From Patescibacteria group bacterium (lineage in GTDB: Bacteria > Patescibacteriota > Patescibacteriia > UBA2196), in the NCBI GenBank assembly GCA_028748975.1, contig JAQTPI010000002.1, positions 1 to 49,212 on the forward strand: a DNA stretch of 49,212 nucleotides, given 5' to 3'. The notes under the pieces were generated by a model. The model had not been told where the DNA came from and made no database searches. It was given only the letters and a program-made list of their open reading frames with translations. A program made the translations under genes and the position numbers. This document shows, in pieces, positions 1 through 49,212 of this stretch (within the stretch, counting starts at the first letter, position 1; every line of letters starts with the position of its first letter).

Positions 1-46
1 CCCCTCCCCGCCTTGACTGGCGAGGCAGGCTTATAAAGGAGGGGAG
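1..46. repeat. CCCCTCC-family element, partial at the window edge, with an inner GC-rich insert
   Basis: CCCCTCC...TTATAAAGGAGGGG. Confidence 0.55.
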
Positions 47-57
47 TTTCTATCGGT

Positions 58-1149
58 ATGAAAATCGCTTTAGTCCATGACATGCTGGTCCAAGAGGGCG
101 GACAGGAAAGAGTGTTAAGAGCGCTCCAGGAATTGTTTCCGGAAGCGCCGACTTTTGTTTTGATTTATGACCGCGATAAAAAAGAAAAATTTTACGCGGA
201 TAAAGATATTCGCCCCAGTTTTTTGCAGAATTTTCCATGGGTGGAAAAAAAATATCAATGGTATTTGCCTCTGATGTCTGCGGCCATGGAGGCCCATGAT
301 TTAGGCGGTTTTGATTTGATTTTGTCTTCCAGTTCTTCTTTTGCCAAAGGCGTGATCGCGGGTCCTGGCACAATTCATATTTGCTACTGCCACACACCCA
401 CGCGGTATTTGTGGTCCAATTGGCAGGGTTATGTGGAAGATCTGCCTTACCCGGATTTCATTAAGAAATTTTTGCCATTTTATCTTTCGCAGCTACGCCA
501 CTGGGATTGGAGCGCGGCGCAACGGGTGGACAAATTTTTGGCTAATTCCAAGACAGTTAAGGAACGCATCAAAAGATACTACGCGCGCGAAGCCGAGGTG
601 ATTTATCCGCCGGTGGACACGCAAAAATTTTTTATCGCGCCCCAAATCGGCAATTATTATTTGATGGGCGGCCGACTGGTGCCCTACAAGCGCTATGATT
701 TGGCGATTCGCGCTTTTAACAAATTAAATATTCCACTTAAAATTTTTGGCGTGGGGCCGGAATTAAATCGTCTCAAGGCAATGGCCAAAAAAAATATAGA
801 ATTTTTAGGCGAAATTAGCGAAACGGCCAAGGCCAAACTTTATGCCGAATGCCTGGCTTTCATTAATCCGCAGGAAGAAGATTTTGGCATCACCGCGGTG
901 GAGGCGATGGCCGCGGGCCGGCCGGTGATCGCGTATCGCGCTGGCGGGGCATTGGAGACGGTGAAAGAAAGGGAAACGGGCGTGTTTTTTAATGATCAGG
1001 AATGGGAAGATTTAGCCAACACCATCATTCATTTTCAGGCGGAAAAATTTAATCCAGCAATAATAAAAAATCACGCCGAGCAATTTGGGCGTGAGAAGTT
1101 TAAGGAAGGAATAAAAAAGTTTATTGATGAAATTATTGGAAAAAATTAA
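58..1149 (+). CDS. Glycosyltransferase family 4 (GT-B) protein
   Basis: N-terminal MKIALVHD..., C-terminal EDFGITAVEAMAAGRPVIA signature of GT4 enzymes. Confidence 0.92.
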   Translation: MKIALVHDMLVQEGGQERVLRALQELFPEAPTFVLIYDRDKKEKFYADKDIRPSFLQNFPWVEKKYQWYLPLMSAAMEAHDLGGFDLILSSSSSFAKGVIAGPGTIHICYCHTPTRYLWSNWQGYVEDLPYPDFIKKFLPFYLSQLRHWDWSAAQRVDKFLANSKTVKERIKRYYAREAEVIYPPVDTQKFFIAPQIGNYYLMGGRLVPYKRYDLAIRAFNKLNIPLKIFGVGPELNRLKAMAKKNIEFLGEISETAKAKLYAECLAFINPQEEDFGITAVEAMAAGRPVIAYRAGGALETVKERETGVFFNDQEWEDLANTIIHFQAEKFNPAIIKNHAEQFGREKFKEGIKKFIDEIIGKN

Positions 1150-3335
1150 TATTCAAAAACCCAGATCTTTCCGTTATTGATTTCGAAATATACTTTGGCA
1201 CTTTGTTTGGCGGCTGGAATAAGTTTTTTAAAATTGGTCCAATAATCGGCGAAGATGACAAAAACCGTGTCAACGCCGGTTATTTTTTTTGCCTCACTGA
1301 TAAATTCCGGCTTAATGCCCTGATAGGTAATATTTAAATAAATTTTGTATAGTGGGGAAGAGGTTGGTAGGGGATAATAAAAAGTTCCATTATAATATTT
1401 TTTAAAACCAAACTCTTGCAGGGCAGCGGCGGCGGTGGACTGGTTGGCCAGGACAAGATAGTTTTTATTAGCACTAAGGCCCTCAACAAGGCGCACGGCA
1501 GTCAAGTCATCAGCGGAGACGGCAAAACCTTTGTTTTTGATGATAGTATCGTAGCGCGGATAGACCAAGTATAAAATGGAAACAGCACAAAAAGCAGCGC
1601 CAATTAAAAGGAGAATAACTCCTTTTTTTGTTTTGATGGCGATTTCAAAAATGTAGGCCAGAGCGATTAAAACAAAAGGCAAAATGAAAAAATAGGCGGA
1701 GTGAACCAGGCGCAGGGGAAAAATATTTTGCTCGTAATTGATGACGGATTGAAAAGTAAAAAGTTTGAGTGCCAAAGCATTTATAAGTAGAATTAAAGAG
1801 GCGAGGATAAAAAATGATTTTGATGTTTTTTTGAACTTATAAAAACCAAAGATGGAAAGAATAATAACAAGCGGATAAAAAATTATTTTTAAAAGATAAA
1901 GTGAATGTAAAAAAGAATCAAAAGGAAGATAGAAAACGCTGTTTTTGGCAGAGATTAGAAGTTCGCGCAGATTTTGCCAATGGAAAGAAAGTTGAAAATT
2001 TGGGAGGATTAAGGAGGCGAGAAAAAAAGCGAGCGGAACGGCAACGATTGATAAAATTAATAGGATTAATAAAACTAATTTATTTTTTTGACGCAAGGAT
2101 AAAAAAAGACAAAAAGTTAGAGCGGAAATTCCGGCGAGAGGATGAATGAAGGTGATGGCCAGAGCGAGGAACCAGAGAAAGGGAGTGATTTTTTTATTGT
2201 CATTCCGAGGGAGCGAAGCGACCGAGGGAATCTCGGACGAGATCCCATCACCCCTCTCCGCCAACTGGCGGATCGGGGTTCGGGATGACATCCACGCAAA
2301 AGCAAAAAATACAAAACAGATAAGAAAAATATTTGCCAGATGCTGTGGAGTGGTGAAGAAGAAAGAAAAAAGAGTTAAGAGACCAGCGAAGACAGCGGAA
2401 AATTGGGCGGCGGATTTGGAAAAGTTATTTTTGACAAGGGTGAAGTAGGCGAGAGTCGGAATTAGAATTGAACCGAGTGCGGGAGCCAAAATTTTATCAA
2501 AAAAAGAAAAATTGATGGCAAAAAGTTTAGAAAAAATTATCACCAGAGAATATTGTCCGATGTAATAGGGGGTTTTGGGGAGCACGACACCTTCCAGAGA
2601 AATTATTTTTTCGGCGGCGCGGTGGACAAAGGGATCAAAGCCATAGCCGATTTTATAAACCACAAGCGCCACGGCGCTGGAAAGCAAAATGTATAAAAAA
2701 ATTAAGGGACCGTTTTTATTTTCTGGATGCTTGATAATTTTGTAGAAAAGAACTAATGATAACAAAAAATAGACAACGAAAAAATAGGAGGGAATGACTT
2801 GCCAAGGACTGACGATGACGGAAGTGGAGCGGTGGAATATAAGTATTAAAAGCAATAGAAGCAATAAAAGTACTATAAGTAATGATGATAGTGAAAATTT
2901 TGGAAAGTGTATTTTTTGTTGATTGTTAATTGTTAATTGCTTACTGTTTATTAGAATCGTTGGTAAAAGCAAAATTATGGCGATGTTCCAATCATGAAGG
3001 CCGATGAGGTAATAAAAAATTGAGCCGGTGATTATTAAATAGGTGCAAAGAAAGAGAAAGCCGAGGATTGGTTTAAAATAATCGTCATCCCGAGCGAAGC
3101 CCGCTTCGACCGCGAAGCGAGGCGAGCGATGGGATCTTTCGGATAAAGATTCCATCAGTCGTTCCGAATTTTCGGAACTCCTTCGGAATGACAATAAACC
3201 GCCAGTTTTAAAGGAAAAATAAAAAAGATAGGCAAGTCCAATGGGGACGCCAAGAAGCGGGCTTTTGAGCCATAAAACATTAATTACTGCGAGTATGGCT
3301 ACAAGAAATGATAATAAATGCTTGACAAATTTCAT
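1146..3335 (-). CDS. Large multi-pass membrane protein (possible GT-C-type glycosyltransferase) with two in-frame palindromic-element insertions
   Basis: 760-aa ORF; start moved to ATG at 3335 (MKFVKHLL); many hydrophobic segments and a GYGFDPFVH luminal motif; function inferred. Confidence 0.75.
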   Translation of the reverse strand: MKFVKHLLSFLVAILAVINVLWLKSPLLGVPIGLAYLFYFSFKTGGLLSFRRSSENSERLMESLSERSHRSPRFAVEAGFARDDDYFKPILGFLFLCTYLIITGSIFYYLIGLHDWNIAIILLLPTILINSKQLTINNQQKIHFPKFSLSSLLIVLLLLLLLLILIFHRSTSVIVSPWQVIPSYFFVVYFLLSLVLFYKIIKHPENKNGPLIFLYILLSSAVALVVYKIGYGFDPFVHRAAEKIISLEGVVLPKTPYYIGQYSLVIIFSKLFAINFSFFDKILAPALGSILIPTLAYFTLVKNNFSKSAAQFSAVFAGLLTLFSFFFTTPQHLANIFLICFVFFAFAWMSSRTPIRQLAERGDGISSEIPSVASLPRNDNKKITPFLWFLALAITFIHPLAGISALTFCLFLSLRQKNKLVLLILLILSIVAVPLAFFLASLILPNFQLSFHWQNLRELLISAKNSVFYLPFDSFLHSLYLLKIIFYPLVIILSIFGFYKFKKTSKSFFILASLILLINALALKLFTFQSVINYEQNIFPLRLVHSAYFFILPFVLIALAYIFEIAIKTKKGVILLLIGAAFCAVSILYLVYPRYDTIIKNKGFAVSADDLTAVRLVEGLSANKNYLVLANQSTAAAALQEFGFKKYYNGTFYYPLPTSSPLYKIYLNITYQGIKPEFISEAKKITGVDTVFVIFADYWTNFKKLIPAAKQSAKVYFEINNGKIWVFEY
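2198..2290. repeat. GTCAT...ATGAC element, 93 bp, in frame in the 1146-3335 CDS
   Basis: TGTCATTCCG...CGGGATGACA; translates as MSSRTPIRQLAERGDGISSEIPSVASLPRND. Confidence 0.9.
3083..3193. repeat. GTCAT...ATGAC element, 111 bp, in frame, with a nested 27-bp core (3100-3126)
   Basis: GTCATCCCGAG...CGGAATGAC. Confidence 0.9.
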
Positions 3336-3350
3336 AAGATGCGCTATACT
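3322..3350 (+). promoter_or_regulatory. Sigma70-type promoter of the 3406-4131 operon
   Basis: TTGACA (3322-3327), 17-bp spacer, TATACT (3345-3350). Confidence 0.7.
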
Positions 3351-3405
3351 TATAATACAAGAAAAATGGCTCTTTTTCAAATATGTTTGATAGGGGGACT
3401 GGAAG

Positions 3406-3618
3406 ATGAAGAAAGAGAGAAAAAACAAGAAGCAAAAAACGAGATGCCGCTATTGCAGAAAGAGTGGCGGCCGGATAAAGTACTACACAATTGCCGATGA
3501 TTTGGAAAACCCTAAACCATATCATCCCAAATGTAGGAAGAAGTTTAGATTAGAGGTTTTACAACAATTATGTTTAAACGATTTAGAGTGGAATAAGGCT
3601 GATAAAACAAACCATTAA
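3406..3618 (+). CDS. Small Cys/His-containing hypothetical protein (CxxC...HxxC, possible Zn finger)
   Basis: ORF downstream of the promoter, first of three co-oriented ORFs. Confidence 0.55.
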   Translation: MKKERKNKKQKTRCRYCRKSGGRIKYYTIADDLENPKPYHPKCRKKFRLEVLQQLCLNDLEWNKADKTNH

Positions 3619-3630
3619 ACAGGAGGCGGT

Positions 3631-3861
3631 ATGAAAAGAAACATGACGGTTGATATTAGGTTTGCGGAAGCTTGGAGGGGAGCCACAAAAGTTGTCATTC
3701 GTTCCGCTTTTGATGATTTTGTGGTTGTTATTCGCGGTCGATTTGAAGAAACAAAAAATAATTGCGATTTGGTAGAAGCAATTTTAAACAAGAATCAGAA
3801 TAGCAACGGAAAGCTTGCTACTGAAATCGCAAAGGGATTTAAAACTGAGATAGCGGGTTAA
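3631..3861 (+). CDS. Hypothetical protein, 76 aa
   Basis: AGGAGG at 3621-3626 before the ATG. Confidence 0.7.
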   Translation: MKRNMTVDIRFAEAWRGATKVVIRSAFDDFVVVIRGRFEETKNNCDLVEAILNKNQNSNGKLATEIAKGFKTEIAG

Positions 3862-3882
3862 ACCCAAACAGGAGGTGAAAAG

Positions 3883-4131
3883 ATGGGATATTTTTCAGCG
3901 ATGGACGGTTCGTTACACGTAGAAACGGAACCGATTCGAGGAAAGGGTGGTGAAGCCACCAGAACAAAAATAAAAATCACTGGCGACAAGTTGTATATTT
4001 GCGCGGAGATTGAGGGCTCTCCGTCGTGGCCAAAAATAAAAAAAGCTGTGGAGAATTTGGCCAAAAAAGGCCGGTTGGCTACCATGGATGTCGACCGGAG
4101 AATTGCCGAGGAACTGGAAAAACTCGGTTGA
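3883..4131 (+). CDS. Hypothetical protein, 82 aa
   Basis: AGGAGGTG SD at 3870; followed by a hairpin and U-tract. Confidence 0.72.
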   Translation: MGYFSAMDGSLHVETEPIRGKGGEATRTKIKITGDKLYICAEIEGSPSWPKIKKAVENLAKKGRLATMDVDRRIAEELEKLG

Positions 4132-4155
4132 AAATTTATTACGAGTAATTTAAAT

Positions 4156-4187
4156 GGGCTTGGCCAGCATTGGCAGGGCCCTTTTTT
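4156..4187 (+). terminator. Intrinsic terminator
   Basis: GGGC..GCCA/TGGC..GCCC hairpin followed by TTTTTT. Confidence 0.6.
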
Positions 4188-4216
4188 ATTTGGTTTTTTA
4201 GTGATAAGATTAAGAT

Positions 4217-5935
4217 ATGAATTGGTTTGAAAAAAATAAAGAAATTACCATCCTCGCTGTTGTGGGCGTGGTTTTCTTTTTGGTTTATTCTTTTTTGCCA
4301 TTGGCGCAGATGACACAAAGTCCAGTGCCAATGAGCGAAGTTTCCATGCGTTTTAATACGCCGGATGAAGTGACAAATAATTATTTTACTAATTTGTATG
4401 CTGACAGTGGCCAAATGTTTTATAAAGAGCCGTTGAATTTGCTGGTAGGTGGTATAATTTTTCCGCGCTGGGCCAGGACGATTGATGAGAAAATTACGCC
4501 TGGGACTTTTCAGGGCATAATTTTAATTTACGGCAATATTGCCAAAATTATCGGCCGAGCAACAATTCCTTTTTTAACCCCCTTTTTTGCCGCGCTCGGC
4601 GTGATATTTTTTTATCTTTTAGTAAAAGAATTTTGGGAAAAGAACGTGGCTTTTGTCTCCGCGCTTTTAATGTTTATTTTCCCGGGATTTTGGTATTATG
4701 CCTCGCGTACCATGTTTCATAACGTGTTATTTTTGGTGTGTCTTATTATAGGATTGTTTTTTTTAGTAAAATTAATAAAATCAAATAAAGATAGTGAAGA
4801 CGCGGAAGAACGCGGAATACTACGCGGAAGAACGCGGAAATTTCTAATAAGTATTTTTTGCGGGCTATTTTTTGGATTGGCGTTGATTACGAGAACTTCA
4901 GAGGTTGTTTGGATGGTTTTAATTGTTTTAATACTTTTAACTGTTTTAAAACCAAAGATAAAAGAATTTTGGCCATACGCGTTGATTAGTATTGTTATCT
5001 GCGCGTTGTGTTTTCTGCCCATACTTCATAATAATAAAATTTTTTATGGTTCGTATTTTTCTTTTGGTTATTCTTCTACTGTGACGACTGATTTGGAAGA
5101 TGTTTCTTCCGCGCGGCCAATTGGTCTGGTGCAAGCCCTGCTTTTACCATTTGGTTTCCATCCGATAATTATAGCTAAAGTTTTTTATAACTATATTTTG
5201 AAATTATTTTGGCCATGGCTGATCTTGTGGCTGGCAGGATTAATTTGGTTTTGGAAAAGCAAACCAAATAAAGAGCAAAAGTTATTTATTATTTCGTCGT
5301 TAGTTGTTAGTTGTTGGTTGATTGTTTATTATGGTTCCTGGAAGTTTTCTGATAATTTAGCCGGTTTCACAAGCATTGGTTCTTCCTATGTTAGATATTT
5401 TTTACCGGCTTTTGTTTTGGGTTTGCCTTTGGTGGCGTGGGGAATAGTAGAATTATCTAATAAGATCAATAAATTTGATAAAATCAATAAGAAAATCGTT
5501 TTTTGTTTATTGTTAATTGTTATTTGTTTATTGCCGTGTTTTAGTTATCGCCAGGTTTTTTGGAGCGGGCCCGAGGCGCTGATGGGCGTAAAAAATAGTT
5601 TGCTATCGTATCGCGAACAAGCGGCTGATGTTTTGAAAATTACCAAAGAAAATGATATTATTTTGGTTGATGTTTCGCAGGATAAAATTATTTTTCCGGA
5701 ACGGAAACACATAATCGTGCCGCAAGGCGGAGGCGAATTAAAACCAGTTAAAGCATTGTTAGAGATTACAAATGTTTGGTTTTTTTATCGTTCAGCCGAA
5801 GCAAACCCTGATTTTTTGAATGAGAAAAAATTTAAACCATATGGACTGGAGATTTATGACGGAAAGGAACTTAATGGCGGGGGAATGATTTTTAAAGTTA
5901 AGGAATTTGAAAGAAAACTCGGTGTGTCATCCTGA
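4217..5935 (+). CDS. ArnT/PMT-like (GT39/GT-C) membrane glycosyltransferase
   Basis: 572 aa polytopic protein, PDE motif after TM1, YVRYFLP motif; stop codon supplied by a repeat element. Confidence 0.78.
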   Translation: MNWFEKNKEITILAVVGVVFFLVYSFLPLAQMTQSPVPMSEVSMRFNTPDEVTNNYFTNLYADSGQMFYKEPLNLLVGGIIFPRWARTIDEKITPGTFQGIILIYGNIAKIIGRATIPFLTPFFAALGVIFFYLLVKEFWEKNVAFVSALLMFIFPGFWYYASRTMFHNVLFLVCLIIGLFFLVKLIKSNKDSEDAEERGILRGRTRKFLISIFCGLFFGLALITRTSEVVWMVLIVLILLTVLKPKIKEFWPYALISIVICALCFLPILHNNKIFYGSYFSFGYSSTVTTDLEDVSSARPIGLVQALLLPFGFHPIIIAKVFYNYILKLFWPWLILWLAGLIWFWKSKPNKEQKLFIISSLVVSCWLIVYYGSWKFSDNLAGFTSIGSSYVRYFLPAFVLGLPLVAWGIVELSNKINKFDKINKKIVFCLLLIVICLLPCFSYRQVFWSGPEALMGVKNSLLSYREQAADVLKITKENDIILVDVSQDKIIFPERKHIIVPQGGGELKPVKALLEITNVWFFYRSAEANPDFLNEKKFKPYGLEIYDGKELNGGGMIFKVKEFERKLGVSS

Positions 5936-6041
5936 GCGAAGGCCCCGTATCGCGGGGCTGAAGTCGAAGGATCCCTTAGACCTTTCAAATGAGAAAAGCG
6001 AAGGGATTCCTCGACTCCGCTTCGCTACGCTTGGAATGACA
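5925..6041. repeat. GTCAT...ATGAC element supplying the TGA of the upstream gene
   Basis: TGTCATCCTGAG...GGAATGACA. Confidence 0.9.
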
Positions 6042-6058
6042 AACATTATTTTTATTTT

Positions 6059-6637
6059 ATGAAATTGTGGAAAATAATTTTAATTCTTATAATTTTAGTC
6101 ACTTTCTGTTGGTTGTTTTATCTTGACTTCGTGCCGGGCAAAAATTTTTCAGTCAATTATAGTTTTTGCAAAAAAGAGGCCAAAGTGAGCGAATTGTCGC
6201 CGGGCGACCGACTTTTCCCAATTGAGAAATTTGATGGTTGGTGCCAGCAGAGAATTGCCGGAAGCCCGGTGTATTTTGACGTGCGAACGCCGCAATATTT
6301 TGACCGGGCGGTGGTGGAGGTTAAATATAAAAATCCAGCCGGACAAAAATTTCAGTTTGGGCCGCAAACGATTAAAAATGAATGGCAATGGCTTTTGATT
6401 GATATTAAAGAAATTGGGAAAGAAGGCGAATGGCAAATTGGCCGGGCGGAGTTTGATTTGCGCGGAGTTTATCAAAACTCGCCCATGATGCGCTGGCTGA
6501 TTTCCGCGCCGGAGATTGAAAAAGTTGGCCAGCCGATTATTATCAGTGAAATTAAAATTACTTTTGAAAAAGAGAAAGTTAATTTTGGCAATTTGGGCGA
6601 ACAGGTGAAAGATTATTTAAGAAAGATAGTTAGATAA
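6059..6637 (+). CDS. Hypothetical exported/membrane-anchored protein
   Basis: N-terminal hydrophobic anchor, 192 aa, in operon context. Confidence 0.78.
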   Translation: MKLWKIILILIILVTFCWLFYLDFVPGKNFSVNYSFCKKEAKVSELSPGDRLFPIEKFDGWCQQRIAGSPVYFDVRTPQYFDRAVVEVKYKNPAGQKFQFGPQTIKNEWQWLLIDIKEIGKEGEWQIGRAEFDLRGVYQNSPMMRWLISAPEIEKVGQPIIISEIKITFEKEKVNFGNLGEQVKDYLRKIVR

Positions 6638-6648
6638 TTTTTTAAAGT

Positions 6649-7362
6649 ATGAAAGTTAAAAAAATAAGTTTATACAAAAGATTGGATAAAAGAATAATTG
6701 GAGAATATTCTAGATTTAAGTTTGGGGACGAGAAAATGATTATAAAATATTCAAAAATGTTGGCAACTGTTATAAAAAAACAATTGAAAGATGGCAAAAA
6801 GTATATTATTTATACAACAAGTCAATCACCTTTAAACAAATATGTCAGACAAAGTTCTTTTGTTATGTCAGAGCGGGTTGCTAAATATTTAAACCTAAAA
6901 TTGATTGTTGGGCAATATAAATATTCATATAATAAGGAAACTTTTTATGATAATTCTGATGATTGGGAGCGGGATAATAGAAATATTCATAGACCACATC
7001 TAAATGGTAAAAAACAATTGCGCGGGGGTTATGATGTTTTGATGATAGATGATTCAATTGTGAGCGGAAGATCGCTGAAAGCTTCTGTTGATGAGCTGAA
7101 AAAAATCACAAAAAATGTAATGTTTTTTTCAATAATTAATTTAAAAAACAAGAGATATACCGAAGAAGAAGTGAATAATTTTTATTTTAAGAAAAAGGGA
7201 ATTATTTTTTTAAAAAGAATTCTTGAATCAAAGCATGCTTTTACAACTCAATTTATAAGAATTTTCGAAGAATTGGATTTGTATGAAAAGAAAATATTAT
7301 TAAAATCAATAAATAAAAACATAGCCGCCCAACTCAACAAAGCAATAAATATTTATGTCTAA
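6649..7362 (+). CDS. Type I phosphoribosyltransferase-like protein (AT-rich gene)
   Basis: VLMIDDSIVSGRSL matches the PRPP-binding motif of type I PRTases. Confidence 0.68.
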   Translation: MKVKKISLYKRLDKRIIGEYSRFKFGDEKMIIKYSKMLATVIKKQLKDGKKYIIYTTSQSPLNKYVRQSSFVMSERVAKYLNLKLIVGQYKYSYNKETFYDNSDDWERDNRNIHRPHLNGKKQLRGGYDVLMIDDSIVSGRSLKASVDELKKITKNVMFFSIINLKNKRYTEEEVNNFYFKKKGIIFLKRILESKHAFTTQFIRIFEELDLYEKKILLKSINKNIAAQLNKAINIYV

Positions 7363-7567
7363 ATTTATAAATAAAATTTTTATTGGTGGTTTGATTTTTT
7401 TTCTGGTATTTTTTGCTTTGGAGTTGGTGAAAGAAGGGTTTGTGTCAAATTATTTTGATTTAAATATAGTTTTATTAATTGTGGTTATTTTTGGTATAAT
7501 GAGTTTAATATTAAAAAGGTGTCATCCTGAGGACCCCGAGTACTCGGGGGACGAAGGATCTCACTAG
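7355..7567 (+). CDS. Small two-TM membrane protein; C-terminus derived from a palindromic element
   Basis: Overlaps the upstream stop; two hydrophobic helices; last ~15 aa (CHPEDPEYSGDEGSH) read from the element starting at 7520. Confidence 0.62.
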   Translation: MSKFINKIFIGGLIFFLVFFALELVKEGFVSNYFDLNIVLLIVVIFGIMSLILKRCHPEDPEYSGDEGSH

Positions 7568-7687
7568 TTGTCATCCCAGCGAAAGCTGGGATCCAGAAAA
7601 AACAACGACGTGGATTCCGGGTCAAGCCCGGAATGACAAACAGCTACGAGATTCCTCGGCCGATGCGTTATCGGCCTCGGAATGACA
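7520..7687. repeat. Nested GTCAT elements (inner dRS3-like element at 7569-7638)
   Basis: Two complete sets of TGTCAT...ATGACA termini, one inside the other. Confidence 0.9.
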
Positions 7688-7699
7688 ACCGCATAGTTT

Positions 7700-8113
7700 A
7701 TGGACAATTGTTTATTTTGCAAAATCATTGCCGGGGAAATTCCGGCCGAAAAGGTCTATGAAGATGAAAAAGTGCTGGCGATTTTGGATATTAAGCCGGT
7801 GAATCCCGGTGATGTTTTGATTATTACTAAAGAACACGCTGAAGATATGCTCGGCGCGAGCAAGGAAAACATTGAAGCAGCTATAATGGCGGCGCAAAAG
7901 ATGGGGCTGATTTTAAAGAAAGCACTTGGCGCTGGCGGAGTTAATATTCGCATTAATAATGGGGAGTTGGCCGAACAAATGATTAAACATGCCCATATTC
8001 ACGTTATTCCGCGTTTTGAAAACGATGGAAGAGTTGATTGGGTTGGGAAAGAATACGGCCCAGGCGAATTTGAAGCGATGGGAGAGAAAATACGGCAAGC
8101 ATTTAAGGAATAG
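7700..8113 (+). CDS. HIT family hydrolase
   Basis: CLFCKIIAGEIP start and HAHIHVIPR histidine triad. Confidence 0.93.
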   Translation: MDNCLFCKIIAGEIPAEKVYEDEKVLAILDIKPVNPGDVLIITKEHAEDMLGASKENIEAAIMAAQKMGLILKKALGAGGVNIRINNGELAEQMIKHAHIHVIPRFENDGRVDWVGKEYGPGEFEAMGEKIRQAFKE

Positions 8114-8213
8114 AAGTAATAAAAGTATTATAGTATTAAAAGTAAAAACGACCACAATCCGTGATCGTTTTTTATTACTATTATTACTTTTAATACTTTT
8201 ATTACTGTTATTG
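8109..8213. repeat. Inverted 9-mer array between the convergent HIT and PEGA genes
   Basis: (AATAAAAGT)n...(ACTTTTATT)n around AAAAACGA...TCGTTTTT. Confidence 0.7.
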
Positions 8214-9560
8214 TATCTGACTGACAAAGAAATTTTGTTCATCATTCAACCAATAAATTTTATCACCTTTTTCCGTGAGCCAGATTTGCTTGGCGGTTTT
8301 AAGCGCCGGTAAGTTGATGGTGTCGCGCGCGAAATTATTGGTGATTAATTCGGTGATAAAGAGTCCGTCAGAAGTTAAATATAAAAGATGGGTGGGCACG
8401 CCATACCACCAAAAGTTTTCAATTTTTGTACCGAGGCGGGCGATGAGTTGTTTGCGATTGTCTTCCACCAATCCTTCATAGGTCCAAATTTCATTATCAT
8501 TACCATAGATGAGGGGAGCGCTGTTGTTGTACCAGGAAATTTTATTAACATCATCAATGACAAGATTTTTTTCAGAAAATATTTTTTGTTTGATATCAAA
8601 AATATAAAGTTTATTCTTTTCTTTATCAATGATATTAACAATACCCGGCGGAGCTGGAAAAAAATTGTAGGCAGAGGAAAGGGGCAGATTGGCGGCCACA
8701 GCTTCGCTGCCAGAACCATTTTTAGAAGTAATCAAAAGTTCGGTTTGAGTATTGGTATTTTTTAGATAATAGATATTGTTTTCTCCAAGAGGCAGATAAA
8801 AATCAGCTATTTTGCCGGTGGTAATAAAAAGAGCTTGATTGGCAGTGACATCTATTTTTTCTAATCCCAAATTGGAGAGGGCATAAACCATTAAAGAATT
8901 ATCCGGGTCAAAAGCGATTTTTTGGCGACTGCTTTGAGAAGCGGGCAGTTGATATGTTTTGTCCGCGCCGAAAATATCCTGCGTTAAAAGCCGCCAGGCA
9001 CCATTATTTTTGAGAAGAAAATGGGTGCCATTGGAGTCGAGGATTAACGATTCCGGAGTAAAATTAATTAGGGTGATTTTTTTTAGAGAATCATTTTTTA
9101 GATTAAGCAGAAACAGTTCGGCACCAGTGTTTTTGTTGGTGGCAATAGCTATTTTATTTTCTGCCATTTCCGAGACGGCCGAAATTTTATCAGCCAATAT
9201 TTTTTCCGCGTTGATATTTTCTTTAAAAAGGCGGATGTATTGGGCAAAGGTTGTTTCGCCGGCATTAATTTTTAATTTTTTTGACCAGCTTAAATAGCCA
9301 TCTTTTTTAATTTCCACTTGATATTCACCGGGGAGAAGAGTTTTAATACGAGTGGTGGTTTGGTAAGATGTTTTTTCACTATTAAGATAGACGGTGGCTT
9401 TTTCCGGTTTGGATTCCAAAAATAAAACTCCGGCTTTTTGCCAGCCGAACTGACGCCAGTCAAATTTGTAGCCCTCGGCCAGTTTGAGCACGATGGGGGC
9501 AGAAGCAAAAAAGATTAAAAAGAAGACAAGATAGAGAAGGCGGCGGTGGGTTAGAGTCAT
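8208..9560 (-). CDS. PEGA-domain membrane-anchored protein
   Basis: N-terminal TM then PEGA-like LESKPEKATVYLN...LLPGEYQVEIKKDGY; start moved to ATG at 9560. Confidence 0.83.
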   Translation of the reverse strand: MTLTHRRLLYLVFFLIFFASAPIVLKLAEGYKFDWRQFGWQKAGVLFLESKPEKATVYLNSEKTSYQTTTRIKTLLPGEYQVEIKKDGYLSWSKKLKINAGETTFAQYIRLFKENINAEKILADKISAVSEMAENKIAIATNKNTGAELFLLNLKNDSLKKITLINFTPESLILDSNGTHFLLKNNGAWRLLTQDIFGADKTYQLPASQSSRQKIAFDPDNSLMVYALSNLGLEKIDVTANQALFITTGKIADFYLPLGENNIYYLKNTNTQTELLITSKNGSGSEAVAANLPLSSAYNFFPAPPGIVNIIDKEKNKLYIFDIKQKIFSEKNLVIDDVNKISWYNNSAPLIYGNDNEIWTYEGLVEDNRKQLIARLGTKIENFWWYGVPTHLLYLTSDGLFITELITNNFARDTINLPALKTAKQIWLTEKGDKIYWLNDEQNFFVSQIQ

Positions 9561-9747
9561 AAGAGTGAAATTTTCAATTTCCCAGCTTCGCCCGCGAAGC
9601 GAGGCGAGCAATTTTCAATTTTTAATAATCAATTAATTTGGCTTTTTGTGGGGGCGGAGAAATATTGGAGTACAGACAAATTTTAGCTCTTTTCAATTAA
9701 AAAATCAAACTTTTGTTTTTTAATTAGAGGTGGTATAATAAGGGGGT

Positions 9748-11091
9748 ATGAATTTTCCACAACTACGGAAACAAGATATAAACGCCGAAGATAAGAGGCG
9801 GTTTTTTAAAAAAGCGCTATTTTTTGTGCTGGCAATTGTTTTGGCCGTGGCGATTTTTTTGGCGGGCAAGGATATCGGGCAAAATCATAATAAAAATTCA
9901 GTAACGGGAGATGAAACACAAAACGTGGAATTGGGAGTAGTTAATGGCAAAAGTCAAAAATTACCAGATTGGGTCAAGGGTGATATTGATTTTGAACAAT
10001 TTTGGGCTGTGTGGAATAAAATTCAAACGGAATTTGTGGATAAACCCGTGCCGGAGAAAAAACTTTTTTATGGAGCGCTGATGGGATTGGTAGCTTCGCT
10101 TGGCGACCCTTATTCAATTTTTATGGAGCCGCAGGAGTCCAAAGATTTTCAGCAGGAATTAAAAGGCAGTTTTGAAGGCATTGGCGCGGAAATCGCGGTA
10201 AAAAATAATCAACTGACGGTTGTTTCGCCTTTGGTGGAATCACCGGCGGAAAAAGCCGGTCTGAAAGCGGGCGATAAAATTTTATATATTAATGATTTGA
10301 ACACGGCAGGATTAGATGTTAATGAGGCGGTGGCGAAAATCCGCGGCCCCAAAGGCACGCAAGTGACTTTGACTATTTGGCGCGACAATGAACCGAAAGA
10401 AAGAAAAATTACCATTACTCGAGATACTATTAAAATTGTTTCCGCTTCTTGGAAAATGGAAGAAAAAACGGTAACTAAAACCGTACAAAAAGACGGCCAG
10501 CCAGTGGAAGAAAAAGTAACTGAAAAAGTGGCGGTCATCAAGCTTTCTAATTTTAATGAAGACACTAACAGCCGACTAATAAAAGTTATTAATGAGATTT
10601 TGACTTCTGATGTTAGGGGAATTATTTTGGATTTACGCGGCAATCCTGGCGGATACATTGATCAGGCGATTGAGGTGGCTTCACACTGGCTGCCAGCCGG
10701 ACAAACCGTGGTTTCGGAAAGATTTGCCGATGATAAAAAACAGCAACACTTGGCCAGTGGCAAGGCGGAGTTGAAAGATTATAAGACAGTGGTTTTGATT
10801 AATGGCGGATCAGCTTCGGCTTCGGAAATCGTAGCGGGGGCGTTTCAGGATCATAAAATTGCCACAATTATTGGTGAACAAAGTTTTGGCAAGGGTTCAG
10901 TGCAAAATTTGGAAGATTATGCGGATGGTTCGGCCGTGAAATTAACCGTGGCGCGCTGGCTCACTCCCAACGGCACCACGATTGATAAACAGGGGATTAC
11001 ACCGGATATTAAAGTGGAATTGACGGAAGATGATTTTAATAATAATAAGGATCCGCAAATGGAGAAGGCGATGGAACTTCTAACGAAGTAA
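9748..11091 (+). CDS. ctpA: S41 family carboxyl-terminal processing protease
   Basis: PDZ domain (FEGIGAEI), DLRGNPGG, SASASEI catalytic Ser, GKGSVQ. Confidence 0.93.
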   Translation: MNFPQLRKQDINAEDKRRFFKKALFFVLAIVLAVAIFLAGKDIGQNHNKNSVTGDETQNVELGVVNGKSQKLPDWVKGDIDFEQFWAVWNKIQTEFVDKPVPEKKLFYGALMGLVASLGDPYSIFMEPQESKDFQQELKGSFEGIGAEIAVKNNQLTVVSPLVESPAEKAGLKAGDKILYINDLNTAGLDVNEAVAKIRGPKGTQVTLTIWRDNEPKERKITITRDTIKIVSASWKMEEKTVTKTVQKDGQPVEEKVTEKVAVIKLSNFNEDTNSRLIKVINEILTSDVRGIILDLRGNPGGYIDQAIEVASHWLPAGQTVVSERFADDKKQQHLASGKAELKDYKTVVLINGGSASASEIVAGAFQDHKIATIIGEQSFGKGSVQNLEDYADGSAVKLTVARWLTPNGTTIDKQGITPDIKVELTEDDFNNNKDPQMEKAMELLTK

Positions 11092-11103
11092 ATTTCAAGC
11101 TTC

Positions 11104-11216
11104 AAGCACCAATTTTCAAACAAATTTCAAATTTCAATGACCAAATTACAAACACGGCGGTTTAGAATTTGGAATTTAATATTTGTAATTTGTTTGTTAT
11201 TTGGGATTTGGTGCTT
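11104..11216. repeat. Heptamer-based long hairpin between ctpA and rplI
   Basis: AAGCACCAA...(AAATTTC)n...(GAATTTG)n...TTGGTGCTT. Confidence 0.7.
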
Positions 11217-11226
11217 AAAAAATTTT

Positions 11227-11718
11227 ATGAAAATAATTTTACTAAAAGACATTTCTAAACTTGGCAAAAAAGATGAAGTAAAAGAAGTAAATGACAGTTA
11301 TGCTTTCAACTTTTTGCTGCCGCAAAAAATGGCGGTGCGGGCGACGGCGGAATTAATCGCGGCGGCAGTGGCGCGGCAAAAAAGAGCGGAAACGGAAAAA
11401 GTTGTGCGCCACGATGAATTGGAAAGCGCGGCCGGAAAGTTGAATGGCAAAAAAATTATTATTGAAAAAGAGGCCTCGGCCAAAGGCAAGCTTTTTGCCT
11501 CCGTCAGCGCGGAAGAAATTTTAATGGCGATTAAAAAAGAATTAGGCGTGACTTTAGACTCGGAACATTTTAAAATTAAAGAGCACTTGAAAGAAGTTGG
11601 CATCCATGAGGTGCCACTCCAAGTCGGTGGTAAGAGAATTAGTATCACTGTCGAAATTAAAGCCAAGGAAGAAACCACCGCTACTAAAACCGCCAAAACC
11701 ACTAAAAAATTAAAATAA
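11227..11718 (+). CDS. rplI: 50S ribosomal protein L9
   Basis: MKIILLKDISKLGKKDEVKEV...YAFNFLLP, GKLFASV; upstream ORF extension is repeat-derived. Confidence 0.93.
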   Translation: MKIILLKDISKLGKKDEVKEVNDSYAFNFLLPQKMAVRATAELIAAAVARQKRAETEKVVRHDELESAAGKLNGKKIIIEKEASAKGKLFASVSAEEILMAIKKELGVTLDSEHFKIKEHLKEVGIHEVPLQVGGKRISITVEIKAKEETTATKTAKTTKKLK

Positions 11719-11720
11719 CC

Positions 11721-11758
11721 AAAAAGTCCCCCGATAAATATCGGGGGATTTCATTTTT
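11721..11758 (+). terminator. Hairpin after rplI (possible terminator or attenuator)
   Basis: TCCCCCGAT-AAAT-ATCGGGGGA flanked by A and T tracts. Confidence 0.5.
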
Positions 11759-11764
11759 AAAAAT

Positions 11765-13387
11765 ATGAAAAACACCAAATTCATTTTCATTACCGGCGGA
11801 GTTTGCTCGGGACTGGGCAAGGGGATTGCTTCGGCGTCCATTGGCGCGATTTTAAAAGCCACGGAACACAAAGTTTTTACGGTCAAGATGGATCCCTATT
11901 TAAATCCGGATCCGGGCACGATGAGTCCTTTTCAGCATGGCGAAGTTTTTGTGACCGATGACGGCTATGAGGCGGATTTGGACTTGGGACATTATGAAAG
12001 ATTTATTGACGAACCCTTGAGCCGCCAATCAAATTTAACCACCGGCCAAATTTACCAGCAAATTTTAGCGGAAGAAAGAAAAGGAAATTTTTTGGGCAAA
12101 ACAATTCAGGTGGTGCCGCACGTGACTGATAAAATTAAAGAGTTTATTTTTCGCGCGGCAAAAAAATCACAGACAGACTTTCTTTTAGTGGAAATTGGCG
12201 GAACGGTTGGCGATATTGAAGGTGAACCGTATTTGGAAGCTGGACGGCAAATTCACCACGAGCTTGGCGACGAGCAAGTAATGTTTATTCATTTGACACT
12301 GCTGCCATATTTGAAAGCATCCAATGAGTTGAAAACCAAACCGACACAGATGTCGGTCAAAGAATTACAAAGCCGGGGAATTCATCCGGATATGATTTTG
12401 GCGCGGGCGGATTATAAAATTGGCCGCGAGCTTTTGGATAAGATTGCTATGTTTTGCGATGTGAAACCGGAAGCGGTGATTCCGGCGCCGACGATTGAGA
12501 GTATTTATGAAGTGCCATTGAATTTTGAAAAGGCAAAAATATCTGAAATTATTTTTAAAAAATTCGGAATGCCGATTAGAAAATCAAACCTGAAACCATG
12601 GGAAGAGTTGCTGAAAAAAATTAAAAACGGCGGTAAAAAGACAATTACCATTGCTAAGGTAGGCAAATACACGGCGCATGGTGATGCCTATATTTCGGTG
12701 GATGAGGCGCTGAAAGCGGCCGGATTTGCGAACGATGTAAAAATAAAAATTATAGCAGTGGATTCGGAAAAGTTGGAGGAAAATGACGAAAATGAATGGC
12801 AGGTTTTGAAAAAGGCGGACGGAATTTTGGTGCCGGGCGGATTTGGCAAAAGGGGAGTGGAAGGGAAAATTTTGGCGGCCAAATTCGCGCGAGAAAATAG
12901 TGTTCCATATTTTGGGCTGTGTTTGGGGATGCAGATTTTGACAATTGAATTCGCGCGTTGGTGTTTAAAAACCAAAGACGCCAACAGCGAGGAATTTGAT
13001 GAGAAAACAAAAAATCCGGTGATTCACATTATGAAAGAGCAGAAAAAGAAAATGGCGCAAAGCGATTTTGGCGCCAGTATGCGTCTTGGTGCGTATCCTT
13101 GCGTTTTGGCAAAAAATTCCAAATCCTTCGCGGCGTATGGAGCGCCAAAAGTTTCCGAACGTCATCGCCATCGTTATGAATTTAATAATGATTACCGCGA
13201 GAAATTGGAGAAATGCGGTTTGACCATTGCCGGGGTTTCGCCGGACAAAAAATTGGTGGAAATTGTGGAAATTAAGAATCATCCGTGGATGGTCGGGGTG
13301 CAGTTTCATCCAGAATTCAAATCCCGGCCACTTAAGGCACACCCGCTTTTTAGAGAATTTGTGAGGGCGTGTTTGCGAAGAAAATAG
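11765..13387 (+). CDS. pyrG: CTP synthase
   Basis: FITGGVCSGLGKG, GLCLGMQ, QFHPEF motifs. Confidence 0.98.
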   Translation: MKNTKFIFITGGVCSGLGKGIASASIGAILKATEHKVFTVKMDPYLNPDPGTMSPFQHGEVFVTDDGYEADLDLGHYERFIDEPLSRQSNLTTGQIYQQILAEERKGNFLGKTIQVVPHVTDKIKEFIFRAAKKSQTDFLLVEIGGTVGDIEGEPYLEAGRQIHHELGDEQVMFIHLTLLPYLKASNELKTKPTQMSVKELQSRGIHPDMILARADYKIGRELLDKIAMFCDVKPEAVIPAPTIESIYEVPLNFEKAKISEIIFKKFGMPIRKSNLKPWEELLKKIKNGGKKTITIAKVGKYTAHGDAYISVDEALKAAGFANDVKIKIIAVDSEKLEENDENEWQVLKKADGILVPGGFGKRGVEGKILAAKFARENSVPYFGLCLGMQILTIEFARWCLKTKDANSEEFDEKTKNPVIHIMKEQKKKMAQSDFGASMRLGAYPCVLAKNSKSFAAYGAPKVSERHRHRYEFNNDYREKLEKCGLTIAGVSPDKKLVEIVEIKNHPWMVGVQFHPEFKSRPLKAHPLFREFVRACLRRK

Positions 13388-13415
13388 ATTATATGGTAAA
13401 ATTAAGATAAATAGC

Positions 13416-13453
13416 ACCACTACGTTTTTCACGATCGTGAAAAACGTAGTGGT
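13416..13453. repeat. Perfect 38-bp palindrome, left flank of the Cas2-like gene
   Basis: ACCACTACGTTTTTCACGA|TCGTGAAAAACGTAGTGGT. Confidence 0.95.
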
Positions 13454-13481
13454 AGGGTTTAAAAAATTATTATTTAAAAAC

Positions 13482-14009
13482 ATGATTACTTTCAAAGAAA
13501 GATTAACCGATTTAGTCTTGGAAATAATCTATGAATCTCGCAGGGTTTTGACCACCCATTCTTTAATGGAAGCGGTTTATTTTGATTTAACTGAAAAAAT
13601 AAAAAACGATCAGAAAAGAATAAAATTTGCGAGAAAAGAAAAAGAAAAAATTCAAAAAACCATATATCACTTGAGGAGAATGGGTTGTATAGAAATGAAT
13701 AATAATAAGATAATTAAATTATCAGTAAAAGGGAGAATAAAGATGATTTTATATAAATCTAGAAAAATAAGAAAAAAAGATACAAAGAGTTATTTTTATA
13801 TTTTAATTTTTGATATTCCTGAAAACATGAGAAAAATTAGAGACCTATTCCGGAGGGTTTTGTATAATTTTGGTTCAGATAAACTTCAAAAGAGTGTTTT
13901 CACCATAGAGAGCGAAGAAGCGTTTATTTTGATTAAGGATTTGATAAAAGAAAGTAAAATGAATGATTATGTAAAAATTTTGAAGTGTTCAAAAATTGAG
14001 AAAATTTAA
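13482..14009 (+). CDS. Stand-alone PaaX-type protein: wHTH-like N-terminus plus Cas2-like C-terminal domain
   Basis: ILIFDIPENMRKIRDLFRRVLYNFGSDKLQKSVF matches the Cas2/PaaX-C pattern (FDI..R...R..L..G..Q.SVF); IYHLRRMGCI...LSVKG resembles a wHTH wing. Confidence 0.75.
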   Translation: MITFKERLTDLVLEIIYESRRVLTTHSLMEAVYFDLTEKIKNDQKRIKFARKEKEKIQKTIYHLRRMGCIEMNNNKIIKLSVKGRIKMILYKSRKIRKKDTKSYFYILIFDIPENMRKIRDLFRRVLYNFGSDKLQKSVFTIESEEAFILIKDLIKESKMNDYVKILKCSKIEKI

Positions 14010-14021
14010 TATAATGATACT

Positions 14022-14054
14022 ACTACGTTTTTCACGATCGTGAAAAATGTAGTG
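14022..14054. repeat. Second copy of the palindrome, right flank of the Cas2-like gene
   Basis: ACTACGTTTTTCACGATCGTGAAAAATGTAGTG; one mismatch to 13419-13451. Confidence 0.95.
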
Positions 14055-14076
14055 ATTTTTATAGTGTTAAATAAAT

Positions 14077-14106
14077 AAAAAACAGCCGGTTTTGGCTGTT
14101 TTTTTT
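14077..14106. terminator. Bidirectional intrinsic terminator
   Basis: AAAAAACAGCC-GGTTTT-GGCTGTTTTTTT between convergent genes. Confidence 0.75.
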
Positions 14107-14120
14107 AATCTTTATTTTTA

Positions 14121-14393
14121 TTAAACAATAGAAATAAATTTGGTCCAGGTGAGCTTGCCGTCAAATTTGATTTTCTTGCGGCGGAAGAAGTGGACCTTGC
14201 CGGCTTTAACGGCGAAAAGAGTGTCATCACCGCCTTTTTTCACGCCAACTCCCGGATGAAATTTGGTGCCGCGCTGGCGCACTAAAATGGCGCCGGATTT
14301 GGCGATTTCACCTTCATATAATTTGACCCCCAAACGTTTGGAAACGGAATCGCGGCCTAAACGGGTGGAGCCCTGTGCTTTACGATGTGCCAT
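14121..14393 (-). CDS. rpmA: 50S ribosomal protein L27
   Basis: [24 protein letters not shown]...[10 protein letters not shown]. Confidence 0.97.
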
Positions 14394-14411
14394 ATGGTGT
14401 GTGGTTTGGTC

Positions 14412-14488
14412 GCTAAGTTTGCCAAATTTTCTTCTGTGGAACTCGCTTCGCTCAAACAGTCCTCGTGCGAAAATTTGCCAAACTTAGC
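14412..14488. repeat. Hairpin element in the rpmA leader, related to the 22512/36740 structured repeat
   Basis: 20-bp arms GCTAAGTTTGCCAAATTTTC / GAAAATTTGCCAAACTTAGC around the core GAACTC-GCTTCGC-TCAAACAG. Confidence 0.7.
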
Positions 14489-14517
14489 TCCCGGTAATTA
14501 TTTTTTTGATTGTTTTT

Positions 14518-14546
14518 ATTGTAGCAAAAGATTAAAAGAGTGTCAA
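14518..14546 (-). promoter_or_regulatory. Sigma70-type promoter of rpmA
   Basis: Minus strand TTGACA, 17 bp, TG-extended TACAAT. Confidence 0.65.
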
Positions 14547-14671
14547 ATTTGTGCGTTTGCAAAAAAAGATGTTTTGGAGTATAATATCATTAAAGCATAA
14601 AAACATTAAAACAAAGTGATAAAAATGGCCGTTTAATTAATGTTTTTATGTTTTAATGTTTTAATGTTTTT

Positions 14672-15055
14672 ATGTATTCCAAAATCGTTTTGGAACATTT
14701 CCAAAATCCGCACAATCAAGGGAAAATGGAAGAGGCCGACTGCGTCGGCCAGGTTGGCAATCCCGTGTGCGGGGATATTATGAAATTGTATTTGAAAATC
14801 CGCGTGGAAGATAGAGATAAGCCGGTGGAGGAGCGAGTGATTGAAGATATTAAATTTGAAACGCTTGGTTGCGGGGCGGCGATTGCTTCCACTTCCATGC
14901 TGACAGATTTGGTTAAAGGCAAAACAATCGGCGCGGCACTGAAAGTGACCAAGCAAGAAATAGCTGATGCGTTGGGTGGATTGCCGGCAGTTAAGATTCA
15001 TTGTTCGGTTTTAGCTACTGAAGCTTTGGAGGAAGCGGTAAAACAATTAAAATAA
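14672..15055 (+). CDS. iscU: Fe-S cluster scaffold protein IscU/NifU-N
   Basis: HFQNPHN, GNPVCGD, FETLGCGAAIAS, KIHCSVLA. Confidence 0.93.
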   Translation: MYSKIVLEHFQNPHNQGKMEEADCVGQVGNPVCGDIMKLYLKIRVEDRDKPVEERVIEDIKFETLGCGAAIASTSMLTDLVKGKTIGAALKVTKQEIADALGGLPAVKIHCSVLATEALEEAVKQLK

Positions 15056-15061
15056 CGATTC

Positions 15062-15132
15062 GTCATTCCGAGGGAGCGTAGCGACCGATGGAATCTTTAC
15101 TGAAAAGATCCCATCGTTGCGCTCGGGATGAC
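15062..15132. repeat. GTCAT...ATGAC palindromic element (minimal intergenic copy)
   Basis: GTCATTCCGAG...GGAATCT spacer AGATCCC...CTCGGGATGAC. Confidence 0.9.
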
Positions 15133-15147
15133 AGACAATTTACTACT

Positions 15148-15375
15148 ATGATTACAGAAAAAATAAAACAAGAATTAGAAGCCATTCGCCCGCATCTCCA
15201 AATGGACGGCGGGGATGTGGAATTCGTGGAATTTGACGAAGCCACGGGCGTTTTGAAATTGAAATTAACCGGTGCCTGTATCGGTTGCCCCATGAGCCAA
15301 ATGACTTTGCAAGATGGCGTTGGCCGGGCGATTAAGGAAAAAGTGCCGGAGGTGAAAGAGGTGGTGGCGATGTAA
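15148..15375 (+). CDS. NifU C-terminal domain (NfuA-like) protein
   Basis: IRPHLQMDGGDVE...GACIGCPMS (CxxC); start moved to ATG at 15148. Confidence 0.9.
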   Translation: MITEKIKQELEAIRPHLQMDGGDVEFVEFDEATGVLKLKLTGACIGCPMSQMTLQDGVGRAIKEKVPEVKEVVAM

Positions 15376-15473
15376 AAAAAATAATTCAATAATTTTAAAA
15401 CTTTTTAATAAATTGATAAAAATAAAAACGCCCAACCAGTAGTAATGGTTAGGGCGGTACAGATTAATGTCCT

Positions 15474-15605
15474 TTATTTCCCGTTTTTGATTTGATTGAA
15501 AAAGAACATGGCGCCGGCAAGTATAAGACAAAACGCAGTCTGTAAGCTGATTGGAGCTATGAAGGCCCCCGCGCAAATTAAAAGCACGCTGGCTGCTATT
15601 AACAT
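15474..15605 (-). CDS. Small hydrophobic protein, 43 aa (not in ORF track)
   Basis: AAGGAGGGAGG SD, ATG at 15605, MLIAASVLLICAGAF...; upstream TTGACA-17-TATAAT (15684-15656). Confidence 0.55.
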   Translation of the reverse strand: MLIAASVLLICAGAFIAPISLQTAFCLILAGAMFFFNQIKNGK

Positions 15606-15735
15606 AATAGAACCTCCCTCCTTTTTATGTGTGTGGAATTATAGATTGTGTTTTAATTATATCATGCCTAAAAATTTGTGTCAAGCGGCGTTGGATTTTC
15701 GCTTAAGACGGAAATGACACACAAAAAAATCGTAT

Positions 15736-15790
15736 AACCACCCCGGTCCGACATAACGTCGGACCACCCCTCCTTGAAAAGGAGGGGATA
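15736..15790. repeat. CCCCTCC-family double-hairpin element
   Basis: AACCACCCC-GGTCCGAC..GTCGGACC-ACCCCTCCTT-GAA-AAGGAGGGGATA. Confidence 0.85.
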
Positions 15791-15799
15791 ACGACGCGA

Positions 15800-15850
15800 C
15801 GAGATCTCTCGGCTCACAGCGACCCAAAAGGCCGCTCGGGATAAACTACA
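15800..15850 (-). repeat. GTAGTTTATCCCGAG half-element (other copies at 20722-20771 and 29411-29460)
   Basis: Shared GT(A/G)GTTTATCCCGAGCG...GAGCCGAG(A/G)GATCTCG. Confidence 0.8.
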
Positions 15851-15856
15851 AAAATT

Positions 15857-17047
15857 ATGAAACGAATATATTTTGACCACGCGGCGACGACGCCGGTTGA
15901 TAAAAAAGTAATGAAGGCGATGAAGCCGTATTTTTGCGATGTCTTTGGCAACCCGTCTTCACTCCATTCTTTTGGCCAAGAAGCGATGAAAGCAGTGGAC
16001 GAAGCGCGCAACAAGGTTGCTAAGTTTTTGAATTGCGACCGGGAAGAAGTAATTTTTACCAGCGGAGCGACCGAGGCAAATAACCTTGCAATACGAGGGG
16101 TACTGAAATCAGAAATTAGAAATCAGAAATCAGGAACAGACAATAAACTACATGTTATAACTACAGCGTTTGAACATCCGGCGGTTTTAGAAACGGTGAA
16201 AGATTTGGAAAAATCTGGTTTAATCGAAGCGAGCTATGTGATGCCGGGCGCTGATGGAATAGTGAAAACTGAAGATATTGAGAAAGAAATCAGAGATAAC
16301 ACAATTTTAGTTTCGGTGATGTATGTGAATAATGAAATTGGAACGATTCAGCCAATTAAAGAAATTAGCGAAGTTATCAAAAGAATGAATGAGGGCCGGC
16401 CGAATAAAATTTTATTTCACATCGACGCGGTGCAAGCGGCACTTTATTGCGAGATGAAAGTTGGGGAATTGGGCGTGGATTTGCTTGCCATGTCCGGACA
16501 TAAAATTTACGGGCCGAAAGGCATTGGCGTTTTGTATGTTAAAAAATCAGTAAAATTAAAACCAATCCAAACTGGCGGGCACCACGAGTTTGGACTTCGC
16601 GCGGGAACTTTGAATACGCCGTTAATTGCTGGTATGGGTCGGGCAGTAGAATTAATTAAAAAAAGAAACACCAAGAAAGTGGCGGAATCGCGCGATTATC
16701 TTTGGACTAAATTGCAAAGAAATATTTCCGGAATTAAATTGAATGGCGAGATGGTGCGCCGAGTGCCCAGTAATTTGAATGTCAGTATTTTGGGAGTGGA
16801 AGGCGAGGCACTTTTGCTTGGACTGGATATGGAAGGCATTGCCATTTCCACCGGTTCGGCCTGTTCTTCGGGGTCCTTGGAGCCATCACATGTTTTGATG
16901 GCGATTGGTTTAAGCCATGAGGAAGCGCACGGCAGTTTGCGGATTACTTTGGGCGAAGAAAACAATGAAAGCGAATGCGATGAATTGATAAAAAAATTAA
17001 CGCCCTTGGTGGAGCGTTTTAGGCAAATGGCGCCGAAAACAGAATGA
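15857..17047 (+). CDS. iscS: Cysteine desulfurase (IscS/NifS group I)
   Basis: YFDHAATTP, SGHKIYGPKG (PLP Lys), STGSACSSGS. Confidence 0.95.
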   Translation: MKRIYFDHAATTPVDKKVMKAMKPYFCDVFGNPSSLHSFGQEAMKAVDEARNKVAKFLNCDREEVIFTSGATEANNLAIRGVLKSEIRNQKSGTDNKLHVITTAFEHPAVLETVKDLEKSGLIEASYVMPGADGIVKTEDIEKEIRDNTILVSVMYVNNEIGTIQPIKEISEVIKRMNEGRPNKILFHIDAVQAALYCEMKVGELGVDLLAMSGHKIYGPKGIGVLYVKKSVKLKPIQTGGHHEFGLRAGTLNTPLIAGMGRAVELIKKRNTKKVAESRDYLWTKLQRNISGIKLNGEMVRRVPSNLNVSILGVEGEALLLGLDMEGIAISTGSACSSGSLEPSHVLMAIGLSHEEAHGSLRITLGEENNESECDELIKKLTPLVERFRQMAPKTE

Positions 17048-17107
17048 TTGGAAAGAGGAATTAGGGAATAAATAATTAATAGTTCCACAATAATAAATGA
17101 CTATTTA

Positions 17108-17884
17108 CTAGGCGCTAAGTAACTGTTTAAATTCTTCTTCATACATGTCGGCCAATTCGGAAGAGATTTCAGGCAGGGCGTTGGATTTTTCGGCAACCCA
17201 AACCATTTGTTGGTCGGTTTTAGAAAATATTTTTGGATAATCCTGGAGCAGAGCGCCAAAGCCCGCTCCTTTTTTTATTTGATTGGCCATGTCAAAAAGT
17301 GTTTGGCGATAGGCGCGATTTTTTACGGCTCTGGCAGTAATGTTTAGGGCGAACACTTGAGGAACACCCATTTTTAAGAGGCAAGAGAAAACGCGCCAAA
17401 AGCGGGCGGAATTTTCTTTTTGGGCGGCGCGTTTGTTGAAAAAACGAGTAAGCGCGGCGCGGCGTTTGGCCGAATTGAGCCGTTGTTCTTTTTGGAGAAG
17501 TAGAGCCAATTGCTGGAAAGAGTTTTTTAGATTATCATTTTCTTCACCAGCCGCGATAAGGCTGATAAAAATTTCGTCAAAAATTTTTGGATAGTTTTTA
17601 AGTGTGCCAGAAAGAGGTTTGCCGGCGTCTAGGTTTTTAAGGACGTCGGCTATAATTTTTTTAAGGGCGCGAGCGGGGGTTTGTTTTTCCAAAGCCGCGA
17701 GCGCTTTTTTCAAGGGCAGTTCGGCTTTGAGCATGGTGGCAAGGTGTTGAACCAGATAGATTTTTTGCGCCAAAGACACCTGCCCATAAATTTTGGCGGG
17801 AATTGGTTCGCGGCCGCCAACAGTTCTTTTTATGAGCGGCATAATTTCAACGGTCTGTTTTTTGATTTTATTATTGATTGACAT
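17108..17884 (-). CDS. pilC: PilC/GspF family protein, internally shortened
   Basis: Two GspF-like repeats (LATMLKAELPL...AAGEENDNL; LLKMGVP...VAEKSNAL) but no hydrophobic TM stretch. Confidence 0.75.
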   Translation of the reverse strand: MSINNKIKKQTVEIMPLIKRTVGGREPIPAKIYGQVSLAQKIYLVQHLATMLKAELPLKKALAALEKQTPARALKKIIADVLKNLDAGKPLSGTLKNYPKIFDEIFISLIAAGEENDNLKNSFQQLALLLQKEQRLNSAKRRAALTRFFNKRAAQKENSARFWRVFSCLLKMGVPQVFALNITARAVKNRAYRQTLFDMANQIKKGAGFGALLQDYPKIFSKTDQQMVWVAEKSNALPEISSELADMYEEEFKQLLSA

Positions 17885-17971
17885 GAAAAATTAGATATGC
17901 TAAATTATATTTGTTCATTTCACAACCAGGTAAAGGCCTCTGGGCCAAAAGGAGGAATGGTGAAAGAGATT
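17878..17971 (+). promoter_or_regulatory. 94-bp promoter/leader/RBS unit, copy 1
   Basis: TTGACA-17-TG-TAAATT, leader, AGGAGG, ATGGTGAAAGAGATT; near-identical to 18429-18522. Confidence 0.85.
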
Positions 17972-18379
17972 AACTCACGAAATTTTTGGACTTTTGTCTG
18001 GACCATCGCTATTTATAGCGTAGTGATGTATCTGATGAAAAATTATCTCTCGTCGTTTTTTGTGGCGAATATGGCGATAGCTGTAGTAATGACTATAATG
18101 ATTTTTATAGCCGTTTGTCGGAAGGATGGAGTGGGTCTGGCGGCAAGTTGTTCAGCCGTGTTTTCCGCCGCTTTGATGATAAACTACGTTACTTATCGAG
18201 TAGATCCGTTTGTTTTTGTATTTTCAGGGGCAGCATTGGTGTTTATGTTTTTGGCAGCTTTTGAAGCAGCAGAACAACAAAATGTTAAATATGGGAAAGT
18301 TTTTTTATCAATGATGGTTCAGGTGATTGCCAACATTGGCGCTTTTTGGGGTCTTGGATATCTTATTACAAAACCATAA
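17957..18379 (+). CDS. Small polytopic membrane protein (paralog 1)
   Basis: Start placed after AGGAGG (ATG 17957 or GTG 17960); about five hydrophobic segments. Confidence 0.72.
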   Translation: MVKEINSRNFWTFVWTIAIYSVVMYLMKNYLSSFFVANMAIAVVMTIMIFIAVCRKDGVGLAASCSAVFSAALMINYVTYRVDPFVFVFSGAALVFMFLAAFEAAEQQNVKYGKVFLSMMVQVIANIGAFWGLGYLITKP

Positions 18380-18387
18380 TCGGTATC

Positions 18388-18421
18388 TCTCCGTTTCGGT
18401 CAAACCGAACGGGGATTTTTA
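18388..18421 (+). terminator. Intrinsic terminator, copy 1
   Basis: CCGTTTCGGT-CAA-ACCGAACGG + T tract; repeated at 18932. Confidence 0.7.
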
Positions 18422-18428
18422 TTATCGC

Positions 18429-18522
18429 TTGACATGAAAAATCAGGTATGCTAAATTATATTTGTTCATTTCACAACCAGGTAAAGGCCTCTGGGCCAAA
18501 AGGAGGAATGGTGAAAGAGATT
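18429..18522 (+). promoter_or_regulatory. 94-bp promoter/leader/RBS unit, copy 2
   Basis: Direct repeat of 17878-17971. Confidence 0.85.
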
Positions 18523-18921
18523 GTAAGGTGGAATGTGTCGCTTTTTATTCTTGCCACCATCGTCTATGTCGTAGAGTTTTATTTTACAAAAGACATCAGA
18601 GCAGCAACGGTGATGCTCATGTTGCTTTCTTTTTTAGTGGCCTTGGTCTCAGCTCGGGGTAAGGATTGGGTGGGAGCTTCGGCAGCTTCAGCAGCATTTT
18701 TCTCCACCATTCCAATAAGGATAATCATCCCGCTGGTTTCTTTAGAAAATATTTCTTTGCTTTTGGTGGCCGTCTCATCTGTATTTTTGGCGGTCTTATT
18801 CATCTCTGAGATTAAGAAAAAAACAGATATTAAGAGCTGGAAGATTGTTTTACCGATGGTTTTGCAGATCGCTGCCAATCTCGGTGTTTTCTTGAATATC
18901 AAACATTTTATTGGCAAATAA
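18508..18921 (+). CDS. Small polytopic membrane protein (paralog 2)
   Basis: Same leader; weak similarity to paralog 1 (G.G.AAS.A..S; K.....M..Q..AN.G.F). Confidence 0.72.
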   Translation: MVKEIVRWNVSLFILATIVYVVEFYFTKDIRAATVMLMLLSFLVALVSARGKDWVGASAASAAFFSTIPIRIIIPLVSLENISLLLVAVSSVFLAVLFISEIKKKTDIKSWKIVLPMVLQIAANLGVFLNIKHFIGK

Positions 18922-18931
18922 GTTTTACGTT

Positions 18932-18969
18932 TCCCCGTTTCGGTCAAACCGAGATGGGGATTTTTTTTT
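18932..18969 (+). terminator. Intrinsic terminator, copy 2
   Basis: TCCCCGTTTCGGTCAAACCGAGATGGGGA + T tract. Confidence 0.7.
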
Positions 18970-19001
18970 ATTTATTTTTACTAGATTATTGAATTATTAG
19001 A

Positions 19002-20207
19002 TTATTCCTTCACCACCCTTATCACTTCTTCCAGCGTCGTAATTCCTTCTTTGGCTTTAAGCAAAGCGTCTTCGGCCAAAGTCAGCAGGCCTTTTTCTTT
19101 CGCTTTTTGGCGGATTTTTTCCGCGGGAATATTTTTCATAATCATTTCACCGATGGCGGTGTCAATTTCTAAAACTTCAAAAACACCAATTCGGCCAACA
19201 TAGCCGGTTTTCCCGCATTTCTGGCAACCCTTGCCTATGTAAAAACGTTGAGAAATCTTTTTCAACTCATCGTGTTTAAAATTTTTCTCCAGTTCCGCGA
19301 TCATTTTTTTGGAAGGTTTATGGGCAGCGCGGCAGTTTTCGCAAATTTTTCTGACTAAACGCTCCGCAATGATGACGTTGGTGGCGGAGGCAATCAGAAA
19401 TGGTTCAATTTTCATATTGATCAGATGTGACAGGGCAGTGGTGGTATTTTTGGCAGGAAGAGTAGAAAATAATTGGTGCCCGGTAATGGCGGCGTGGAGA
19501 GCGAGCTCGGCTGTTTTTTGGTCTTCAATTTCACCGACCATAATAATTTTTGGGTTTTGGCGGAGAAGAGCGCGGAGACCGGAAGCAAAAGTGTAGCCGA
19601 TTTTATGATTGATTTGCGATTGCTGGACGCGCGGCAGACAGTATTCAGACTGATCTTCAATGGTAGCGATTTTGGCGCCTGGTTTGTTTAAAAGGTTTAA
19701 AATAACATAGAGCGCGGTGGTTTTACCGCTGTGAGCGGGACCGGTAACTAAAATCAGGCCACTGGGTTTTTTAATGTTGCGTTTGATGGTTTCCAGGATC
19801 GACGGCTGGAAACCCAATTGTGCCAAAGTGAGCGTCGATGAGGACTCGTTTAAAAGGCGCAGAACAACTTTTTCGCCGTCAGAAACAGGAATGATGGAAA
19901 CATGGAAAGAAATTCGATGGTCATTGGTTTTCATTTGAAAATGGCCGTCCTGAGGCCGGCGATGTTCGCTTGGTTTTAAGTTGGCGAGAATTTTGATGCG
20001 GGCGACAAGGCCGGCCAGAGACTGGCGGGGCAGAGTCATGACTTCGCGTAAAACGCCGTCTACGCGGTAACGGACCGCCAGTTCGTCTTCCCGCGGTTCC
20101 AGATGGATGTTGGAGGCATTTTCAAAAATGGCGCATTCCAAAAGCGCGTTTAAAATTTTTGTAGCTGCCATTTTTTTAACTTTTTTTTCAAGTTTAGTTT
20201 GCGGCAT
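19002..20207 (-). CDS. pilB: GspE/PilB family secretion ATPase with degenerate motifs
   Basis: ASNIHLEP, RYRVDGVL, GPAHSGKTT Walker A, two CxxC pairs, GRIGVFE; start moved to ATG at 20207. Confidence 0.88.
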   Translation of the reverse strand: MPQTKLEKKVKKMAATKILNALLECAIFENASNIHLEPREDELAVRYRVDGVLREVMTLPRQSLAGLVARIKILANLKPSEHRRPQDGHFQMKTNDHRISFHVSIIPVSDGEKVVLRLLNESSSTLTLAQLGFQPSILETIKRNIKKPSGLILVTGPAHSGKTTALYVILNLLNKPGAKIATIEDQSEYCLPRVQQSQINHKIGYTFASGLRALLRQNPKIIMVGEIEDQKTAELALHAAITGHQLFSTLPAKNTTTALSHLINMKIEPFLIASATNVIIAERLVRKICENCRAAHKPSKKMIAELEKNFKHDELKKISQRFYIGKGCQKCGKTGYVGRIGVFEVLEIDTAIGEMIMKNIPAEKIRQKAKEKGLLTLAEDALLKAKEGITTLEEVIRVVKE

Positions 20208-20372
20208 AATCTTCAAAATTAACCACGAGTTTTATCCGGTAAAAATTTTGATTTATTTCTGATATAATTATACCATACTTTATTGTTTGACGAGAAGATT
20301 AATGTGCCGGGTGTTCTTTTTATTACCCCATTTATTACCATTTTTTTATCAAGGGTGATATAATAGAAATAT

Positions 20373-20717
20373 ATGCTACCGATATTTTTTCGCAATAAAG
20401 TCATCAAATGGAACTTGCTCGGCGGGGTGGTAATCAACCTGGCGGTTTGGATTTTTTTGTACTGGCAGGTGCAGCCGCAGGTTGACCCGATTTTTTTGCG
20501 CTATAACATCTATTTTGGCCCCAGTTTGATTGGCCCGTGGTGGCAAATTTTCTTTTTGCCGCTTTTTGGTTTGGGCGTGCTTTTGGCGAATTATATTTTG
20601 GCAGGGCTAGCATTTAAAAAAGAAAGGTTTGTTTCCTACTTTTTCGCCTATGGCGCCAGTTTAGTGCAGATACTTTTGGCAATCTTGGCGGTTTATTTGG
20701 TGGGGATAAATGGGTAA
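20373..20717 (+). CDS. Hypothetical membrane protein
   Basis: 114 aa, three hydrophobic segments, IFLRYNIYFG motif. Confidence 0.75.
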   Translation: MLPIFFRNKVIKWNLLGGVVINLAVWIFLYWQVQPQVDPIFLRYNIYFGPSLIGPWWQIFFLPLFGLGVLLANYILAGLAFKKERFVSYFFAYGASLVQILLAILAVYLVGING

Positions 20718-20842
20718 CCCCGTAGTTTATCCCGAGCGGCCTTTAGAGAAATTAGGAGCCGAGGGATCTCGTTTTTGATTTAAGATTTACGATTTATGAT
20801 TTAAGGATTATTTATTAACGAATTACGAATTAACGAATTTTT

Positions 20843-20871
20843 TGTCATCCCGGGCTTGACCCGGGATCCAG
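20843..20871. repeat. dRS3-like half element
   Basis: TGTCATCCCGGGCTTGACCCGGGATCCAG, matches the reverse complement of the right arm of the inner element at 7569-7638. Confidence 0.8.
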
Positions 20872-20922
20872 AAAATAAAAAACCCCGACATGGTGATCGG
20901 GGGATATGCCAACAGACAAGCT

Positions 20923-21174
20923 CTAATTTTTGAAAAGATATTTTCTCAAGTTTTCTTTTTTGATTTTGAAATAATCAGAACCCATTCGATCATCTTTAAT
21001 AATTGAGTCGTCAAAAAAAATAAGCGGGGATACGGTTATTTCCGTTCGATGTCCCCAATAATCTTTGTCAAATTCTTGGCGCACGAGCACAAATTCATCT
21101 GGTTTGGCAAGAGCCAATTGTGCGCCAGCAACAAATAATTTTACATAACCGTAGGGTATATTTGCCGGTTCCAC
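20923..21174 (-). CDS. Hypothetical protein, 83 aa
   Basis: AAGGAGG SD before GTG; own promoter at 21210-21252. Confidence 0.68.
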   Translation of the reverse strand: MEPANIPYGYVKLFVAGAQLALAKPDEFVLVRQEFDKDYWGHRTEITVSPLIFFDDSIIKDDRMGSDYFKIKKENLRKYLFKN

Positions 21175-21297
21175 CTGTAGCCTCCTTTTTGGTTAAATTG
21201 TTTTTTTTCTTGTAATTTAAGCGTAGCATGAGGCGAAAAGAGAGTCAAGTGGTAATTTTGTTTTTATGCTTTAATGCTAACATGCTAAAATGTTTTT

Positions 21298-21996
21298 ATG
21301 CTTCAACCAAATCCAGGCAAGAATTTAGAAATAGAAGTTAGGGGCAAGGTTTTTTGGCGTTATCCGATTAAGACAAAAATTATTACCAAAGATGATAAAT
21401 TGGAAGATGTAATTAAAGAATATGTGATGCCGCATTATGAAAAAGGGGATATTGTAGCGATGTCAGAAAGAATGGTGGCAGTGACGCAGGGAAGATTAAT
21501 CCATGAAAGTGAAATCAAGGCAAGCGGACTCGCAAAGTTTTTGGTGAAGTTTGTAAAAAAATGGCCCAATGACCCGGGTTTTCGGAATGCCAAAAAAATG
21601 CAGGTGGCGATTAATATGATTGGGGTGCCGCGCATGCTTTTGGCGGCATTTGTTTCGGCCATAACCAAGCCATTTGGCATTCGCGGTTTATTTTATAGAA
21701 TTTGCGGACATGGAGTTTCGGAAATTGATGGCTTTGCGCCGGGCACAATTCCACCGTATGACCAATACGCGGTTTTGGGGCCGGAAAATCCGCGCGGAGT
21801 TTGTAATAATTTGGCAAAAAAATTCGGCGTGGAAGCGGTGATTGTGGATGCCAATAATATTGACGTGGCAATACTCGGCACGAGCGATAATTTATCAATC
21901 ATGCCAGCTGAATTTCGTTTGGCTTTTTTGGATAATCCGATTGGGCAGGGCTTGGAGCAAACGCCGATTTGTATAGTCAGAAGGAAAATTGTATAA
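21298..21996 (+). CDS. F420-0:gamma-glutamyl ligase (CofE)-like domain protein
   Basis: YPIKTKII, AMSERMVAVTQGR, IVDANNI, IGQGLEQTP motifs. Confidence 0.75.
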   Translation: MLQPNPGKNLEIEVRGKVFWRYPIKTKIITKDDKLEDVIKEYVMPHYEKGDIVAMSERMVAVTQGRLIHESEIKASGLAKFLVKFVKKWPNDPGFRNAKKMQVAINMIGVPRMLLAAFVSAITKPFGIRGLFYRICGHGVSEIDGFAPGTIPPYDQYAVLGPENPRGVCNNLAKKFGVEAVIVDANNIDVAILGTSDNLSIMPAEFRLAFLDNPIGQGLEQTPICIVRRKIV

Positions 21997-22053
21997 TAAA
22001 GAGGAAATAAAAAAGCTCCAACCAGATAAAATTAGTTGGAGCGATGTCGGTTG

Positions 22054-22203
22054 TTATCTTGTGATTTTCGAAATACAAAGAAAGCCACTGGCCATTACGA
22101 TCAATATACCAACTTCCGGAAAATGTTGAAAGGCCAGTAAGATGCCTGCAGACATAAGAAATAGGTGGCCAACAAAATTATAGGCACGAGCTTTTCCCGA
22201 CAT
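22054..22203 (-). CDS. Small two-TM protein, 49 aa
   Basis: AAGGAGG SD, ATG at 22203. Confidence 0.6.
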   Translation of the reverse strand: MSGKARAYNFVGHLFLMSAGILLAFQHFPEVGILIVMASGFLCISKITR

Positions 22204-22216
22204 GTTTGCCTCCTTT

Positions 22217-22423
22217 TTATTTTTTGTTTCCAGACGGACCAAATATGCTTCGGCCGAATACGTCCTTGTGTTTAGACAGACCAAATATAGATCCGGCTAA
22301 AATGAAAAATAAGCCGGCCAGGCCAGTATTTTTTTGTATTAACATAAAACCACCGAGTACAAGAAATAAAGACGTGAGAGCGTTGGCAATATTAGAAAGG
22401 TTTTTGTCTGCATTTTGTGCCAC
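22217..22423 (-). CDS. Small two-TM protein, 68 aa
   Basis: AAGGAGG SD, GTG start, own promoter at 22462-22504. Confidence 0.62.
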   Translation of the reverse strand: MAQNADKNLSNIANALTSLFLVLGGFMLIQKNTGLAGLFFILAGSIFGLSKHKDVFGRSIFGPSGNKK

Positions 22424-22511
22424 GGTGCCTCCTTTTTAGATTAAATTGTTAGTTTCTTTATTTGTAATTTAAGCGTAGCATGAGGTGAAAAAGGAGTCAA
22501 GTGGAATTTAT

Positions 22512-22737
22512 GCTACTTTCTTTAGACAAAGAAAGTAGCTGAAAGAAACTGGCTCGCGAGCTGCGCGTTAGAGAAAATCAGGCTCGCCGTCGCTAATTTC
22601 CGAACTCGGTCCGATTCTGTCGTCTGCTGACTCCAGAATTGAGACCTCAAACAGGCGGAAATTTTCTTAACTGCGGTCAAGAACCGCTCCTGCTCGCCTT
22701 GATTTTCTAACTAACGCTCCGCTAAGCTCGCGCTGAC
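22512..22737. ncRNA. ~225-nt structured repeat, copy 1 (ncRNA or MITE-like element)
   Basis: Aligns with 36740-36965; nested stems with compensatory changes; transcription not shown. Confidence 0.55.
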
Positions 22738-22800
22738 CAAATCACAATAATCACAAGATGATTATTAGAAATTGAAAATTGAAAATTACAAATTAACTTT

Positions 22801-24807
22801 ATGGACAACTCCACCCTCAAAAAACTCATGGAAGAAGGGGAAGAGCTTTTGGACGAAGTGCAGGAAGATAAAGAATTGAAACAAATCCGACAGCATCCGT
22901 TTAAAAAGATGTGGGTTTTGCCGTTGATTATTTTTATCGTGGTCGTGGCACTCTTAGGCTTTGGCTATGTAAAATATTGGCTGCCGTTTAATTCCATCAT
23001 GAGCCAGTCAAACAAAGCGCAAGCGTCATTTCAATTGGCGCAGAAATATTTATTGCAGGGAGAATTTAAAGGCGCTTCTGACCAGTTGGAGCAAGCTGGC
23101 GTGGCTCTTAAGGCGGTAGAAAAGGGGATTGACGCTCTTGGTATGATGGCGCGGTTTGGACCTTTGGAAAAACAAAGGCAGGCCTTGAAAGCTATTGCGG
23201 TTTCCGGGCAAAATTTAAGTTCGGGACTGCGCCTAGTGACCAATTTGACCAATCAAATTATGCTGCCACTCGTGGGGCCGCAGAGCAAGAAATTCAGCGA
23301 CCTAACCGCGGCGGAAAAAAGAAATATTTTGAAAAAAGTTTATGAAGCGGCGCCAGATATTCAGGGCGCCAAAGCAGAGGTGGAATTGGCTAAATTACAG
23401 ATGGACCAAATTGACACCGAGGGGTTGCATCCGACGCTTTTGAGTTATGTCAAAGATTTGCGCACTAAACTTAATGAGGTAGATTTAATGTTAAGCCAGG
23501 CAGCGGTGATGGCGCGGACCGTGCCGACATTACTTGGTTATCCAGGCGAAAAGATATATTTGTTTTTATTGCAAAATAATGATGAACTGCGGCCGACGGG
23601 CGGATTCATCGGCACGGTGGGCATTGCCAAAATCAAAGACGCGGAAGTGGTTTCTTTTGAAACCAGAAATGTTTATGAAATGGACGTGAACGCGGAGAAA
23701 ATTGAAAAAATTACGCCGCCAAACCCGATTGCCAAATATTTGAAAGTTAAGGGCTGGTATTTGCGCGACGCCAATTGGTCGCCGGATTTTCCAACAGCCG
23801 TCAATCAGATTGAAAAACTTTTTCAGCGCGAAGCGCGATTGTCCGGCAGTCCTTTTTCGCCGCAGAATTTGGATGGCGTGATCGCCATTACGCCTAATAT
23901 GCTGGAAGATTTTCTAAAAGTTTCCGGCGCCATTGAAATTCGTGGTTTTGTTTTCAGCAGTGAAAATTTTACCGAACGTTTGGAATACTTGGTGGAAGTT
24001 GGTTATGATAAAATTGGCGAATCATACAGCACGCGCAAAAACATTATTGGGCTTTTGGGCTTGGAAATGATCAAGCGCTTCCAAAATTTGAAGATGGATC
24101 AATGGGTGGAACTCTTTGGAATTTTACAAAAAAATTTAAGCGAAAAACAAATGCTTTTGTCTTTTCACGACCCTCTTTTACAAGAAGAAATTAATCGGCA
24201 GAATTGGGGCGGGGAAGTGAGAAACACACCAATGGATTATTTTATGTTTATTGATGCCAATTTGGCGGCTTTAAAAACCGACCAATATGTGAAACGCGCT
24301 GTCAGTTATCAAATTGGCTTTAATAATAAAGGTGATTTAATTGCGCGGGCGTCCATGAATTATAATAACTTCGGAACTTTCACTTGGAAATCAACCCGTT
24401 ACCGGACTTATACCAGATTGTATGTGCCTGAGGGCTCAAAATTAATTAAAACCGAAGGATCAATGGCGGCGGACAAGTCCGTTACCGCGGGCAAAACCGA
24501 TGTTTATAATGAATTGGGAAAAACGGTTTTTGGCGCTTTCATTTCCATTGAACCGGGCGCAAGCGGTACTCTGACTTTTGAATATCAATTGCCGGAGCGC
24601 CTGAAAGAATTAATTTTGGACGGACATTACAGCTTACTGGCGCAAAAGCAGGCCGGCACTACTGGCCATGGTTTGGTTTTGAATTTGGTTTTCCCAAATA
24701 AAATTAAAGACGCCGTGCCGGCGGAAGCCAAAACAGAGTGGGGAAACAATTCCTATAAATTAACGACGGATTTGAGTATTGATCGAGAAATAAAAATAAA
24801 TTTTTAA
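22801..24807 (+). CDS. DUF4012-type membrane-anchored protein
   Basis: LLQNNDELRPTGGFIG, RDANWSPDFP, DANLAALKTD motifs. Confidence 0.85.
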   Translation: MDNSTLKKLMEEGEELLDEVQEDKELKQIRQHPFKKMWVLPLIIFIVVVALLGFGYVKYWLPFNSIMSQSNKAQASFQLAQKYLLQGEFKGASDQLEQAGVALKAVEKGIDALGMMARFGPLEKQRQALKAIAVSGQNLSSGLRLVTNLTNQIMLPLVGPQSKKFSDLTAAEKRNILKKVYEAAPDIQGAKAEVELAKLQMDQIDTEGLHPTLLSYVKDLRTKLNEVDLMLSQAAVMARTVPTLLGYPGEKIYLFLLQNNDELRPTGGFIGTVGIAKIKDAEVVSFETRNVYEMDVNAEKIEKITPPNPIAKYLKVKGWYLRDANWSPDFPTAVNQIEKLFQREARLSGSPFSPQNLDGVIAITPNMLEDFLKVSGAIEIRGFVFSSENFTERLEYLVEVGYDKIGESYSTRKNIIGLLGLEMIKRFQNLKMDQWVELFGILQKNLSEKQMLLSFHDPLLQEEINRQNWGGEVRNTPMDYFMFIDANLAALKTDQYVKRAVSYQIGFNNKGDLIARASMNYNNFGTFTWKSTRYRTYTRLYVPEGSKLIKTEGSMAADKSVTAGKTDVYNELGKTVFGAFISIEPGASGTLTFEYQLPERLKELILDGHYSLLAQKQAGTTGHGLVLNLVFPNKIKDAVPAEAKTEWGNNSYKLTTDLSIDREIKINF

Positions 24808-24880
24808 GAAGTGAGGAAAATATAGAAAATAAAAATACCCAGCTGATGATAAAGCTGGGTATTTGGTTATGAAAATGTTT

Positions 24881-25054
24881 TTATTCTTTTTTTGTCAATT
24901 CAACACTTAGATCGGATTTGGAAAAATGAAGTTTCCAAAGAGTATACATACAAAGAAAAAGTAGAACTAAACCGAACCAAGATTCGGCGGCCGAAAGAAT
25001 GATGCCGACAGGCAAAGCCAAGCAGGCGAGAACGAGCAGGAGTCTTTTAATCAT
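24881..25054 (-). CDS. Small two-TM protein, 57 aa
   Basis: ATG at 25054 overlaps the upstream stop. Confidence 0.55.
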   Translation of the reverse strand: MIKRLLLVLACLALPVGIILSAAESWFGLVLLFLCMYTLWKLHFSKSDLSVELTKKE

Positions 25055-25328
25055 TTTTGTATCTTTTGATTGGGTTTGGTAAAAAAATATCAGAACCACC
25101 CAAGACACAGGTTATAAATAATAAGACAAGAGTTAGTGCCAGATAGCCCATTCTTTCCCCTGGTTTAAAGGCGATAAAGACAAGGGAAGCAATCGTTAAA
25201 ATACCGGAAAACGCAGTGATGATGATACCTAATTTGGTTCTTTTTCTTAGCCATTCAACTCTTCTTACCTCTTTTATTTTTTTCTCGGGCAGGTTTATTT
25301 CCCGCATTCTTTCTTCAATGTTTTTCAT
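25047..25328 (-). CDS. Small membrane protein, 93 aa
   Basis: AAGGAGG SD, two TM segments. Confidence 0.68.
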   Translation of the reverse strand: MKNIEERMREINLPEKKIKEVRRVEWLRKRTKLGIIITAFSGILTIASLVFIAFKPGERMGYLALTLVLLFITCVLGGSDIFLPNPIKRYKND

Positions 25329-25339
25329 TTTTTCCTCCT

Positions 25340-25504
25340 TTAAAAAGTAATTTGTTTGGCTGTGGCAAAAAAATTTTCAAGCGCTTTTCCGCAGATAAGG
25401 CCCGCGATAATCCCCAATGGCCAGAAGGTGGCTAAAAGGATAAGGGTGGCTGGTAATGACAATAAAATAATCAGAGCGCAGATGAGTTGCTTGGTTGTAA
25501 ACAT
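25340..25504 (-). CDS. Small hydrophobic protein, 54 aa (not in ORF track)
   Basis: AGGAG SD; MFTTKQLICALIILL...; stop abuts the SD of the next gene. Confidence 0.55.
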   Translation of the reverse strand: MFTTKQLICALIILLSLPATLILLATFWPLGIIAGLICGKALENFFATAKQITF

Positions 25505-25642
25505 GTTTTTCTCCTATTTTTAATTTTTAAGGTGCAATTATTGATAAATTAATCTTAAATCTAAAAAGTTTTTTAGTCAAATTTTCAGTTAAATAAAAAA
25601 CCAACCAGCTTACTTGGAAGCGGTTGGTTGGAGTGTGCGTTT

Positions 25643-25819
25643 TCATTGATTGTGCCAGGAAGGCGGATCAAAAGCGTCCACCCAACAAAGATATTTGTCG
25701 CCAAATTTACGTATGGCTTGGAAGATTTTTTCTTCCCAACGAGTTCTTTTTTGTCCTCGCAGGTCGAGCGCGGGATAAGCGGCCATTAGGATGAAAATCG
25801 TTATTATCAGGATGTTCAC
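25643..25819 (-). CDS. Small protein, ~58 aa (not in ORF track)
   Basis: AGGAGG upstream, GTG/TTG start, N-terminal hydrophobic helix; upstream TTGACA-17-TAAATT (25899-25871). Confidence 0.45.
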   Translation of the reverse strand: MNILIITIFILMAAYPALDLRGQKRTRWEEKIFQAIRKFGDKYLCWVDAFDPPSWHNQ

Positions 25820-25946
25820 CAAGGTTCTCGTGTTTTCCTCCTTTTGATATGATGTTTTTTGATCAAATTAAATTTATACCCAAACTAAAAAAATGTCAAA
25901 TTTAAGTGGATAAGTGAAGTGTGGTATAATATAGATAATAAATATT

Positions 25947-26957
25947 ATGTGGTTTACTCCCAAAATTATTAAAAAAATTGAGAAAGCGGGCTTAATCGGC
26001 CGCGGGTGCAACAACTTTCCCGTGGCGAGAAAATGGGAAGCAGTAAGAAAGGCCCGGGGCAAAGAGAAGTTTGTGATCTGCAATATTTCCGAGTCCGAAC
26101 CCGGGGTTTTTAAGGACCGCCATATTTTGCGCCATCACCCAGAAAGAGTAATTGACGGCATGATTTTGGCTATGGATACTGTTGGCGCGAAAAATGGATT
26201 TATTTATTTAAATCCGGAATATTTTACCGAATTTAATGCCAAACTGCGAGAAATAATTGATTTGAAAATCGGTGGAATCGGCATGATTGAACTTTTTGAA
26301 AAACCTTTTCACGACTACATCGGCGGGGATGAAACCGCGCTTTTGAATTCGCTGGAAGGCAAGCGGGTGGAGCCGAGATTGAAACCGCCCTATCCGGTGA
26401 ATTTTGGTTTGGAGGGCAAACCCACCTTGATTAATAATTGTGAAACTTTTTATGCCATAAGTTTGATTGCTGAAAACAAATACAAAAATACCAAATTTTA
26501 TTCTCTGTCCGGCGCGGGCGTGGAAACAGCGGTAAAAGAATTGCCGGTGGACATTACTGTTAAAAAAATGCTCCAGGAATTCGACCACGAGCCGAGTGAA
26601 AAATATTTCTATCAAGTCGGCGGAGGAGCGGCTGGCACTTGCTATAATTTCAAGCAATTGAATAGAAAATTTGACGGCTTGGCTTCAGTTATAATTTATA
26701 GTATGGAAGAATCGCCTAAAAATGTGGTGATGAAGTGGCTGAATTTTTTTGAAGACGAATCCTGCGGACAGTGCGTGCCCTGCCGCGAAGGAACCTATCG
26801 TTTGAGGAATTTGATGAGAAAATATTTTGAAACAGAAAATTTAGATAAAGAAATTTTTGACGATTTGGTTTTCACTTTGGAAAATACTTCCTTTTGCGCG
26901 TTGGGCAAAGTTTCCACCAATGCGGTTTTGAGTTATTTGAAAAACGTGAGGAAATAA
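25947..26957 (+). CDS. NuoF/HydB-like FMN/NADH-binding subunit (short form)
   Basis: GRGCNNFP, NISESEPG, YIGGDETALLNSLEG, ESCGQCVPCREG...SFCALG (one 4Fe-4S). Confidence 0.88.
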   Translation: MWFTPKIIKKIEKAGLIGRGCNNFPVARKWEAVRKARGKEKFVICNISESEPGVFKDRHILRHHPERVIDGMILAMDTVGAKNGFIYLNPEYFTEFNAKLREIIDLKIGGIGMIELFEKPFHDYIGGDETALLNSLEGKRVEPRLKPPYPVNFGLEGKPTLINNCETFYAISLIAENKYKNTKFYSLSGAGVETAVKELPVDITVKKMLQEFDHEPSEKYFYQVGGGAAGTCYNFKQLNRKFDGLASVIIYSMEESPKNVVMKWLNFFEDESCGQCVPCREGTYRLRNLMRKYFETENLDKEIFDDLVFTLENTSFCALGKVSTNAVLSYLKNVRK

Positions 26958-26968
26958 AAAACTGTCTC

Positions 26969-27127
26969 CTATGAGACAGTTTCCGCCGGACAGTTTGTTG
27001 CCATCCATGTGATGAGAAGAGGGGATGTTCCCACGACGAACGGGGCGGCCGCTCCTTTTGTAAGAATTAACAGGCCCCATACGGCGATGGCTGTGACCCA
27101 GACTGCAACCTTTTCTCTTGTTTTCAT
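26969..27127 (-). CDS. Small membrane peptide, 52 aa
   Basis: AAGGAG SD, TTGACA-17-TATACT promoter (27190-27162). Confidence 0.55.
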   Translation of the reverse strand: MKTREKVAVWVTAIAVWGLLILTKGAAAPFVVGTSPLLITWMATNCPAETVS

Positions 27128-27294
27128 TTTTGTTTTTCTCCTTGTTTGTGATTGTGTGTTTAGTATATCATATTTAAAAATTATTGTCAAGCGATTTTTG
27201 GGGATAATTTTCGGAAAATGCCAAATTTTGGCTAAGATTAGCGGAAATTTAGCCACGAATTAATGCGAATTTAGGGCGAATTTTGCGAATAATT

Positions 27295-27410
27295 ACAACC
27301 CCTCTGTTCCGCTGTTGCGGAACACCTCCCCTTCGAAAGGGGAGGATAGCGACGCGGTTATCCCCTCCTTTCGAAGGAGGGGTGGCCGATAGCAATCGGC
27401 CGGGGTGGTT
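27295..27410. repeat. Pair of oppositely oriented CCCCTCC-family elements
   Basis: 27295-27348 and 27358-27410; similar pair at 42304-42427. Confidence 0.85.
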
Positions 27411-27463
27411 GTAATTTGCGTAAAATCGCGTATAAACTCGCGTGGAATCGCGATTATAAAGAA

Positions 27464-29407
27464 ATGAAAAAAATAAAATTCACAATCAACGGCAAAGAAT
27501 ATTTCGCGAAAAAAGGCGAGACGGTTTTGGATGTGGCTTTGCGCGAAAAAATTGAAATTCCACATTTGTGCAAGCATCCGGATCTGAAAATCAAAGGCAA
27601 CTGCCGGATGTGCTTGGTGGAGGCAGGCGGCCAAATTACCACCGCTTGTTCCACCGAAGTTCTGCCCGATTTGACAATCAAAACCAACACTAAAGAAGTG
27701 GAGCGCGGACGAAAAATAAATTTGGAATTGATTTTTTCCGAACACATTGAAAAATGTCCGACCTGCCTTTACCAAGACAATTGCACAATTTTAAAATATG
27801 CCGCCAAATATAATGTAAAAATCGCGCGGTTTGAAGACCGCAAGAAAAATTTTCCGGTTTGGCAGTTTTCCGATTCCATCCAATTTGATTCTTCCAAATG
27901 TATTGATTGCCGCAATTGCGAAGAGGTTTGCCGCGAAAAACAAGCGTGCAGTTTTTATGAAATTACGGAAGATAAGGGGGAAGACCAAATTATAAAACCC
28001 AAAGGGGAAGCAAACGGAAATCAGAAATTAGAAACCAGAAATCAGGGGGTAGACTTGTTAAAAAACGATCCGAATAAATTTGACTGCACCTATTGCGGGC
28101 AGTGCGTGACGCATTGTCCGGTCGGCGCCATTGCCGGTGTGTCGCACTGGCAGGCAGTGGAAAAATTATTACAAAATAAAAATGGCAAGGTTTTGATAGC
28201 GGAAATCGCGCCGTCAATTCGTGTTTCCATTGGCGAAGAATTCGGACAAGATTACGGCAAAATTATGACGGGACAATTGGCCGCTTCCATGAAAGCGCTT
28301 GGTTTTGATTATGCTTTTGATGTTAATTTGGGCGCGGATTTTACCACCTATGAAGAAGCTAAAGAATTGGTTAAATGGATTACCGAAGATAAACCGCGGC
28401 CGATGTTCACTTCCTGCTGTCCAGCTTGGGTGAAATTCGTGGAATTTTTCTATCCCGAATTTATTTCGCATTTAACTTCTGCCAATTCCCCTCACATGTG
28501 TTCCGGCCCGGTGATTAAAACTTTTTTTGCCGATTATTTGAAAAAAGACCCGCGCGATATTGAAATTGTTTCCATTATGCCTTGTACTTCCAAAAAACAC
28601 GAAATTGGTTTAGAAAAGCATCGAATTGATTTGGGCTGGTGTCTGGAACGGCTGGACTTGCCAAATATCGCCAGTGTTTGCCAAAGCCGCGGCGGATTGG
28701 CGGGGATTAAAGTGCCGGCGGTGGACCATATTTTGACCACGCGCGAATACGCATTTCTTTTGCATAAAAATAAAATTGATTTGCCAAATTTGAAACCAAT
28801 TGATTTGGACAGGCCACTCGGCGTGTCTTCCGGCGCCGGCGCGATTTATGGCGCTTCGGGCGGGGTCATGGAGTCCGCGCTCCGCAGCGCCGATTATTTT
28901 TTCCGTGTTTTAGACGAAACCGGTTCACTTGACCCGGTCATTAAGGGTGAAAATTATAAATTAAAGAAGAAAAGATTTTCTAAAATTTCTCAAAGCCGGA
29001 TTGAATTCAGAGAAGCGCGGGGACAGGCGGGAATTAAAACCGCACGCGTGAAAGTTGGGGGCAGAAAGTTAAATATCGCGGTGGCCAATGGCTTGGGTAA
29101 TGCCAAGAAAATTTTGGAAGATTTGAAAGCCGGCCGCGTCAAATATGATTATGTGGAGGTGATGGCCTGTCCCGGCGGCTGTATTGGCGGCGGAGGACAG
29201 CCGATTCCGACCAACGCGGAAATCAGAGCGAAGCGAGCGGCGGCTTTATATGAAATTGATAAAAATTTGCCAGTGCGCACGGCGCATGAAAATCCCAGTG
29301 TTTTGGAGGTTTATAACAAATATTTCAAAGGCGATGAAGAATTAATTGAGCATGTTTTGCATTCTAAGTTTAAAGTAAAGGAGCGCGAAGGTTACAAAGA
29401 GGTGTAG
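27464..29407 (+). CDS. hydA: [FeFe]-hydrogenase catalytic subunit (group A, M3-type architecture)
   Basis: 2Fe-2S (HLC..GNCRMC..TAC), HxxxCxxCxxxxxC, two 4Fe-4S (CIDCRNC, CTYCGQC), H-cluster motifs TSCCPAW, MPCTSKKHE, EVMACPGGCIGG; start moved to ATG at 27464. Confidence 0.93.
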   Translation: MKKIKFTINGKEYFAKKGETVLDVALREKIEIPHLCKHPDLKIKGNCRMCLVEAGGQITTACSTEVLPDLTIKTNTKEVERGRKINLELIFSEHIEKCPTCLYQDNCTILKYAAKYNVKIARFEDRKKNFPVWQFSDSIQFDSSKCIDCRNCEEVCREKQACSFYEITEDKGEDQIIKPKGEANGNQKLETRNQGVDLLKNDPNKFDCTYCGQCVTHCPVGAIAGVSHWQAVEKLLQNKNGKVLIAEIAPSIRVSIGEEFGQDYGKIMTGQLAASMKALGFDYAFDVNLGADFTTYEEAKELVKWITEDKPRPMFTSCCPAWVKFVEFFYPEFISHLTSANSPHMCSGPVIKTFFADYLKKDPRDIEIVSIMPCTSKKHEIGLEKHRIDLGWCLERLDLPNIASVCQSRGGLAGIKVPAVDHILTTREYAFLLHKNKIDLPNLKPIDLDRPLGVSSGAGAIYGASGGVMESALRSADYFFRVLDETGSLDPVIKGENYKLKKKRFSKISQSRIEFREARGQAGIKTARVKVGGRKLNIAVANGLGNAKKILEDLKAGRVKYDYVEVMACPGGCIGGGGQPIPTNAEIRAKRAAALYEIDKNLPVRTAHENPSVLEVYNKYFKGDEELIEHVLHSKFKVKEREGYKEV

Positions 29408-29571
29408 CCAGTGGTTTATCCCGAGCGATCCAAAGTACTTGGGGGAGCCGAGGGATCTCGGTTGAAGGTAATAAGTAACTAGTAATAAGTAATAAGGGCG
29501 ACAAAAAAATAAAATCGCCCCAGTTTGCAACTGAAGCGATAAGAGCGAATGTTTTTTGTAGTTTTGAAAAA

Positions 29572-29766
29572 TTAGGTTTCTAATACTTCGGTCGCACAAT
29601 GAGTACAATATTTGTCTTCGGGTCTTAATTCTTTTCCGCAAGTTTTACATTTTGGATAAATTATTTCTTTAAGCCTTCTGCCACAGCGATTACAGAAAAT
29701 AGCACCAAGACCAAATAACGTATCGCCATACCTTGTGCAAGCTCGATTTTCGCAAACTTTTGACAT
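29572..29766 (-). CDS. Double zinc-ribbon protein, 64 aa
   Basis: Four Cys pairs; GGGAG SD. Confidence 0.7.
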   Translation of the reverse strand: MSKVCENRACTRYGDTLFGLGAIFCNRCGRRLKEIIYPKCKTCGKELRPEDKYCTHCATEVLET

Positions 29767-29857
29767 TCCTTTCTCCCTTTCTGACTTTTTAGGCCATTTT
29801 GTGTGATTTATGAAGGTTCGATAATTACAGACTAATTATAGCGCAGTTTAAAATTTT

Positions 29858-30448
29858 ATGTCAATAGCTACAACTTTATCCAAAATTCGAGTTGGTTATC
29901 TGATTAAATTTATTTTACTTCTGGCGCTGGCTACTGGCGCGCCGATTTTGGGGATTCATTCGCAGTGGCTTACCGGACCGATTGTTAATATGGCTTTAAT
30001 TTTAAGCGTGTTTTTGGTCGGCGTGCGCGGGGCGGTTTTAATCGGGCTTTTGCCTTCCACCATCGCACTTGGCACGGGACTTTTGCCAGCGGCGCTCGCA
30101 CCCATGGTGCCTTTTATTATTATTTCAAATATAATTTTAGTATTTTGTATTTCTTTTTTCCGTCATTCCGAGGGAGGTCCGATGAATATCGGACCGACCG
30201 ATGGAATCTCGGTTGAAGACCCCATCGCTTCGCTCGGGATGACGAATAAAAAATACTGGCTTGGTTTACTTTTTGCCGCCGGCCTGAAATTTCTTTTCCT
30301 TTTCCTAACTTCCGGTATCGTGATAAAATTACTGTTGAATCAAAAGCTCGCGCTCCCCGTGGCACAAATGATGAGCTGGCCCCAGTTTTATACCGCGCTT
30401 ATTGGTGGAATTTTAGCGTTTGTGGTTTTGAAAATTTTAAAAAAATAA
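29858..30448 (+). CDS. ECF transporter S-component-like membrane protein with an in-frame element insertion
   Basis: QWLTGPIVNMAL...PFIIISN...KF.FLF...QFYTALIGG pattern of S components. Confidence 0.75.
   Translation: MSIATTLSKIRVGYLIKFILLLALATGAPILGIHSQWLTGPIVNMALILSVFLVGVRGAVLIGLLPSTIALGTGLLPAALAPMVPFIIISNIILVFCISFFRHSEGGPMNIGPTDGISVEDPIASLGMTNKKYWLGLLFAAGLKFLFLFLTSGIVIKLLLNQKLALPVAQMMSWPQFYTALIGGILAFVVLKILKK
30161..30244. repeat. GTCAT...ATGAC element, 84 bp, in frame in the ECF S-component gene
   Basis: Translates as RHSEGGPMNIGPTDGISVEDPIASLGMT. Confidence 0.9.
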
Positions 30449-30514
30449 TCAAAATTCTAACTGCCTTTAGGCAAGGTTTTGACCTCCCCTAAAGGGGGTT
30501 AGAAATTAAATTCT

Positions 30515-30772
30515 ATGGACAAAAATCTCAAACTCCAAATTTTGGAGCAAATGTCTGGTCTTGTCACCGCCGGACTAGGGTTGGTGGCGGCTTTGGCCTG
30601 GAACGAAGCCATTAAGAAAATGTTTGAAAAAATCTTCGGCAGCCAGTCCAATTTAATCGCCATGTTCGGCTACGCGGTTTTGGTCACGGTTTTGGTGGTT
30701 ATACTTTCCATGCGCATTGGTAAATTGGTGGCGAAGTTGAAATCCACGAATAATGCTAATGAGGGCGAATAG
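30515..30772 (+). CDS. Small two-TM protein (DUF5654-like)
   Basis: LVTAGLGLVAALAWNEAI...YAVLVT motif. Confidence 0.75.
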   Translation: MDKNLKLQILEQMSGLVTAGLGLVAALAWNEAIKKMFEKIFGSQSNLIAMFGYAVLVTVLVVILSMRIGKLVAKLKSTNNANEGE

Positions 30773-30838
30773 CGCGAATTTTGAAGGAATAAAAAAACCG
30801 GAGTAAGGATGTCTCCGGTTATCAAAATGTTGTGTAAA

Positions 30839-31078
30839 TTATTTTATCCGCACTGCTTCTATTAAATTTTTAAAGCCATTTTTAATTTCAAGTTCGGTGA
30901 CTGCTGTTAATTTTGTAAAATTGCCTTCAAGACTGGCAGCAAGGGTGAGAATTGCCTGGGATAAAGCAAGGGTTGCCGTAACCTGAGCTCCGGGAAAATT
31001 TTCTTGTTCAAGTTCACGCAAGCATTGTTCCTGAGACTCTTTTGTTTGATTTTCATAGACACACGAAAAGCTTTTCAT
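30839..31078 (-). CDS. Hypothetical protein, 79 aa
   Basis: AAGGAG SD; promoter TTGACA-17-TATACT (31176-31148). Confidence 0.65.
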   Translation of the reverse strand: MKSFSCVYENQTKESQEQCLRELEQENFPGAQVTATLALSQAILTLAASLEGNFTKLTAVTELEIKNGFKNLIEAVRIK

Positions 31079-31169
31079 TTACAGCTCCTTCCTTTTTTGG
31101 CTCAATTGAGCCGTTATTGTGAGTTGTTTATATGGTTGTGATTTTTAAGTATAGCATGTTTAATTTTTT

Positions 31170-32450
31170 ATGTCAAATCCGAAAATTAAGTCCATAAAAG
31201 CAATTAAAAATCTGAAAAATAAAACAGTGCTTGTGCGCTGTGATTTTGATGTTCCGTTGAAACAACAAACAACAAACAACAAACAACAAACGACAAAAAA
31301 GTCGTCAGTTGTAAGTTGTAAGTTGTCGGTTGCTGACGACTCGCGGCTGCGGGCGGCAACTCCGACGATAAAATATCTTTTATCAAAAGGCGCGAGAGTG
31401 GTTTTGATGGGACACCTTGGCAGACCGGGCGGAGTGGTGAAAAAGGAATTGTCACTTTTGCCGGTGAAAAATCGATTGGGAAAATTACTTGGTGAGAAAA
31501 TAAGTTTTATATCTGACGAGATCCCATCGCTCGCTACGCTCGCTCGGGATGACGGTCGGTTGATAATGTTGGAAAATCTGCGCTTCAATCCCGGCGAGGA
31601 GAAAAATGACCCTAAATTTGCCAAGAAATTGGCGAAATTGGGCGATATTTATGTTAATGAGGCCTTTGCCGTCTCGCACCGAAGCGCGGCTTCGGTGGAC
31701 GCCATAAAAAAGTTTTTGCCATCTTATGCCGGTTTGAATTTGGAGCAGGAAATTTTACATCTGTCGGCGGTTCTAAACAAACCGCAAAAACCAATGGTGG
31801 CCATCATCGGCGGCGCGAAGATTGAAACTAAACTGCCAATGATCAAACAATTTTTGAAATCCGCGGATTACATTTTAATCGGCGGGGGAGTGGCGAATGA
31901 TTTTTTGAAAGCAAGGGGTTATGAGATTTATGGGTCGTTGGTGGACGATGATTATATAAATGAAGCCGGTAAAATATTAAAGAAATCAGAAATCGGAAAT
32001 CAGAAATCAGGAGAAGCAAAGTTAATTTTGCCAATAGATGTTGTTTGGTCTGACAATAAAATCAGGAGTTTATCCGCCGGAGCGTCTAAAGGGACGCCGG
32101 GGAGCGCAGGCGGAAAAACTCCAAAAATTTTGGATATCGGGCCGAAAACAATTTGGTTGTTTAGTGGTATAATTAAGAAAGCCAAGACGATTGTCTGGAA
32201 CGGTCCCATGGGCTATTTTGAAGACAAAAAATTTGCAACGGGCACAGAGAAAATAGCTGAAGTAATTTTGGCTAATAAAAAAGCGCAAAGAATAATTGGT
32301 GGTGGTGAAACAGGGGAAGTAATACAAAAAATAATCAGAAATCAGAAATCAGAAATTAGGAAAAATATTTTTATTTCCATTGGTGGTGGCGCCATGCTAG
32401 AGTATCTTGGAGGTAAAAAATTACCCGGATTGGATAAATTAATTAAATAG
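31170..32450 (+). CDS. pgk: Phosphoglycerate kinase (four repeat-derived segments)
   Basis: VRCDFDVP, HLGRP, LENLRF, GGAKIETK, WNGPMG, GGGET, SIGGGA. Confidence 0.96.
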   Translation: MSNPKIKSIKAIKNLKNKTVLVRCDFDVPLKQQTTNNKQQTTKKSSVVSCKLSVADDSRLRAATPTIKYLLSKGARVVLMGHLGRPGGVVKKELSLLPVKNRLGKLLGEKISFISDEIPSLATLARDDGRLIMLENLRFNPGEEKNDPKFAKKLAKLGDIYVNEAFAVSHRSAASVDAIKKFLPSYAGLNLEQEILHLSAVLNKPQKPMVAIIGGAKIETKLPMIKQFLKSADYILIGGGVANDFLKARGYEIYGSLVDDDYINEAGKILKKSEIGNQKSGEAKLILPIDVVWSDNKIRSLSAGASKGTPGSAGGKTPKILDIGPKTIWLFSGIIKKAKTIVWNGPMGYFEDKKFATGTEKIAEVILANKKAQRIIGGGETGEVIQKIIRNQKSEIRKNIFISIGGGAMLEYLGGKKLPGLDKLIK

Positions 32451-32453
32451 TTT

Positions 32454-32614
32454 TGTCATTCCGACCGAAGCCAGAACGATAGAGAGGGCGGAGTGCCCGC
32501 CCGAACGACTGACGTTGTTCAGTCGGGCGGGGAGGAATCCCTTATATTTCCCATATGAGATAGGCGAAGGGATCCCTTGGCTCTAAGCGACCCTAAAGGC
32601 CGTTCGGGATGACA
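32454..32614. repeat. GTCAT...ATGAC element carrying a nested 36-bp hairpin (32496-32531)
   Basis: TGTCATTCCG...CGGGATGACA termini; CCCGCCCGA...TCGGGCGGG inside the left arm. Confidence 0.88.
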
Positions 32615-32624
32615 ACTACTTTAT

Positions 32625-33914
32625 ATGAAAAAATTTGTTATAGAAAAAATCACCGCTCGTGAAATTCTTGATTCGCGCGGCAACCCGACAGTGGAAACCA
32701 CGGTGATTTTGGATTGCGGAATTAAGACTAAAGCCTCGGTGCCTTCCGGCGCTTCCACTGGGGAGCATGAAGCGTTTGAATTGCGCGATAATGACAAAAA
32801 AAGATACGGCGGATTGGGAGTTTTGAAAGCGTGCGCCAGCGTGGAAAAAATCAGCCGTAAATTAAAAGGCATGAATATTTTGGAGCAGAAAAAAATTGAC
32901 GAAGCCATGATTGAACTTGATGGTACGGATAATAAATCTAAATTCGGCGCCAACGCAATCTTATCAGTATCATTGGCTTGCGCCCGCGCCGGAGCACTGG
33001 TGGCGGGAGTAGAACTTTATGAATATTTGCGGAAGATTTACGAATTACGAATTACGAATTACGAATTACCAATCCCAATGTTCAACATTTTTAACGGCGG
33101 CAAACACGCGGACACAAATTTGAATTTGCAGGAATTCATGATCGTGCCGATTGGCCTTAAGAATTTTTCCGAGCAACTTCGCGCGGGGGCGGAAATTTTT
33201 CATGCTTTGGGCGAGGTCTTGAAAAAAAACCATCTGGATACTGATGTGGGCAATGAGGGTGGTTACGCGCCAAACATTGATAACACTATGCAGGCGTTTG
33301 ATTTAATTATGGAAGCGATTGTAAAGGCCGGCTATAAACCTGGCGCGGAAGTGGCACTGGCGCTGGATGTGGGCGCTTCGGAATTATATGATGAAGAAAA
33401 ACGGCTTTATACTTTTGATTTAGATGATTATTATCTTATGGCTTCGCAATTAATTTCCCTTTATCGCGATTGGGCGACAAAATATCCGATTATTTCCATT
33501 GAAGACGGGCTCGCGGAAAATTCTTGGGAAGATTGGGAGGAATTGACCAAAGAATTTGCGCGTTTCAAACCGCACGCCAGTTTTGATAAAATGTTACTCG
33601 TGGGCGATGATTTTTTTACTACCAATGCCAAACGGCTGGAAGCCGGCGTAAAAAGAAGCGCGGGCAACGCGGTAATTTTGAAACCAAACCAGATTGGGAC
33701 TTTGTCAGAGGCGATTGAGTTTGCCAAAGTTGCCAGAGAAAATAATTATACGATTGTGGTGAGCCACCGTTCCGGTGAAACCTGCGATGATTTTATTGCG
33801 GATTTGGCGGTGGCGATTAGTTCTGAGTTTGTAAAATTCGGGTCGCTGTCGAGGGGGGAGAGGGTAACGAAGTATAATCGGCTGTTGGAGATTTTTTCAG
33901 TAGTGTTATTCTGA
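32625..33914 (+). CDS. eno: Enolase
   Basis: REILDSRGNPTVE, VPSGASTG, ILKPNQIG, SHRSGET; stop supplied by an element half. Confidence 0.97.
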   Translation: MKKFVIEKITAREILDSRGNPTVETTVILDCGIKTKASVPSGASTGEHEAFELRDNDKKRYGGLGVLKACASVEKISRKLKGMNILEQKKIDEAMIELDGTDNKSKFGANAILSVSLACARAGALVAGVELYEYLRKIYELRITNYELPIPMFNIFNGGKHADTNLNLQEFMIVPIGLKNFSEQLRAGAEIFHALGEVLKKNHLDTDVGNEGGYAPNIDNTMQAFDLIMEAIVKAGYKPGAEVALALDVGASELYDEEKRLYTFDLDDYYLMASQLISLYRDWATKYPIISIEDGLAENSWEDWEELTKEFARFKPHASFDKMLLVGDDFFTTNAKRLEAGVKRSAGNAVILKPNQIGTLSEAIEFAKVARENNYTIVVSHRSGETCDDFIADLAVAISSEFVKFGSLSRGERVTKYNRLLEIFSVVLF

Positions 33915-34046
33915 TCCGCCGGCTAGCGGAGAAGGATTTCGGAAAAAATCAAATAGAATAATTCAATAATCTAATAAAAATATTTTCGCCGCCAGGCGAT
34001 TTTATTTTTTCTATAAATATCACGATCGTGGTATACGTGGAAAAAT

Positions 34047-34088
34047 AAAATTATACAAAACGTGCGACCGTACGTTTTGTATAATTTT
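34047..34088. repeat. AT-rich inverted repeat with 17-bp arms
   Basis: AAAATTATACAAAACGT-GCGACCGT-ACGTTTTGTATAATTTT. Confidence 0.8.
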
Positions 34089-34156
34089 TATAAAATAAAT
34101 AATAAAATAAAAAGCCGCCGAGCGCGAAGCGCTCGGCGGAGGTGTTATAAACGTGA

Positions 34157-34648
34157 TCAACTGTATTCCGGGTGGAAGATGTATCCGAAATGTGGAAATT
34201 TGATTGCTTTTTCCACAATCGCTTCTTTCCACCATTCCAGATTGTCGCTTTCCCGTCCTTCTTTGACCCAATGGTTATGGATGATTAAAAACATGTTGAC
34301 TGTCCGGAAACAATTGAGAGTCGCTTCCAGAGCAATAACCATCTTTTTGTGCCCCTTTTTACGCTGGAAAACAATTTCTTGCTCCAGCGTCGCTATCTTC
34401 CCTTTAACCAGGAAGGGCGATCCCTTTACCGGCGCGATGTATTTTTCCACCACCGCATGGACGATTAATTTTTCATCGTCCGAAAGAACCGGTTCGGATT
34501 TTTGGCCGGCACGCGAGTGGGCGAGAATCAATATCTCCGTTTCCATGTTGCTTTTTTCGCGTTCCATCTTTTGTGACGCTACGATGCCCAGATTTTTCGG
34601 CAGTTTATCTTTTACTGCCGCAAATGCTTCGGCCAGATCTCCGGCCAT
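34157..34648 (-). CDS. Hypothetical protein, 163 aa
   Basis: AAGGAGG SD; downstream GC-rich hairpin at ~34113-34140. Confidence 0.75.
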   Translation of the reverse strand: MAGDLAEAFAAVKDKLPKNLGIVASQKMEREKSNMETEILILAHSRAGQKSEPVLSDDEKLIVHAVVEKYIAPVKGSPFLVKGKIATLEQEIVFQRKKGHKKMVIALEATLNCFRTVNMFLIIHNHWVKEGRESDNLEWWKEAIVEKAIKFPHFGYIFHPEYS

Positions 34649-34663
34649 GGTTTTTCCTCCTTT

Positions 34664-34837
34664 TTATTCGGTTTCATGGTTTGGTGAAGTTTCTTGGGCG
34701 ATGAGATACAACATGTTAAATTCATCGCTGCCTGGTTGGGGTTGTGCCGTTTCCGGCTGTTGTTCAACCACTTCTCGCATTTTAGGCGGAAGCTTGTCAG
34801 AGACTTTTTGCAGAGCTTCAGCTAGAGCTGAATTCAT
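34664..34837 (-). CDS. Small protein, 57 aa (not in ORF track)
   Basis: TAAGGAG SD; MNSALAEALQKVSDKLPP resembles the N-terminus of the next gene; promoter at 34916-34889. Confidence 0.62.
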   Translation of the reverse strand: MNSALAEALQKVSDKLPPKMREVVEQQPETAQPQPGSDEFNMLYLIAQETSPNHETE

Positions 34838-35000
34838 GATTTTCTCCTTAATTTAGATGATTTTAGGTTTAAAAGAACCAATTAATTCATTATAGCAAAA
34901 CCACAGATTTTGTCAAGTGGATAACTTTTATGATATTTTTTTGGATTTTCTATTTTCATTTGAGCGTGCTATAATTAAAGGAAGAAAATAACACAAAATT

Positions 35001-36668
35001 ATGAAGAAAAAAATAAAAGACAAAAATAACCACCCCTCCGCCAGCTGGCGGACCCTCTCCTTAAAAAGGAGAGGAGGAAAAAAGCAGCCGCCGGTAGTTT
35101 TGGCGATTTTGGATGGCTGGGGAATTAATCATGATTACATTGGTAACGCCATTACGCGCGCCAAAACCCCGACCTATAAAATGCTTTTGGAGAAATTTCC
35201 CAATACCAAACTGCGCGCTTCGGGCCGAGCAGTTGGTTTGCCGCCAACTCAAGACGGCAATTCGGAAGCAGGGCACCTGAATTTGGGCGCTGGTCGGGTG
35301 GTGGAGCAGGATACGGTCATTATCTCAAAATTGATTACCGCCGGAACTTTTTTTAAGAATCCGGCACTGAAAGCGAGCATCAAACAGGTGAAAAAGTATA
35401 AAAGCAAGGTCCATCTCATGGGCTTGCTTTCGGGCTGGGAATCCGCCCATACTGACCCTGATCATCTTTTGGCGCTGTTAACTTTTTATCGCCAAGAAGG
35501 AATAAAAAAGGTTTATTTGCATCTTTTCACCGATGGTCGCGATTCTTTTCAATATGGCGCCTTAAAATTTTTAAAACAATTAGAAAATGAATTTAAAGAC
35601 GGGGAGGTGATCGCGAGCGTCACGGGCCGTTATTACGCCATGGACCGGACGAAAAAATGGGAACGCACGGAGGCGGCTTACAATGCGCTGGTTTTGGGCA
35701 AAGGGCAATATTATGCCAAAAGCGCGGAAGAAGCCATCAAACGGGCCTATGACCGCGACGAGACCGATGAATTCATTTTGCCGACCGTGATTGTTAAAGA
35801 TGGCAAATGTGACAAAAGAGGAATTTGCATCAGCGGCGAACCAATCGCCAAAATCGAAGACAATGACGCGGTGGTGTTTTTCAATTTGCGGTCCGACCGT
35901 TCGCGGCAATTGTCCAAAGTTTTTGTCCAAAAGAATTTTAATGATCTGAACCCCGGTGCTTTCAAACGCACCAAGGTTTTGAAGAATTTACTTTTTGTTG
36001 CCATGACTGATTTTGGCCCGGATTTGGACACCATTCTTTCTATTTCACCCTCGCAGGATGTTAAAGAAACTTTGCCCATGGCGCTGACTGGTTTGCGCCA
36101 GCTCTACATCGCGGAGACGGAAAAATATGTTCACGTGACTTATTTCTTTAATGGTGGTTATGCCGAACCGGTTAACAAGGAAGAACGTTTAATGGTATCC
36201 TCGCCCGATGTTTCTTCTTATGATAAAATACCAGAAATGTCAGCTAAAGAAATTACCGATATAATTTTAAATGATTTGAAGAATAATAAATATGATTTCA
36301 TTTTGGTAAATTATGCCAACCCCGATATGGTTGGCCACACCGGCAATTTGGCTGCCGGGATTAAAGCCTGCGGCTTTGTTGATGGTTGTTTAGGGAAACT
36401 TTATGAAGAAATTAAAAATAAAAAAGGGATGCTTTTGGTGGTGGCGGACCATGGCAACGCGGAAGAAATGATTGATGAAAAAACCGGCGAGATTGATACC
36501 CAGCACTCCTCTTATCCGGTGCCGTTTATTATTGCTGATCTGCGTGATGGCGTGAAAAGATATAAATTAAGAAAGGATGGAATTTTGGGCAACGTGGCGC
36601 CGACAATTTTGGATTTGCTAAATAAAAAGAAACCAAAGGAAATGACGGAGGGTTCTTTGGTTTTGTAG
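35001..36668 (+). CDS. gpmI: 2,3-bisphosphoglycerate-independent phosphoglycerate mutase, copy 1
   Basis: ILDGWG, GNSEAGH, FTDGRD, GRYYAMDR, ETEKY, NPDMVGHTG, ADHGNAE. Confidence 0.95.
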   Translation: MKKKIKDKNNHPSASWRTLSLKRRGGKKQPPVVLAILDGWGINHDYIGNAITRAKTPTYKMLLEKFPNTKLRASGRAVGLPPTQDGNSEAGHLNLGAGRVVEQDTVIISKLITAGTFFKNPALKASIKQVKKYKSKVHLMGLLSGWESAHTDPDHLLALLTFYRQEGIKKVYLHLFTDGRDSFQYGALKFLKQLENEFKDGEVIASVTGRYYAMDRTKKWERTEAAYNALVLGKGQYYAKSAEEAIKRAYDRDETDEFILPTVIVKDGKCDKRGICISGEPIAKIEDNDAVVFFNLRSDRSRQLSKVFVQKNFNDLNPGAFKRTKVLKNLLFVAMTDFGPDLDTILSISPSQDVKETLPMALTGLRQLYIAETEKYVHVTYFFNGGYAEPVNKEERLMVSSPDVSSYDKIPEMSAKEITDIILNDLKNNKYDFILVNYANPDMVGHTGNLAAGIKACGFVDGCLGKLYEEIKNKKGMLLVVADHGNAEEMIDEKTGEIDTQHSSYPVPFIIADLRDGVKRYKLRKDGILGNVAPTILDLLNKKKPKEMTEGSLVL

Positions 36669-36739
36669 TTTTTCTTTCGCCACCTTTTTTAGTAAAAGGT
36701 GGCGCCAAAAAGCGCCGCCAGCAAAAAAGTGATTCCTAC

Positions 36740-36965
36740 GCCACTTTCTTTGGACAAAGAAAGTGGCTGAAAGAAACTGGCGAGCGAGCTGCGCGTTAGA
36801 GAAAATCTAAGGCTCGCCCTCGCTAATTTCCGAACTCAGCCGAAGAGAATAATCTGCTGATTATTCTTTCGGCTTCAAACAGGCGGAAATTTTTTCTACT
36901 GCGGTAGAAAACCGCTCCGTCTCGCCTTGATTTTCTTGCTAACGCTCCGCTAGGCTCGCAGCTAC
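36740..36965. ncRNA. ~225-nt structured repeat, copy 2, preceded by an extra P1-like hairpin at 36679-36712
   Basis: Aligns with 22512-22737. Confidence 0.55.
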
Positions 36966-37030
36966 GAAGTCGCAATAATCGCAGTAATTCCTTGAGTTTT
37001 GTTTTAATGCTTTAATGTTAAAATGCTAAT

Positions 37031-38617
37031 ATGAACGACAATTTACAACCTAAATTTCCCAAGCCAGTGGTGCTAGCCATTCTTGACGGCTGGGGCATTG
37101 CGGCGCCGTCGGTGAGCAATGCCATTTCACAGGCCAAGACGCCGAATTTTGATAAATTGACCGCCAATTATTTTTGTACCACCCTTCAGGCCTCGGGTCT
37201 TTCCGTAGGTCTGCCTTATGGTGAAATGGGCAATTCGGAAGTGGGCCATTTGAATTTGGGCGCGGGCAAAATTGTTTATCAAAATTTGCCGCGCATCAAT
37301 CGCGCCATTTTGGACGGTGAGTTTTTTGATAATGTTATTTTTTTGAAAGCTTTGGCGCAAGTTAAAAAACAAAAAAGCAAATTGCATCTTTTGGGACTAA
37401 TTTCCACTGGTGGCGTGCACGCCTCGCTTGACCATCTTTACGCGCTTTTGGAATTGGCTAAAAAACAGAAGATAGAGAAAGTTTTTGTTCATTGTATTTT
37501 GGATGGTCGTGACATGGCCTATAATTCGGGCCAGGGATTGTTGCAAGAATTAAAAAATAAAATGAAAGAAATCGGGGTGGGCGAGATTGCTTCGGTCGTT
37601 GGCCGATTTTATGCCATGGACCGCGACAATCATTTTGAAAGAACGGAAATTGCTTACCGGCTTTTAACCGACGGGTCGGCGGAAAAAAGAACCAAAGATG
37701 TTTTGCAGTCGGTGCAGGAATTTTATGATACTAAAATTTATGATGAAGAAATGAAACCGATTGTGGTGGTTAATGAAAATGATGAGCCAATTGGCAAAGT
37801 TGAGAATAAAGACGCGGTTATTTTTTTTAATTTTCGGCCAGATCGCGCGCGGCAATTGACCAAGGCTTTCGTTTTGCCTGGCTGGGAAAAATTCACCAGG
37901 ATTTATCTGCCGGATCTGTATTTTGTAACCTTGACACAATATGAAAAACAATTGCCTTCGGAAGTGGCTTATCCGCCGGAGACGGTGAAAGAAACCTTGG
38001 CGCAGGTTTTAAGCGAGCAGGGTTTGAAACAGCTGCGCCTGGCAGAAACGGAAAAATACGCGCATGTCACCTATTTTTTTAATGGCGGAAAAGAGGAAAA
38101 ATTGGTTGGCGAGGAAAGAGAAATGATCCCGTCTTTGCGCGTGGAGTCATACGCGGAAAAACCAGAAATGTCGGCCCTCACCATTAAAGAACGGGCGCTG
38201 AAAGAGATAAATGCCAAAAATTTTGATCTGATCACGCTTAATTTTGCCAATCTGGATATGGTGGGGCACACCGGCGATATGAAAGCGACCATTAAGGCGA
38301 CGGAAATAGTTGATAAATGTTTGGGTGAATTGGCAGCGGCAACTTTAGCGGCTGGCGGTATTTTAATTGTTACTGCTGACCATGGCAACGCGGAAGAATT
38401 GATTAATACTAAGACCGGGGAAATTGATAAAGAGCATTCATGCTCGCCGGTGCCGTTTGTTTTAGTTGGTGAAAATTATAAAACACATTCGGAAGGGGGA
38501 GTGATTAATTTGTCGCTGTTGACGCCGGCTGGAGTTTTGGCTGATGTGGCGCCGACGATTTTGAAAATTATGGGATTGGAGCAGCCGAAGGAGATGACAG
38601 GACGGAGTTTGGTGTAA
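37031..38617 (+). CDS. gpmI: 2,3-bisphosphoglycerate-independent phosphoglycerate mutase, copy 2
   Basis: ILDGWG, GNSEVGH, GGVH, LDGRD, ETEKYAHVT, NLDMVGHTG, ADHGNAE. Confidence 0.96.
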   Translation: MNDNLQPKFPKPVVLAILDGWGIAAPSVSNAISQAKTPNFDKLTANYFCTTLQASGLSVGLPYGEMGNSEVGHLNLGAGKIVYQNLPRINRAILDGEFFDNVIFLKALAQVKKQKSKLHLLGLISTGGVHASLDHLYALLELAKKQKIEKVFVHCILDGRDMAYNSGQGLLQELKNKMKEIGVGEIASVVGRFYAMDRDNHFERTEIAYRLLTDGSAEKRTKDVLQSVQEFYDTKIYDEEMKPIVVVNENDEPIGKVENKDAVIFFNFRPDRARQLTKAFVLPGWEKFTRIYLPDLYFVTLTQYEKQLPSEVAYPPETVKETLAQVLSEQGLKQLRLAETEKYAHVTYFFNGGKEEKLVGEEREMIPSLRVESYAEKPEMSALTIKERALKEINAKNFDLITLNFANLDMVGHTGDMKATIKATEIVDKCLGELAAATLAAGGILIVTADHGNAEELINTKTGEIDKEHSCSPVPFVLVGENYKTHSEGGVINLSLLTPAGVLADVAPTILKIMGLEQPKEMTGRSLV

Positions 38618-38625
38618 CAAGCAAG

Positions 38626-38831
38626 TGTCATTCTGATCCGCCCTAGGCGGAGAAGAATCTCGTAATTTTATAGAACAGATATATAGAACAGATATAGGGA
38701 TATAAAGACATAAAGAAATACATAAACAAAGCCTTTTATATCCTTATTTCCTTATATCTTTATTATTTACCTTTTCAGTCACGAGATCCTTCACTTCGTC
38801 CCGAATACCCGGGACTTCGTTCAGGATGACA
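38626..38831. repeat. GTCAT...ATGAC element with an AT-rich 9-mer array in its spacer
   Basis: TGTCATTCTGA...GAATCT left arm; AGATCCTTCA...TCAGGATGACA right arm. Confidence 0.8.
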
Positions 38832-38843
38832 ATCATAAAGAAT

Positions 38844-40376
38844 ATGCTTAAAAAAATCGTTACTTTTCTCTTGTTTTTATATATTTTCTTGTTTTTACCG
38901 TTGCCCACGCAGGCGGCGGTAAATTTAGTTCGGACGCCGAGCAATACGGCGGTGTATTTTGTGGATGCCAGTAACGTTCGCCATGCTTTTCCCAACCAAA
39001 AAATTTACGAAAGTTGGTTTGGTAATGATTTCAAAAAAATTAGTTTTGTTTCGGAAGAAGCTTTGGCAAAACTGCCTTTGGGTAAAAACGTGGTTTTGAA
39101 AGCGGGAAAATATTTAGTAAAAATTCCTTCGGCCCCAGATGTTTACGCGGTGGAACCGGGCGGAACCTTGCGGCATATTGAAAGCGCGGAAGCGATGGAA
39201 ACAATTTATGGAAAGAATTGGCAACAAAAATTGATTGATTTGTCGGAAGTTTTTTTTGACGATTATGTTTTGGGCGCGCCGATTAAATTCGGCCATCAGA
39301 TTCCTGACGGCGTGGTTTATAAACTTATTAATAAAAATAATTATTACTACAAAACAGCCGGTCATTTGCAGAAATTTGCTTCTTGGCAGGATGTTTTGGC
39401 TAATGGCTATAATCAAAACGATGTGGTGGAAAACATTACTAGTTTCTTTTTGCACGGCGCGGAAATCGAGGGTTATGATGAAAATATTAATAATTTAGCG
39501 GCAGAAAATAATCTGGCCAGATATGATTGTGAGAATAAAAATTTAAGAGCCGCTTTTATTTTTGTTTATGACGGCACGTATAATTTGGAAGAAGTGGAAA
39601 AAATGAAAGCCATTAAAAATCGATTGCCGGAATATTTTAATTGGACGACGGACGGCTTGTCGCAATTAACTTTGGATAATGATATTTTTTTGATAAAAAA
39701 AGAAAATTATCATATTTTTGAGAGTAAATTGAGTTTGTCGCAGCTGGCTTTTGATTTTTATAAGCAACATTCCGATGTTTATGATTTTCTTTTCATTTTT
39801 GATAATTTCAGCGAGCCAAGCAAAATTATCGCCGAATATTATGCCGTGACCAACCAAATTGCCGGCATTCAAAAGCCGATTCTGAAAGCCGAAGTGCAGT
39901 ATGGCAGTTTGGGAAAATTAAAAGGCGTGATAAAAATGTTTAGTGTTAACAGCCATCTTTTCGGCAGTGACAGCGAACAAAATATCACCCTTAACAACAT
40001 AATTCATGAAATGCTTCACCAGTGGAGCGGGGTGTTTACTTTTTTGAATGATAAAAAAGAAGAAGATACTTCGTTGTATAATGAAAAACTCAAACATTGG
40101 TCAAATTATGTTAATTTTGTATCTCCCTTAGGCGGTTATGGCTGGAGGGATAACGGTGACGGTACTTTCACACAAACTTATGTGAACCAGAAAATTAAAC
40201 TTTCTAATTTGGATTTGTATGGCATGGGGCTTTTGCCACAGCGCGGCATTGGCGAAATTTTTTATATCGTGCCGGAGAATTCTTTAATCACCGATACAAT
40301 TTCTGCCAAAAAAGTTGTGGTCAGCGCGGATAGTTTGGTTAAGGCGATGGGGAAGTGGCAATGTTTGGTAAAATAA
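38844..40376 (+). CDS. Secreted protein with a putative zinc-metalloprotease domain
   Basis: Signal peptide (..PTQA), CPR-type N-terminal repeat region (VYFV..RHAF), IIHEMLHQW HEXXH motif. Confidence 0.72.
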   Translation: MLKKIVTFLLFLYIFLFLPLPTQAAVNLVRTPSNTAVYFVDASNVRHAFPNQKIYESWFGNDFKKISFVSEEALAKLPLGKNVVLKAGKYLVKIPSAPDVYAVEPGGTLRHIESAEAMETIYGKNWQQKLIDLSEVFFDDYVLGAPIKFGHQIPDGVVYKLINKNNYYYKTAGHLQKFASWQDVLANGYNQNDVVENITSFFLHGAEIEGYDENINNLAAENNLARYDCENKNLRAAFIFVYDGTYNLEEVEKMKAIKNRLPEYFNWTTDGLSQLTLDNDIFLIKKENYHIFESKLSLSQLAFDFYKQHSDVYDFLFIFDNFSEPSKIIAEYYAVTNQIAGIQKPILKAEVQYGSLGKLKGVIKMFSVNSHLFGSDSEQNITLNNIIHEMLHQWSGVFTFLNDKKEEDTSLYNEKLKHWSNYVNFVSPLGGYGWRDNGDGTFTQTYVNQKIKLSNLDLYGMGLLPQRGIGEIFYIVPENSLITDTISAKKVVVSADSLVKAMGKWQCLVK

Positions 40377-40426
40377 AAAACGCACGTGTTTGTTGGCCGC
40401 GCGTGCGTTTAAAATAATTTTTGAAT

Positions 40427-40753
40427 TTAACTTCGTTTACTTTTTAGTCTTAGTCTATCAATTCGTCTATCAATTTGCCAACTCAATCTGATGATGACGC
40501 TGATACCTATTAAAAACCCCAAATTGTACCAGTCACCATTGTTGTGCACTTCGTAGAAATGCACGCTATGGTCGGAAAGAGACGCGAGGAAAGCGATTGG
40601 TGCAATCAGACCATGCCAATAGCCGGTCCAAAATCCGGCGACGCTTCCTTTTGCTGAAGGCGTATTCACGGAAGGATTGGGGCCGGCGCAGCTCATCAGA
40701 AATAACACAGTGAGAAGCACTAAAAATAAGCATATTTTTTTCTTCCGCGTCAT
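40427..40753 (-). CDS. Putative lipoprotein/membrane protein
   Basis: LMSC lipobox; AGFW.G.WHG...YEV.N.G..Y..GF motif; promoter at 40865-40837. Confidence 0.75.
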   Translation of the reverse strand: MTRKKKICLFLVLLTVLFLMSCAGPNPSVNTPSAKGSVAGFWTGYWHGLIAPIAFLASLSDHSVHFYEVHNNGDWYNLGFLIGISVIIRLSWQIDRRIDRLRLKSKRS

Positions 40754-40917
40754 TTGTACCCCCCTGAATTATTGTTGTGAATTTCACTAAGATTAGACCA
40801 ATTGGCTTGTCCAATAGGCATCCTGGTGTTAAGAGTATTATAGTGCCGGTGGAAAATTTTGTCAAGTATTGATTGTTTTTCCCTTATTACTAGTTACTTA
40901 TTACTTGTTACTTTTCT

Positions 40918-41808
40918 ATGCCTGAATTACCCGAAGTAGAAACAATTAAACTGGAATTAAACAAGGTTTTAAGGAATAAAAAAATTAAAGCCGTGGTTTT
41001 GAATTTGCCCAAGCAAGTTCATGGCGACAGAAAGAAGTTTTTGAAAGTCGTTGTTGGCGCGAAAATTAAGGCGGTGGGACGGCGGGCTAAGACTTTAATT
41101 ATTACTCTAAAAAATAAAAAATATTTAATATTTCATTTGAAAATGACCGGGCAACTTATTTATCAGGGAAATCGGGGAGATCAGGGAGATCAGGGAGATC
41201 AGGGAGGAAAACTTTATGGCGGCGGGCATCCGATTAAGCAAGACTTAAAAAATTTACCAAACAAATTTTCGCACGTGATTTTTAATTTCAGCGATGGCTC
41301 GCATTTATTTTTTAATGACACGCGCCAATTCGGCTGGGTAAAATTGGTTGAGGAAAAAGAATTGGCTAATATGAGTGCCGAATACGGGCCAGAACCTTTG
41401 GAGAAAAATTTTACGCCTGAATATTTCAGTGATTTTTTAGCACGGCGAGCCACGGCCATTAAACCGCTTTTGATGGAACAAAAATTTATTGCCGGCCTTG
41501 GCAATATTTATGCCGCCGAAGCCTGTTTTTGCGCCGGAATTTCTCCCAAGCGCTCTGCTAATAAAATAAAACCAAAGGAAATAAAAAAACTTTATAATTG
41601 CATTAAAAAAATTTTAAAGCTGGCCATTGCCAAAAAAGGCACTTCCGCTGACAATTATGTTGACGCTTTCGGCCGGCAAGGTAATATGATAAACTACTTG
41701 AAAGTCTATGGACGGAAAGGGAAAAAATGTTTCCGCTGTGGCGCGCTTTTGCATGAAATCCGCCAGGGTTCCCGCGCCACGGTTTTTTGCGGGAAGTGTC
41801 AGAAATAA
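40918..41808 (+). CDS. mutM: Formamidopyrimidine-DNA glycosylase
   Basis: MPELPEVET, HLKMTG, GLGNIYAAE, C-terminal CxxC...CxxC zinc finger. Confidence 0.96.
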   Translation: MPELPEVETIKLELNKVLRNKKIKAVVLNLPKQVHGDRKKFLKVVVGAKIKAVGRRAKTLIITLKNKKYLIFHLKMTGQLIYQGNRGDQGDQGDQGGKLYGGGHPIKQDLKNLPNKFSHVIFNFSDGSHLFFNDTRQFGWVKLVEEKELANMSAEYGPEPLEKNFTPEYFSDFLARRATAIKPLLMEQKFIAGLGNIYAAEACFCAGISPKRSANKIKPKEIKKLYNCIKKILKLAIAKKGTSADNYVDAFGRQGNMINYLKVYGRKGKKCFRCGALLHEIRQGSRATVFCGKCQK

Positions 41809-41860
41809 AAAAGTCCCGACATACGATGGCGGGACTTGGGGTATTGATATTATACACCCC

Positions 41861-42175
41861 TTATCTATGAAAGAGGAAAATAGAAAACTTTTTAAGTATA
41901 AACGAAGAAAACCTGTATTTGAGAGGCAAAACATACACAGTTGTTGACCAGTTGTTTACTTTTGCTTTAGACGAGGGGTTATCTTCTCGATTTAAATGAT
42001 GAAGTATTTGGCAAATGGTATAGTGAATATCGGGTGTTTGTCGTAATGTACAGAAAAGTGTTTCCCCGACCGATAATGGCCGTTCGCTGTTTAAGAGGAA
42101 ACCCCCGCGTTCAGAGGGACTGAACCAAAGACCTTTCCAACGCCATTTTTGTGGTTGAATTACATATTTGTACAT
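41861..42175 (-). CDS. Hypothetical protein, 104 aa
   Basis: GGGGAGGTG SD; promoter TTGACA-17-TATAAT (42292-42264). Confidence 0.62.
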   Translation of the reverse strand: MYKYVIQPQKWRWKGLWFSPSERGGFLLNSERPLSVGETLFCTLRQTPDIHYTICQILHHLNREDNPSSKAKVNNWSTTVYVLPLKYRFSSFILKKFSIFLFHR

Positions 42176-42303
42176 CTTTCACCTCCCCTTATTTTGTTGT
42201 TTTTTGGTCTAAATAAGCCAGATTTGGTTGGTCGTTTGTGGATAAATTTTATTATCTATTTCAATTATAGCATGTTTATTTTTTTGTGTCAAATGTCCGT
42301 TGG

Positions 42304-42427
42304 TTATCCCCTCCTTTCGAAGGAGGGGTGCGAGCCAGCAGGCGAGTGGGGTGGTTGTGGTTTGTATTTTTTTACAACCCCTCCGTTCCGTTGCTACGGA
42401 ACACCTCCCCTTCGAAAGGGGAGGATA
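42304..42427. repeat. Pair of CCCCTCC-family elements
   Basis: 42304-42356 and 42374-42427, near-identical to the 27295-27410 units. Confidence 0.85.
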
Positions 42428-42492
42428 ATCGCGGTGTAATTCGCGTAAATTTGTGTTCATATTTGTGTAGATTTGTGTGTAAAACTTTTATT

Positions 42493-43227
42493 ATGTTAGA
42501 ACGCCTGCAAAAAATTTTAGCTCGTCAGGGGATTGCTTCTCGCCGCGGGGCGGAGGAGCTGATTTTGGCTGGAAAAATTAAGGTGAATGGCAGGATAGCA
42601 AAAATAGGAGAAAAATATGATGAGGAAGAGGATGAAATTGAGGTGGATGGGAAGAAGCTAATGAAAAATGAAAAACGAAAAATGAAAAATAATGGAAATT
42701 CAAATTTTGTATACTATTTACTTAATAAGCCACGCGGTTATGAATGTTCTTTGGTAGCTCGCCACGGCGATAAATTGGCAGTGGATTTGGTGCCGAAATT
42801 TCCCAGAGTTTGGACGGTTGGCCGGCTGGATAAAAATAGCCGCGGACTACTCATTTTAACTAATGACGGCAAACTGACTGAAGAATTGACGCACCCGAAA
42901 TTTGAACACGAAAAAGAATATGAAGTATTGGTGAATAAACCATTGACTAATGATTTTTTTCGCCGAATGCAAAAAGGCGTGGCACTTTCCGAAGGGTTGG
43001 CGCGCGCCGACAAAATCCGCCAGCTCGGAGATAAGAAATTTTCTTTAACTTTGCATCAGGGCTGGAAAAGGCAGATTAGAAGAATGTGCGAAAGTTTGGG
43101 GTATCGGACGATTGATTTGGTGAGGGTGAGGGTGGGGAAGTGGAGGCTTGGAAATTTACGCGAAGGTAAGTTTCGCAAGATTAATGGGTGTCATCCTGAG
43201 GAGCGAGAGCGACGAAGGATCTCGTAG
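42493..43227 (+). CDS. RsuA/RluB family rRNA pseudouridine synthase
   Basis: S4 domain ERLQKILARQGIASRR, LNKPRG, GRLDKNSRGLL (catalytic Asp), RQIRRMC; start moved to ATG at 42493. Confidence 0.93.
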   Translation: MLERLQKILARQGIASRRGAEELILAGKIKVNGRIAKIGEKYDEEEDEIEVDGKKLMKNEKRKMKNNGNSNFVYYLLNKPRGYECSLVARHGDKLAVDLVPKFPRVWTVGRLDKNSRGLLILTNDGKLTEELTHPKFEHEKEYEVLVNKPLTNDFFRRMQKGVALSEGLARADKIRQLGDKKFSLTLHQGWKRQIRRMCESLGYRTIDLVRVRVGKWRLGNLREGKFRKINGCHPEERERRRIS

Positions 43228-43327
43228 TTAAAGTAATAAATAATAAAGATATAAGGAAATAAGGATATAAAAGGCTGGTCGCCTATATCTTTATATCTCT
43301 ATATCCTTATATCTTTTTCATAAAATA

Positions 43328-43804
43328 ATGATTTTATATATTAATACCACTGCATCTGATAAAATTATTTTAGCGTTGGCTGATAAAACCGGCTCGGTTT
43401 TGAAATTTAAAAAAATTAAAGCGCCGCATCAGCAGTCGGAGAAATTATTATTTGCGATAGAAAAGTTATTAAATTATCAGATTACTCGCCTCGCTTCCTG
43501 TCTCGCCTTCGGCTCGCCGAGGCGGACGCGGTCGAAGCGGGTTAAATTATCCGGAGTTATTATTGTTTCTGGTCCGGGCGGTTTTACTTCGCTTCGGATT
43601 GGCATCGCCACAGCTAATGCTTTGGCTTGGGCTTGCCAAATTCCGATAATTGGTATAGAATGTAATCATGATTTAAATCATGATTTTAATCATGACAAGG
43701 ATTTAATCAAAAAAGGCGCGGCTAAACTGGCAAAAATACGCGGTTTTAAGCAAGTTTTGCCGAAATATGGCCAAGAACCGAATATTGGAAAAAATAAAAA
43801 ATAG
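43328..43804 (+). CDS. tsaB: tRNA threonylcarbamoyladenosine biosynthesis protein TsaB (short form)
   Basis: LYINT, GPGGFTSLRIGIATANAL, P.YG.EPNI. Confidence 0.88.
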   Translation: MILYINTTASDKIILALADKTGSVLKFKKIKAPHQQSEKLLFAIEKLLNYQITRLASCLAFGSPRRTRSKRVKLSGVIIVSGPGGFTSLRIGIATANALAWACQIPIIGIECNHDLNHDFNHDKDLIKKGAAKLAKIRGFKQVLPKYGQEPNIGKNKK

Positions 43805-43839
43805 AAATATTCTTTTCAAACAAATAATGAGGAGGAAAA

Positions 43840-44208
43840 ATGATCAAGAAGGCAAAAAAGTATTCCAAAAATCCAAACGAATTTTTTGTTAGCAGTATTT
43901 CCAACGAAACAATTACTCAACGAGTGACTATAAGACGGATCAATGGCAAGGCGATCTATCCACCACGAATAATTTATCGCCCTGTTTGTGATGTGGTGTT
44001 AATTAATGGTGCAATTGGTCGTCTGGTGAATTGGGAAGCAAAGATTTTTAAAGGTAAAGAAGGTAGCCGTGGTTTTCCCTTAGTGAGAATATCAATTGAT
44101 AAAAGTATAGACAAAAAACGCGGCGGTAAAAAGCAAATGGAGGAAGGGGAGATCAAAAAATTAAGGAATTTGGTCTATAATTTTTTGGTAGAACACAGAT
44201 ATTTTTAA
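43840..44208 (+). CDS. Hypothetical protein, 122 aa
   Basis: GAGGAGG SD. Confidence 0.65.
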   Translation: MIKKAKKYSKNPNEFFVSSISNETITQRVTIRRINGKAIYPPRIIYRPVCDVVLINGAIGRLVNWEAKIFKGKEGSRGFPLVRISIDKSIDKKRGGKKQMEEGEIKKLRNLVYNFLVEHRYF

Positions 44209-44230
44209 AAATAAGAAAGAAGGAGAAAAG

Positions 44231-44440
44231 ATGGAAAGCGAAACATTATGGAAGCAGGCGCATAGACTTAGTATTTTGTGTGAAGCAATGGACACCGAAC
44301 TTGCTATGTGGAAAAGACGAAATCATCAGGCAGTAATAAAAAATATTCAAGACACTTTTGCCGTAGAAACTTTTGATAACGACACCATATATTACATGAC
44401 CAGAAGAATAGATTTTGAAATTTTAGCCAAGCAGAAATAG
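44231..44440 (+). CDS. Hypothetical protein, 69 aa
   Basis: AAGGAG SD; terminator at 44460-44486. Confidence 0.62.
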   Translation: MESETLWKQAHRLSILCEAMDTELAMWKRRNHQAVIKNIQDTFAVETFDNDTIYYMTRRIDFEILAKQK

Positions 44441-44459
44441 ACAACAAAAAAATATTTAT

Positions 44460-44486
44460 CCCTTGCTAAACAGGCAAGGGTTTTTT
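44460..44486 (+). terminator. Intrinsic terminator
   Basis: CCCTTGC-TAAACAG-GCAAGGG-TTTTTT. Confidence 0.7.
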
Positions 44487-44573
44487 ATTTATTTGACACC
44501 TAAATACAGATGTATTAAAATGAATAATAGAATACAATTTAATGCCAACATGTTAAAATGCTAAAAAGTTTTT

Positions 44574-46256
44574 ATGGCTTTATCTACATCAGCTAAAAAT
44601 CGCTATAAATTAACGGCCATCATCGTTTTGGCCGTCTTTTGCGGTTTAGTTGCTTATTATAAGGATATGCCCGCGGGCACGCCTTTGGAAAAATTTTGGA
44701 ACAGCACTAAATACAAATTGGGCCTGGATTTGCAAGGCGGCACACACCTTGTTTATCAGGCAGATACTTCTAAAATTGAAGCCCGCGATCAGGCTTCGGC
44801 GGTAGAAGGCGTGCGCGACGTGATTGAGCGCCGCGTCAATGCCTTTGGCGTGTCCGAGCCGGTGGTGCAAACCAATAATGTCGGCGGTGAATATCGCGTG
44901 ATTGTGGAGTTGGCTGGCGTTAAAGACGTCAAACAGGCAATTGACATGATTGGCAAGACGCCACTTTTGGAATTTAAGGAACAAAACCCAAACTATAATC
45001 CGGATCTAACACCGGCGGAACAAAAACAAATTGATGATTACAATAAAGACGCGGAAAAACGCGCGCAGGATATTTTACGCAAGGTTTTAGTACCGGGCGC
45101 CAATTTTGAAAATTATGCTAAACAATATTCTGAAGACGCCGGTTCCAAAGATTCAGGTGGCGATTTGGGTTTTGCCAAGCGCGGACAGTTTGTGACCGAA
45201 TTTAATAATGAACTTTTTGATGTTTTAAAGGACGGACAAATTGGCCGGACTTTGGTCAAAACTTCTTTTGGCTATCATATTATCAAAAGAATTGAATCAC
45301 GGGGCGAGGGTGAAAATTTGGAAGTCCACAGCGAACATATTTTAATTAAAACCGAAAACGCGGAAGCGGTGAAACAAGCAAAAGATGCTTGGGTCAACAC
45401 GCAGCTTTCCGGCCGTCATTTGAAGCGCGCGGAGTTGCAATTTGACCAGCAAACTGGCGAGCCGCAGGTGGCTTTGGAATTTAATGACGAGGGTAAAGCG
45501 CTTTTTGCCGCCATTACCGAACGCAATGTGGGCAAACCAGTGGCGATATTTTTGGATGGTACCGCCATCTCCGTGCCCACAGTCAACGAACCGATTACGG
45601 AAGGCAAGGCCGTGATTACCGGACGCTTTGATGTCAAAGAAGCCAAGCAATTGGTGAATAATTTAAGCGCTGGCGCTCTGCCCGTGCCAATTACTTTAAT
45701 GTCGCAGGAAACAGTCGGAGCATCGCTTGGTCAAGAATCACTGGATAAAAGTTTATTTGCTGGCTTGATTGGTATTTTGGCCGTGGCCCTATTTATGATT
45801 ATTTTTTATCGTTTACCTGGTATTTTTTCAGTTTTGGCTTTAATAGTTTATACTTTGATCAACTTGGCGATTTATCAAATTTTTGGAATTACTTTGTCTT
45901 TGGCCGGCATAGCTGGCTTTATTCTCTCTGTCGGCATGGCCGTGGACGCGAACGTTTTGATTTTTGAACGCATGAAAGAAGAGATTCGCGCGGGCCGTGA
46001 ATTGACTTCAGCCACGGAAGAAGGTTTCAAACGCGCTTGGACTTCCATTCGCGATTCCAATGTTTCTTCTTTAATTACTTGCGCGGTTTTGTATTTCATC
46101 GGCACTTCGGTCGTGAAAGGTTTTGCTTTAACCCTTGCCATTGGCGTTTTGACTTCCATGTTTTCGGCCATCACCGTGACGCGCACATTCTTGAAAACAA
46201 TTATTAATATAAAAAGAGTCAGAGAAAGCCATCGGTTGTTTGGAGTAAAAAAGTAA
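44574..46256 (+). CDS. secD: Protein translocase subunit SecD with an embedded PpiC/rotamase domain
   Basis: LGLDLQGG, RRVNAFGVSEP, parvulin-like SEDAGSKDSGGDLG...FGYHII, GMAVDANVLIFER. Confidence 0.96.
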   Translation: MALSTSAKNRYKLTAIIVLAVFCGLVAYYKDMPAGTPLEKFWNSTKYKLGLDLQGGTHLVYQADTSKIEARDQASAVEGVRDVIERRVNAFGVSEPVVQTNNVGGEYRVIVELAGVKDVKQAIDMIGKTPLLEFKEQNPNYNPDLTPAEQKQIDDYNKDAEKRAQDILRKVLVPGANFENYAKQYSEDAGSKDSGGDLGFAKRGQFVTEFNNELFDVLKDGQIGRTLVKTSFGYHIIKRIESRGEGENLEVHSEHILIKTENAEAVKQAKDAWVNTQLSGRHLKRAELQFDQQTGEPQVALEFNDEGKALFAAITERNVGKPVAIFLDGTAISVPTVNEPITEGKAVITGRFDVKEAKQLVNNLSAGALPVPITLMSQETVGASLGQESLDKSLFAGLIGILAVALFMIIFYRLPGIFSVLALIVYTLINLAIYQIFGITLSLAGIAGFILSVGMAVDANVLIFERMKEEIRAGRELTSATEEGFKRAWTSIRDSNVSSLITCAVLYFIGTSVVKGFALTLAIGVLTSMFSAITVTRTFLKTIINIKRVRESHRLFGVKK

Positions 46257-46268
46257 ATTATAAATTTT

Positions 46269-47192
46269 ATGCATTTACAAATCGTAAAAAATCGCAATAA
46301 ATTTTTCATCTTTTCCGGCGTGCTGGTGGTTTTGAGTATTGTCAGTTTGTCTATTTGGGGATTAAAACCAAGCATTGATTTTACCGGCGGGGCTTTGATG
46401 GAAGTGAGAATTTCGGGCGAGATGAAAATTTCCGCGCCGGAGTTGAGTGATAAACTTGTTAAACAAAATTCGGCTTTGGGTGAAATTCGCGTGCAGCCGG
46501 TGGGGACCGACGGCTATCTTTTGCGGACCCGGCATTTAAGCGAGACAGAACATCAAAATCTTTTAGCAAATATTGCTTCATCTGCCGGAGTGGAAAAAAG
46601 CCAGGTGGAAGAAAAAAGATTTGAAAGCATCGGGCCGGTCATCGGCGGGGAATTGCGCGTGAAGGCTTTTTGGGCCGTGGGTTTGGCTTCACTTTTCATT
46701 ATTCTTTACATTGCTTACGCTTTTCGCAAGGTTTCTAAACCAGTGGCTTCTTGGAAATACGGCTTGGGCGCGGTCATTGCCGTGCTCCATGATCTTTTGA
46801 TTGTGACTGGTTGTTTTTCAGTGTTTGGACACTTTTTCGGTTTTGAAGTTGATTTGCTTTTTGTCTCGGCACTTTTAACTGTTTTGGGTTTTTCCGTCCA
46901 TGACACCATCGTGGTTTATGACCGTACGCGCGAAAATTTAATTTATAATCCGCAAAAAACTTTTGAAGACACAGTCAATAAGGCGACCAATGACACTATG
47001 ACGCGTTCCATCAACACTTCTTTGACGGTGTTTATCGTGCTTTTGGCGCTTTACGTTTTGGGCGGCGCTTCCATCAGCAATTTTGTGCTGGCGCTTTTAA
47101 TCGGCGTGGTTTTCGGAACTTACTCGTCAATTTTTGTAGCTTCAACATTACTCGTGGTTTGGTATCAGTTAGGACGAAGGGGTAATAAGTAA
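46269..47192 (+). CDS. secF: Protein translocase subunit SecF
   Basis: IDFTGG, IGPVIG, GFSVHDTIVVYDRTRE, GTYSSIF. Confidence 0.96.
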   Translation: MHLQIVKNRNKFFIFSGVLVVLSIVSLSIWGLKPSIDFTGGALMEVRISGEMKISAPELSDKLVKQNSALGEIRVQPVGTDGYLLRTRHLSETEHQNLLANIASSAGVEKSQVEEKRFESIGPVIGGELRVKAFWAVGLASLFIILYIAYAFRKVSKPVASWKYGLGAVIAVLHDLLIVTGCFSVFGHFFGFEVDLLFVSALLTVLGFSVHDTIVVYDRTRENLIYNPQKTFEDTVNKATNDTMTRSINTSLTVFIVLLALYVLGGASISNFVLALLIGVVFGTYSSIFVASTLLVVWYQLGRRGNK

Positions 47193-47440
47193 CTAGTAAT
47201 AAGTAATAAAAAATAACGAAAATAAGGAAATAGGGATATAAGGAAATAAAGTTATTTTTATTTTATTATTTAATTAGTCACCGTTTTATGGTGGCTTTTT
47301 TTATTTTCCAAAAATACCATTATTTTTGTTATACTATAATGCGTTGATCGTCGCATATGATATAACACTTTTTAGCTTTTTTTCGGTTTTGTATTTTTAT
47401 GTTTTAATGCTTTTATGCTTTAATGTTAAAATGATTTTAT

Positions 47441-47469
47441 TTGACACCAAAAACTATATCTGGTATACT
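47441..47469 (+). promoter_or_regulatory. Sigma70-type promoter upstream of the sigma-like gene
   Basis: TTGACA, 17 bp, TATACT. Confidence 0.6.
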
Positions 47470-47614
47470 TACTATTAGTATTATTAATAAAAACTAAAAT
47501 AAGCTACAAAAATGGCTTATTTTAGCCAATTTTACTAAATTTCAATTTATCAGTGTAAAGCGTTTTTAGGCGGTTTATGCGGAAAAATTTAAATTTAGTA
47601 AGCTATATATTTTT

Positions 47615-48709
47615 ATGACCGAAAACAAAAAGGAAAAATTATCCCAAATTAAATGGGAAGAAATCGTCACCAATCTCTTGTCTTTAATTAAGACTCGCGA
47701 GGCGGAAATTTTGCGCCTGCGTTTTGGTTTGGATGGGGAAGAGCAAACCTTGGAAAGCATCGGCCAGAAAATGGGTTTGACCCGCGAGCGCGTGCGCCAA
47801 ATTGAAAACAACGCCCGTGCCAATGTCATTAAACATAAAGATTTTCAAGGATTGATTGATCCAGTTAAAGATGTCATGGTGAGCGCTCTGGAAGAACAGG
47901 GCGGCGTTTCCAGCCGCGATCGCGTGGCGCGTTCGGTTATTTTGGAAGAAGAAATTAACAAGAATCGTAAATTTTTGGAATTTTTAATTGATAATTTTGT
48001 GGATGAAATTAAAGACATTAAACACGAGCATTTTTTGGACGGCTGGTATTTGAATGAAGAAAATTTAAGTTTGGCGGCCGGACTGATTGAAGAAACAAAA
48101 AAATTAGTGGCCGAACGCAACAAACTGATGATGGAGGAAGACTTGCTTAAAGAAATGACCAAGCTGCCGAGTTATGCCAATAATAAAGAAAAGATAGACG
48201 CTTTGGTGGAGAAAAATCAGGGTGATTTGAATAAAGTATTTTTATCCTATTTGGATTTGGCGCGCGGTTTGGACAAAACCCCGTTTCAGCAATGGGGATT
48301 GACCGATTGGCGCCATGTCAGACCGAGACGGGTGAATGATAAAATTTATTTGATTTTAGACTGGTATAAAAAGCCGATGCATTTTCGGGAAATTGCTCAA
48401 AAGATTAACGAGGTTTATAAAAACGACAAGCCGTCGCACCCGGCCACTGTCCATAATGATTTGATTTCTGATGAACGCTTTGTTTTAATCGGCCGCGGAG
48501 TTTACGCCCTGAAAGAATGGGGCTATGAAGGCGGCACGGTGGCGGACATCGTGGAGCGTGTTTTGAATGAAAAAGGCCCGCTTTCCCGCGAAGAAGTGAT
48601 TACGGAAGTTTTGAAACAGCGCGATGTCAAAACCAACACCATCCTTCTGGCCTTAAGCGATAAAGAGGCGTTTGAGAAAGTGGAGGGAAAATATAGAATC
48701 AAAAAATAA
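47615..48709 (+). CDS. Sigma-70 region-4 HTH plus HARE-HTH (RNAP delta-like) domain protein
   Basis: LRFGL...TLESIGQKMGLTRERVRQIE; P.HFREIA...ATVHNDLISDERFVLIGRGVYALKEWG. Confidence 0.82.
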   Translation: MTENKKEKLSQIKWEEIVTNLLSLIKTREAEILRLRFGLDGEEQTLESIGQKMGLTRERVRQIENNARANVIKHKDFQGLIDPVKDVMVSALEEQGGVSSRDRVARSVILEEEINKNRKFLEFLIDNFVDEIKDIKHEHFLDGWYLNEENLSLAAGLIEETKKLVAERNKLMMEEDLLKEMTKLPSYANNKEKIDALVEKNQGDLNKVFLSYLDLARGLDKTPFQQWGLTDWRHVRPRRVNDKIYLILDWYKKPMHFREIAQKINEVYKNDKPSHPATVHNDLISDERFVLIGRGVYALKEWGYEGGTVADIVERVLNEKGPLSREEVITEVLKQRDVKTNTILLALSDKEAFEKVEGKYRIKK

Positions 48710-48846
48710 TTTAATAATTTGATAATCTGATAATTTAATGAACCAAATTATCTTTTCATCACCGCTTCCTTATAAAGATAGGGGAGCGTGACGAGAAAAA
48801 TAATTTCTTTTAGAGAATAAACCAGCAAAAAAGGAGGAACAAAACG

Positions 48847-49212
48847 ATGGTGAAAGAAAATTCGAAGCAGACAGTGGTTAGTTTGGGCGGCGGCGGCATC
48901 CTTACCATCCTTATGATTATTGCTTTTCCACTTGGTTTTTTTATGGCGGAGCAAGAGATGAAAAGCCGGGGAGCTCTTCCACCCCAAACCATTTATCAGC
49001 AAAACAATTATACGGTTCAAAAAGCTTTAAATATGGCTGGCGAATGGTGTATAGAAATTAAGATGGTTGGCTGGCAGCCTTGCGATGAAGTATTTATACC
49101 TCCGATGGATTTAGCCGATGAAAAAAGTCTAGCTAATTATGCATGTCAAGATCATTGCGATCTTTTAACCAAGACACTTATACCGTATTTTTGGAAAAAA
49201 GGAAAATTAATA
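48847..49212 (+). CDS. Hypothetical membrane-anchored protein, partial (runs off the window; not in ORF track)
   Basis: AAGGAGG SD, MVKENSKQTVVSLGGGGILTILM..., open frame to the window end. Confidence 0.65.
   Translation, partial: MVKENSKQTVVSLGGGGILTILMIIAFPLGFFMAEQEMKSRGALPPQTIYQQNNYTVQKALNMAGEWCIEIKMVGWQPCDEVFIPPMDLADEKSLANYACQDHCDLLTKTLIPYFWKKGKLI

Follow-up and report, generated by a model that had tools for sequence, protein, structure and literature searches.

A rare folded repeat in intergenic spacers of Patescibacteria, defined by its fold and not by terminal inverted repeats: a possible mobile element

Structured repeats in bacterial spacers are familiar from Correia (NEMIS) of Neisseria, ERIC/IRU of enterobacteria and BOX/RUP of pneumococci, which are structured intergenic repeats or MITE-like elements; Correia and ERIC elements lie in operon spacers, and none of these families is known to have a cognate transposase. 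Integron attC sites, REP/RAYT and IS200/IS605-derived palindrome-associated elements, on the other hand, are mobile DNA recognised as folded single strands, and the recognition hairpins of attC, REP and IS200/IS605 are located at the cleavage sites. REP families are the subject of a review (PMC3733652). In this article, I will discuss a repeat of about 245 nt that occurs twice in the window, by which I mean the whole 49-kb stretch (49,212 nt) of Patescibacteria DNA that was analysed (Table 1). Like Correia, ERIC and BOX, it lies within 100-300 nt, is non-coding, occupies spacers of one transcription unit in either orientation, is present or absent between related strains and would form long imperfect hairpins on transcription. 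Unlike them, its inverted repeat is internal, it possesses a separate 5' hairpin and a non-palindromic 3' tail, conservation across lineages falls on a central asymmetric loop and junction and not on the arms, it is known in few copies, and no TA-type target duplication was seen.

The preliminary description of this DNA had reported two copies that align end to end, and all that it stated about the sequence is confirmed. Only 44 of 228 columns differ; the apical hairpin accounts for 21 of these, identity being 46% over its 39 columns and 88% outside it. Homology runs about 20 nt further at the 3' end than described, to ~22757 and ~36985. Sequence and covariance-model searches found no other copy in the window. 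Copy 1 begins where a duplicated 61-nt block (22452-22512) ends, and the paralogue of this block at 21200-21260 is without the element. Both copies have no coding capacity, appear maintained rather than decaying, and are followed in the same orientation, with 44-45 nt to the start codon, by DUF4012 at 22801 (copy 1) and iPGM at 37031 (copy 2). Logan assemblies break within both copies, and other hairpin and multi-hairpin repeat families crowd the same genome, their modules varying in arrangement within the window.

Table 1. Positions of the element, its parts and associated features (window coordinates unless a locus is named; parts are listed by their place in copy 1)
Feature	Position	Counterpart in copy 2	Strand	Basis or remark
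Copy 1, P1 to end of conserved 3' tail	22512-22757		+	alignment with copy 2; covariance model R1, 273 bits
Copy 2, between two tandem iPGM paralogues	36740-36985		+	alignment with copy 1; covariance model R1, 272 bits
P1, perfect 12-bp hairpin	22512-22539	36740-36767	+	base GCYACUUU/AAAGURGC kept in distant L018 member
Linker	22540-22555	36768-36783	+	same in both window copies except last two bases
P2, 5' arm of long stem	22556-22583	36784-36813	+	pairs with 22696-22731; folds
J2/3, pyrimidine-rich junction strand with GCUCGCC-type motif	22584-22594	36814-36824	+	direct repeat of J5/2 motif
Core, 5' half: T, P3 5' strand AATTTCCG, J3/4 AACTC	22594-22607	36824-36837	+	identical in 3/3 members
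P4, fast-evolving apical hairpin	22608-22646	36838-36874	+	46% identity, paired in both copies
Core, 3' half: J4/3 TCAAACAGG, P3 3' strand CGGAAATT, TT	22647-22665	36875-36893	+	identical in 3/3 members
P5, side hairpin of three-way junction	22664-22683	36892-36911	+	two double changes between copies
J5/2, junction strand	22684-22695	36912-36923	+	carries J2/3 motif repeat
P2, 3' arm	22696-22731	36924-36959	+	folds, three-member pair analysis
Conserved 3' tail with tandem 9-mers (22740-22748, 22749-22757; copy 2, 36968-36985)	22732-22757	36960-36985	+	copy alignment
Truncated, diverged 5' fragment upstream of copy 2: P1-like hairpin (36678-36704) and linker-like stretch	36678-36727		+	perfect 11-bp hairpin CGCCACCTTTT..AAAAGGTGGCG; covariance model weak, 25.9 bits
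Imperfect direct repeat flanking copy 2, left unit AAGTGATTCCT	36727-36737		+	right unit CAGTAATTCCT at 36982-36992
Third, very divergent member, distant CPR lineage	L018 9746-9964		-	JGI metagenome search; keeps P1, P2, P3, P4, P5

Both copies are predicted to fold (z = -6.85 for copy 1 and -6.74 for copy 2; 0 of 200 shuffles equally stable) into P1, a hairpin on the 5' side, followed by a linker and by P2, a stem of ~30 bp that a three-way junction closes; this junction bears the side hairpin P5 and an arm composed of P3, an asymmetric 5/9-nt internal loop and the variable hairpin P4. The nested stem proposed earlier (GCGAGC/GCTCGC, GCGTTAG/CTAACGC, AGAAAATC/GATTTTCT and AATTTCCG/CGGAAATT) is found entire in the minimum-free-energy folds, P1 is perfect in either copy and carries the T-A to C-G double change that had been pointed out (four P1 pairs are doubly changed over the three members), and the apical hairpin pairs in both copies as claimed, its arms differing around a kept loop, TCTGCTGA. 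The reported covariation of the side hairpin also holds, with one A·C mismatch in copy 1 besides its double changes, as does the extra P1-like hairpin upstream of copy 2; an alternative hairpin, GCGGT/ACCGC, overlaps P5 in the window copies only. The 9-mer duplication that had been noted is present in both copies (AATCACAAT AATCACAAG in copy 1, AGTCGCAAT AATCGCAGT in copy 2) but belongs to the conserved 3' tail and is not a target-site duplication; an A to G difference between the copies is found in both units. Two further internal repeats recur in L018, namely the linker's repetition of the P1 3' arm (AAAGAAAGU / AAAGAAACU in the window, CAAAAGU / CAAAAGC in L018) and the direct repeat between J2/3 and J5/2 (GCUCGCC in the window, UUCGUCUU / UUCGACUU in L018).

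L018, the one true match to the core pattern in the JGI metagenomes, comes from a lineage whose HIT protein is 47% identical, and its stems have a sequence unlike that of the window copies while their pairing is kept: the P2 arms differ yet pair (10 of 28 pairs doubly changed), all 10 modelled P4 pairs are doubly changed over the three members, and a 4-bp hairpin stands at the P5 position. Across the three-member alignment 97.5% of cells are paired and 27 of 69 pairs are doubly changed, where shuffles give 8.8 ± 2.5 and sliding the partners gives no more than 6, which supports the earlier proposal that selection acts on a single-stranded structure. Loops and junctions are better conserved than stems, and a 33-nt core, P3 with the 5/9-nt internal loop, is identical in both window copies and L018, an invariance that is partly ascertainment, the search pattern having fixed 23 of the 33 nt (9 of 14 in the 5' half and 14 of 19 in the 3' half) and three members from two lineages being known; the remaining 5 nt of the 5' half, outside the pattern, match as well.

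Such conservation, with single-stranded junctions and loops ~94% identical between the window copies and P4 and P5 stems changing with compensation, is typical of functional RNAs, and the main rival to the reading favoured below is a patchily spread family of structured ncRNA genes, trans-acting or processed from operon transcripts, in which P2 would be a processing or closing stem, the core a protein- or RNA-binding site and P1 a protective 5' hairpin, with the scattered locations due to gene duplication and horizontal transfer instead of transposition. I regard this as a doubtful though serious candidate. In its favour, the architecture is kept in L018, whose stems share no sequence; the element has a G+C content of 48% versus 40.5% for the window; the z-score is more extreme on the sense strand in two of three members (copy 1, -6.85 vs -5.16; copy 2, -6.74 vs -6.95; L018, -6.26 vs -3.89); G·U occupies 8 cells of the model-fitted alignment and A·C 1; and a sigma-70-like site (10/12) lies ~25 nt upstream of P1 in L018. 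However, such sites are no more frequent in L018 than shuffles predict (3 against an expected 2.4), the members have no promoter or terminator in common and none was detected for copy 1 or copy 2, and the fold calculated with DNA parameters is as good (z = -6.79). The helices are nearly all Watson-Crick and equally stable on either strand, and in per-helix folds the sense strand has 3 G·U pairs and the antisense strand 2, at equal energies. Neither strand is favoured by G·U content or per-helix energy, RNA and single-stranded DNA cannot be told apart by G·U pairs or by the stability of one strand over the other, and an RNA is not established. The layout does recall 6S RNA (RF00013) and other RNAs with a closing stem: that stem is long and imperfect, ~185 nt separate P2 base from P2 base, a small hairpin forms in the 3' strand of an open pyrimidine-rich junction ("bubble"), the apical stem has an internal loop, and one genome has two paralogues. 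Yet Rfam has no family matching any member, 6S included, even at E <= 10, as the preliminary description had anticipated, and unlike 6S the element is not syntenic, is absent from close relatives and GTDB representatives, and, besides an additional 5' hairpin, possesses an invariant 33-nt core that sets it apart from that sequence-poor family. The earlier label of candidate ncRNA is apt only in part: a shared promoter or terminator is lacking, neither strand is favoured, and L018 lies antisense to its neighbours.

The distribution also counts against an ncRNA gene family. An exact or relaxed core gave no true match in 185,579 GTDB species representatives, and a covariance model able to detect the distant L018 member did not find the element in ~130 kb of related DNA; the element is rare, low-copy and very patchy. 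A search for empty sites, suggested earlier, shows insertion polymorphism at all three sites, with the element present in single lineages only and orthologous sites without it in relatives at 66-89% protein identity, usually tight operon junctions that are empty or hold something else. At the copy 2 site L009 has an orthologous spacer of 5 nt and L017 one of 26 nt, and a different repeat takes the place of the element in L007 (iPGM 89% identical); at the copy 1 site an F420-ligase-like gene overlaps DUF4012 in L029, and in L028 (86% identical) the 57 nt upstream of DUF4012 are unrelated to the element; and at the L018 site the PMT_2-HIT spacer of L053, L055 and L058 is only 13-17 nt.

These contexts also bear on whether the element serves the gene that follows it as a cis-regulatory 5' leader (riboswitch, attenuator or thermometer), as the co-orientation of both window copies with the next start codon and the possible alternative pairings, of the P1 5' arm with the linker and of P5 against GCGGT/ACCGC, might suggest. 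The sense-upstream placement reported earlier is true of both window copies but is a coincidence of two copies and no rule: L018 runs antisense to the genes on either side and points at the 3' end of a convergent gene, copy 2 being sense, and the element's orientation is independent of neighbouring genes. A leader is contradicted by this inconsistent orientation and by the gene context of the third member, and is very improbable: the genes that follow the members bear no relation to one another (DUF4012, iPGM and, for L018, no gene on the element strand), relatives' orthologous genes do without the element, no terminator or RBS-sequestering helix was detected, and the Rfam search returned no match.

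Another rival is a classical MITE of the Correia or ERIC type, in which the P2 arms would be transposase-binding inverted repeats and the "covariation" would be trivial, reflecting arms that match one transposase or hairpin-templated repair of quasi-palindromes. A small, non-coding repeat with an imperfect inverted repeat of ~30-35 bp, almost wholly Watson-Crick stems, empty sites in relatives and an operon-spacer location would suit this, and an imperfect direct repeat surrounds copy 2. This repeat matches at 9 of 11 positions and was equalled in 15 of 500 shuffles, so that a target duplication for copy 2 appears marginal and a lead only; it has no counterpart at copy 1 or L018, and no consistent target duplication or target motif was found across the three members. 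Moreover, the inverted repeat is not terminal, with 44 nt on the 5' side (P1 and linker) and ~25 nt on the 3' side inside the conserved unit, P1 is conserved in distant L018, the arms have diverged around an invariant centre, the opposite of an element with terminal inverted repeats, and arm symmetry leaves the conserved side hairpin and asymmetric loop unexplained. I consider a classical MITE unlikely, since the inverted repeat is not terminal and a target duplication, itself marginal, is seen at copy 2 only; what survives of the earlier MITE label is the mobility-like insertion polymorphism.

Slightly less probable again is that the element is a functionless by-product, a composite of hairpin modules with P3-P4-P5 nested in the loop of an older hairpin, which would have arisen through the same kind of replication or repair that has filled the spacers of this genome with other palindromic repeats. 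A direct repeat flanks P3-P4-P5 in both lineages (GCTCGCC / GCTCGCC; TTCGTCTT / TTCGACTT), removal of P3-P4-P5 would leave a simple hairpin, and several other multi-hairpin families in the window have their modules differently arranged. However, the P1 base, P2 base and core are all kept between lineages and the whole unit is therefore homologous, not assembled twice; the flanking units differ in sequence between the lineages but still repeat each other, which speaks of constraint and not of a fossil duplication; and constraint is stronger on the junctions than on the stems.

The reading I favour, at a probability of roughly 0.4 and with a function that, on three members only, is putative, is a non-autonomous mobile element recognised in folded single-stranded form. 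It is the fold of one strand, and not terminal inverted repeats, that defines the element, which most likely moves, or has moved, between intergenic spacers of Patescibacteria. I prefer this because of the insertion polymorphism at three of three sites, the patchy distribution, a fold kept while sequence changed, junctions and loops better conserved than stems and a core identical between lineages, and also because the DNA-parameter fold is equally good, the strands are equally stable, orientation varies, no promoter or terminator is shared, and there are a truncated 5' fragment beside copy 2, the 9/11 flanking repeat, the Logan breaks and the other hairpin repeats. The folded strand, probably DNA rather than RNA, would serve as substrate for an enzyme whose gene lies elsewhere in the genome, with the P3/internal-loop core as its putative binding and recognition site; once inserted between co-transcribed genes, the element, whichever way round, would become part of the operon transcript, in which the long duplex would fold too. 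This follows the logic of attC, REP/RAYT and IS200/IS605-derived elements, and not that of transposons with terminal inverted repeats: structure is kept where sequence is not, a conserved unpaired spacer carries a variable terminal hairpin, terminal inverted repeats are absent, target duplication is little or none, and the P1 stem base reads CTAC...GTAG, as in GTAG-tagged REPs. In contrast to attC, there are no RYYYAAC/GTTRRRY boxes, cassette array or integrase, and, unlike the group as a whole, the element is larger and branched, has a single terminal hairpin instead of one per end, and differs among members in the tetranucleotide that precedes it on the 5' side (TTAT, CTAC, TTCT).

Several observations count against a folded mobile element. 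The core is central, ~85-95 nt from either end, unlike attC, REP and IS200/IS605; the conserved three-way junction and asymmetric internal loop, together with a possible alternative pairing of P1 with the linker, are what a functional RNA would be expected to show; the sense z-score is more extreme in two of three members; the window copies look maintained; and there are only three members in two lineages and no consistent target duplication. Nor was an enzyme gene found near the copies: a check for an associated nuclease or transposase, proposed earlier, found no transposase, reverse transcriptase, nuclease, recombinase, HUH or Y1 enzyme encoded in the 49-kb window, and no transposase, recombinase, HUH or Y1 enzyme adjoining any copy. 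TIGR box C/D arrays occur in CPR (PMC12045711), and the element, also from CPR, resembles these arrays, IS110 bridge RNA and TnpB/IscB omega RNA in being a structured non-coding stretch (~150-250 nt) of a mobile element in which variable segments flank conserved loops. However, recombinase, TnpB, IscB and Tas genes were not found beside any copy, L018 does not conserve the box C/D motifs, there is no array, and the variable segments are self-complementary stems and not loop guides. Taken together, the evidence points to a rare, unclassified mobile element of Patescibacteria that is set by its fold, and that is neither a gene regulator nor a known RNA family.

The element that occurs twice on the plus strand of the window, as copy 1 (22512-22757) and copy 2 (36740-36985), is roughly 245 nt long, and the preliminary description of the two copies was confirmed when they were aligned end to end and fitted to a consensus structure (see table). 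The 49 kb contain these two copies only, no conserved open reading frame (ORF) was found in the element, and its stem base is GCGAGC/GCTCGC. The copies differ at 44 of 228 aligned columns and, since 21 of those 44 lie within the 39 columns of helix P4, identity is 46% within P4 and 88% elsewhere; despite this, P4 is paired in both. Both copies fold far better than their dinucleotide shuffles (z = -6.85 for copy 1 and -6.74 for copy 2), and the same excess stability is obtained with DNA folding parameters (z = -6.79). At the center lies a core of 33 nt, comprising P3 and an internal loop of 5 and 9 nt, whose strands read AACUC and UCAAACAGG in RNA letters.

Coordinates of the parts of copy 1, with the offset to copy 2, and of the 8-nt-period tandem repeats in the window
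Feature	Position	Remark
Coordinate shift, copy 1 to copy 2	+14228	with small indels; alignment and consensus structure
P1	22512-22539	copy 1
Linker	22540-22555	copy 1
P2 5' arm	22556-22583	copy 1
J2/3	22584-22594	copy 1
P3 5' strand	22595-22602	copy 1
J3/4, AACTC	22603-22607	copy 1
P4	22608-22646	copy 1
J4/3, TCAAACAGG	22647-22655	copy 1
P3 3' strand	22656-22663	copy 1
P5	22664-22683	copy 1
J5/2	22684-22695	copy 1
P2 3' arm	22696-22731	copy 1
Tail, two tandem 9-mers	ends 22757	copy 1
8-nt-period repeats, group	14638-14675, 21256-21301, 36997-37034, 44532-44569, 47381-47442	
8-nt-period repeats, group	16087-16136, 27999-28048, 31964-32013, 32306-32355	
8-nt-period repeats, group	38691-38766, 43242-43321, 47221-47255	
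8-nt-period repeats, group	22763-22790	

A third and distant member came from metagenomes. An exact search pattern built from the conserved junction and run on GTDB representatives, IMG/VR and the JGI metagenomes gave 0 matches in the GTDB genomes, 0 in IMG/VR and four in JGI, of which one is true (locus L005) and three are chance matches in GC-rich coding or unrelated DNA. The L005 sequence recurs in 11 contigs, for example at 9746-9964 on the minus strand of locus L018, where the member has the window-type architecture (fold z = -6.26): a P1 hairpin that shares its first 8 nt, GCUACUUU, with copy 1, then a linker, a P2 of about 33 bp, P3 with J3/4 and J4/3, P4 and a small P5. P3, J3/4 and J4/3 are the same as in the window copies, P4 differs, and P2 is AT-rich and wholly unlike theirs in sequence. 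The host is distant from the window organism, judging by HIT proteins that are 47% identical, and R1, a covariance model made from the two window copies alone, detects the L018 member at 54 bits (E about 1e-13), a match that validates the homology and also gauges the detection reach of R1. Read from three sequences in two lineages, on which all conclusions about the element rest, the whole unit is one homologous element, with P1, the base of P2 and the core all kept between lineages.

This unity bears on whether the element might be a functionless composite of hairpin modules. Three direct-repeat relations, kept in both lineages though spelled differently, can be read from the sequences: the sequence of the P1 3' arm recurs in the linker (window, AAAGAAAGU / AAAGAAACU; L018, CAAAAGU / CAAAAGC), so that the linker could pair alternatively with the P1 5' arm; a common motif (window, GCUCGCC; L018, UUCGUCUU / UUCGACUU) is found in J2/3 and J5/2, which form the two sides of the open junction; and the tail carries its tandem 9-mers, in which an A to G difference between the window copies is present in both units. 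The J2/3-J5/2 repeat could be the target duplication of a nested P3-P4-P5 module, a reading opposed by the conservation of P1, the P2 base and the core between lineages as one homologous unit, and we hold a functionless composite to be quite unlikely.

In A5, an alignment of just three sequences that was derived from the model and thus fitted to the structure, 97.5% of 201 pair cells are standard pairs and 27 of 69 pairs are changed on both sides, compared with 8.8 ± 2.5 in column shuffles (0 of 500 reach 27) and 1-6 after a shift of the 3' partners by 1-3 columns. All 10 modelled pairs of P4 covary, as do 10 of 28 in P2, 4 of 12 in P1 and 2 of 8 in P5; P3 is invariant across the three members, with the proviso that the search pattern itself had fixed 23 of the 33 'invariant' core positions, while the 10 free neighboring positions match too. 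When the window copies are compared, identity is about 94% in loops and junctions, and conservation is lower in the P4 and P5 stems. As far as comparative data can indicate, this conservation pattern combined with covariation is the signature of a nucleic acid functioning in folded form, and the covariation and the better-kept loops and junctions support the earlier proposal that selection acts on single-stranded structure. The main rival explanation is that of a family of structured ncRNA genes that duplication and transfer would have spread, in which P2 would be the closing or processing stem and the core a binding site; we regard it as possible, at rather less than even odds.

The expectation that the element belongs to no known Rfam family held, since Rfam 15 at gathering thresholds gave 0 matches over the whole window and, at E ≤ 10, each of the three members returned only unrelated miRNA, snoRNA or sRNA noise that differed from member to member. 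No tRNA or tmRNA genes were found, and comparison by eye found no K-turn, loop E, tetraloop-receptor, hammerhead or box C/D motif in the core. R1 recovered no additional member from about 270 kb (the window, its relatives and other fetched loci), and in about 130 kb of relatives it finds the element absent; a relaxed core pattern, run on 185,579 GTDB species representatives, led to 21 GTDB and 2 viral matches that were rejected, none having the P3/P4 architecture; and blastn against phage and plasmid collections gave no match. From these pattern, R1, phage and plasmid searches the family is rare and patchy. The stop-free antisense translation of copy 1, compared with 1.8 billion proteins to catch spurious ORFs lying on other copies, had two low-complexity matches only; the core sequence appears in the searchable literature solely in unrelated primers, and nothing relevant was found in the literature on CPR repeats or RNAs. 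In independent short-read assemblies, contigs break within both window copies. 6S RNA was considered and rejected, as there was no 6S match at E ≤ 10 and the element is missing from the 130 kb of relatives and, by core pattern, from the GTDB representatives. The 6S layout of closing stem, large central bubble and apical stem is compatible with the element, although the junction here is three-way and has a conserved side hairpin.

The surroundings, part of a 116.8-kb contig, are a housekeeping stretch of a CPR chromosome in which all best homologues are CPR, with genes for glycolysis (including two tandem iPGM paralogues), FeFe hydrogenase, SecDF, a type IV pilus ATPase, ribosomal protein L9 and CTP synthase, and Pfam on about 40 window ORFs returned housekeeping genes only. 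Two of the checks proposed earlier concerned empty sites and an associated nuclease or transposase gene: orthologous sites are empty or differently filled at all three loci, each being occupied in a single lineage only, and the 49 kb contain no gene for a transposase, recombinase, reverse transcriptase or nuclease and no Cas/Tas gene. Copy 2 lies between the iPGM paralogues, a diverged tandem (35001-36668 and 37031-38617) whose adjacency is kept in related CPR (L009, L017); the iPGM spacer is 5 nt in loci L009-L016 (iPGM 72% identical) and 26 nt in L017 (68%), and it holds a different palindromic repeat in L007/L008 (89%). Copy 1 is flanked by a divergent small membrane ORF with a promoter block and by a DUF4012 gene, and sits exactly between the end of that 61-nt block and the 8-mer repeats preceding the start codon; in a paralogous block at 21200-21260 the same parts occur without the element between them. 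At the orthologous site, an F420-ligase-like gene overlaps DUF4012 in L029 (DUF4012 66% identical), and the 57 nt upstream of DUF4012 in L028 (86%) are unrelated to the element tail. At the L018 site, three relatives (HIT 68-70% identical) have 13-17 nt between PMT_2 and HIT.

Several other features were also observed. The promoter/leader/RBS block is duplicated (21200-21260 and 22452-22512), precedes two small ORFs on the minus strand (20923-21174 and 22217-22423) that are unrelated to each other and toward whose starts it extends about 90 nt, and reads on the minus strand TTGACT, 17 nt, TACGCT, then AAAGGAGG; together with copy 1 the block duplication makes up an insert of about 800 nt, specific to the lineage, between genes that overlap in L029. 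Short palindromes of the GTCATCC..GGATC and GATTCC..GGAATGAC types cluster in some spacers (7520-7690; 15105-15132, 30216-30243 and 38123-38150; L007 1140-1350), and a repeat of this kind is what fills the spacer of copy 2 in the 89% relative. In the 72% relative L009, free-standing GIY-YIG ORFs of 86 aa (86-346 and 5837-6097) occur in spacers of the same glycolysis gene cluster, a further indication that selfish elements land there. The 8-nt-period tandem repeats, of TTTAATGC, AGAAATCA, GATATAAG and AAATTGAA types, adjoin or lie near the start codons of many genes, including both genes downstream of the element.

The window holds further repeat families as well. A second structured family (27293-27418, 42302-42427 and, partially, 15735-15790) is built of units of about 56 nt with two hairpins each, such as GTTCCGC..GCGGAAC and CCTCCCCTT..AAGGGGAGG, that are paired inverted, head-to-head or tail-to-tail, in a cruciform-like fold of -80 to -96 kcal/mol and whose inner hairpins covary between copies. 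A 54-nt direct repeat (13398-13451 and 14001-14054) contains a 17-bp perfect hairpin, ACCACTACGTTTTTCACG..CGTGAAAAACGTAGTGGT, whose stem base CTAC..GTAG resembles that of P1 of the element; the two repeats bracket an AT-rich ORF (reading frame 13437-14009, 190 aa, probably starting at the ATG at 13483) that encodes a PaaX_M/Cas2-like domain, and the arrangement resembles a cassette inserted between CTP synthase and the gene that follows. Finally, a 106-nt repeat, 96% identical (17866-17971 and 18417-18522), covers the upstream bases and first 75 nt or so of two neighboring ORFs (160 and 157 aa) beside the type IV pilus genes; these have no Pfam match and are probably paralogous pilin-like genes.

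Returning to the element, a small, non-coding, repeated unit with empty sites in relatives is what a classical MITE with terminal inverted repeats would look like, and yet a defining feature fails, since the inverted repeats lie inside the unit and it is their arms that vary, which makes such a MITE unlikely. Homology between the copies runs from P1 through the second 9-mer, placing the P2 inverted repeat internally, and the conserved unit exceeds it by 44 nt on the 5' side (P1 and linker, with P1 kept in distant L018) and by about 25 nt on the 3' side. The flanks of copy 2, AAGTGATTCCT (36727-36737) and CAGTAATTCCT (36982-36992), match at 9 of 11 positions, which 15 of 500 shuffles equal and which makes them a marginal candidate for a target-site duplication; around copy 1 and the L018 member, flanking direct repeats do not exceed those in shuffled sequence. 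AAGTGGAATTT also stands in the pre-existing left flank of copy 1, perhaps a sign that some targets are preferred, and is offered as a lead only. A truncated, diverged 5' fragment with a P1-like hairpin (36678-36704) precedes copy 2.

The stems are almost purely Watson-Crick, with 3 G·U in sense versus 2 in antisense per-helix folds of nearly equal energy; the model-fitted alignment gives 8 G·U versus 1 A·C, a count biased to the modelled strand, and whole-element minimum free energies are slightly lower for antisense. Sense versus antisense z is -6.85 vs -5.16 for copy 1, -6.74 vs -6.95 for copy 2 and -6.26 vs -3.89 for L018, stronger in sense for two of the three members, so these predicted folds would lean slightly to the sense strand. 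A scan found no sigma-70-like promoter or intrinsic terminator common to the members, and the one good promoter-like site, in L018, lies within shuffle expectation. Copy 2 is sense to both neighbors, L018 is antisense to both PMT_2 and HIT, and the upstream neighbor of copy 1 is divergent; this inconsistency excludes a 5' leader and means that, within operons, transcription reads through the element in either orientation. A cis-regulatory leader or riboswitch, which in the window would have DUF4012 and iPGM downstream and in L018 would be antisense to its neighbors, is accordingly very improbable.

The element pairs a transposon-like distribution with an RNA-like constraint, and the two are usually not found together. 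The reading that would cover both best, to which we give a probability of about 0.4, is a non-autonomous mobile element whose folded single strand would be the substrate recognized by an enzyme with its gene elsewhere in the genome, as in the logic of attC, REP and IS200/IS605; against it stand the lack of an enzyme in view, a core far from the ends and a target that is not constant. Integron attC sites carry R''/R' core sites (RYYYAAC / GTTRRRY) at the stem base and lie in cassette arrays with an integrase, and an attC identity was rejected on the GCGAGC/GCTCGC stem base and a window with neither integrase nor array. In IS200/IS605-derived elements and REPs, the subterminal hairpins of the two ends resemble each other and the same target tetra- or pentanucleotide always precedes the element on its 5' side; these were rejected too, the hairpin being at the 5' end only and the 5' flanks of the three members ending in TTAT, CTAC and TTCT; no Y1 transposase or RAYT was found in the window. 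TIGR box C/D arrays are present in CPR (PMC12045711), and were rejected here because the CUGA motifs of the window copies are not kept in L018 and neither an array nor a Nop-domain gene is present. Both structured intergenic repeats and orphan ncRNAs are familiar classes. This family matches none of those named; compared with the closest, other parts are conserved and the repeats are placed differently. A more speculative possibility, to which we assign a low probability, is a new class of mobile structured RNA, a protein-less unit spreading into the operon spacers of ultra-small CPR genomes via an RNA or folded single-strand intermediate, with the invariant internal-loop core as a candidate catalytic or host-enzyme-recruiting site; the three-way-junction fold and the 33-nt core would then be kept while the rest, including location, changes.

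CPR/Patescibacteria genomes are tiny and streamlined, and to our knowledge very little is known of their ncRNAs and mobile DNA. Here an element persists in two distant lineages, landing in tight operon junctions, under a constraint (invariant junction core, covarying stems) that is like that of a functional folded nucleic acid and unlike that of a transposon end. If it acts at the DNA level, it would suggest that CPR have a structure-specific activity, for recombination or transposition, that has yet to be described; if at the RNA level, it would be an orphan structured RNA whose candidate binding site is sharply defined; and under either reading, R1 and the 33-nt core provide a handle for broader searches.

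Follow-up and report, generated by a model that had tools for sequence, protein, structure and literature searches.

NADH-dependent [FeFe]-hydrogenases that do not bifurcate electrons have been characterised from S. wolfei (Hyd1ABC) and S. aciditrophicus (HydAB) (PMC5626996, PMC7311640), and in vitro the non-bifurcating HydAB runs in both directions (PMC7311640). In every characterised bifurcating enzyme, HydB has a conserved C-terminal 2×[4Fe-4S] domain (PMC9499530). A signature has been described for each class (Losey 2020, PMC7311640): bifurcating HydBs have A or E at the position of T. maritima residue 232 (Tm-232), M at Tm-234, a Phe near the flavin and GGPSG in the SLBB region, whereas their non-bifurcating counterparts have no extra Fe-S domains, T or S at Tm-232, K, S or A at Tm-234, a Tyr, and no GGPSG. 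Here, we analyse a gene pair from a landfill metagenome that encodes a HydA and a short HydB-like protein, denoted HydB′. The pair lies in a 49,212-nt stretch of DNA (the window, i.e. the whole stretch analysed), and its attribution to a CPR genome in a preceding sequence-only reading agrees with the gene content and with the source names of homologues (Patescibacteria, Kuenenbacteria, Falkowbacteria).

Architecture of HydB′ and HydA

The two genes were studied via Pfam and dN/dS, in combination with PDB alignments and AF2/Foldseek modelling for hydB′ and motif matching for hydA:

25947-26957, + strand: hydB′, NuoF/HydB-core flavoprotein, 336 aa
27464-29407, + strand: hydA, M3-type [FeFe]-hydrogenase catalytic subunit, 647 aa

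HydB′ consists of an FMN/NADH domain, an SLBB-like region and one N3-type 4Fe-4S site. Its Pfam domains are Complex1_51K (PF01512, residues 11-171, 2.4e-32) and NADH_4Fe-4S (PF10589, residues 260-335, 3e-19), and none was found besides these two. Alignment to PDB sequences is confined to the cores of T. maritima HydB (residues 181-549) and Aquifex NuoF (residues 52-402). Consequently, HydB′ has neither the N-terminal thioredoxin-like nor the C-terminal ferredoxin domain, just as the sequence-only reading had described for a 336-aa partner with a single 4Fe-4S site. The NuoE-binding N-terminus is likewise missing, and the polypeptide stops immediately past the N3 helix bundle. The N3 ligands C273, C276, C279 and C317 are invariant across the CPR HydB′ family, whose members are proteins of ~325-365 aa. 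With an AF2 model of pLDDT 91.3 and Foldseek matches to HydB/NuoF at TMq 0.85-0.90 (probability 1.0), the fold is confidently predicted to be NuoF-like.

The hydA reading frame is listed from a TTG at 27416, and the start that matches homologues is the ATG at 27464. Pfam identifies Fer2_4, NADH-G_4Fe-4S_3 (a His-ligated 4Fe-4S), two Fer4 domains, Fe_hyd_lg_C (1e-77) and Fe_hyd_SSU (2e-14), the small-subunit-like C-terminus following an H-domain with L1, L2 and L3. These motifs read FTSCCPAW, MPCTSKKHE and EVMACPGGCIGGGGQP, respectively, and match the H-cluster patterns TSCCPxW, MPCxxKxxE and ExMxCxxGCxxGxGQP. H-cluster ligands and motifs are intact in all 33 partner HydAs of the family, and the accessory-cluster Cys/His patterns in 32-33 of the 33. 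The earlier assignment of all three H-cluster motifs and the full set of M3 accessory clusters is borne out by these domains and motif matches, and HydA is a complete group A catalytic subunit of M3 architecture. It scores highest against NADH-type/multimeric HydAs (NCBIfam A6, 568 bits vs 437 for the clostridial model; T. kivui HydA1, 8a6t_A, 415 bits vs 326 for CpI), with all NCBIfam scores below the curated cut-offs (TIGR02512, 387.6 vs 405.95; A6, 568 vs 765; clostridial, 437 vs 900); three clade-specific insertions in HydA interrupt these alignments. dN/dS amounts to 0.08 for hydB′ (relative to locus L089) and 0.09 for hydA, with enolase at 0.10 and PGK at 0.19, and both hydrogenase genes are under strong purifying selection.

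A conserved gene pair and its surroundings

In each of the 37 relative loci whose sequence continues for more than 1 kb downstream, hydA follows hydB′ on the same strand, as it also does in L128. The gap is at most 230 bp in 22 of the 37, and a 4-bp overlap of the two genes occurs in L084 and L128. This pair is a module conserved in Patescibacteria (CPR), not peculiar to one genome; the proposal that the two genes belong together is upheld by this synteny, and the two proteins presumably form a complex. The placement next to lower glycolysis also recurs across the clade, with GAPDH directly upstream of the pair in 6 loci and PGK, enolase and iPGM downstream in ~19. Genes for NifU_N, NifU and NifS are situated upstream of the module in the window, L084 and L096, and in some relatives the gene behind hydA is a TM1266-like one of the hydrogenase system. 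The corresponding features of the window, including the membrane protein and the interval discussed below, are:

14672-17047, + strand: Fe-S assembly genes (NifU_N 14672-15055, NifU 15088-15375, NifS 15857-17047)
26957-26984, - strand: hairpin right behind the hydB′ stop, resembling a terminator of the antisense minigene; the + strand has no T-run
26969-27256, - strand: antisense ORF, 95 aa from GTG
27293-27412, + strand: GC-rich multi-hairpin dispersed repeat, REP/MITE-like, 120 nt, inserted 5′ of hydA
29858-30448, + strand: conserved 6-TM membrane protein with a predicted ECF S-component-like fold, 3′ of hydA in ~20 family loci
31170-32450, + strand: phosphoglycerate kinase, conserved neighbour 3′ of the module (synteny)
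32625-33914, + strand: enolase, context (synteny)
35001-38617, + strand: two tandem cofactor-independent phosphoglycerate mutase paralogues (35001-36668, 37031-38617)

In the window, 506 bp separate hydB′ from hydA. An antisense minigene and a repeat occupy this interval, which makes co-transcription uncertain here; no RNA run contains the locus. For the antisense ORF, a 52-aa minigene with one TM segment (26969-27127) is the more likely reading, and it has a promoter-like site (27190-27162) and a terminator-like hairpin of its own; since relatives are without it, it is probably an insertion that is not part of the hydrogenase system. The 120-nt repeat contains two near-identical palindromes, CCTCCCCTTCGAAAGGGGAGG and CCCCTCCTTTCGAAGGAGGGG, folds with an MFE of -83.2 kcal/mol (z -9.0), has other copies in the window at 42302-42427 and 15735-15790, and shows a 20-fold read-depth spike in landfill runs; an Rfam search with it gave no real match. 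The antisense gene and two repeats that the sequence-only reading placed between the genes are present, but they stand outside the system, and the slot is a variable insertion hot spot across family loci.

The membrane protein encoded 3′ of hydA is a frequent third member of the module. It was recovered by tblastn at 40-70% identity in L001, L002, L086 and others, its family (n = 259) carries CPR source names only, and in L128 it forms a tight three-gene operon with hydB′ and hydA. The best eight Foldseek matches of its AF2 model (pLDDT 80.5) are ThiT/RibU S-components (probability 1.0, TM 0.52-0.69, E 0.03-0.17); PF12822 is precomputed for some relatives, and the window protein is unmatched. 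No ABC ATPase was found among the scanned ORFs of the window. Uptake of a vitamin-type cofactor, e.g. riboflavin for FMN, would be the most economical role. The presence of such a protein beside hydA also bears on the idea of a host-derived cofactor.

Predicted electron path and alternative readings

Pfam scans of all window ORFs ≥110 aa and selected smaller ones gave no HydC/NuoE or HydE/F/G, in accordance with the sequence-only reading. Likewise, a NuoE/HydC HMM applied to six-frame translations (597 kb, 10-kb flanks, E ≤ 10) had no match in the window or any of 48 CPR loci, as compared to 74 of 76 canonical NuoF loci. HydB′ has V at Tm-232, K at Tm-234, a Tyr in (H)DYxGGEE, and GGGAAG replacing GGPSG. 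The K and the Tyr are almost invariant in the family and, together with the domain content and the missing GGPSG, are those of non-bifurcating enzymes; Tm-232 is instead V, I, M, N or T across the family, of which V/I fits neither published class. As HydB′ has neither the C-terminal bridge nor the N-terminal 2Fe-2S and no HydC is present, bifurcation of the HydABC/Bfu type is not expected, and its mode of operation would consequently be that of the NADH-dependent, non-bifurcating syntroph enzymes. The earlier non-bifurcating assignment is thereby retained, the C-terminal HydB clusters, N-terminal 2Fe-2S, HydC, GGPSG, A or E at 232 and M at 234 all being absent (PMC7311640, PMC9499530).

In combination, these observations make it probable that the locus encodes a HydC-less, non-bifurcating, NADH-linked heterodimeric [FeFe]-hydrogenase serving glycolytic redox balance at low H2. 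NADH made by GAPDH would bind the trimmed NuoF-like HydB′ and deliver hydride to FMN, from which single electrons would pass to the N3-type cluster and onwards into HydA through its NuoG-like N-terminal module, i.e. the 2Fe-2S and then the 4Fe-4S clusters, before reaching the H-cluster. There protons would be reduced to H2, in the direction of catalysis that we infer. Thermodynamics would allow the reaction from NADH to H2 only where the H2 partial pressure is low, that is, with H2 consumers nearby; the landfill origin, and the activated-sludge metagenomes named in the records of at least three relatives, fit this requirement.

Use of FMN and NADH by HydB′ is probable, with flavin binding a prediction, given the GRGCNN loop, the replacement of D94 by Ser and the low AF2 confidence at residues 20-22 (pLDDT < 50). 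It is unlikely, yet conceivable, that HydB′ has lost its flavin/NADH chemistry and either serves only as an adaptor or scaffold with one Fe-S cluster or relies on a different cofactor or donor, with HydA operating as a ferredoxin-dependent (A1-like) fermentative enzyme. The low-confidence loop is consistent with this, as are an NCBIfam nuoF_fam score of 222.9, far under the curated cut-off of 558.65, and the clustering of sequence changes around the FMN site: GRGCNNFP in place of GRGGAGFP/GRGGGGFP, NISE (NxSE in the family) in place of the canonical NADE with NuoF D94 replaced family-wide, xHDYxGGEE for GAGAYxCGEE and NNCET for NNVET. Conversely, the NuoF NADH/FMN motifs FKD, Y124, GG(E/D)ET, KPP(Y/F)P and NNxET are present, as is E49-S50-E51, equivalent to Aquifex E95-S96-E97 (PMC6560083), and most motifs of this region, including the E95 match, are invariant or nearly so at family identities of 40-90%. 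The altered Gly-rich loop of the sequence-only reading is real but is a subclade trait, GRGGAGFP being retained by sister members of the same architecture, and its Cys (C21) covaries with C165 of NNCET (61 C/C, 38 G/V, n = 118), which looks like compensated packing of a maintained pocket. The low dN/dS of hydB′ also argues against a loss of flavin.

A module working mainly in H2 uptake, with environmental or host-derived H2 reducing NAD+, has a slimmer chance of being correct. The in vitro reversibility of HydAB (PMC7311640) would permit it, electron flow from H2 to NAD+ is exergonic, and landfill or subsurface habitats can be rich in H2. However, the glycolytic operon context (GAPDH, PGK, enolase) is a source of NADH, and no respiratory or biosynthetic sink consuming NADH was seen in the window or the examined flanks. 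CPR bacteria are, furthermore, considered fermenters with few NADH-consuming sinks.

HydA activity in vivo is assumed, and it is very improbable that the hydrogenase is catalytically dead for want of maturases and kept for sensing, or for electron transfer without the 2Fe subcluster. A six-frame phmmer search detected no HydE or HydG homologue in the window or the 48 family loci (597 kb), the absence of HydF from the window being a result of the Pfam scans only, and most DPANN genomes with [FeFe]-hydrogenases are also without HydEFG (PMC11216029). Still, maturase-less archaeal enzymes are active once artificially matured, and maturation by another route is suspected (PMC11216029); the conserved H-cluster ligands, the low dN/dS of hydA and the TM1266-like gene of some relatives also speak against a dead enzyme, and genome-wide absence cannot follow from 10-kb flanks. 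In the same way, the lack of HydEFG in a 49-kb window says nothing genome-wide, and the host-derived cofactor of the sequence-only reading was speculation. Finally, an ordinary bifurcating HydABC with hydC and any extra Fe-S partners encoded elsewhere is scarcely tenable: the closest solved HydA relatives come from bifurcating complexes, GGGAAG faintly resembles GGPSG and the search was limited to the flanks, but HydB′ is missing both extra Fe-S domains, has K not M and Y not F, is deprived of ~30-35 N-terminal residues of its HydC-partnered relatives, and has no adjacent hydC of the kind found at canonical loci.

Comparison with known systems

The favoured NADH-linked enzyme shares its NuoF-NuoG-like wiring and HydB core fold (8a5e_B, TMq 0.89) with the bifurcating HydABC (A3/Bfu) of Thermotoga maritima, Acetobacterium woodii and Thermoanaerobacter kivui, which also provides the closest solved HydA relative (8a6t_A). 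It differs in having no HydC, HydB N-terminal 2Fe-2S, C-terminal 2×[4Fe-4S] bridge, GGPSG or Met234. Complex I NuoEF(G) (Aquifex aeolicus NuoEF, Thermus Nqo1/2/3) has in common with it the fold, cluster N3, the NADH/FMN motifs and the E95-S96 region. Unlike complex I, the CPR enzyme is without NuoE/N1a, proposed to limit ROS formation in complex I (PMC6560083), its partner is a hydrogenase rather than a quinone-reducing arm, and its proteins score under the NCBIfam equivalog cut-offs.

For the membrane protein, a possible parallel is hyd6TM, an uncharacterised protein of 4-6 helices that Greening et al. (2024, PMC11216029) describe beside group A [FeFe]-hydrogenases of DPANN archaea. Both are, by description, small multi-helix membrane proteins conserved beside hydA in genome-reduced symbionts, and the archaeal genomes with hyd6TM are mostly without HydEFG; the CPR protein models as an ECF S-component.

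The syntroph enzymes of S. wolfei and S. aciditrophicus have an M3-type HydA and a NuoF-like flavoprotein devoid of C-terminal bifurcation clusters, and share with the CPR enzyme the Lys at Tm-234, the Tyr near the flavin, the absence of GGPSG and the expectation of ferredoxin-independent H2 formation from NADH at low H2. Two polypeptides also make up the enzyme of S. aciditrophicus. However, the NuoE-like 2Fe-2S module, a separate HydC in S. wolfei and fused to the HydB N-terminus (residues 15-152) in S. aciditrophicus, is absent from the CPR enzyme and its surroundings, and the CPR β subunit is ~50-70 residues shorter and altered around the FMN site.

Outside CPR, the relatives of HydB′ that score highest with the family HMM (249-271 bits) are short HydBs from hydC-hydB-hydA operons of Bacteroidales, Ignavibacteriota (Melioribacteraceae, Stygiobacter) and Phycisphaerae MAGs (loci L018, L019, L030, L032, L037, L041, L048, L069, L075 and L076). 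As in CPR, hydB precedes hydA and HydB is a NuoF core alone, and these proteins carry the T/K/Y non-bifurcating signature; in contrast, hydC is directly upstream without exception, and they retain the canonical GRGGAGFP, NADE and GAYxCGEE as well as ~30-35 N-terminal residues and three loops missing from HydB′. The sequence-only description of a stripped-down HydB thus holds in that the protein is trimmed, but it had only the long bifurcating HydB as its yardstick, and short HydBs of 385-412 aa exist outside CPR. The CPR form has lost HydC, the N-terminal residues and the loops relative to these nearest relatives, and what truly sets it apart is that the HydC/NuoE module is gone entirely, combined with further trimming. 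Most likely, CPR cells could discard surplus NADH electrons as H2 gas, by means of an enzyme simpler in its number of parts than all those of this kind that have been characterised.

A NuoF core beside an M3-type HydA

The locus probably encodes a two-subunit, NADH-linked [FeFe]-hydrogenase that has no HydC (the gamma subunit) and does not bifurcate electrons. Both hydrogenase reading frames named in the sequence-only reading are present as described there. The genes concerned are:

25947-26957 (+), hydB', NuoF/HydB-core flavoprotein, 336 aa
27464-29407 (+), hydA, M3-type [FeFe]-hydrogenase catalytic subunit, 647 aa
29858-30448 (+), S-component-like membrane protein, 196 aa
30515-30772, DUF5654 membrane protein, 85 aa, between the preceding gene and PGK
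35001-36668 and 37031-38617, tandem iPGM paralogues

HydB' carries Complex1_51K (residues 11-171) and NADH_4Fe-4S (residues 260-335) and no other domain. Its full length aligns to the cores of two proteins of solved structure, T. maritima HydB (residues 181-549 of 626) and Aquifex NuoF (residues 52-402), and only to such cores; HydB' is therefore a NuoF core. The same structure-sequence alignment bears out the earlier claim that the N-terminal domain (the 2Fe-2S domain of long HydBs) and the C-terminal ferredoxin domain are missing, and the first ~45 residues of NuoF are absent as well. The AlphaFold2 model is confident (pLDDT 91.3, pTM 0.89) and matches A. woodii HydB, Aquifex NuoF and T. maritima HydB with TMq 0.85-0.90; its sole stretch of at least three residues with pLDDT <50 is residues 20-22, in the altered Gly-rich loop. 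The alteration itself (GRGCNNFP) is present as claimed but is not peculiar to the window, being one of several variants in the CPR (Patescibacteria) family that include GRGCGTFP, GRGCCNFP, GRGGACFP and others, with GRGGAGFP also kept. Cys21 of this loop covaries with Cys165 of NNCET (C/C in 61/118, G/V in 38/118, mixed in ~19/118). Both positions belong to FMN-site motifs of the NuoF fold, and the covariation fits either compensated packing or a thiol pair within a pocket still being maintained. A HydB' that no longer performs flavin or NADH chemistry is considered unlikely.

The hydA frame is listed from TTG 27416; homologues begin at ATG 27464, which gives 647 aa. All three H-cluster motifs reported earlier were found, as were the accessory 2Fe-2S, His-ligated 4Fe-4S and two ferredoxin-type 4Fe-4S sites, together with an H-domain and a small-subunit-like tail. 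HydA scores higher with the NADH-type model (A6, 568 bits) than with the clostridial ferredoxin type (437 bits), and higher with T. kivui HydA1 (415 bits) than with CpI (326 bits).

In the preferred NADH-linked reading, electrons would pass from NADH to FMN, to N3 (the 4Fe-4S cluster of NuoF), through the NuoG-like clusters of HydA and on to the H-cluster. The enzyme would thus reoxidise glycolytic NADH, which would be feasible at low H2 only, at less than ~60 Pa (PMC7311640). Such a need fits methanogenic habitats such as landfills, and DNA of the window was found in landfill metagenomes. A role mainly in H2 uptake seems less likely still than the loss of flavin chemistry. If the NADH-linked reading is correct, CPR fermenters would have a direct path from the NADH made by GAPDH to H2 and, since it runs at low H2 only, it would tie them to H2-consuming neighbours.

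Conservation of the gene pair and its setting

The window looks like part of a CPR genome, as had been proposed: this is supported by its gene content (DUF4012, PEGA, type IV pilus ATPase and platform, SecDF, lower glycolysis and a NifU_N-NifU-NifS cluster) and by the source names of homologues (Patescibacteria, Kuenenbacteria, Falkowbacteria). The best 120 matches to HydB' nearly all measure 319-390 aa, share its two domains and are 45-91% identical to it; 2 are partial. A single-protein scan of genome contigs returned nothing, and an alignment scan returned mostly canonical NuoF and only 3-4 CPR loci. The family set comprises 48 loci and L128, a further CPR locus, and the 76 canonical NuoF loci from the alignment scan served as controls and seed sources.

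The hydB'-hydA pair is a conserved module and no local curiosity. Downstream of hydB', hydA follows on the same strand in 37/37 family loci with >~1 kb of downstream sequence, with a gap of ≤230 bp in 22 of them, and the hydB' stop and hydA start overlap by 4 bp in L084 (HydB' 62% identical) and L128. Two relatives, L084 and L096, share the gene order of the window (S41 protease, L9, CTP synthase, NifS, hydB'-hydA, PGK, enolase, iPGM twice, Fpg) without the material that splits these genes there; NifU_N and NifU also occur in the Pfam table of L084. GAPDH lies immediately upstream of the module in a more distant subclade, 39 bp off in L006. Against L089, the closest long relative, dN/dS is 0.08 for hydB', 0.09 for hydA, 0.10 for enolase and 0.19 for PGK, values that are only rough because dS is near saturation. 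Partner HydAs of the family loci keep L3 in 33/33 cases and, by strict pattern, L1 in 30/33 and L2 in 26/33. None of the RNA sequencing runs searched contains the locus. With these ratios and motifs in view, a dead enzyme is very improbable.

Elsewhere in the neighbourhood, the two iPGM paralogues are ~43-45% identical to each other's orthologues, and the duplication is kept in five relatives (L004, L084, L086, L096, L103). The DUF5654 gene occupies the same place in L089, L094, L103 and L115.

In the window, 506 bp separate the two hydrogenase genes. The spacer holds three features. One is a hairpin immediately 3' of the hydB' stop. The second is an antisense ORF, its true form likely a 52-aa one-TM minigene, which has a promoter-like site (TTGACA-17-TATACT) and a hairpin resembling a terminator. 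The third is a multi-hairpin element of 120 nt (MFE -83.2 kcal/mol, z -9), with modules that recur at 42302-42427 and 15735-15790. The only Rfam match to this element, a microRNA model at 31.6 versus 230 bits, is not credible. The antisense ORF was rejected as a subunit, as it matches nothing in Pfam or NCBIfam and the closest relative has no equivalent. L089 (78% identical) has none of these features; a GIY-YIG gene lies there instead, along with an antisense ORF that differs from the window's. Other relatives have a DUF4202 gene, a HIT-like gene, a ~250-aa membrane protein or nothing. As the contents differ from locus to locus, spacer genes were also rejected as conserved partners. The comparison indicates that the spacer is an insertion hot spot within an otherwise conserved operon. 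The antisense gene and two repeats noted previously are present in the window, but they are not conserved in L089 and are not part of the enzyme.

Genes found in the hydB'-hydA spacer of relatives
GIY-YIG endonuclease: L089 11742-12080
HIT-like protein, DUF4202 or ~250-aa multi-TM protein: L004 11254-11697; L086 11038-11610; L005-L007 and L002

For a small genome, the window has unusually many dispersed repeats, which may explain the insertions that split operons compact in relatives. Copies of a GC-rich palindrome, CCCCTCCTT-N4-AAGGAGGGG, are scattered through intergenic DNA, and others lie, in frame, within protein-coding genes, which recalls the palindromic elements of Rickettsia. Copies in the hydA of relatives are read as PLL(L/I)KEG and fall in the F-cluster domain, at a hypervariable loop; the same loop of the window's hydA holds a run of the heptamer GAAATCA. 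Such runs, of 3-4 copies, occur only within coding genes (8 overlapping matches versus 0.01 expected) and stay in frame because three copies make 21 nt. In landfill-metagenome contigs, depth spikes at both intergenic elements flanking hydA (27210-27551 and 29433-29603), to 242x and 547x versus ~12x in the flanks; for the 120-nt spacer element the spike in landfill runs is 20-fold. A joint 27194>27359 in two runs suggests a variant without 164 bp. These elements are high-copy repeats with population heterogeneity.

Repeats in the window and in relatives
Palindrome, intergenic: window 27362-27382, 42308-42328, 15767-15787
Palindrome, in iPGM gene: window 35054-35074
Palindrome, in hydA: L084 11566-11586; L089 12797-12817
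GAAATCA runs: 16105-16132 (NifS); 28017-28044 (hydA); 31982-32009 and 32331-32358 (PGK)
Long intergenic pairs, 81-96% identity: 17866-17971 / 18417-18522; 22509-22755 / 36737-36983; 21200-21260 / 22452-22512; 13398-13451 / 14001-14054; inverted 38730-38792 / 43214-43276

HydC, maturases and the adjoining membrane protein

A NuoE/HydC profile built from 30 seeds (each ≤215 aa, from genes adjoining canonical NuoF) matches 74/76 canonical NuoF loci and, at E≤10, nothing in the six-frame translation of the window and 48 family loci (597 kb). The absence of HydC/NuoE from the window thereby stands, and the contrast between CPR loci and canonical systems is strong across the 10-kb flanks. A remote HydC supporting bifurcation is the least probable reading of all. 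In HydB', E49-S50-E51 are the equivalents of Aquifex E95-S96-E97, with E49 and E51 invariant in a 35-sequence family alignment; in Aquifex NuoF the E95-S96 peptide is located between FMN and N1a, the 2Fe-2S cluster of NuoE, to which a ROS-limiting role has been assigned (PMC6560083). Given that role, loss of NuoE would be plausible in a strict anaerobe.

HydG and HydE seeds, checked above NCBIfam cut-offs, revealed neither of these maturases in the window, in agreement with the sequence-only reading, or in the 48 family loci with 10-kb flanks. One weak HydE-like match (L089 8242-9654) was rejected: the gene lies in a glycan cluster and encodes a B12-binding radical SAM enzyme. As hydEFG genes are often unlinked, 10-kb flanks say little about their presence in the genome.

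The membrane protein follows hydA in ~20 family loci (40-70% identity), in L128 as a tight three-gene operon with hydB'-hydA. Its family has 259 matches, all named ones from CPR, annotated as 'iron hydrogenase' by NCBI and sometimes as 'riboflavin transporter' by JGI. The AF2 model (pLDDT 80.5) has six long and two short helices, and its top 8 PDB matches are all S-components of ECF vitamin transporters (ThiT, RibU; probability 1.0, TM 0.52-0.69, weak E-values). Greening et al. 2024 described an uncharacterised 4-6-TM protein, 'hyd6TM', beside DPANN archaeal group A hydrogenases and found most archaeal [FeFe]-hydrogenase genomes to lack HydEFG; by description, the CPR protein may be likened to it, being multi-TM and beside a hydrogenase. 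As a long shot, it might take up a host- or community-derived cofactor. In the boldest version it would import a [2Fe]-subcluster precursor, for HydE/F/G-free activation of the minimal two-subunit NADH hydrogenase in these episymbionts. A TM1266-like gene follows hydA in L001, L002, L006 and L099; the window has none.

Relation to short HydBs and the bifurcation signature

When the 76 canonical NuoF/HydB proteins were scored with the CPR family HMM, the top scorers were short HydBs of 385-412 aa, without C-terminal clusters or GGPSG, from hydC-hydB-hydA operons of Bacteroidales, Melioribacteraceae, Stygiobacter and Phycisphaerae MAGs; L013 encodes a HydC-HydB fusion. In Bacteroidota / Stygiobacter MAGs, hydCBA operons with a long, bifurcating-type and a short, non-bifurcating-type HydB lie on one strand with a few kb between them (L032 846-5061 and 9425-13052; L048 848-5107 and 9426-13010).

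The short non-CPR HydBs have T, K and Y at the positions that, according to Losey et al. 2020, tell non-bifurcating NADH-dependent from bifurcating beta subunits (PMC7311640). The CPR family has K at Tm-234 (T. maritima HydB numbering), the Tyr, and GGGAAG in place of GGPSG, whereas Tm-232 is V/I, unlike either published class. Relative to the short non-CPR HydBs, CPR proteins lack ~30-35 N-terminal residues, a 10-18-residue loop, 11 residues following the NNxET helix and ~6 residues of the SLBB linker, and show N(V/A/I)SE for NADE and (H)DYxGGEE for GAYxCGEE. The description of HydB' as stripped-down therefore holds for the domains of long HydBs, but that comparison was with the bifurcating type, and short HydBs already exist. 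The novelty is that the gamma (NuoE-like) module is gone altogether. In the literature searched, which comprised papers outside subscription, no HydC-less HydA/NuoF pair is described for CPR; the main CPR metabolism survey covers only NiFe enzymes.

Should the biochemistry hold, no natural NADH-coupled [FeFe]-hydrogenase would be smaller than this pair of a 647-aa HydA and a 336-aa flavoprotein, and the compact two-gene NADH-to-H2 module would be attractive for engineering. It would mean that a NuoF-type NADH site can feed the clusters of a NuoG-type chain without the NuoE/HydC 2Fe-2S module, a point that would bear on the debated role of N1a and on the minimal and specific requirements for bifurcation. 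Context-based classifiers that assign any HydB adjacent to HydA to the bifurcating group A3 would give this widespread clade the wrong label. In the characterised non-bifurcating enzymes the gamma module is kept as HydC, as in S. wolfei, or fused to HydB, as in S. aciditrophicus, whereas the CPR enzyme has none.

Follow-up and report, generated by a model that had tools for sequence, protein, structure and literature searches.

Five in-frame repeat-derived segments in the phosphoglycerate kinase gene of a Patescibacteria bacterium from landfill metagenomes

Five in-frame, repeat-derived segments, with elements of 28-75 nt, make up 17% of the phosphoglycerate kinase (PGK) gene of an uncultured Patescibacteria (CPR) bacterium of landfill metagenomes, located in a stretch of 49,212 nucleotides that is referred to here as the window. 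The segments probably represent tolerated repeat DNA in permissive loops of a functional, vertically inherited pgk, where they would be subject to slippage, unit turnover and conversion. A first-pass annotation of the same DNA had reported four such segments. All four are real, as seen from the TRF arrays, the hairpin fold of site 1, the HMM match of site 2 and the GAAATCA match counts, and a fifth, the palindrome at 32066-32121, had been missed. The attribution of the segments to repeats also stands, since the GAAATCA matches and the GTCAT HMM place them in repeat families of the genome. The gene and its five sites are as follows.

31170-32450, plus strand: phosphoglycerate kinase coding sequence, 426 aa, PF00162
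31260-31334, plus strand: site 1, a paired-array quasi-palindrome of (AAACAAC)5.4, a spacer and (GTTGTAA)-type units
31520-31553, minus strand: site 2, a solo GTCAT-type half-palindrome, REP-like, identified with an nhmmer profile
31981-32010, plus strand: site 3, a (GAAATCA)x4.3 array (TRF)
32066-32121, plus strand: site 5, a GC-rich palindrome of 56 nt with arms GGAGTTTATCCGCC and GGCGGAAAAACTCC
32331-32358, plus strand: site 4, an (AATCAGA)x3.4 array (TRF 32333-32356, x3.4)

Integrity of the phosphoglycerate kinase gene

The PGK open reading frame at 31170-32450 is uninterrupted and its product matches PF00162 over the full length (E 2.2e-117; residues 14-416, profile positions 5-379 of 379), with 1php as the closest PDB entry (E 1.3e-82). 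Residues common in the clade occupy all 23 of the binding and catalytic positions checked, which span the basic patch R/H/R/R/R, the GGAK lysines, WNGPxGxFE and GGG(D/E)T. The sole deviations from the canonical PGK motifs among these positions are the conservative variants D27 (D for N in RxDFNVP) and E380 (E for D in GGGDT), common to 69 and 94 of 118 sequences, respectively. These matches bear out the earlier claim that the gene codes for a PGK with its catalytic motifs kept. Structure prediction, which had been proposed as a check, yielded an AF2 model with a pLDDT of 91.1, dipping only at the five repeat segments, and with a PGK fold (TM 0.84/0.90 against 1php; Foldseek top matches all PGK). 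The dN/dS of the gene, calculated against five orthologues, is 0.11-0.22, and no second pgk occurs within the 49 kb window. The gene order hydrogenase / membrane protein / PGK / enolase is kept in all the examined loci with those genes on the contig, with DUF5654 located between the membrane protein and PGK in the nearest loci. Judging from its motifs, its dN/dS and its predicted fold, the enzyme looks functional. No RNA run was found to contain the gene.

That the repeats derive from mis-assembly, or that pgk is a pseudogene on its way out, is highly improbable. Logan unitigs end at the arrays and none covers all of site 1, as a mis-assembly would lead one to expect, but contigs of three independent runs match positions 31425-32700, 31335-32089 and 32088-32700 without any difference and cover sites 2-5; this comparison was made on assembled contigs and gives presence and identity. 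The intact reading frame and the dN/dS values also argue against artefact or decay, as do the orthologues of other samples, which carry homologous elements at the same sites.

Repeat-derived segments of the gene

Five stretches of PGK are variable in length among 118 Patescibacteria PGKs (7-32, 10-69, 11-54, 7-48 and 15-31 residues), against control stretches of near-constant length in the same set. Scans of genome and metagenome contigs with the PGK protein added two close relatives among the matches listed (L007, 55%; L076, 59%). Comparison of the orthologous sequences indicates that most of the PGK segments have long resided in fixed, permissive loops common to orthologues and are not recent insertions; some elements recur in distant orthologues.

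According to TRF, site 1, located between VPL and DDSR, consists of (AAACAAC)x5.4 (31260-31297, 96% matches) followed by (AAGTTGT)x4.0 (31299-31326). Its RNA (31263-31332) is predicted to form a single long, interrupted hairpin (-27.7 kcal/mol; z = -5.5; none of 200 shuffles folded as well). The segment encodes KQQTTNNKQQTTKKSSVVSCKLSVA, 19 aa more than the base state of seven residues to which 61 of the 118 orthologues are restricted at this site, and AF2 predicts an extended beta-hairpin here (pLDDT 61-73). Among the T-rich units, the third reads GTTGTCG; GTTGTAA at that position would put TAA in frame. The element and its junction KLSVADD are also present in the related loci L006 and L076. 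One element is shared by the window and L006 and another by L003 and L005, a pattern which conflicts with the PGK neighbour-joining tree, so that simple vertical inheritance is insufficient to account for it. A role as an intrinsic terminator was ruled out because the hairpin, which is followed by GGUUGCUGACGAC, has no U-tract; the terminator scan gave no plus-strand match at this position.

The 34 nt of site 2, which read GTCATCCCGAGCGAGCGTAGCGAGCGATGGGATC on the minus strand, are read through in antisense and encode EIPSLATLARDD. Scored against an nhmmer profile built from nine other half-elements of the window, from which site 2 was left out, the segment yields 26.5 bits (E 2.6e-7); only three matches in the 49 kb rank higher, all of them members of the training set. 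It shares 30 of 34 nt with the copy at 15062 and has a GC content of 0.65 vs 0.40 in the rest of the gene. The element is common to the window, L001 and L003, and 35 of 36 nt are identical in L001 despite a pS of 0.61; the codons of conserved residues in site 2 are DNA-identical in 11 of 11 cases vs 57% elsewhere (P = 0.002). The stretch before LENLRF numbers 20 residues vs a clade median of 23. Distant orthologues encode a native helix motif of the type CIGxKVxxxIxxMKxGE at this position, the nearest ~20 orthologues contain GTCAT-coded or heptamer-coded peptides of similar length, and a short helix (121-126; pLDDT 81-87) is predicted by AF2 in the window protein. The length of the stretch and the motif kept in distant orthologues agree with the earlier proposal that the native helix has here been replaced and not added to, and support the view that the repeat element before LENLRF stands in for a lost native helix. 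The first-pass annotation had also allowed that the segments might align with native sequence: segment 2 does align positionally to the 1php helix (HMMER), and its DNA is nevertheless that of a repeat-family member.

The palindrome of site 5 encodes SLSAGASKGTPGSAGGKT (pLDDT 60-72), has a GC content of 0.62 and is predicted to fold at -30.8 kcal/mol (z = -4.5). Neither L001 nor L003, which are the closest among the orthologues compared as DNA, contains it, and no other copy at <=9 mismatches was found in any of the loci compared; ~91%-identical copies of the 56 nt are present on other contigs of the same metagenomes (three runs). A related, diverged palindrome occurs at this site in P0021/L156, the outer arms of which differ, yet are again complementary.

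Several of these features would suit elements that are functional, whether as contingency switches, in which gain or loss of one 7-nt unit would shift the frame and turn pgk off, as hairpins or palindromes with effects at the mRNA or DNA level, such as on stability, pausing or protein binding, or as lineage-specific surface peptides of the enzyme. The site-2 DNA is more conserved than the surrounding synonymous sites and stems are kept through compensatory changes, which could mean a DNA- or RNA-level function instead of neutrality; site 1 has a strong predicted mRNA hairpin, the same PGK loops are occupied across the clade, and the unit lengths are not multiples of three, with periods 3 and 6 almost absent among the arrays of the window, as in classical phase-variable loci. 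A functional role is nonetheless improbable, as the genes affected are those of housekeeping enzymes (PGK, enolase, hydrogenase, NifS), not surface or variable ones, and the sequence, length and element class at a site vary freely among orthologues, with P0052, P0044 and L156 among those entirely without elements. The AF2 confidence is furthermore lowest exactly at the segments, the site-1 hairpin lacks a U-tract and no copy-number variant is seen among the assembled contigs. We infer that the inserts are instead tolerated by PGK, with little or no consequence for its function.

Repeat families in the window and in related genomes

The array of site 3 encodes KSEIGNQKSG, ~10 aa more than the base state (pLDDT 69), and that of site 4, with an identical unit, encodes IRNQKSEIR, 5-6 aa more. 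Three-unit matches to GAAATCA (<=3 mismatches) are found in the window only at 16105, 28017, 31982 and 32331/32338, all on the plus strand, amounting to eight overlapping matches vs 0.01 expected. Read in antisense, GAAATCA gives TGA in every frame; all four copies are sense. The two copies outside pgk are likewise located in genes.

16105-16133, plus strand: sister (GAAATCA)4 array in a NifS-type aminotransferase, encoding LKSEIRNQKSG
28017-28045, plus strand: sister (GAAATCA)4 array in an [FeFe]-hydrogenase

The orthologous sites are occupied by different units. At site 3, L001 contains only AAGAATCAGAAA, L003 has (AATGTCA)n, L005 (AAAGCATT)4, L006 (AAAATCC)3 and L007 two arrays. The hydrogenase site contains (AGAGACA)4 in L001, AAATGTC in L006 and GTCAT-type palindromes in L005 and L007, and is empty in L156; L157 has the unit order GAAATTA-GAAACCA there, as at 28017, and its site 4 is of the GAAATCA type, as in the window.

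Arrays of period 7, 8 and 9 number 22, 15 and 14 in the window vs ~2 each in order-2 Markov simulations, and are ~7-fold over-represented in the window and its close relatives. Array density in the clade is 0.28-0.97 per kb, whereas the median for 69 other PGK loci, some of them from other CPR, is 0. Open reading frames of at least 90 aa cover 82% of the window and hold 27 of the 51 arrays, the density between genes being ~4-fold that inside genes. Among the Pfam-confirmed genes of the window, PGK has the highest array density (3.1 vs 0.67 arrays/kb of coding DNA, Poisson P = 0.011), but its earlier description as a sink for repeats was overstated: the hydrogenase, NifS, enolase, the membrane protein and others hold the same elements, arrays are denser between genes, and PGK is not uniquely targeted.

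The GTCAT elements share the consensus GTCATYCCGAG...GATGGRATC and form six inverted doublets in the window. The composites span 71-166 nt and have terminal inverted repeats GTCATYCCG...CGGRATGAC around an inner part with variable nested hairpins. A search with the GTCAT HMM over 2 Mb of other loci matched only the nearest relatives. These elements and the array in the neighbouring enolase are listed below.

2199-2289, 3084-3192, 15062-15132, 30162-30243 and 32455-32613: GTCAT inverted doublets, long hairpins, with occasional singlets elsewhere
30162-30243, plus strand: whole GTCAT composite, in frame in a 196-aa membrane protein
32455-32613, without assigned strand: composite GTCAT...ATGAC inverted-repeat element that takes up the whole spacer between pgk and eno
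33038-33073, plus strand: (TTACGAA)5 array in enolase

The composite in the membrane protein is also present in L001, where the inner stem differs by compensatory changes. The position of the pgk-eno spacer element is taken by a NUDIX gene in L001, a GIY-YIG gene in L003 or other genes in further orthologues. No direct repeat that would represent a target-site duplication flanks any of the six GTCAT composites, and the 44 ORFs of >=90 aa found in the 49 kb include no transposase, RAYT (Y1 transposase) or reverse transcriptase, so that mobility of the elements is deduced from their dispersion alone. No Rfam family was matched at gathering thresholds in the whole window. Four small minus-strand ORFs beside a repeated promoter-like motif were considered as a gene family and rejected, as their alignment revealed no homology.

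Origin and turnover of the elements

A purely local origin would have the arrays arise by slippage of native A-rich stretches coding for Lys, Asn and Gln, with units recurring through codon and base-composition bias and without movement between loci. The single proto-unit AATCAGA at site 3 of L001, vs four units in the window, would also fit local birth of the array. The enolase array is exactly as long as the (AATTATG)-type stretch of the orthologue, with the unit changed and the length kept, and the site-4 units of six genomes lie 1-2 substitutions apart (among them GTCAAAA in L005 and L007, GTCAAAT in L006, ATGAAAA in L001 and ATCAGATT in L003), as for one old array evolving in place; the window has no mobility gene. 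There is, however, only a small chance that this is the whole explanation. Three unrelated genes contain (GAAATCA)4 with GG after it, and the copies at 16105 and 28017 share the variant second unit GAAATTA; 100% pure (AGAGACA)4 arrays are found in both the hydrogenase and PGK of L001, and AAATGTC at three loci in L006. Identical units are 6-fold commoner within than between genomes (7.0% vs 1.2% of array pairs), order-2 composition predicts ~2 arrays per period vs the 14-22 observed, and neither the GTCAT half-element nor the 32066 palindrome, each with copies elsewhere, can be explained by local slippage.

Under the favoured reading, that of tolerated repeats in permissive loops, small repeats of two classes would have colonised this genome and the genomes of close relatives. 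One class comprises tandem arrays with units of 7-9 nt, ~4-5 units long and often present as two inverted arrays forming a hairpin, the other GC-rich GTCAT...GGATC half-palindromes, usually in inverted doublets. Both are commonest between genes, and survival within a gene would require a change in length that is a multiple of three, a read strand free of stops and a peptide in a surface loop. PGK would offer five such permissive loops, all of them occupied in this lineage. Once in place, the elements would be inherited and evolve fast. Arrays may expand, contract and switch their unit sequence by slippage with homogenisation, and those at separate loci of one genome may come to share a unit through copying or ectopic conversion. 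Palindromes may retain their stems by quasi-palindrome correction or selection, and one kind of element could be exchanged for another at the same site.

A bolder reading, and a rather unlikely one, invokes a directional process by which the same surface loops of core enzymes are seeded again and again with REP-like palindromes and arrays of 7-9-nt units specific to each genome, some of which have since become structural. Candidate processes are ectopic conversion among arrays dispersed in the genome, an activity of the template-switch or 'array-writing' type and inter-lineage recombination, and the helix before LENLRF in PGK would be an example of a repeat turned structural. Were it true, a measurable fraction of essential enzymes would be built from, and still be exchanging, selfish repeat DNA.

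Comparison with known repeat systems

A limited literature search for repeats in coding genes of CPR/Patescibacteria and for the GTCAT motif found nothing relevant. The palindromic elements of Rickettsia (RPE; Ogata et al. 2000, reviewed in PMC3184786) number 526 copies in R. bellii, 53 of which are located in protein-coding genes (PMC1458961). Like the window elements, they are dispersed palindromic repeats of a reduced genome, occur in frame in housekeeping genes without destroying them, pass to orthologues by inheritance and are more frequent in intergenic DNA. RPE are, however, single-family palindromes of 105-146 nt, whereas the elements described here measure 28-75 nt inside PGK and are of two unrelated kinds, one of them tandem arrays of 7-9-nt units. 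Their length and the GTCAT composite consensus set them apart from the RPE families, as do the several elements per gene, the sites that are shared and exchanged across the clade, and the phylum. With them, the Candidate Phyla Radiation would supply a second case of 'selfish DNA in protein-coding genes', independent of the first and more extreme in some ways. Repeats account for 17% of an essential gene of glycolysis, the same loops house repeats of two unrelated classes, frame-breaking 7-9-nt units are kept in frame and orthologous sites swap elements between lineages.

REP, BIME and REPIN elements are mobilised by RAYT transposases, and REPs are by definition extragenic. The GTCAT elements resemble them in being short, GC-rich, imperfect palindromes with a conserved terminal motif, mostly in inverted doublets. 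They differ in that several copies are translated (PGK 31520-31553, the membrane protein 30162-30243 and the end of an RluA-like ORF, 43190-43221), in the terminal motif (GTCAT vs the GTAG type) and in the variable nested inner hairpins; no RAYT gene was found in the 49 kb. Coding contingency loci, as in Haemophilus, Neisseria, Campylobacter and Mycoplasma, usually comprise many copies of 1-6-nt units in surface or restriction genes. The tandem repeats within the PGK ORF at 31260, 31299, 31981 and 32333 are similar in that the unit is not divisible by three, so that a change by one heptamer would shift the frame, but unlike such loci they consist of 3-5 copies of 7-9-nt units in core metabolism.

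In-frame fusion to ORFs is known for MITEs and other small repeats, namely those of Anabaena/Nostoc and the pneumococcal BOX/SPRITE elements (PMC3184786, PMC10969869). These are also non-autonomous inverted-repeat elements that supply coding sequence to host genes, but the window elements are far shorter, lie inside conserved enzymes rather than at gene ends and show neither target-site duplications nor a partner transposase in the window. PARCELs share with the window elements a coding DNA with dyad symmetry, a tandem arrangement and spread within genomes, but are 25-residue domains forming whole membrane or surface proteins of unknown function, where those described here are short inserts in enzymes.

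Housekeeping proteins of the eukaryote Plasmodium contain low-complexity insertions in the form of codon-based Asn/Lys runs of period 3. As in Plasmodium, an AT-rich genome here carries hydrophilic, poorly ordered loop insertions in conserved enzymes, which vary between species at conserved positions; unlike those of Plasmodium, they belong to dispersed nucleotide-repeat families with a 7-9-nt period and palindromes. Such insertions help to explain the variable protein lengths and odd low-complexity inserts of the clade, and caution is warranted, as annotation and phylogenetic pipelines may take the repeat segments for native sequence. PGK shows the extent of non-native sequence that a conserved fold tolerates, and the occupied sites amount to 'insertion-tolerance maps' that nature provides of PGK, enolase and [FeFe]-hydrogenase.

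The phosphoglycerate kinase gene and its integrity

A phosphoglycerate kinase (PGK) of 426 residues is encoded at 31170-32450 on the forward strand and gives a full-length match to PF00162 (E = 2.2e-117). The first-pass annotation had recorded four repeat-derived segments in an intact enzyme; all four were confirmed, but a palindrome at 32066-32121 had been missed, and the five segments together account for 223 nt, or 17.4% of pgk.

Repeat-derived segments of pgk, with their lengths in residues among 118 Patescibacteria PGKs
Site 1: 31260-31297, then 31299-31326, forward strand; tandem arrays (AAACAAC)5.4 and (AAGTTGT)4; length 7-32, base 7 in 61 sequences, 26 in the window
Site 2: 31520-31553, reverse strand; half of a GC-rich GTCAT palindrome, reading GTCATCCCGAGCGAGCGTAGCGAGCGATGGGATC; length 10-69, median 23, 20 in the window
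Site 3: 31981-32010, forward strand; coding (GAAATCA)n array; length 11-54, base 11-12, 22 in the window
Site 5: 32066-32121; GC-rich palindrome of 56 nt, G+C 0.62, -30.8 kcal/mol, z = -4.5; length 7-48, base or median state 7 or 18-29, 29 in the window
Site 4: 32333-32356, forward strand; coding (GAAATCA)n array; length 15-31, base 15-16, 21 in the window

The enzyme carrying these repeats appears intact, judging from its residues, dN/dS, predicted structure and synteny. The catalytic motifs are kept, as annotated: all 23 binding and catalytic positions checked hold the invariant or clade-majority residue, with D for N in RxDFNVP, as in 69 of 118 relatives, and E for D in GGGDT, as in 94 of 118. 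The dN/dS of pgk is 0.11-0.22 against five orthologues, with dS of at least 1. The closest solved structure is 1php, the PGK of Bacillus stearothermophilus (E = 1.3e-82), to which the AlphaFold2 model (118-sequence alignment; mean pLDDT 91.1, pTM 0.89) corresponds with TM 0.84/0.90; pLDDT dips at the five segments alone (residues 31-50, 111-130, 271-280, 301-320 and 391-400). Named database relatives are restricted to Patescibacteria/CPR, among them Kuenenbacteria, Falkowbacteria and Parcubacteria. Hydrogenase, membrane protein, PGK and enolase follow one another in this order in every examined locus with those genes on the contig. PGK is preceded by DUF5654 in the nearest relatives, and iPGM (2,3-bisphosphoglycerate-independent phosphoglycerate mutase) lies downstream of enolase in the window and in two relatives' loci (L003, L006). 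The window has 44 ORFs of 90 aa or more, and no second PGK is among them. The locus DNA is present in three runs of one landfill-metagenome study, and sites 2-5 show zero differences from the contigs of those runs; the reading of the repeat-laden gene as an artefact or pseudogene is contradicted by this agreement of independent contigs and by purifying selection on pgk.

Two dispersed repeat classes

The repeats belong to two dispersed, clade-specific classes, which several core enzymes carry in frame within permissive loops. The first comprises GTCAT elements, of which the following form a family in the window.

2199-2289, 3084-3192, 7521-7686, 15062-15132, 30162-30243 and 32455-32613: GTCAT inverted doublets, halves mostly paired

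Scored with a profile of nine other halves, the site-2 copy ranks fourth in the window (E = 2.6e-7). The G+C content of the window is 40.5%. The full doublet at 30162-30243 is translated (HSEGGPMNIGPTDGISVEDPIASLGMT) within a 196-aa membrane protein (ORF 29858-30448); it recurs in L001, where the inner stem is altered by compensatory changes, and in L003 the site is taken up by a longer composite made of other GTCAT-type elements.

The second class comprises tandem arrays with periods of 7, 8 and 9 nt. The window has 22, 15 and 14 of them, respectively, whereas simulations of matched composition yield about 2 for each period; arrays of period 3 or 6, as codon repeats would produce, hardly occur. 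In the window and the five relatives closest to it, array density is 0.28-0.97 per kb, as against a median of 0 in 69 PGK neighbourhoods of other bacteria and archaea, including other CPR. Since 27 of the 51 arrays fall inside ORFs, which cover 82% of the window, density is some 4-fold higher between genes; PGK holds four arrays where 0.86 would be expected from the coding average (P = 0.011). Many intergenic arrays are inverted pairs that form hairpins (e.g. 8105/8170, 14588/14637, 43243/43284 and 47211/47258), and site 1 is an intragenic case, each unit of one array pairing with a unit of the other (5 bp and a 2-nt bulge per unit; -27.7 kcal/mol, z = -5.5).

Beyond PGK, NifS (16105) and the [FeFe]-hydrogenase (28017) also contain (GAAATCA)n; the window has 8 matches to this array in all, where 0.01 would be expected. 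Purely local slippage as the source of the repeats is weakened by such identical arrays, with common variants, in unrelated genes. Unit identity across loci is seen in 7.0% of within-genome array pairs against 1.2% between genomes, the pairs being non-independent. At the hydrogenase site the unit order GAAATTA-GAAACCA is common to the window and L157, with AGAGACA in L001, AAATGTC in L006, GTCAT-type palindromes in L005 and L007 and nothing in L156. The enolase (32625-33914) contains (TTACGAA)5 at 33038-33073, coding YELRITNYEL, at the same length as the (AATTATG)-type array of L001 and L003, coding NYELGIKNYG; the array is orthologous in the three, its unit having turned over at constant length.

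Coding copies are filtered. Read in antisense, GAAATCA yields TGA whatever the frame, and the four copies all run in the sense direction; at site 1 the third T-rich unit is GTTGTCG, at precisely the point at which GTTGTAA would introduce a TAA stop in frame. As 7 and 3 are coprime, three GAAATCA units encode the seven residues EIRNQKS in any entry frame. Soluble enzymes read the array on its A-rich strand. A putative 760-aa ORF without Pfam match (1146-3428, reverse strand), in which two GTCAT doublets also lie, and an STT3/PMT-like membrane glycosyltransferase (4217-5935, forward strand) each contain several arrays with the T-rich strand read as hydrophobic runs (LLIVLLLLLLLLILI, VLIVLILLTVL).

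Turnover at the five sites and replacement of a native helix

Control stretches of PGK are near-constant in length across the 118 sequences. Site 1 consists of (AGAGACA)4 in L001; L003 and L005 have ACGCGGAC-type repeats, and L006/L076 share the AAACAAC...AAGTTGTC(A/G)GTTGC element of the window with the same KLSVADD junction and a nested GC palindrome interrupting it. This distribution misfits a neighbour-joining tree of repeat-free columns, and vertical descent alone is therefore insufficient; the elements are inherited and also exchanged between orthologues. Site 3 holds differing arrays in L003, L005, L006 and L007 and a single AATCAGA unit in L001, and site-4 units lie one to two substitutions apart (ATCAGAA, GTCAAAA, GTCAAAT, ATGAAAA, ATCAGATT). 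Site 5 is deleted in L001, L003, L005 and L007, and a related palindrome occupies the same position in P0021/L156, its outer arms differing yet again complementary. Separately, the PGK of L003 (P0003, 3001-4239) carries an additional insertion, an 8-residue duplication within the HLGRP substrate-binding motif (HLGRPALTRRGRPGG), at a site of constant length in nearly all other PGK sequences.

At site 2 the GTCAT half-element is identical to that of L001 at 35 of 36 nt despite a pS of 0.61, with codons of conserved residues DNA-identical in 11 of 11 cases against 57% elsewhere (P = 0.002). A diverged copy occurs in L003, other variants with unchanged ends, orientation and frame in L006, L007 and L157, and a heptamer array in its place in L005. 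The DNA conservation would fit a functional role for the repeats, whether as a frameshift switch, as RNA/DNA structure or as a surface peptide, but this reading is weakened by the free exchange and loss of elements between orthologues.

The annotation had also proposed that repeats replaced native sequence here rather than adding to it, a proposal the comparison bears out. The segment aligns with native sequence in position, HMMER placing ISDEIPSLATLARDDG on the 1php helix VGDEVKAAVDRLNEG with zero net length gain, but not in origin: distant Patescibacteria PGKs retain a recognisable DCIGxKVxxxIxxMKxGE-type motif, whereas the nearest approximately 20 orthologues have peptides coded by GTCAT elements (EIPS..RDD, EIPRRSAPRND, ILKQVQDD, CHPERSGAKSRD) or heptamers (ITNYKI, FQIPDSQI). 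Site 2 is therefore repeat-derived and helix-equivalent in position. The motif before LENLRF is lost in some short orthologues (P0052, P0044), and AlphaFold2 predicts a short helix at residues 121-126 (pLDDT 81-87). The interpretation of a repeat-laden PGK is partly supported.

Probable mechanism and precedents

The elements are probably tolerated rather than needed. Slippage and homogenisation would alter the arrays, copying or conversion would exchange sequence among loci of one genome, and template-switch correction or selection would preserve palindrome symmetry. No transposase, RAYT or reverse transcriptase was found in the window, nor target-site duplications at its GTCAT doublets.

By analogy, the closest precedent is the palindromic element of Rickettsia, which is dispersed and occurs in frame inside protein genes (PMC3184786); in R. 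bellii, 53 of 526 palindromic-element copies lie within genes (PMC1458961). The window elements are similar in working but are not members, being shorter, unrelated and of two classes, in one of which units are repeated in tandem and have a length that breaks the frame. In form the GTCAT doublets are like REP/REPINs, but they are not confined to extragenic positions; they have MITE-like ends without target duplications, while the arrays are formally like contingency loci but are located in housekeeping genes. No description of such in-gene repeats in CPR was found in the literature searched. Their main interest lies in their turnover at specific sites throughout the clade and in a repeat having been recruited where a native helix stood.

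Other repeats and features of the window

A 36-nt motif occurs at 15651-15686, 27157-27192, 31143-31178 and 42259-42294. Its minus strand contains a predicted near-consensus promoter (TTGACA-17-TATACT, 11/12, with TG) and its plus strand TTGTGA-17-TTTAAT-6-ATG; the -35 box of the minus strand and the start codon of pgk overlap in the copy at that gene. No homology was found among small minus-strand ORFs beside the copies. GC-rich hairpin modules of the CCCCTCCTT..AAGGAGGGG type (15735-15790, 27293-27418 and 42302-42427; 81-93% alike) are placed between this promoter-like motif and the starts of NifS, hydrogenase and an RluA-like gene; the longest RluA-like ORF contains the modules, and the N-terminus annotated for it is therefore probably spurious.

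Five octamer arrays, (TTTWATGY)n, precede genes, at 14638-14674, 21248-21300, 36989-37033, 44538-44564 and 47389-47441. Four of them extend to the start codon of NifU, the 21298 ORF, the second iPGM or SecD, or stop within about 10 nt of it. With a TAAAAT-like box about 6 nt before ATG and the Shine-Dalgarno sequence absent, they may be tandem-repeat promoters of leaderless mRNAs.

The two tandem iPGM paralogues (35001-36668 and 37031-38617) share nucleotide blocks of 74-77% identity, and the pair is also found in L006. An intergenic module of about 250 nt (22509-22755 and 36737-36983; 83-92% identical) lies upstream of a DUF4012 gene and the second iPGM. A 106-nt repeat (17866-17971 and 18417-18522; 96% identical) lies at the starts of two adjacent small ORFs adjoining type IV pilus/T2SS genes. 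SecD (44574-46256) contains a PPIC-type peptidyl-prolyl isomerase domain at residues 149-241, between the first P1 segment and the P1 head.
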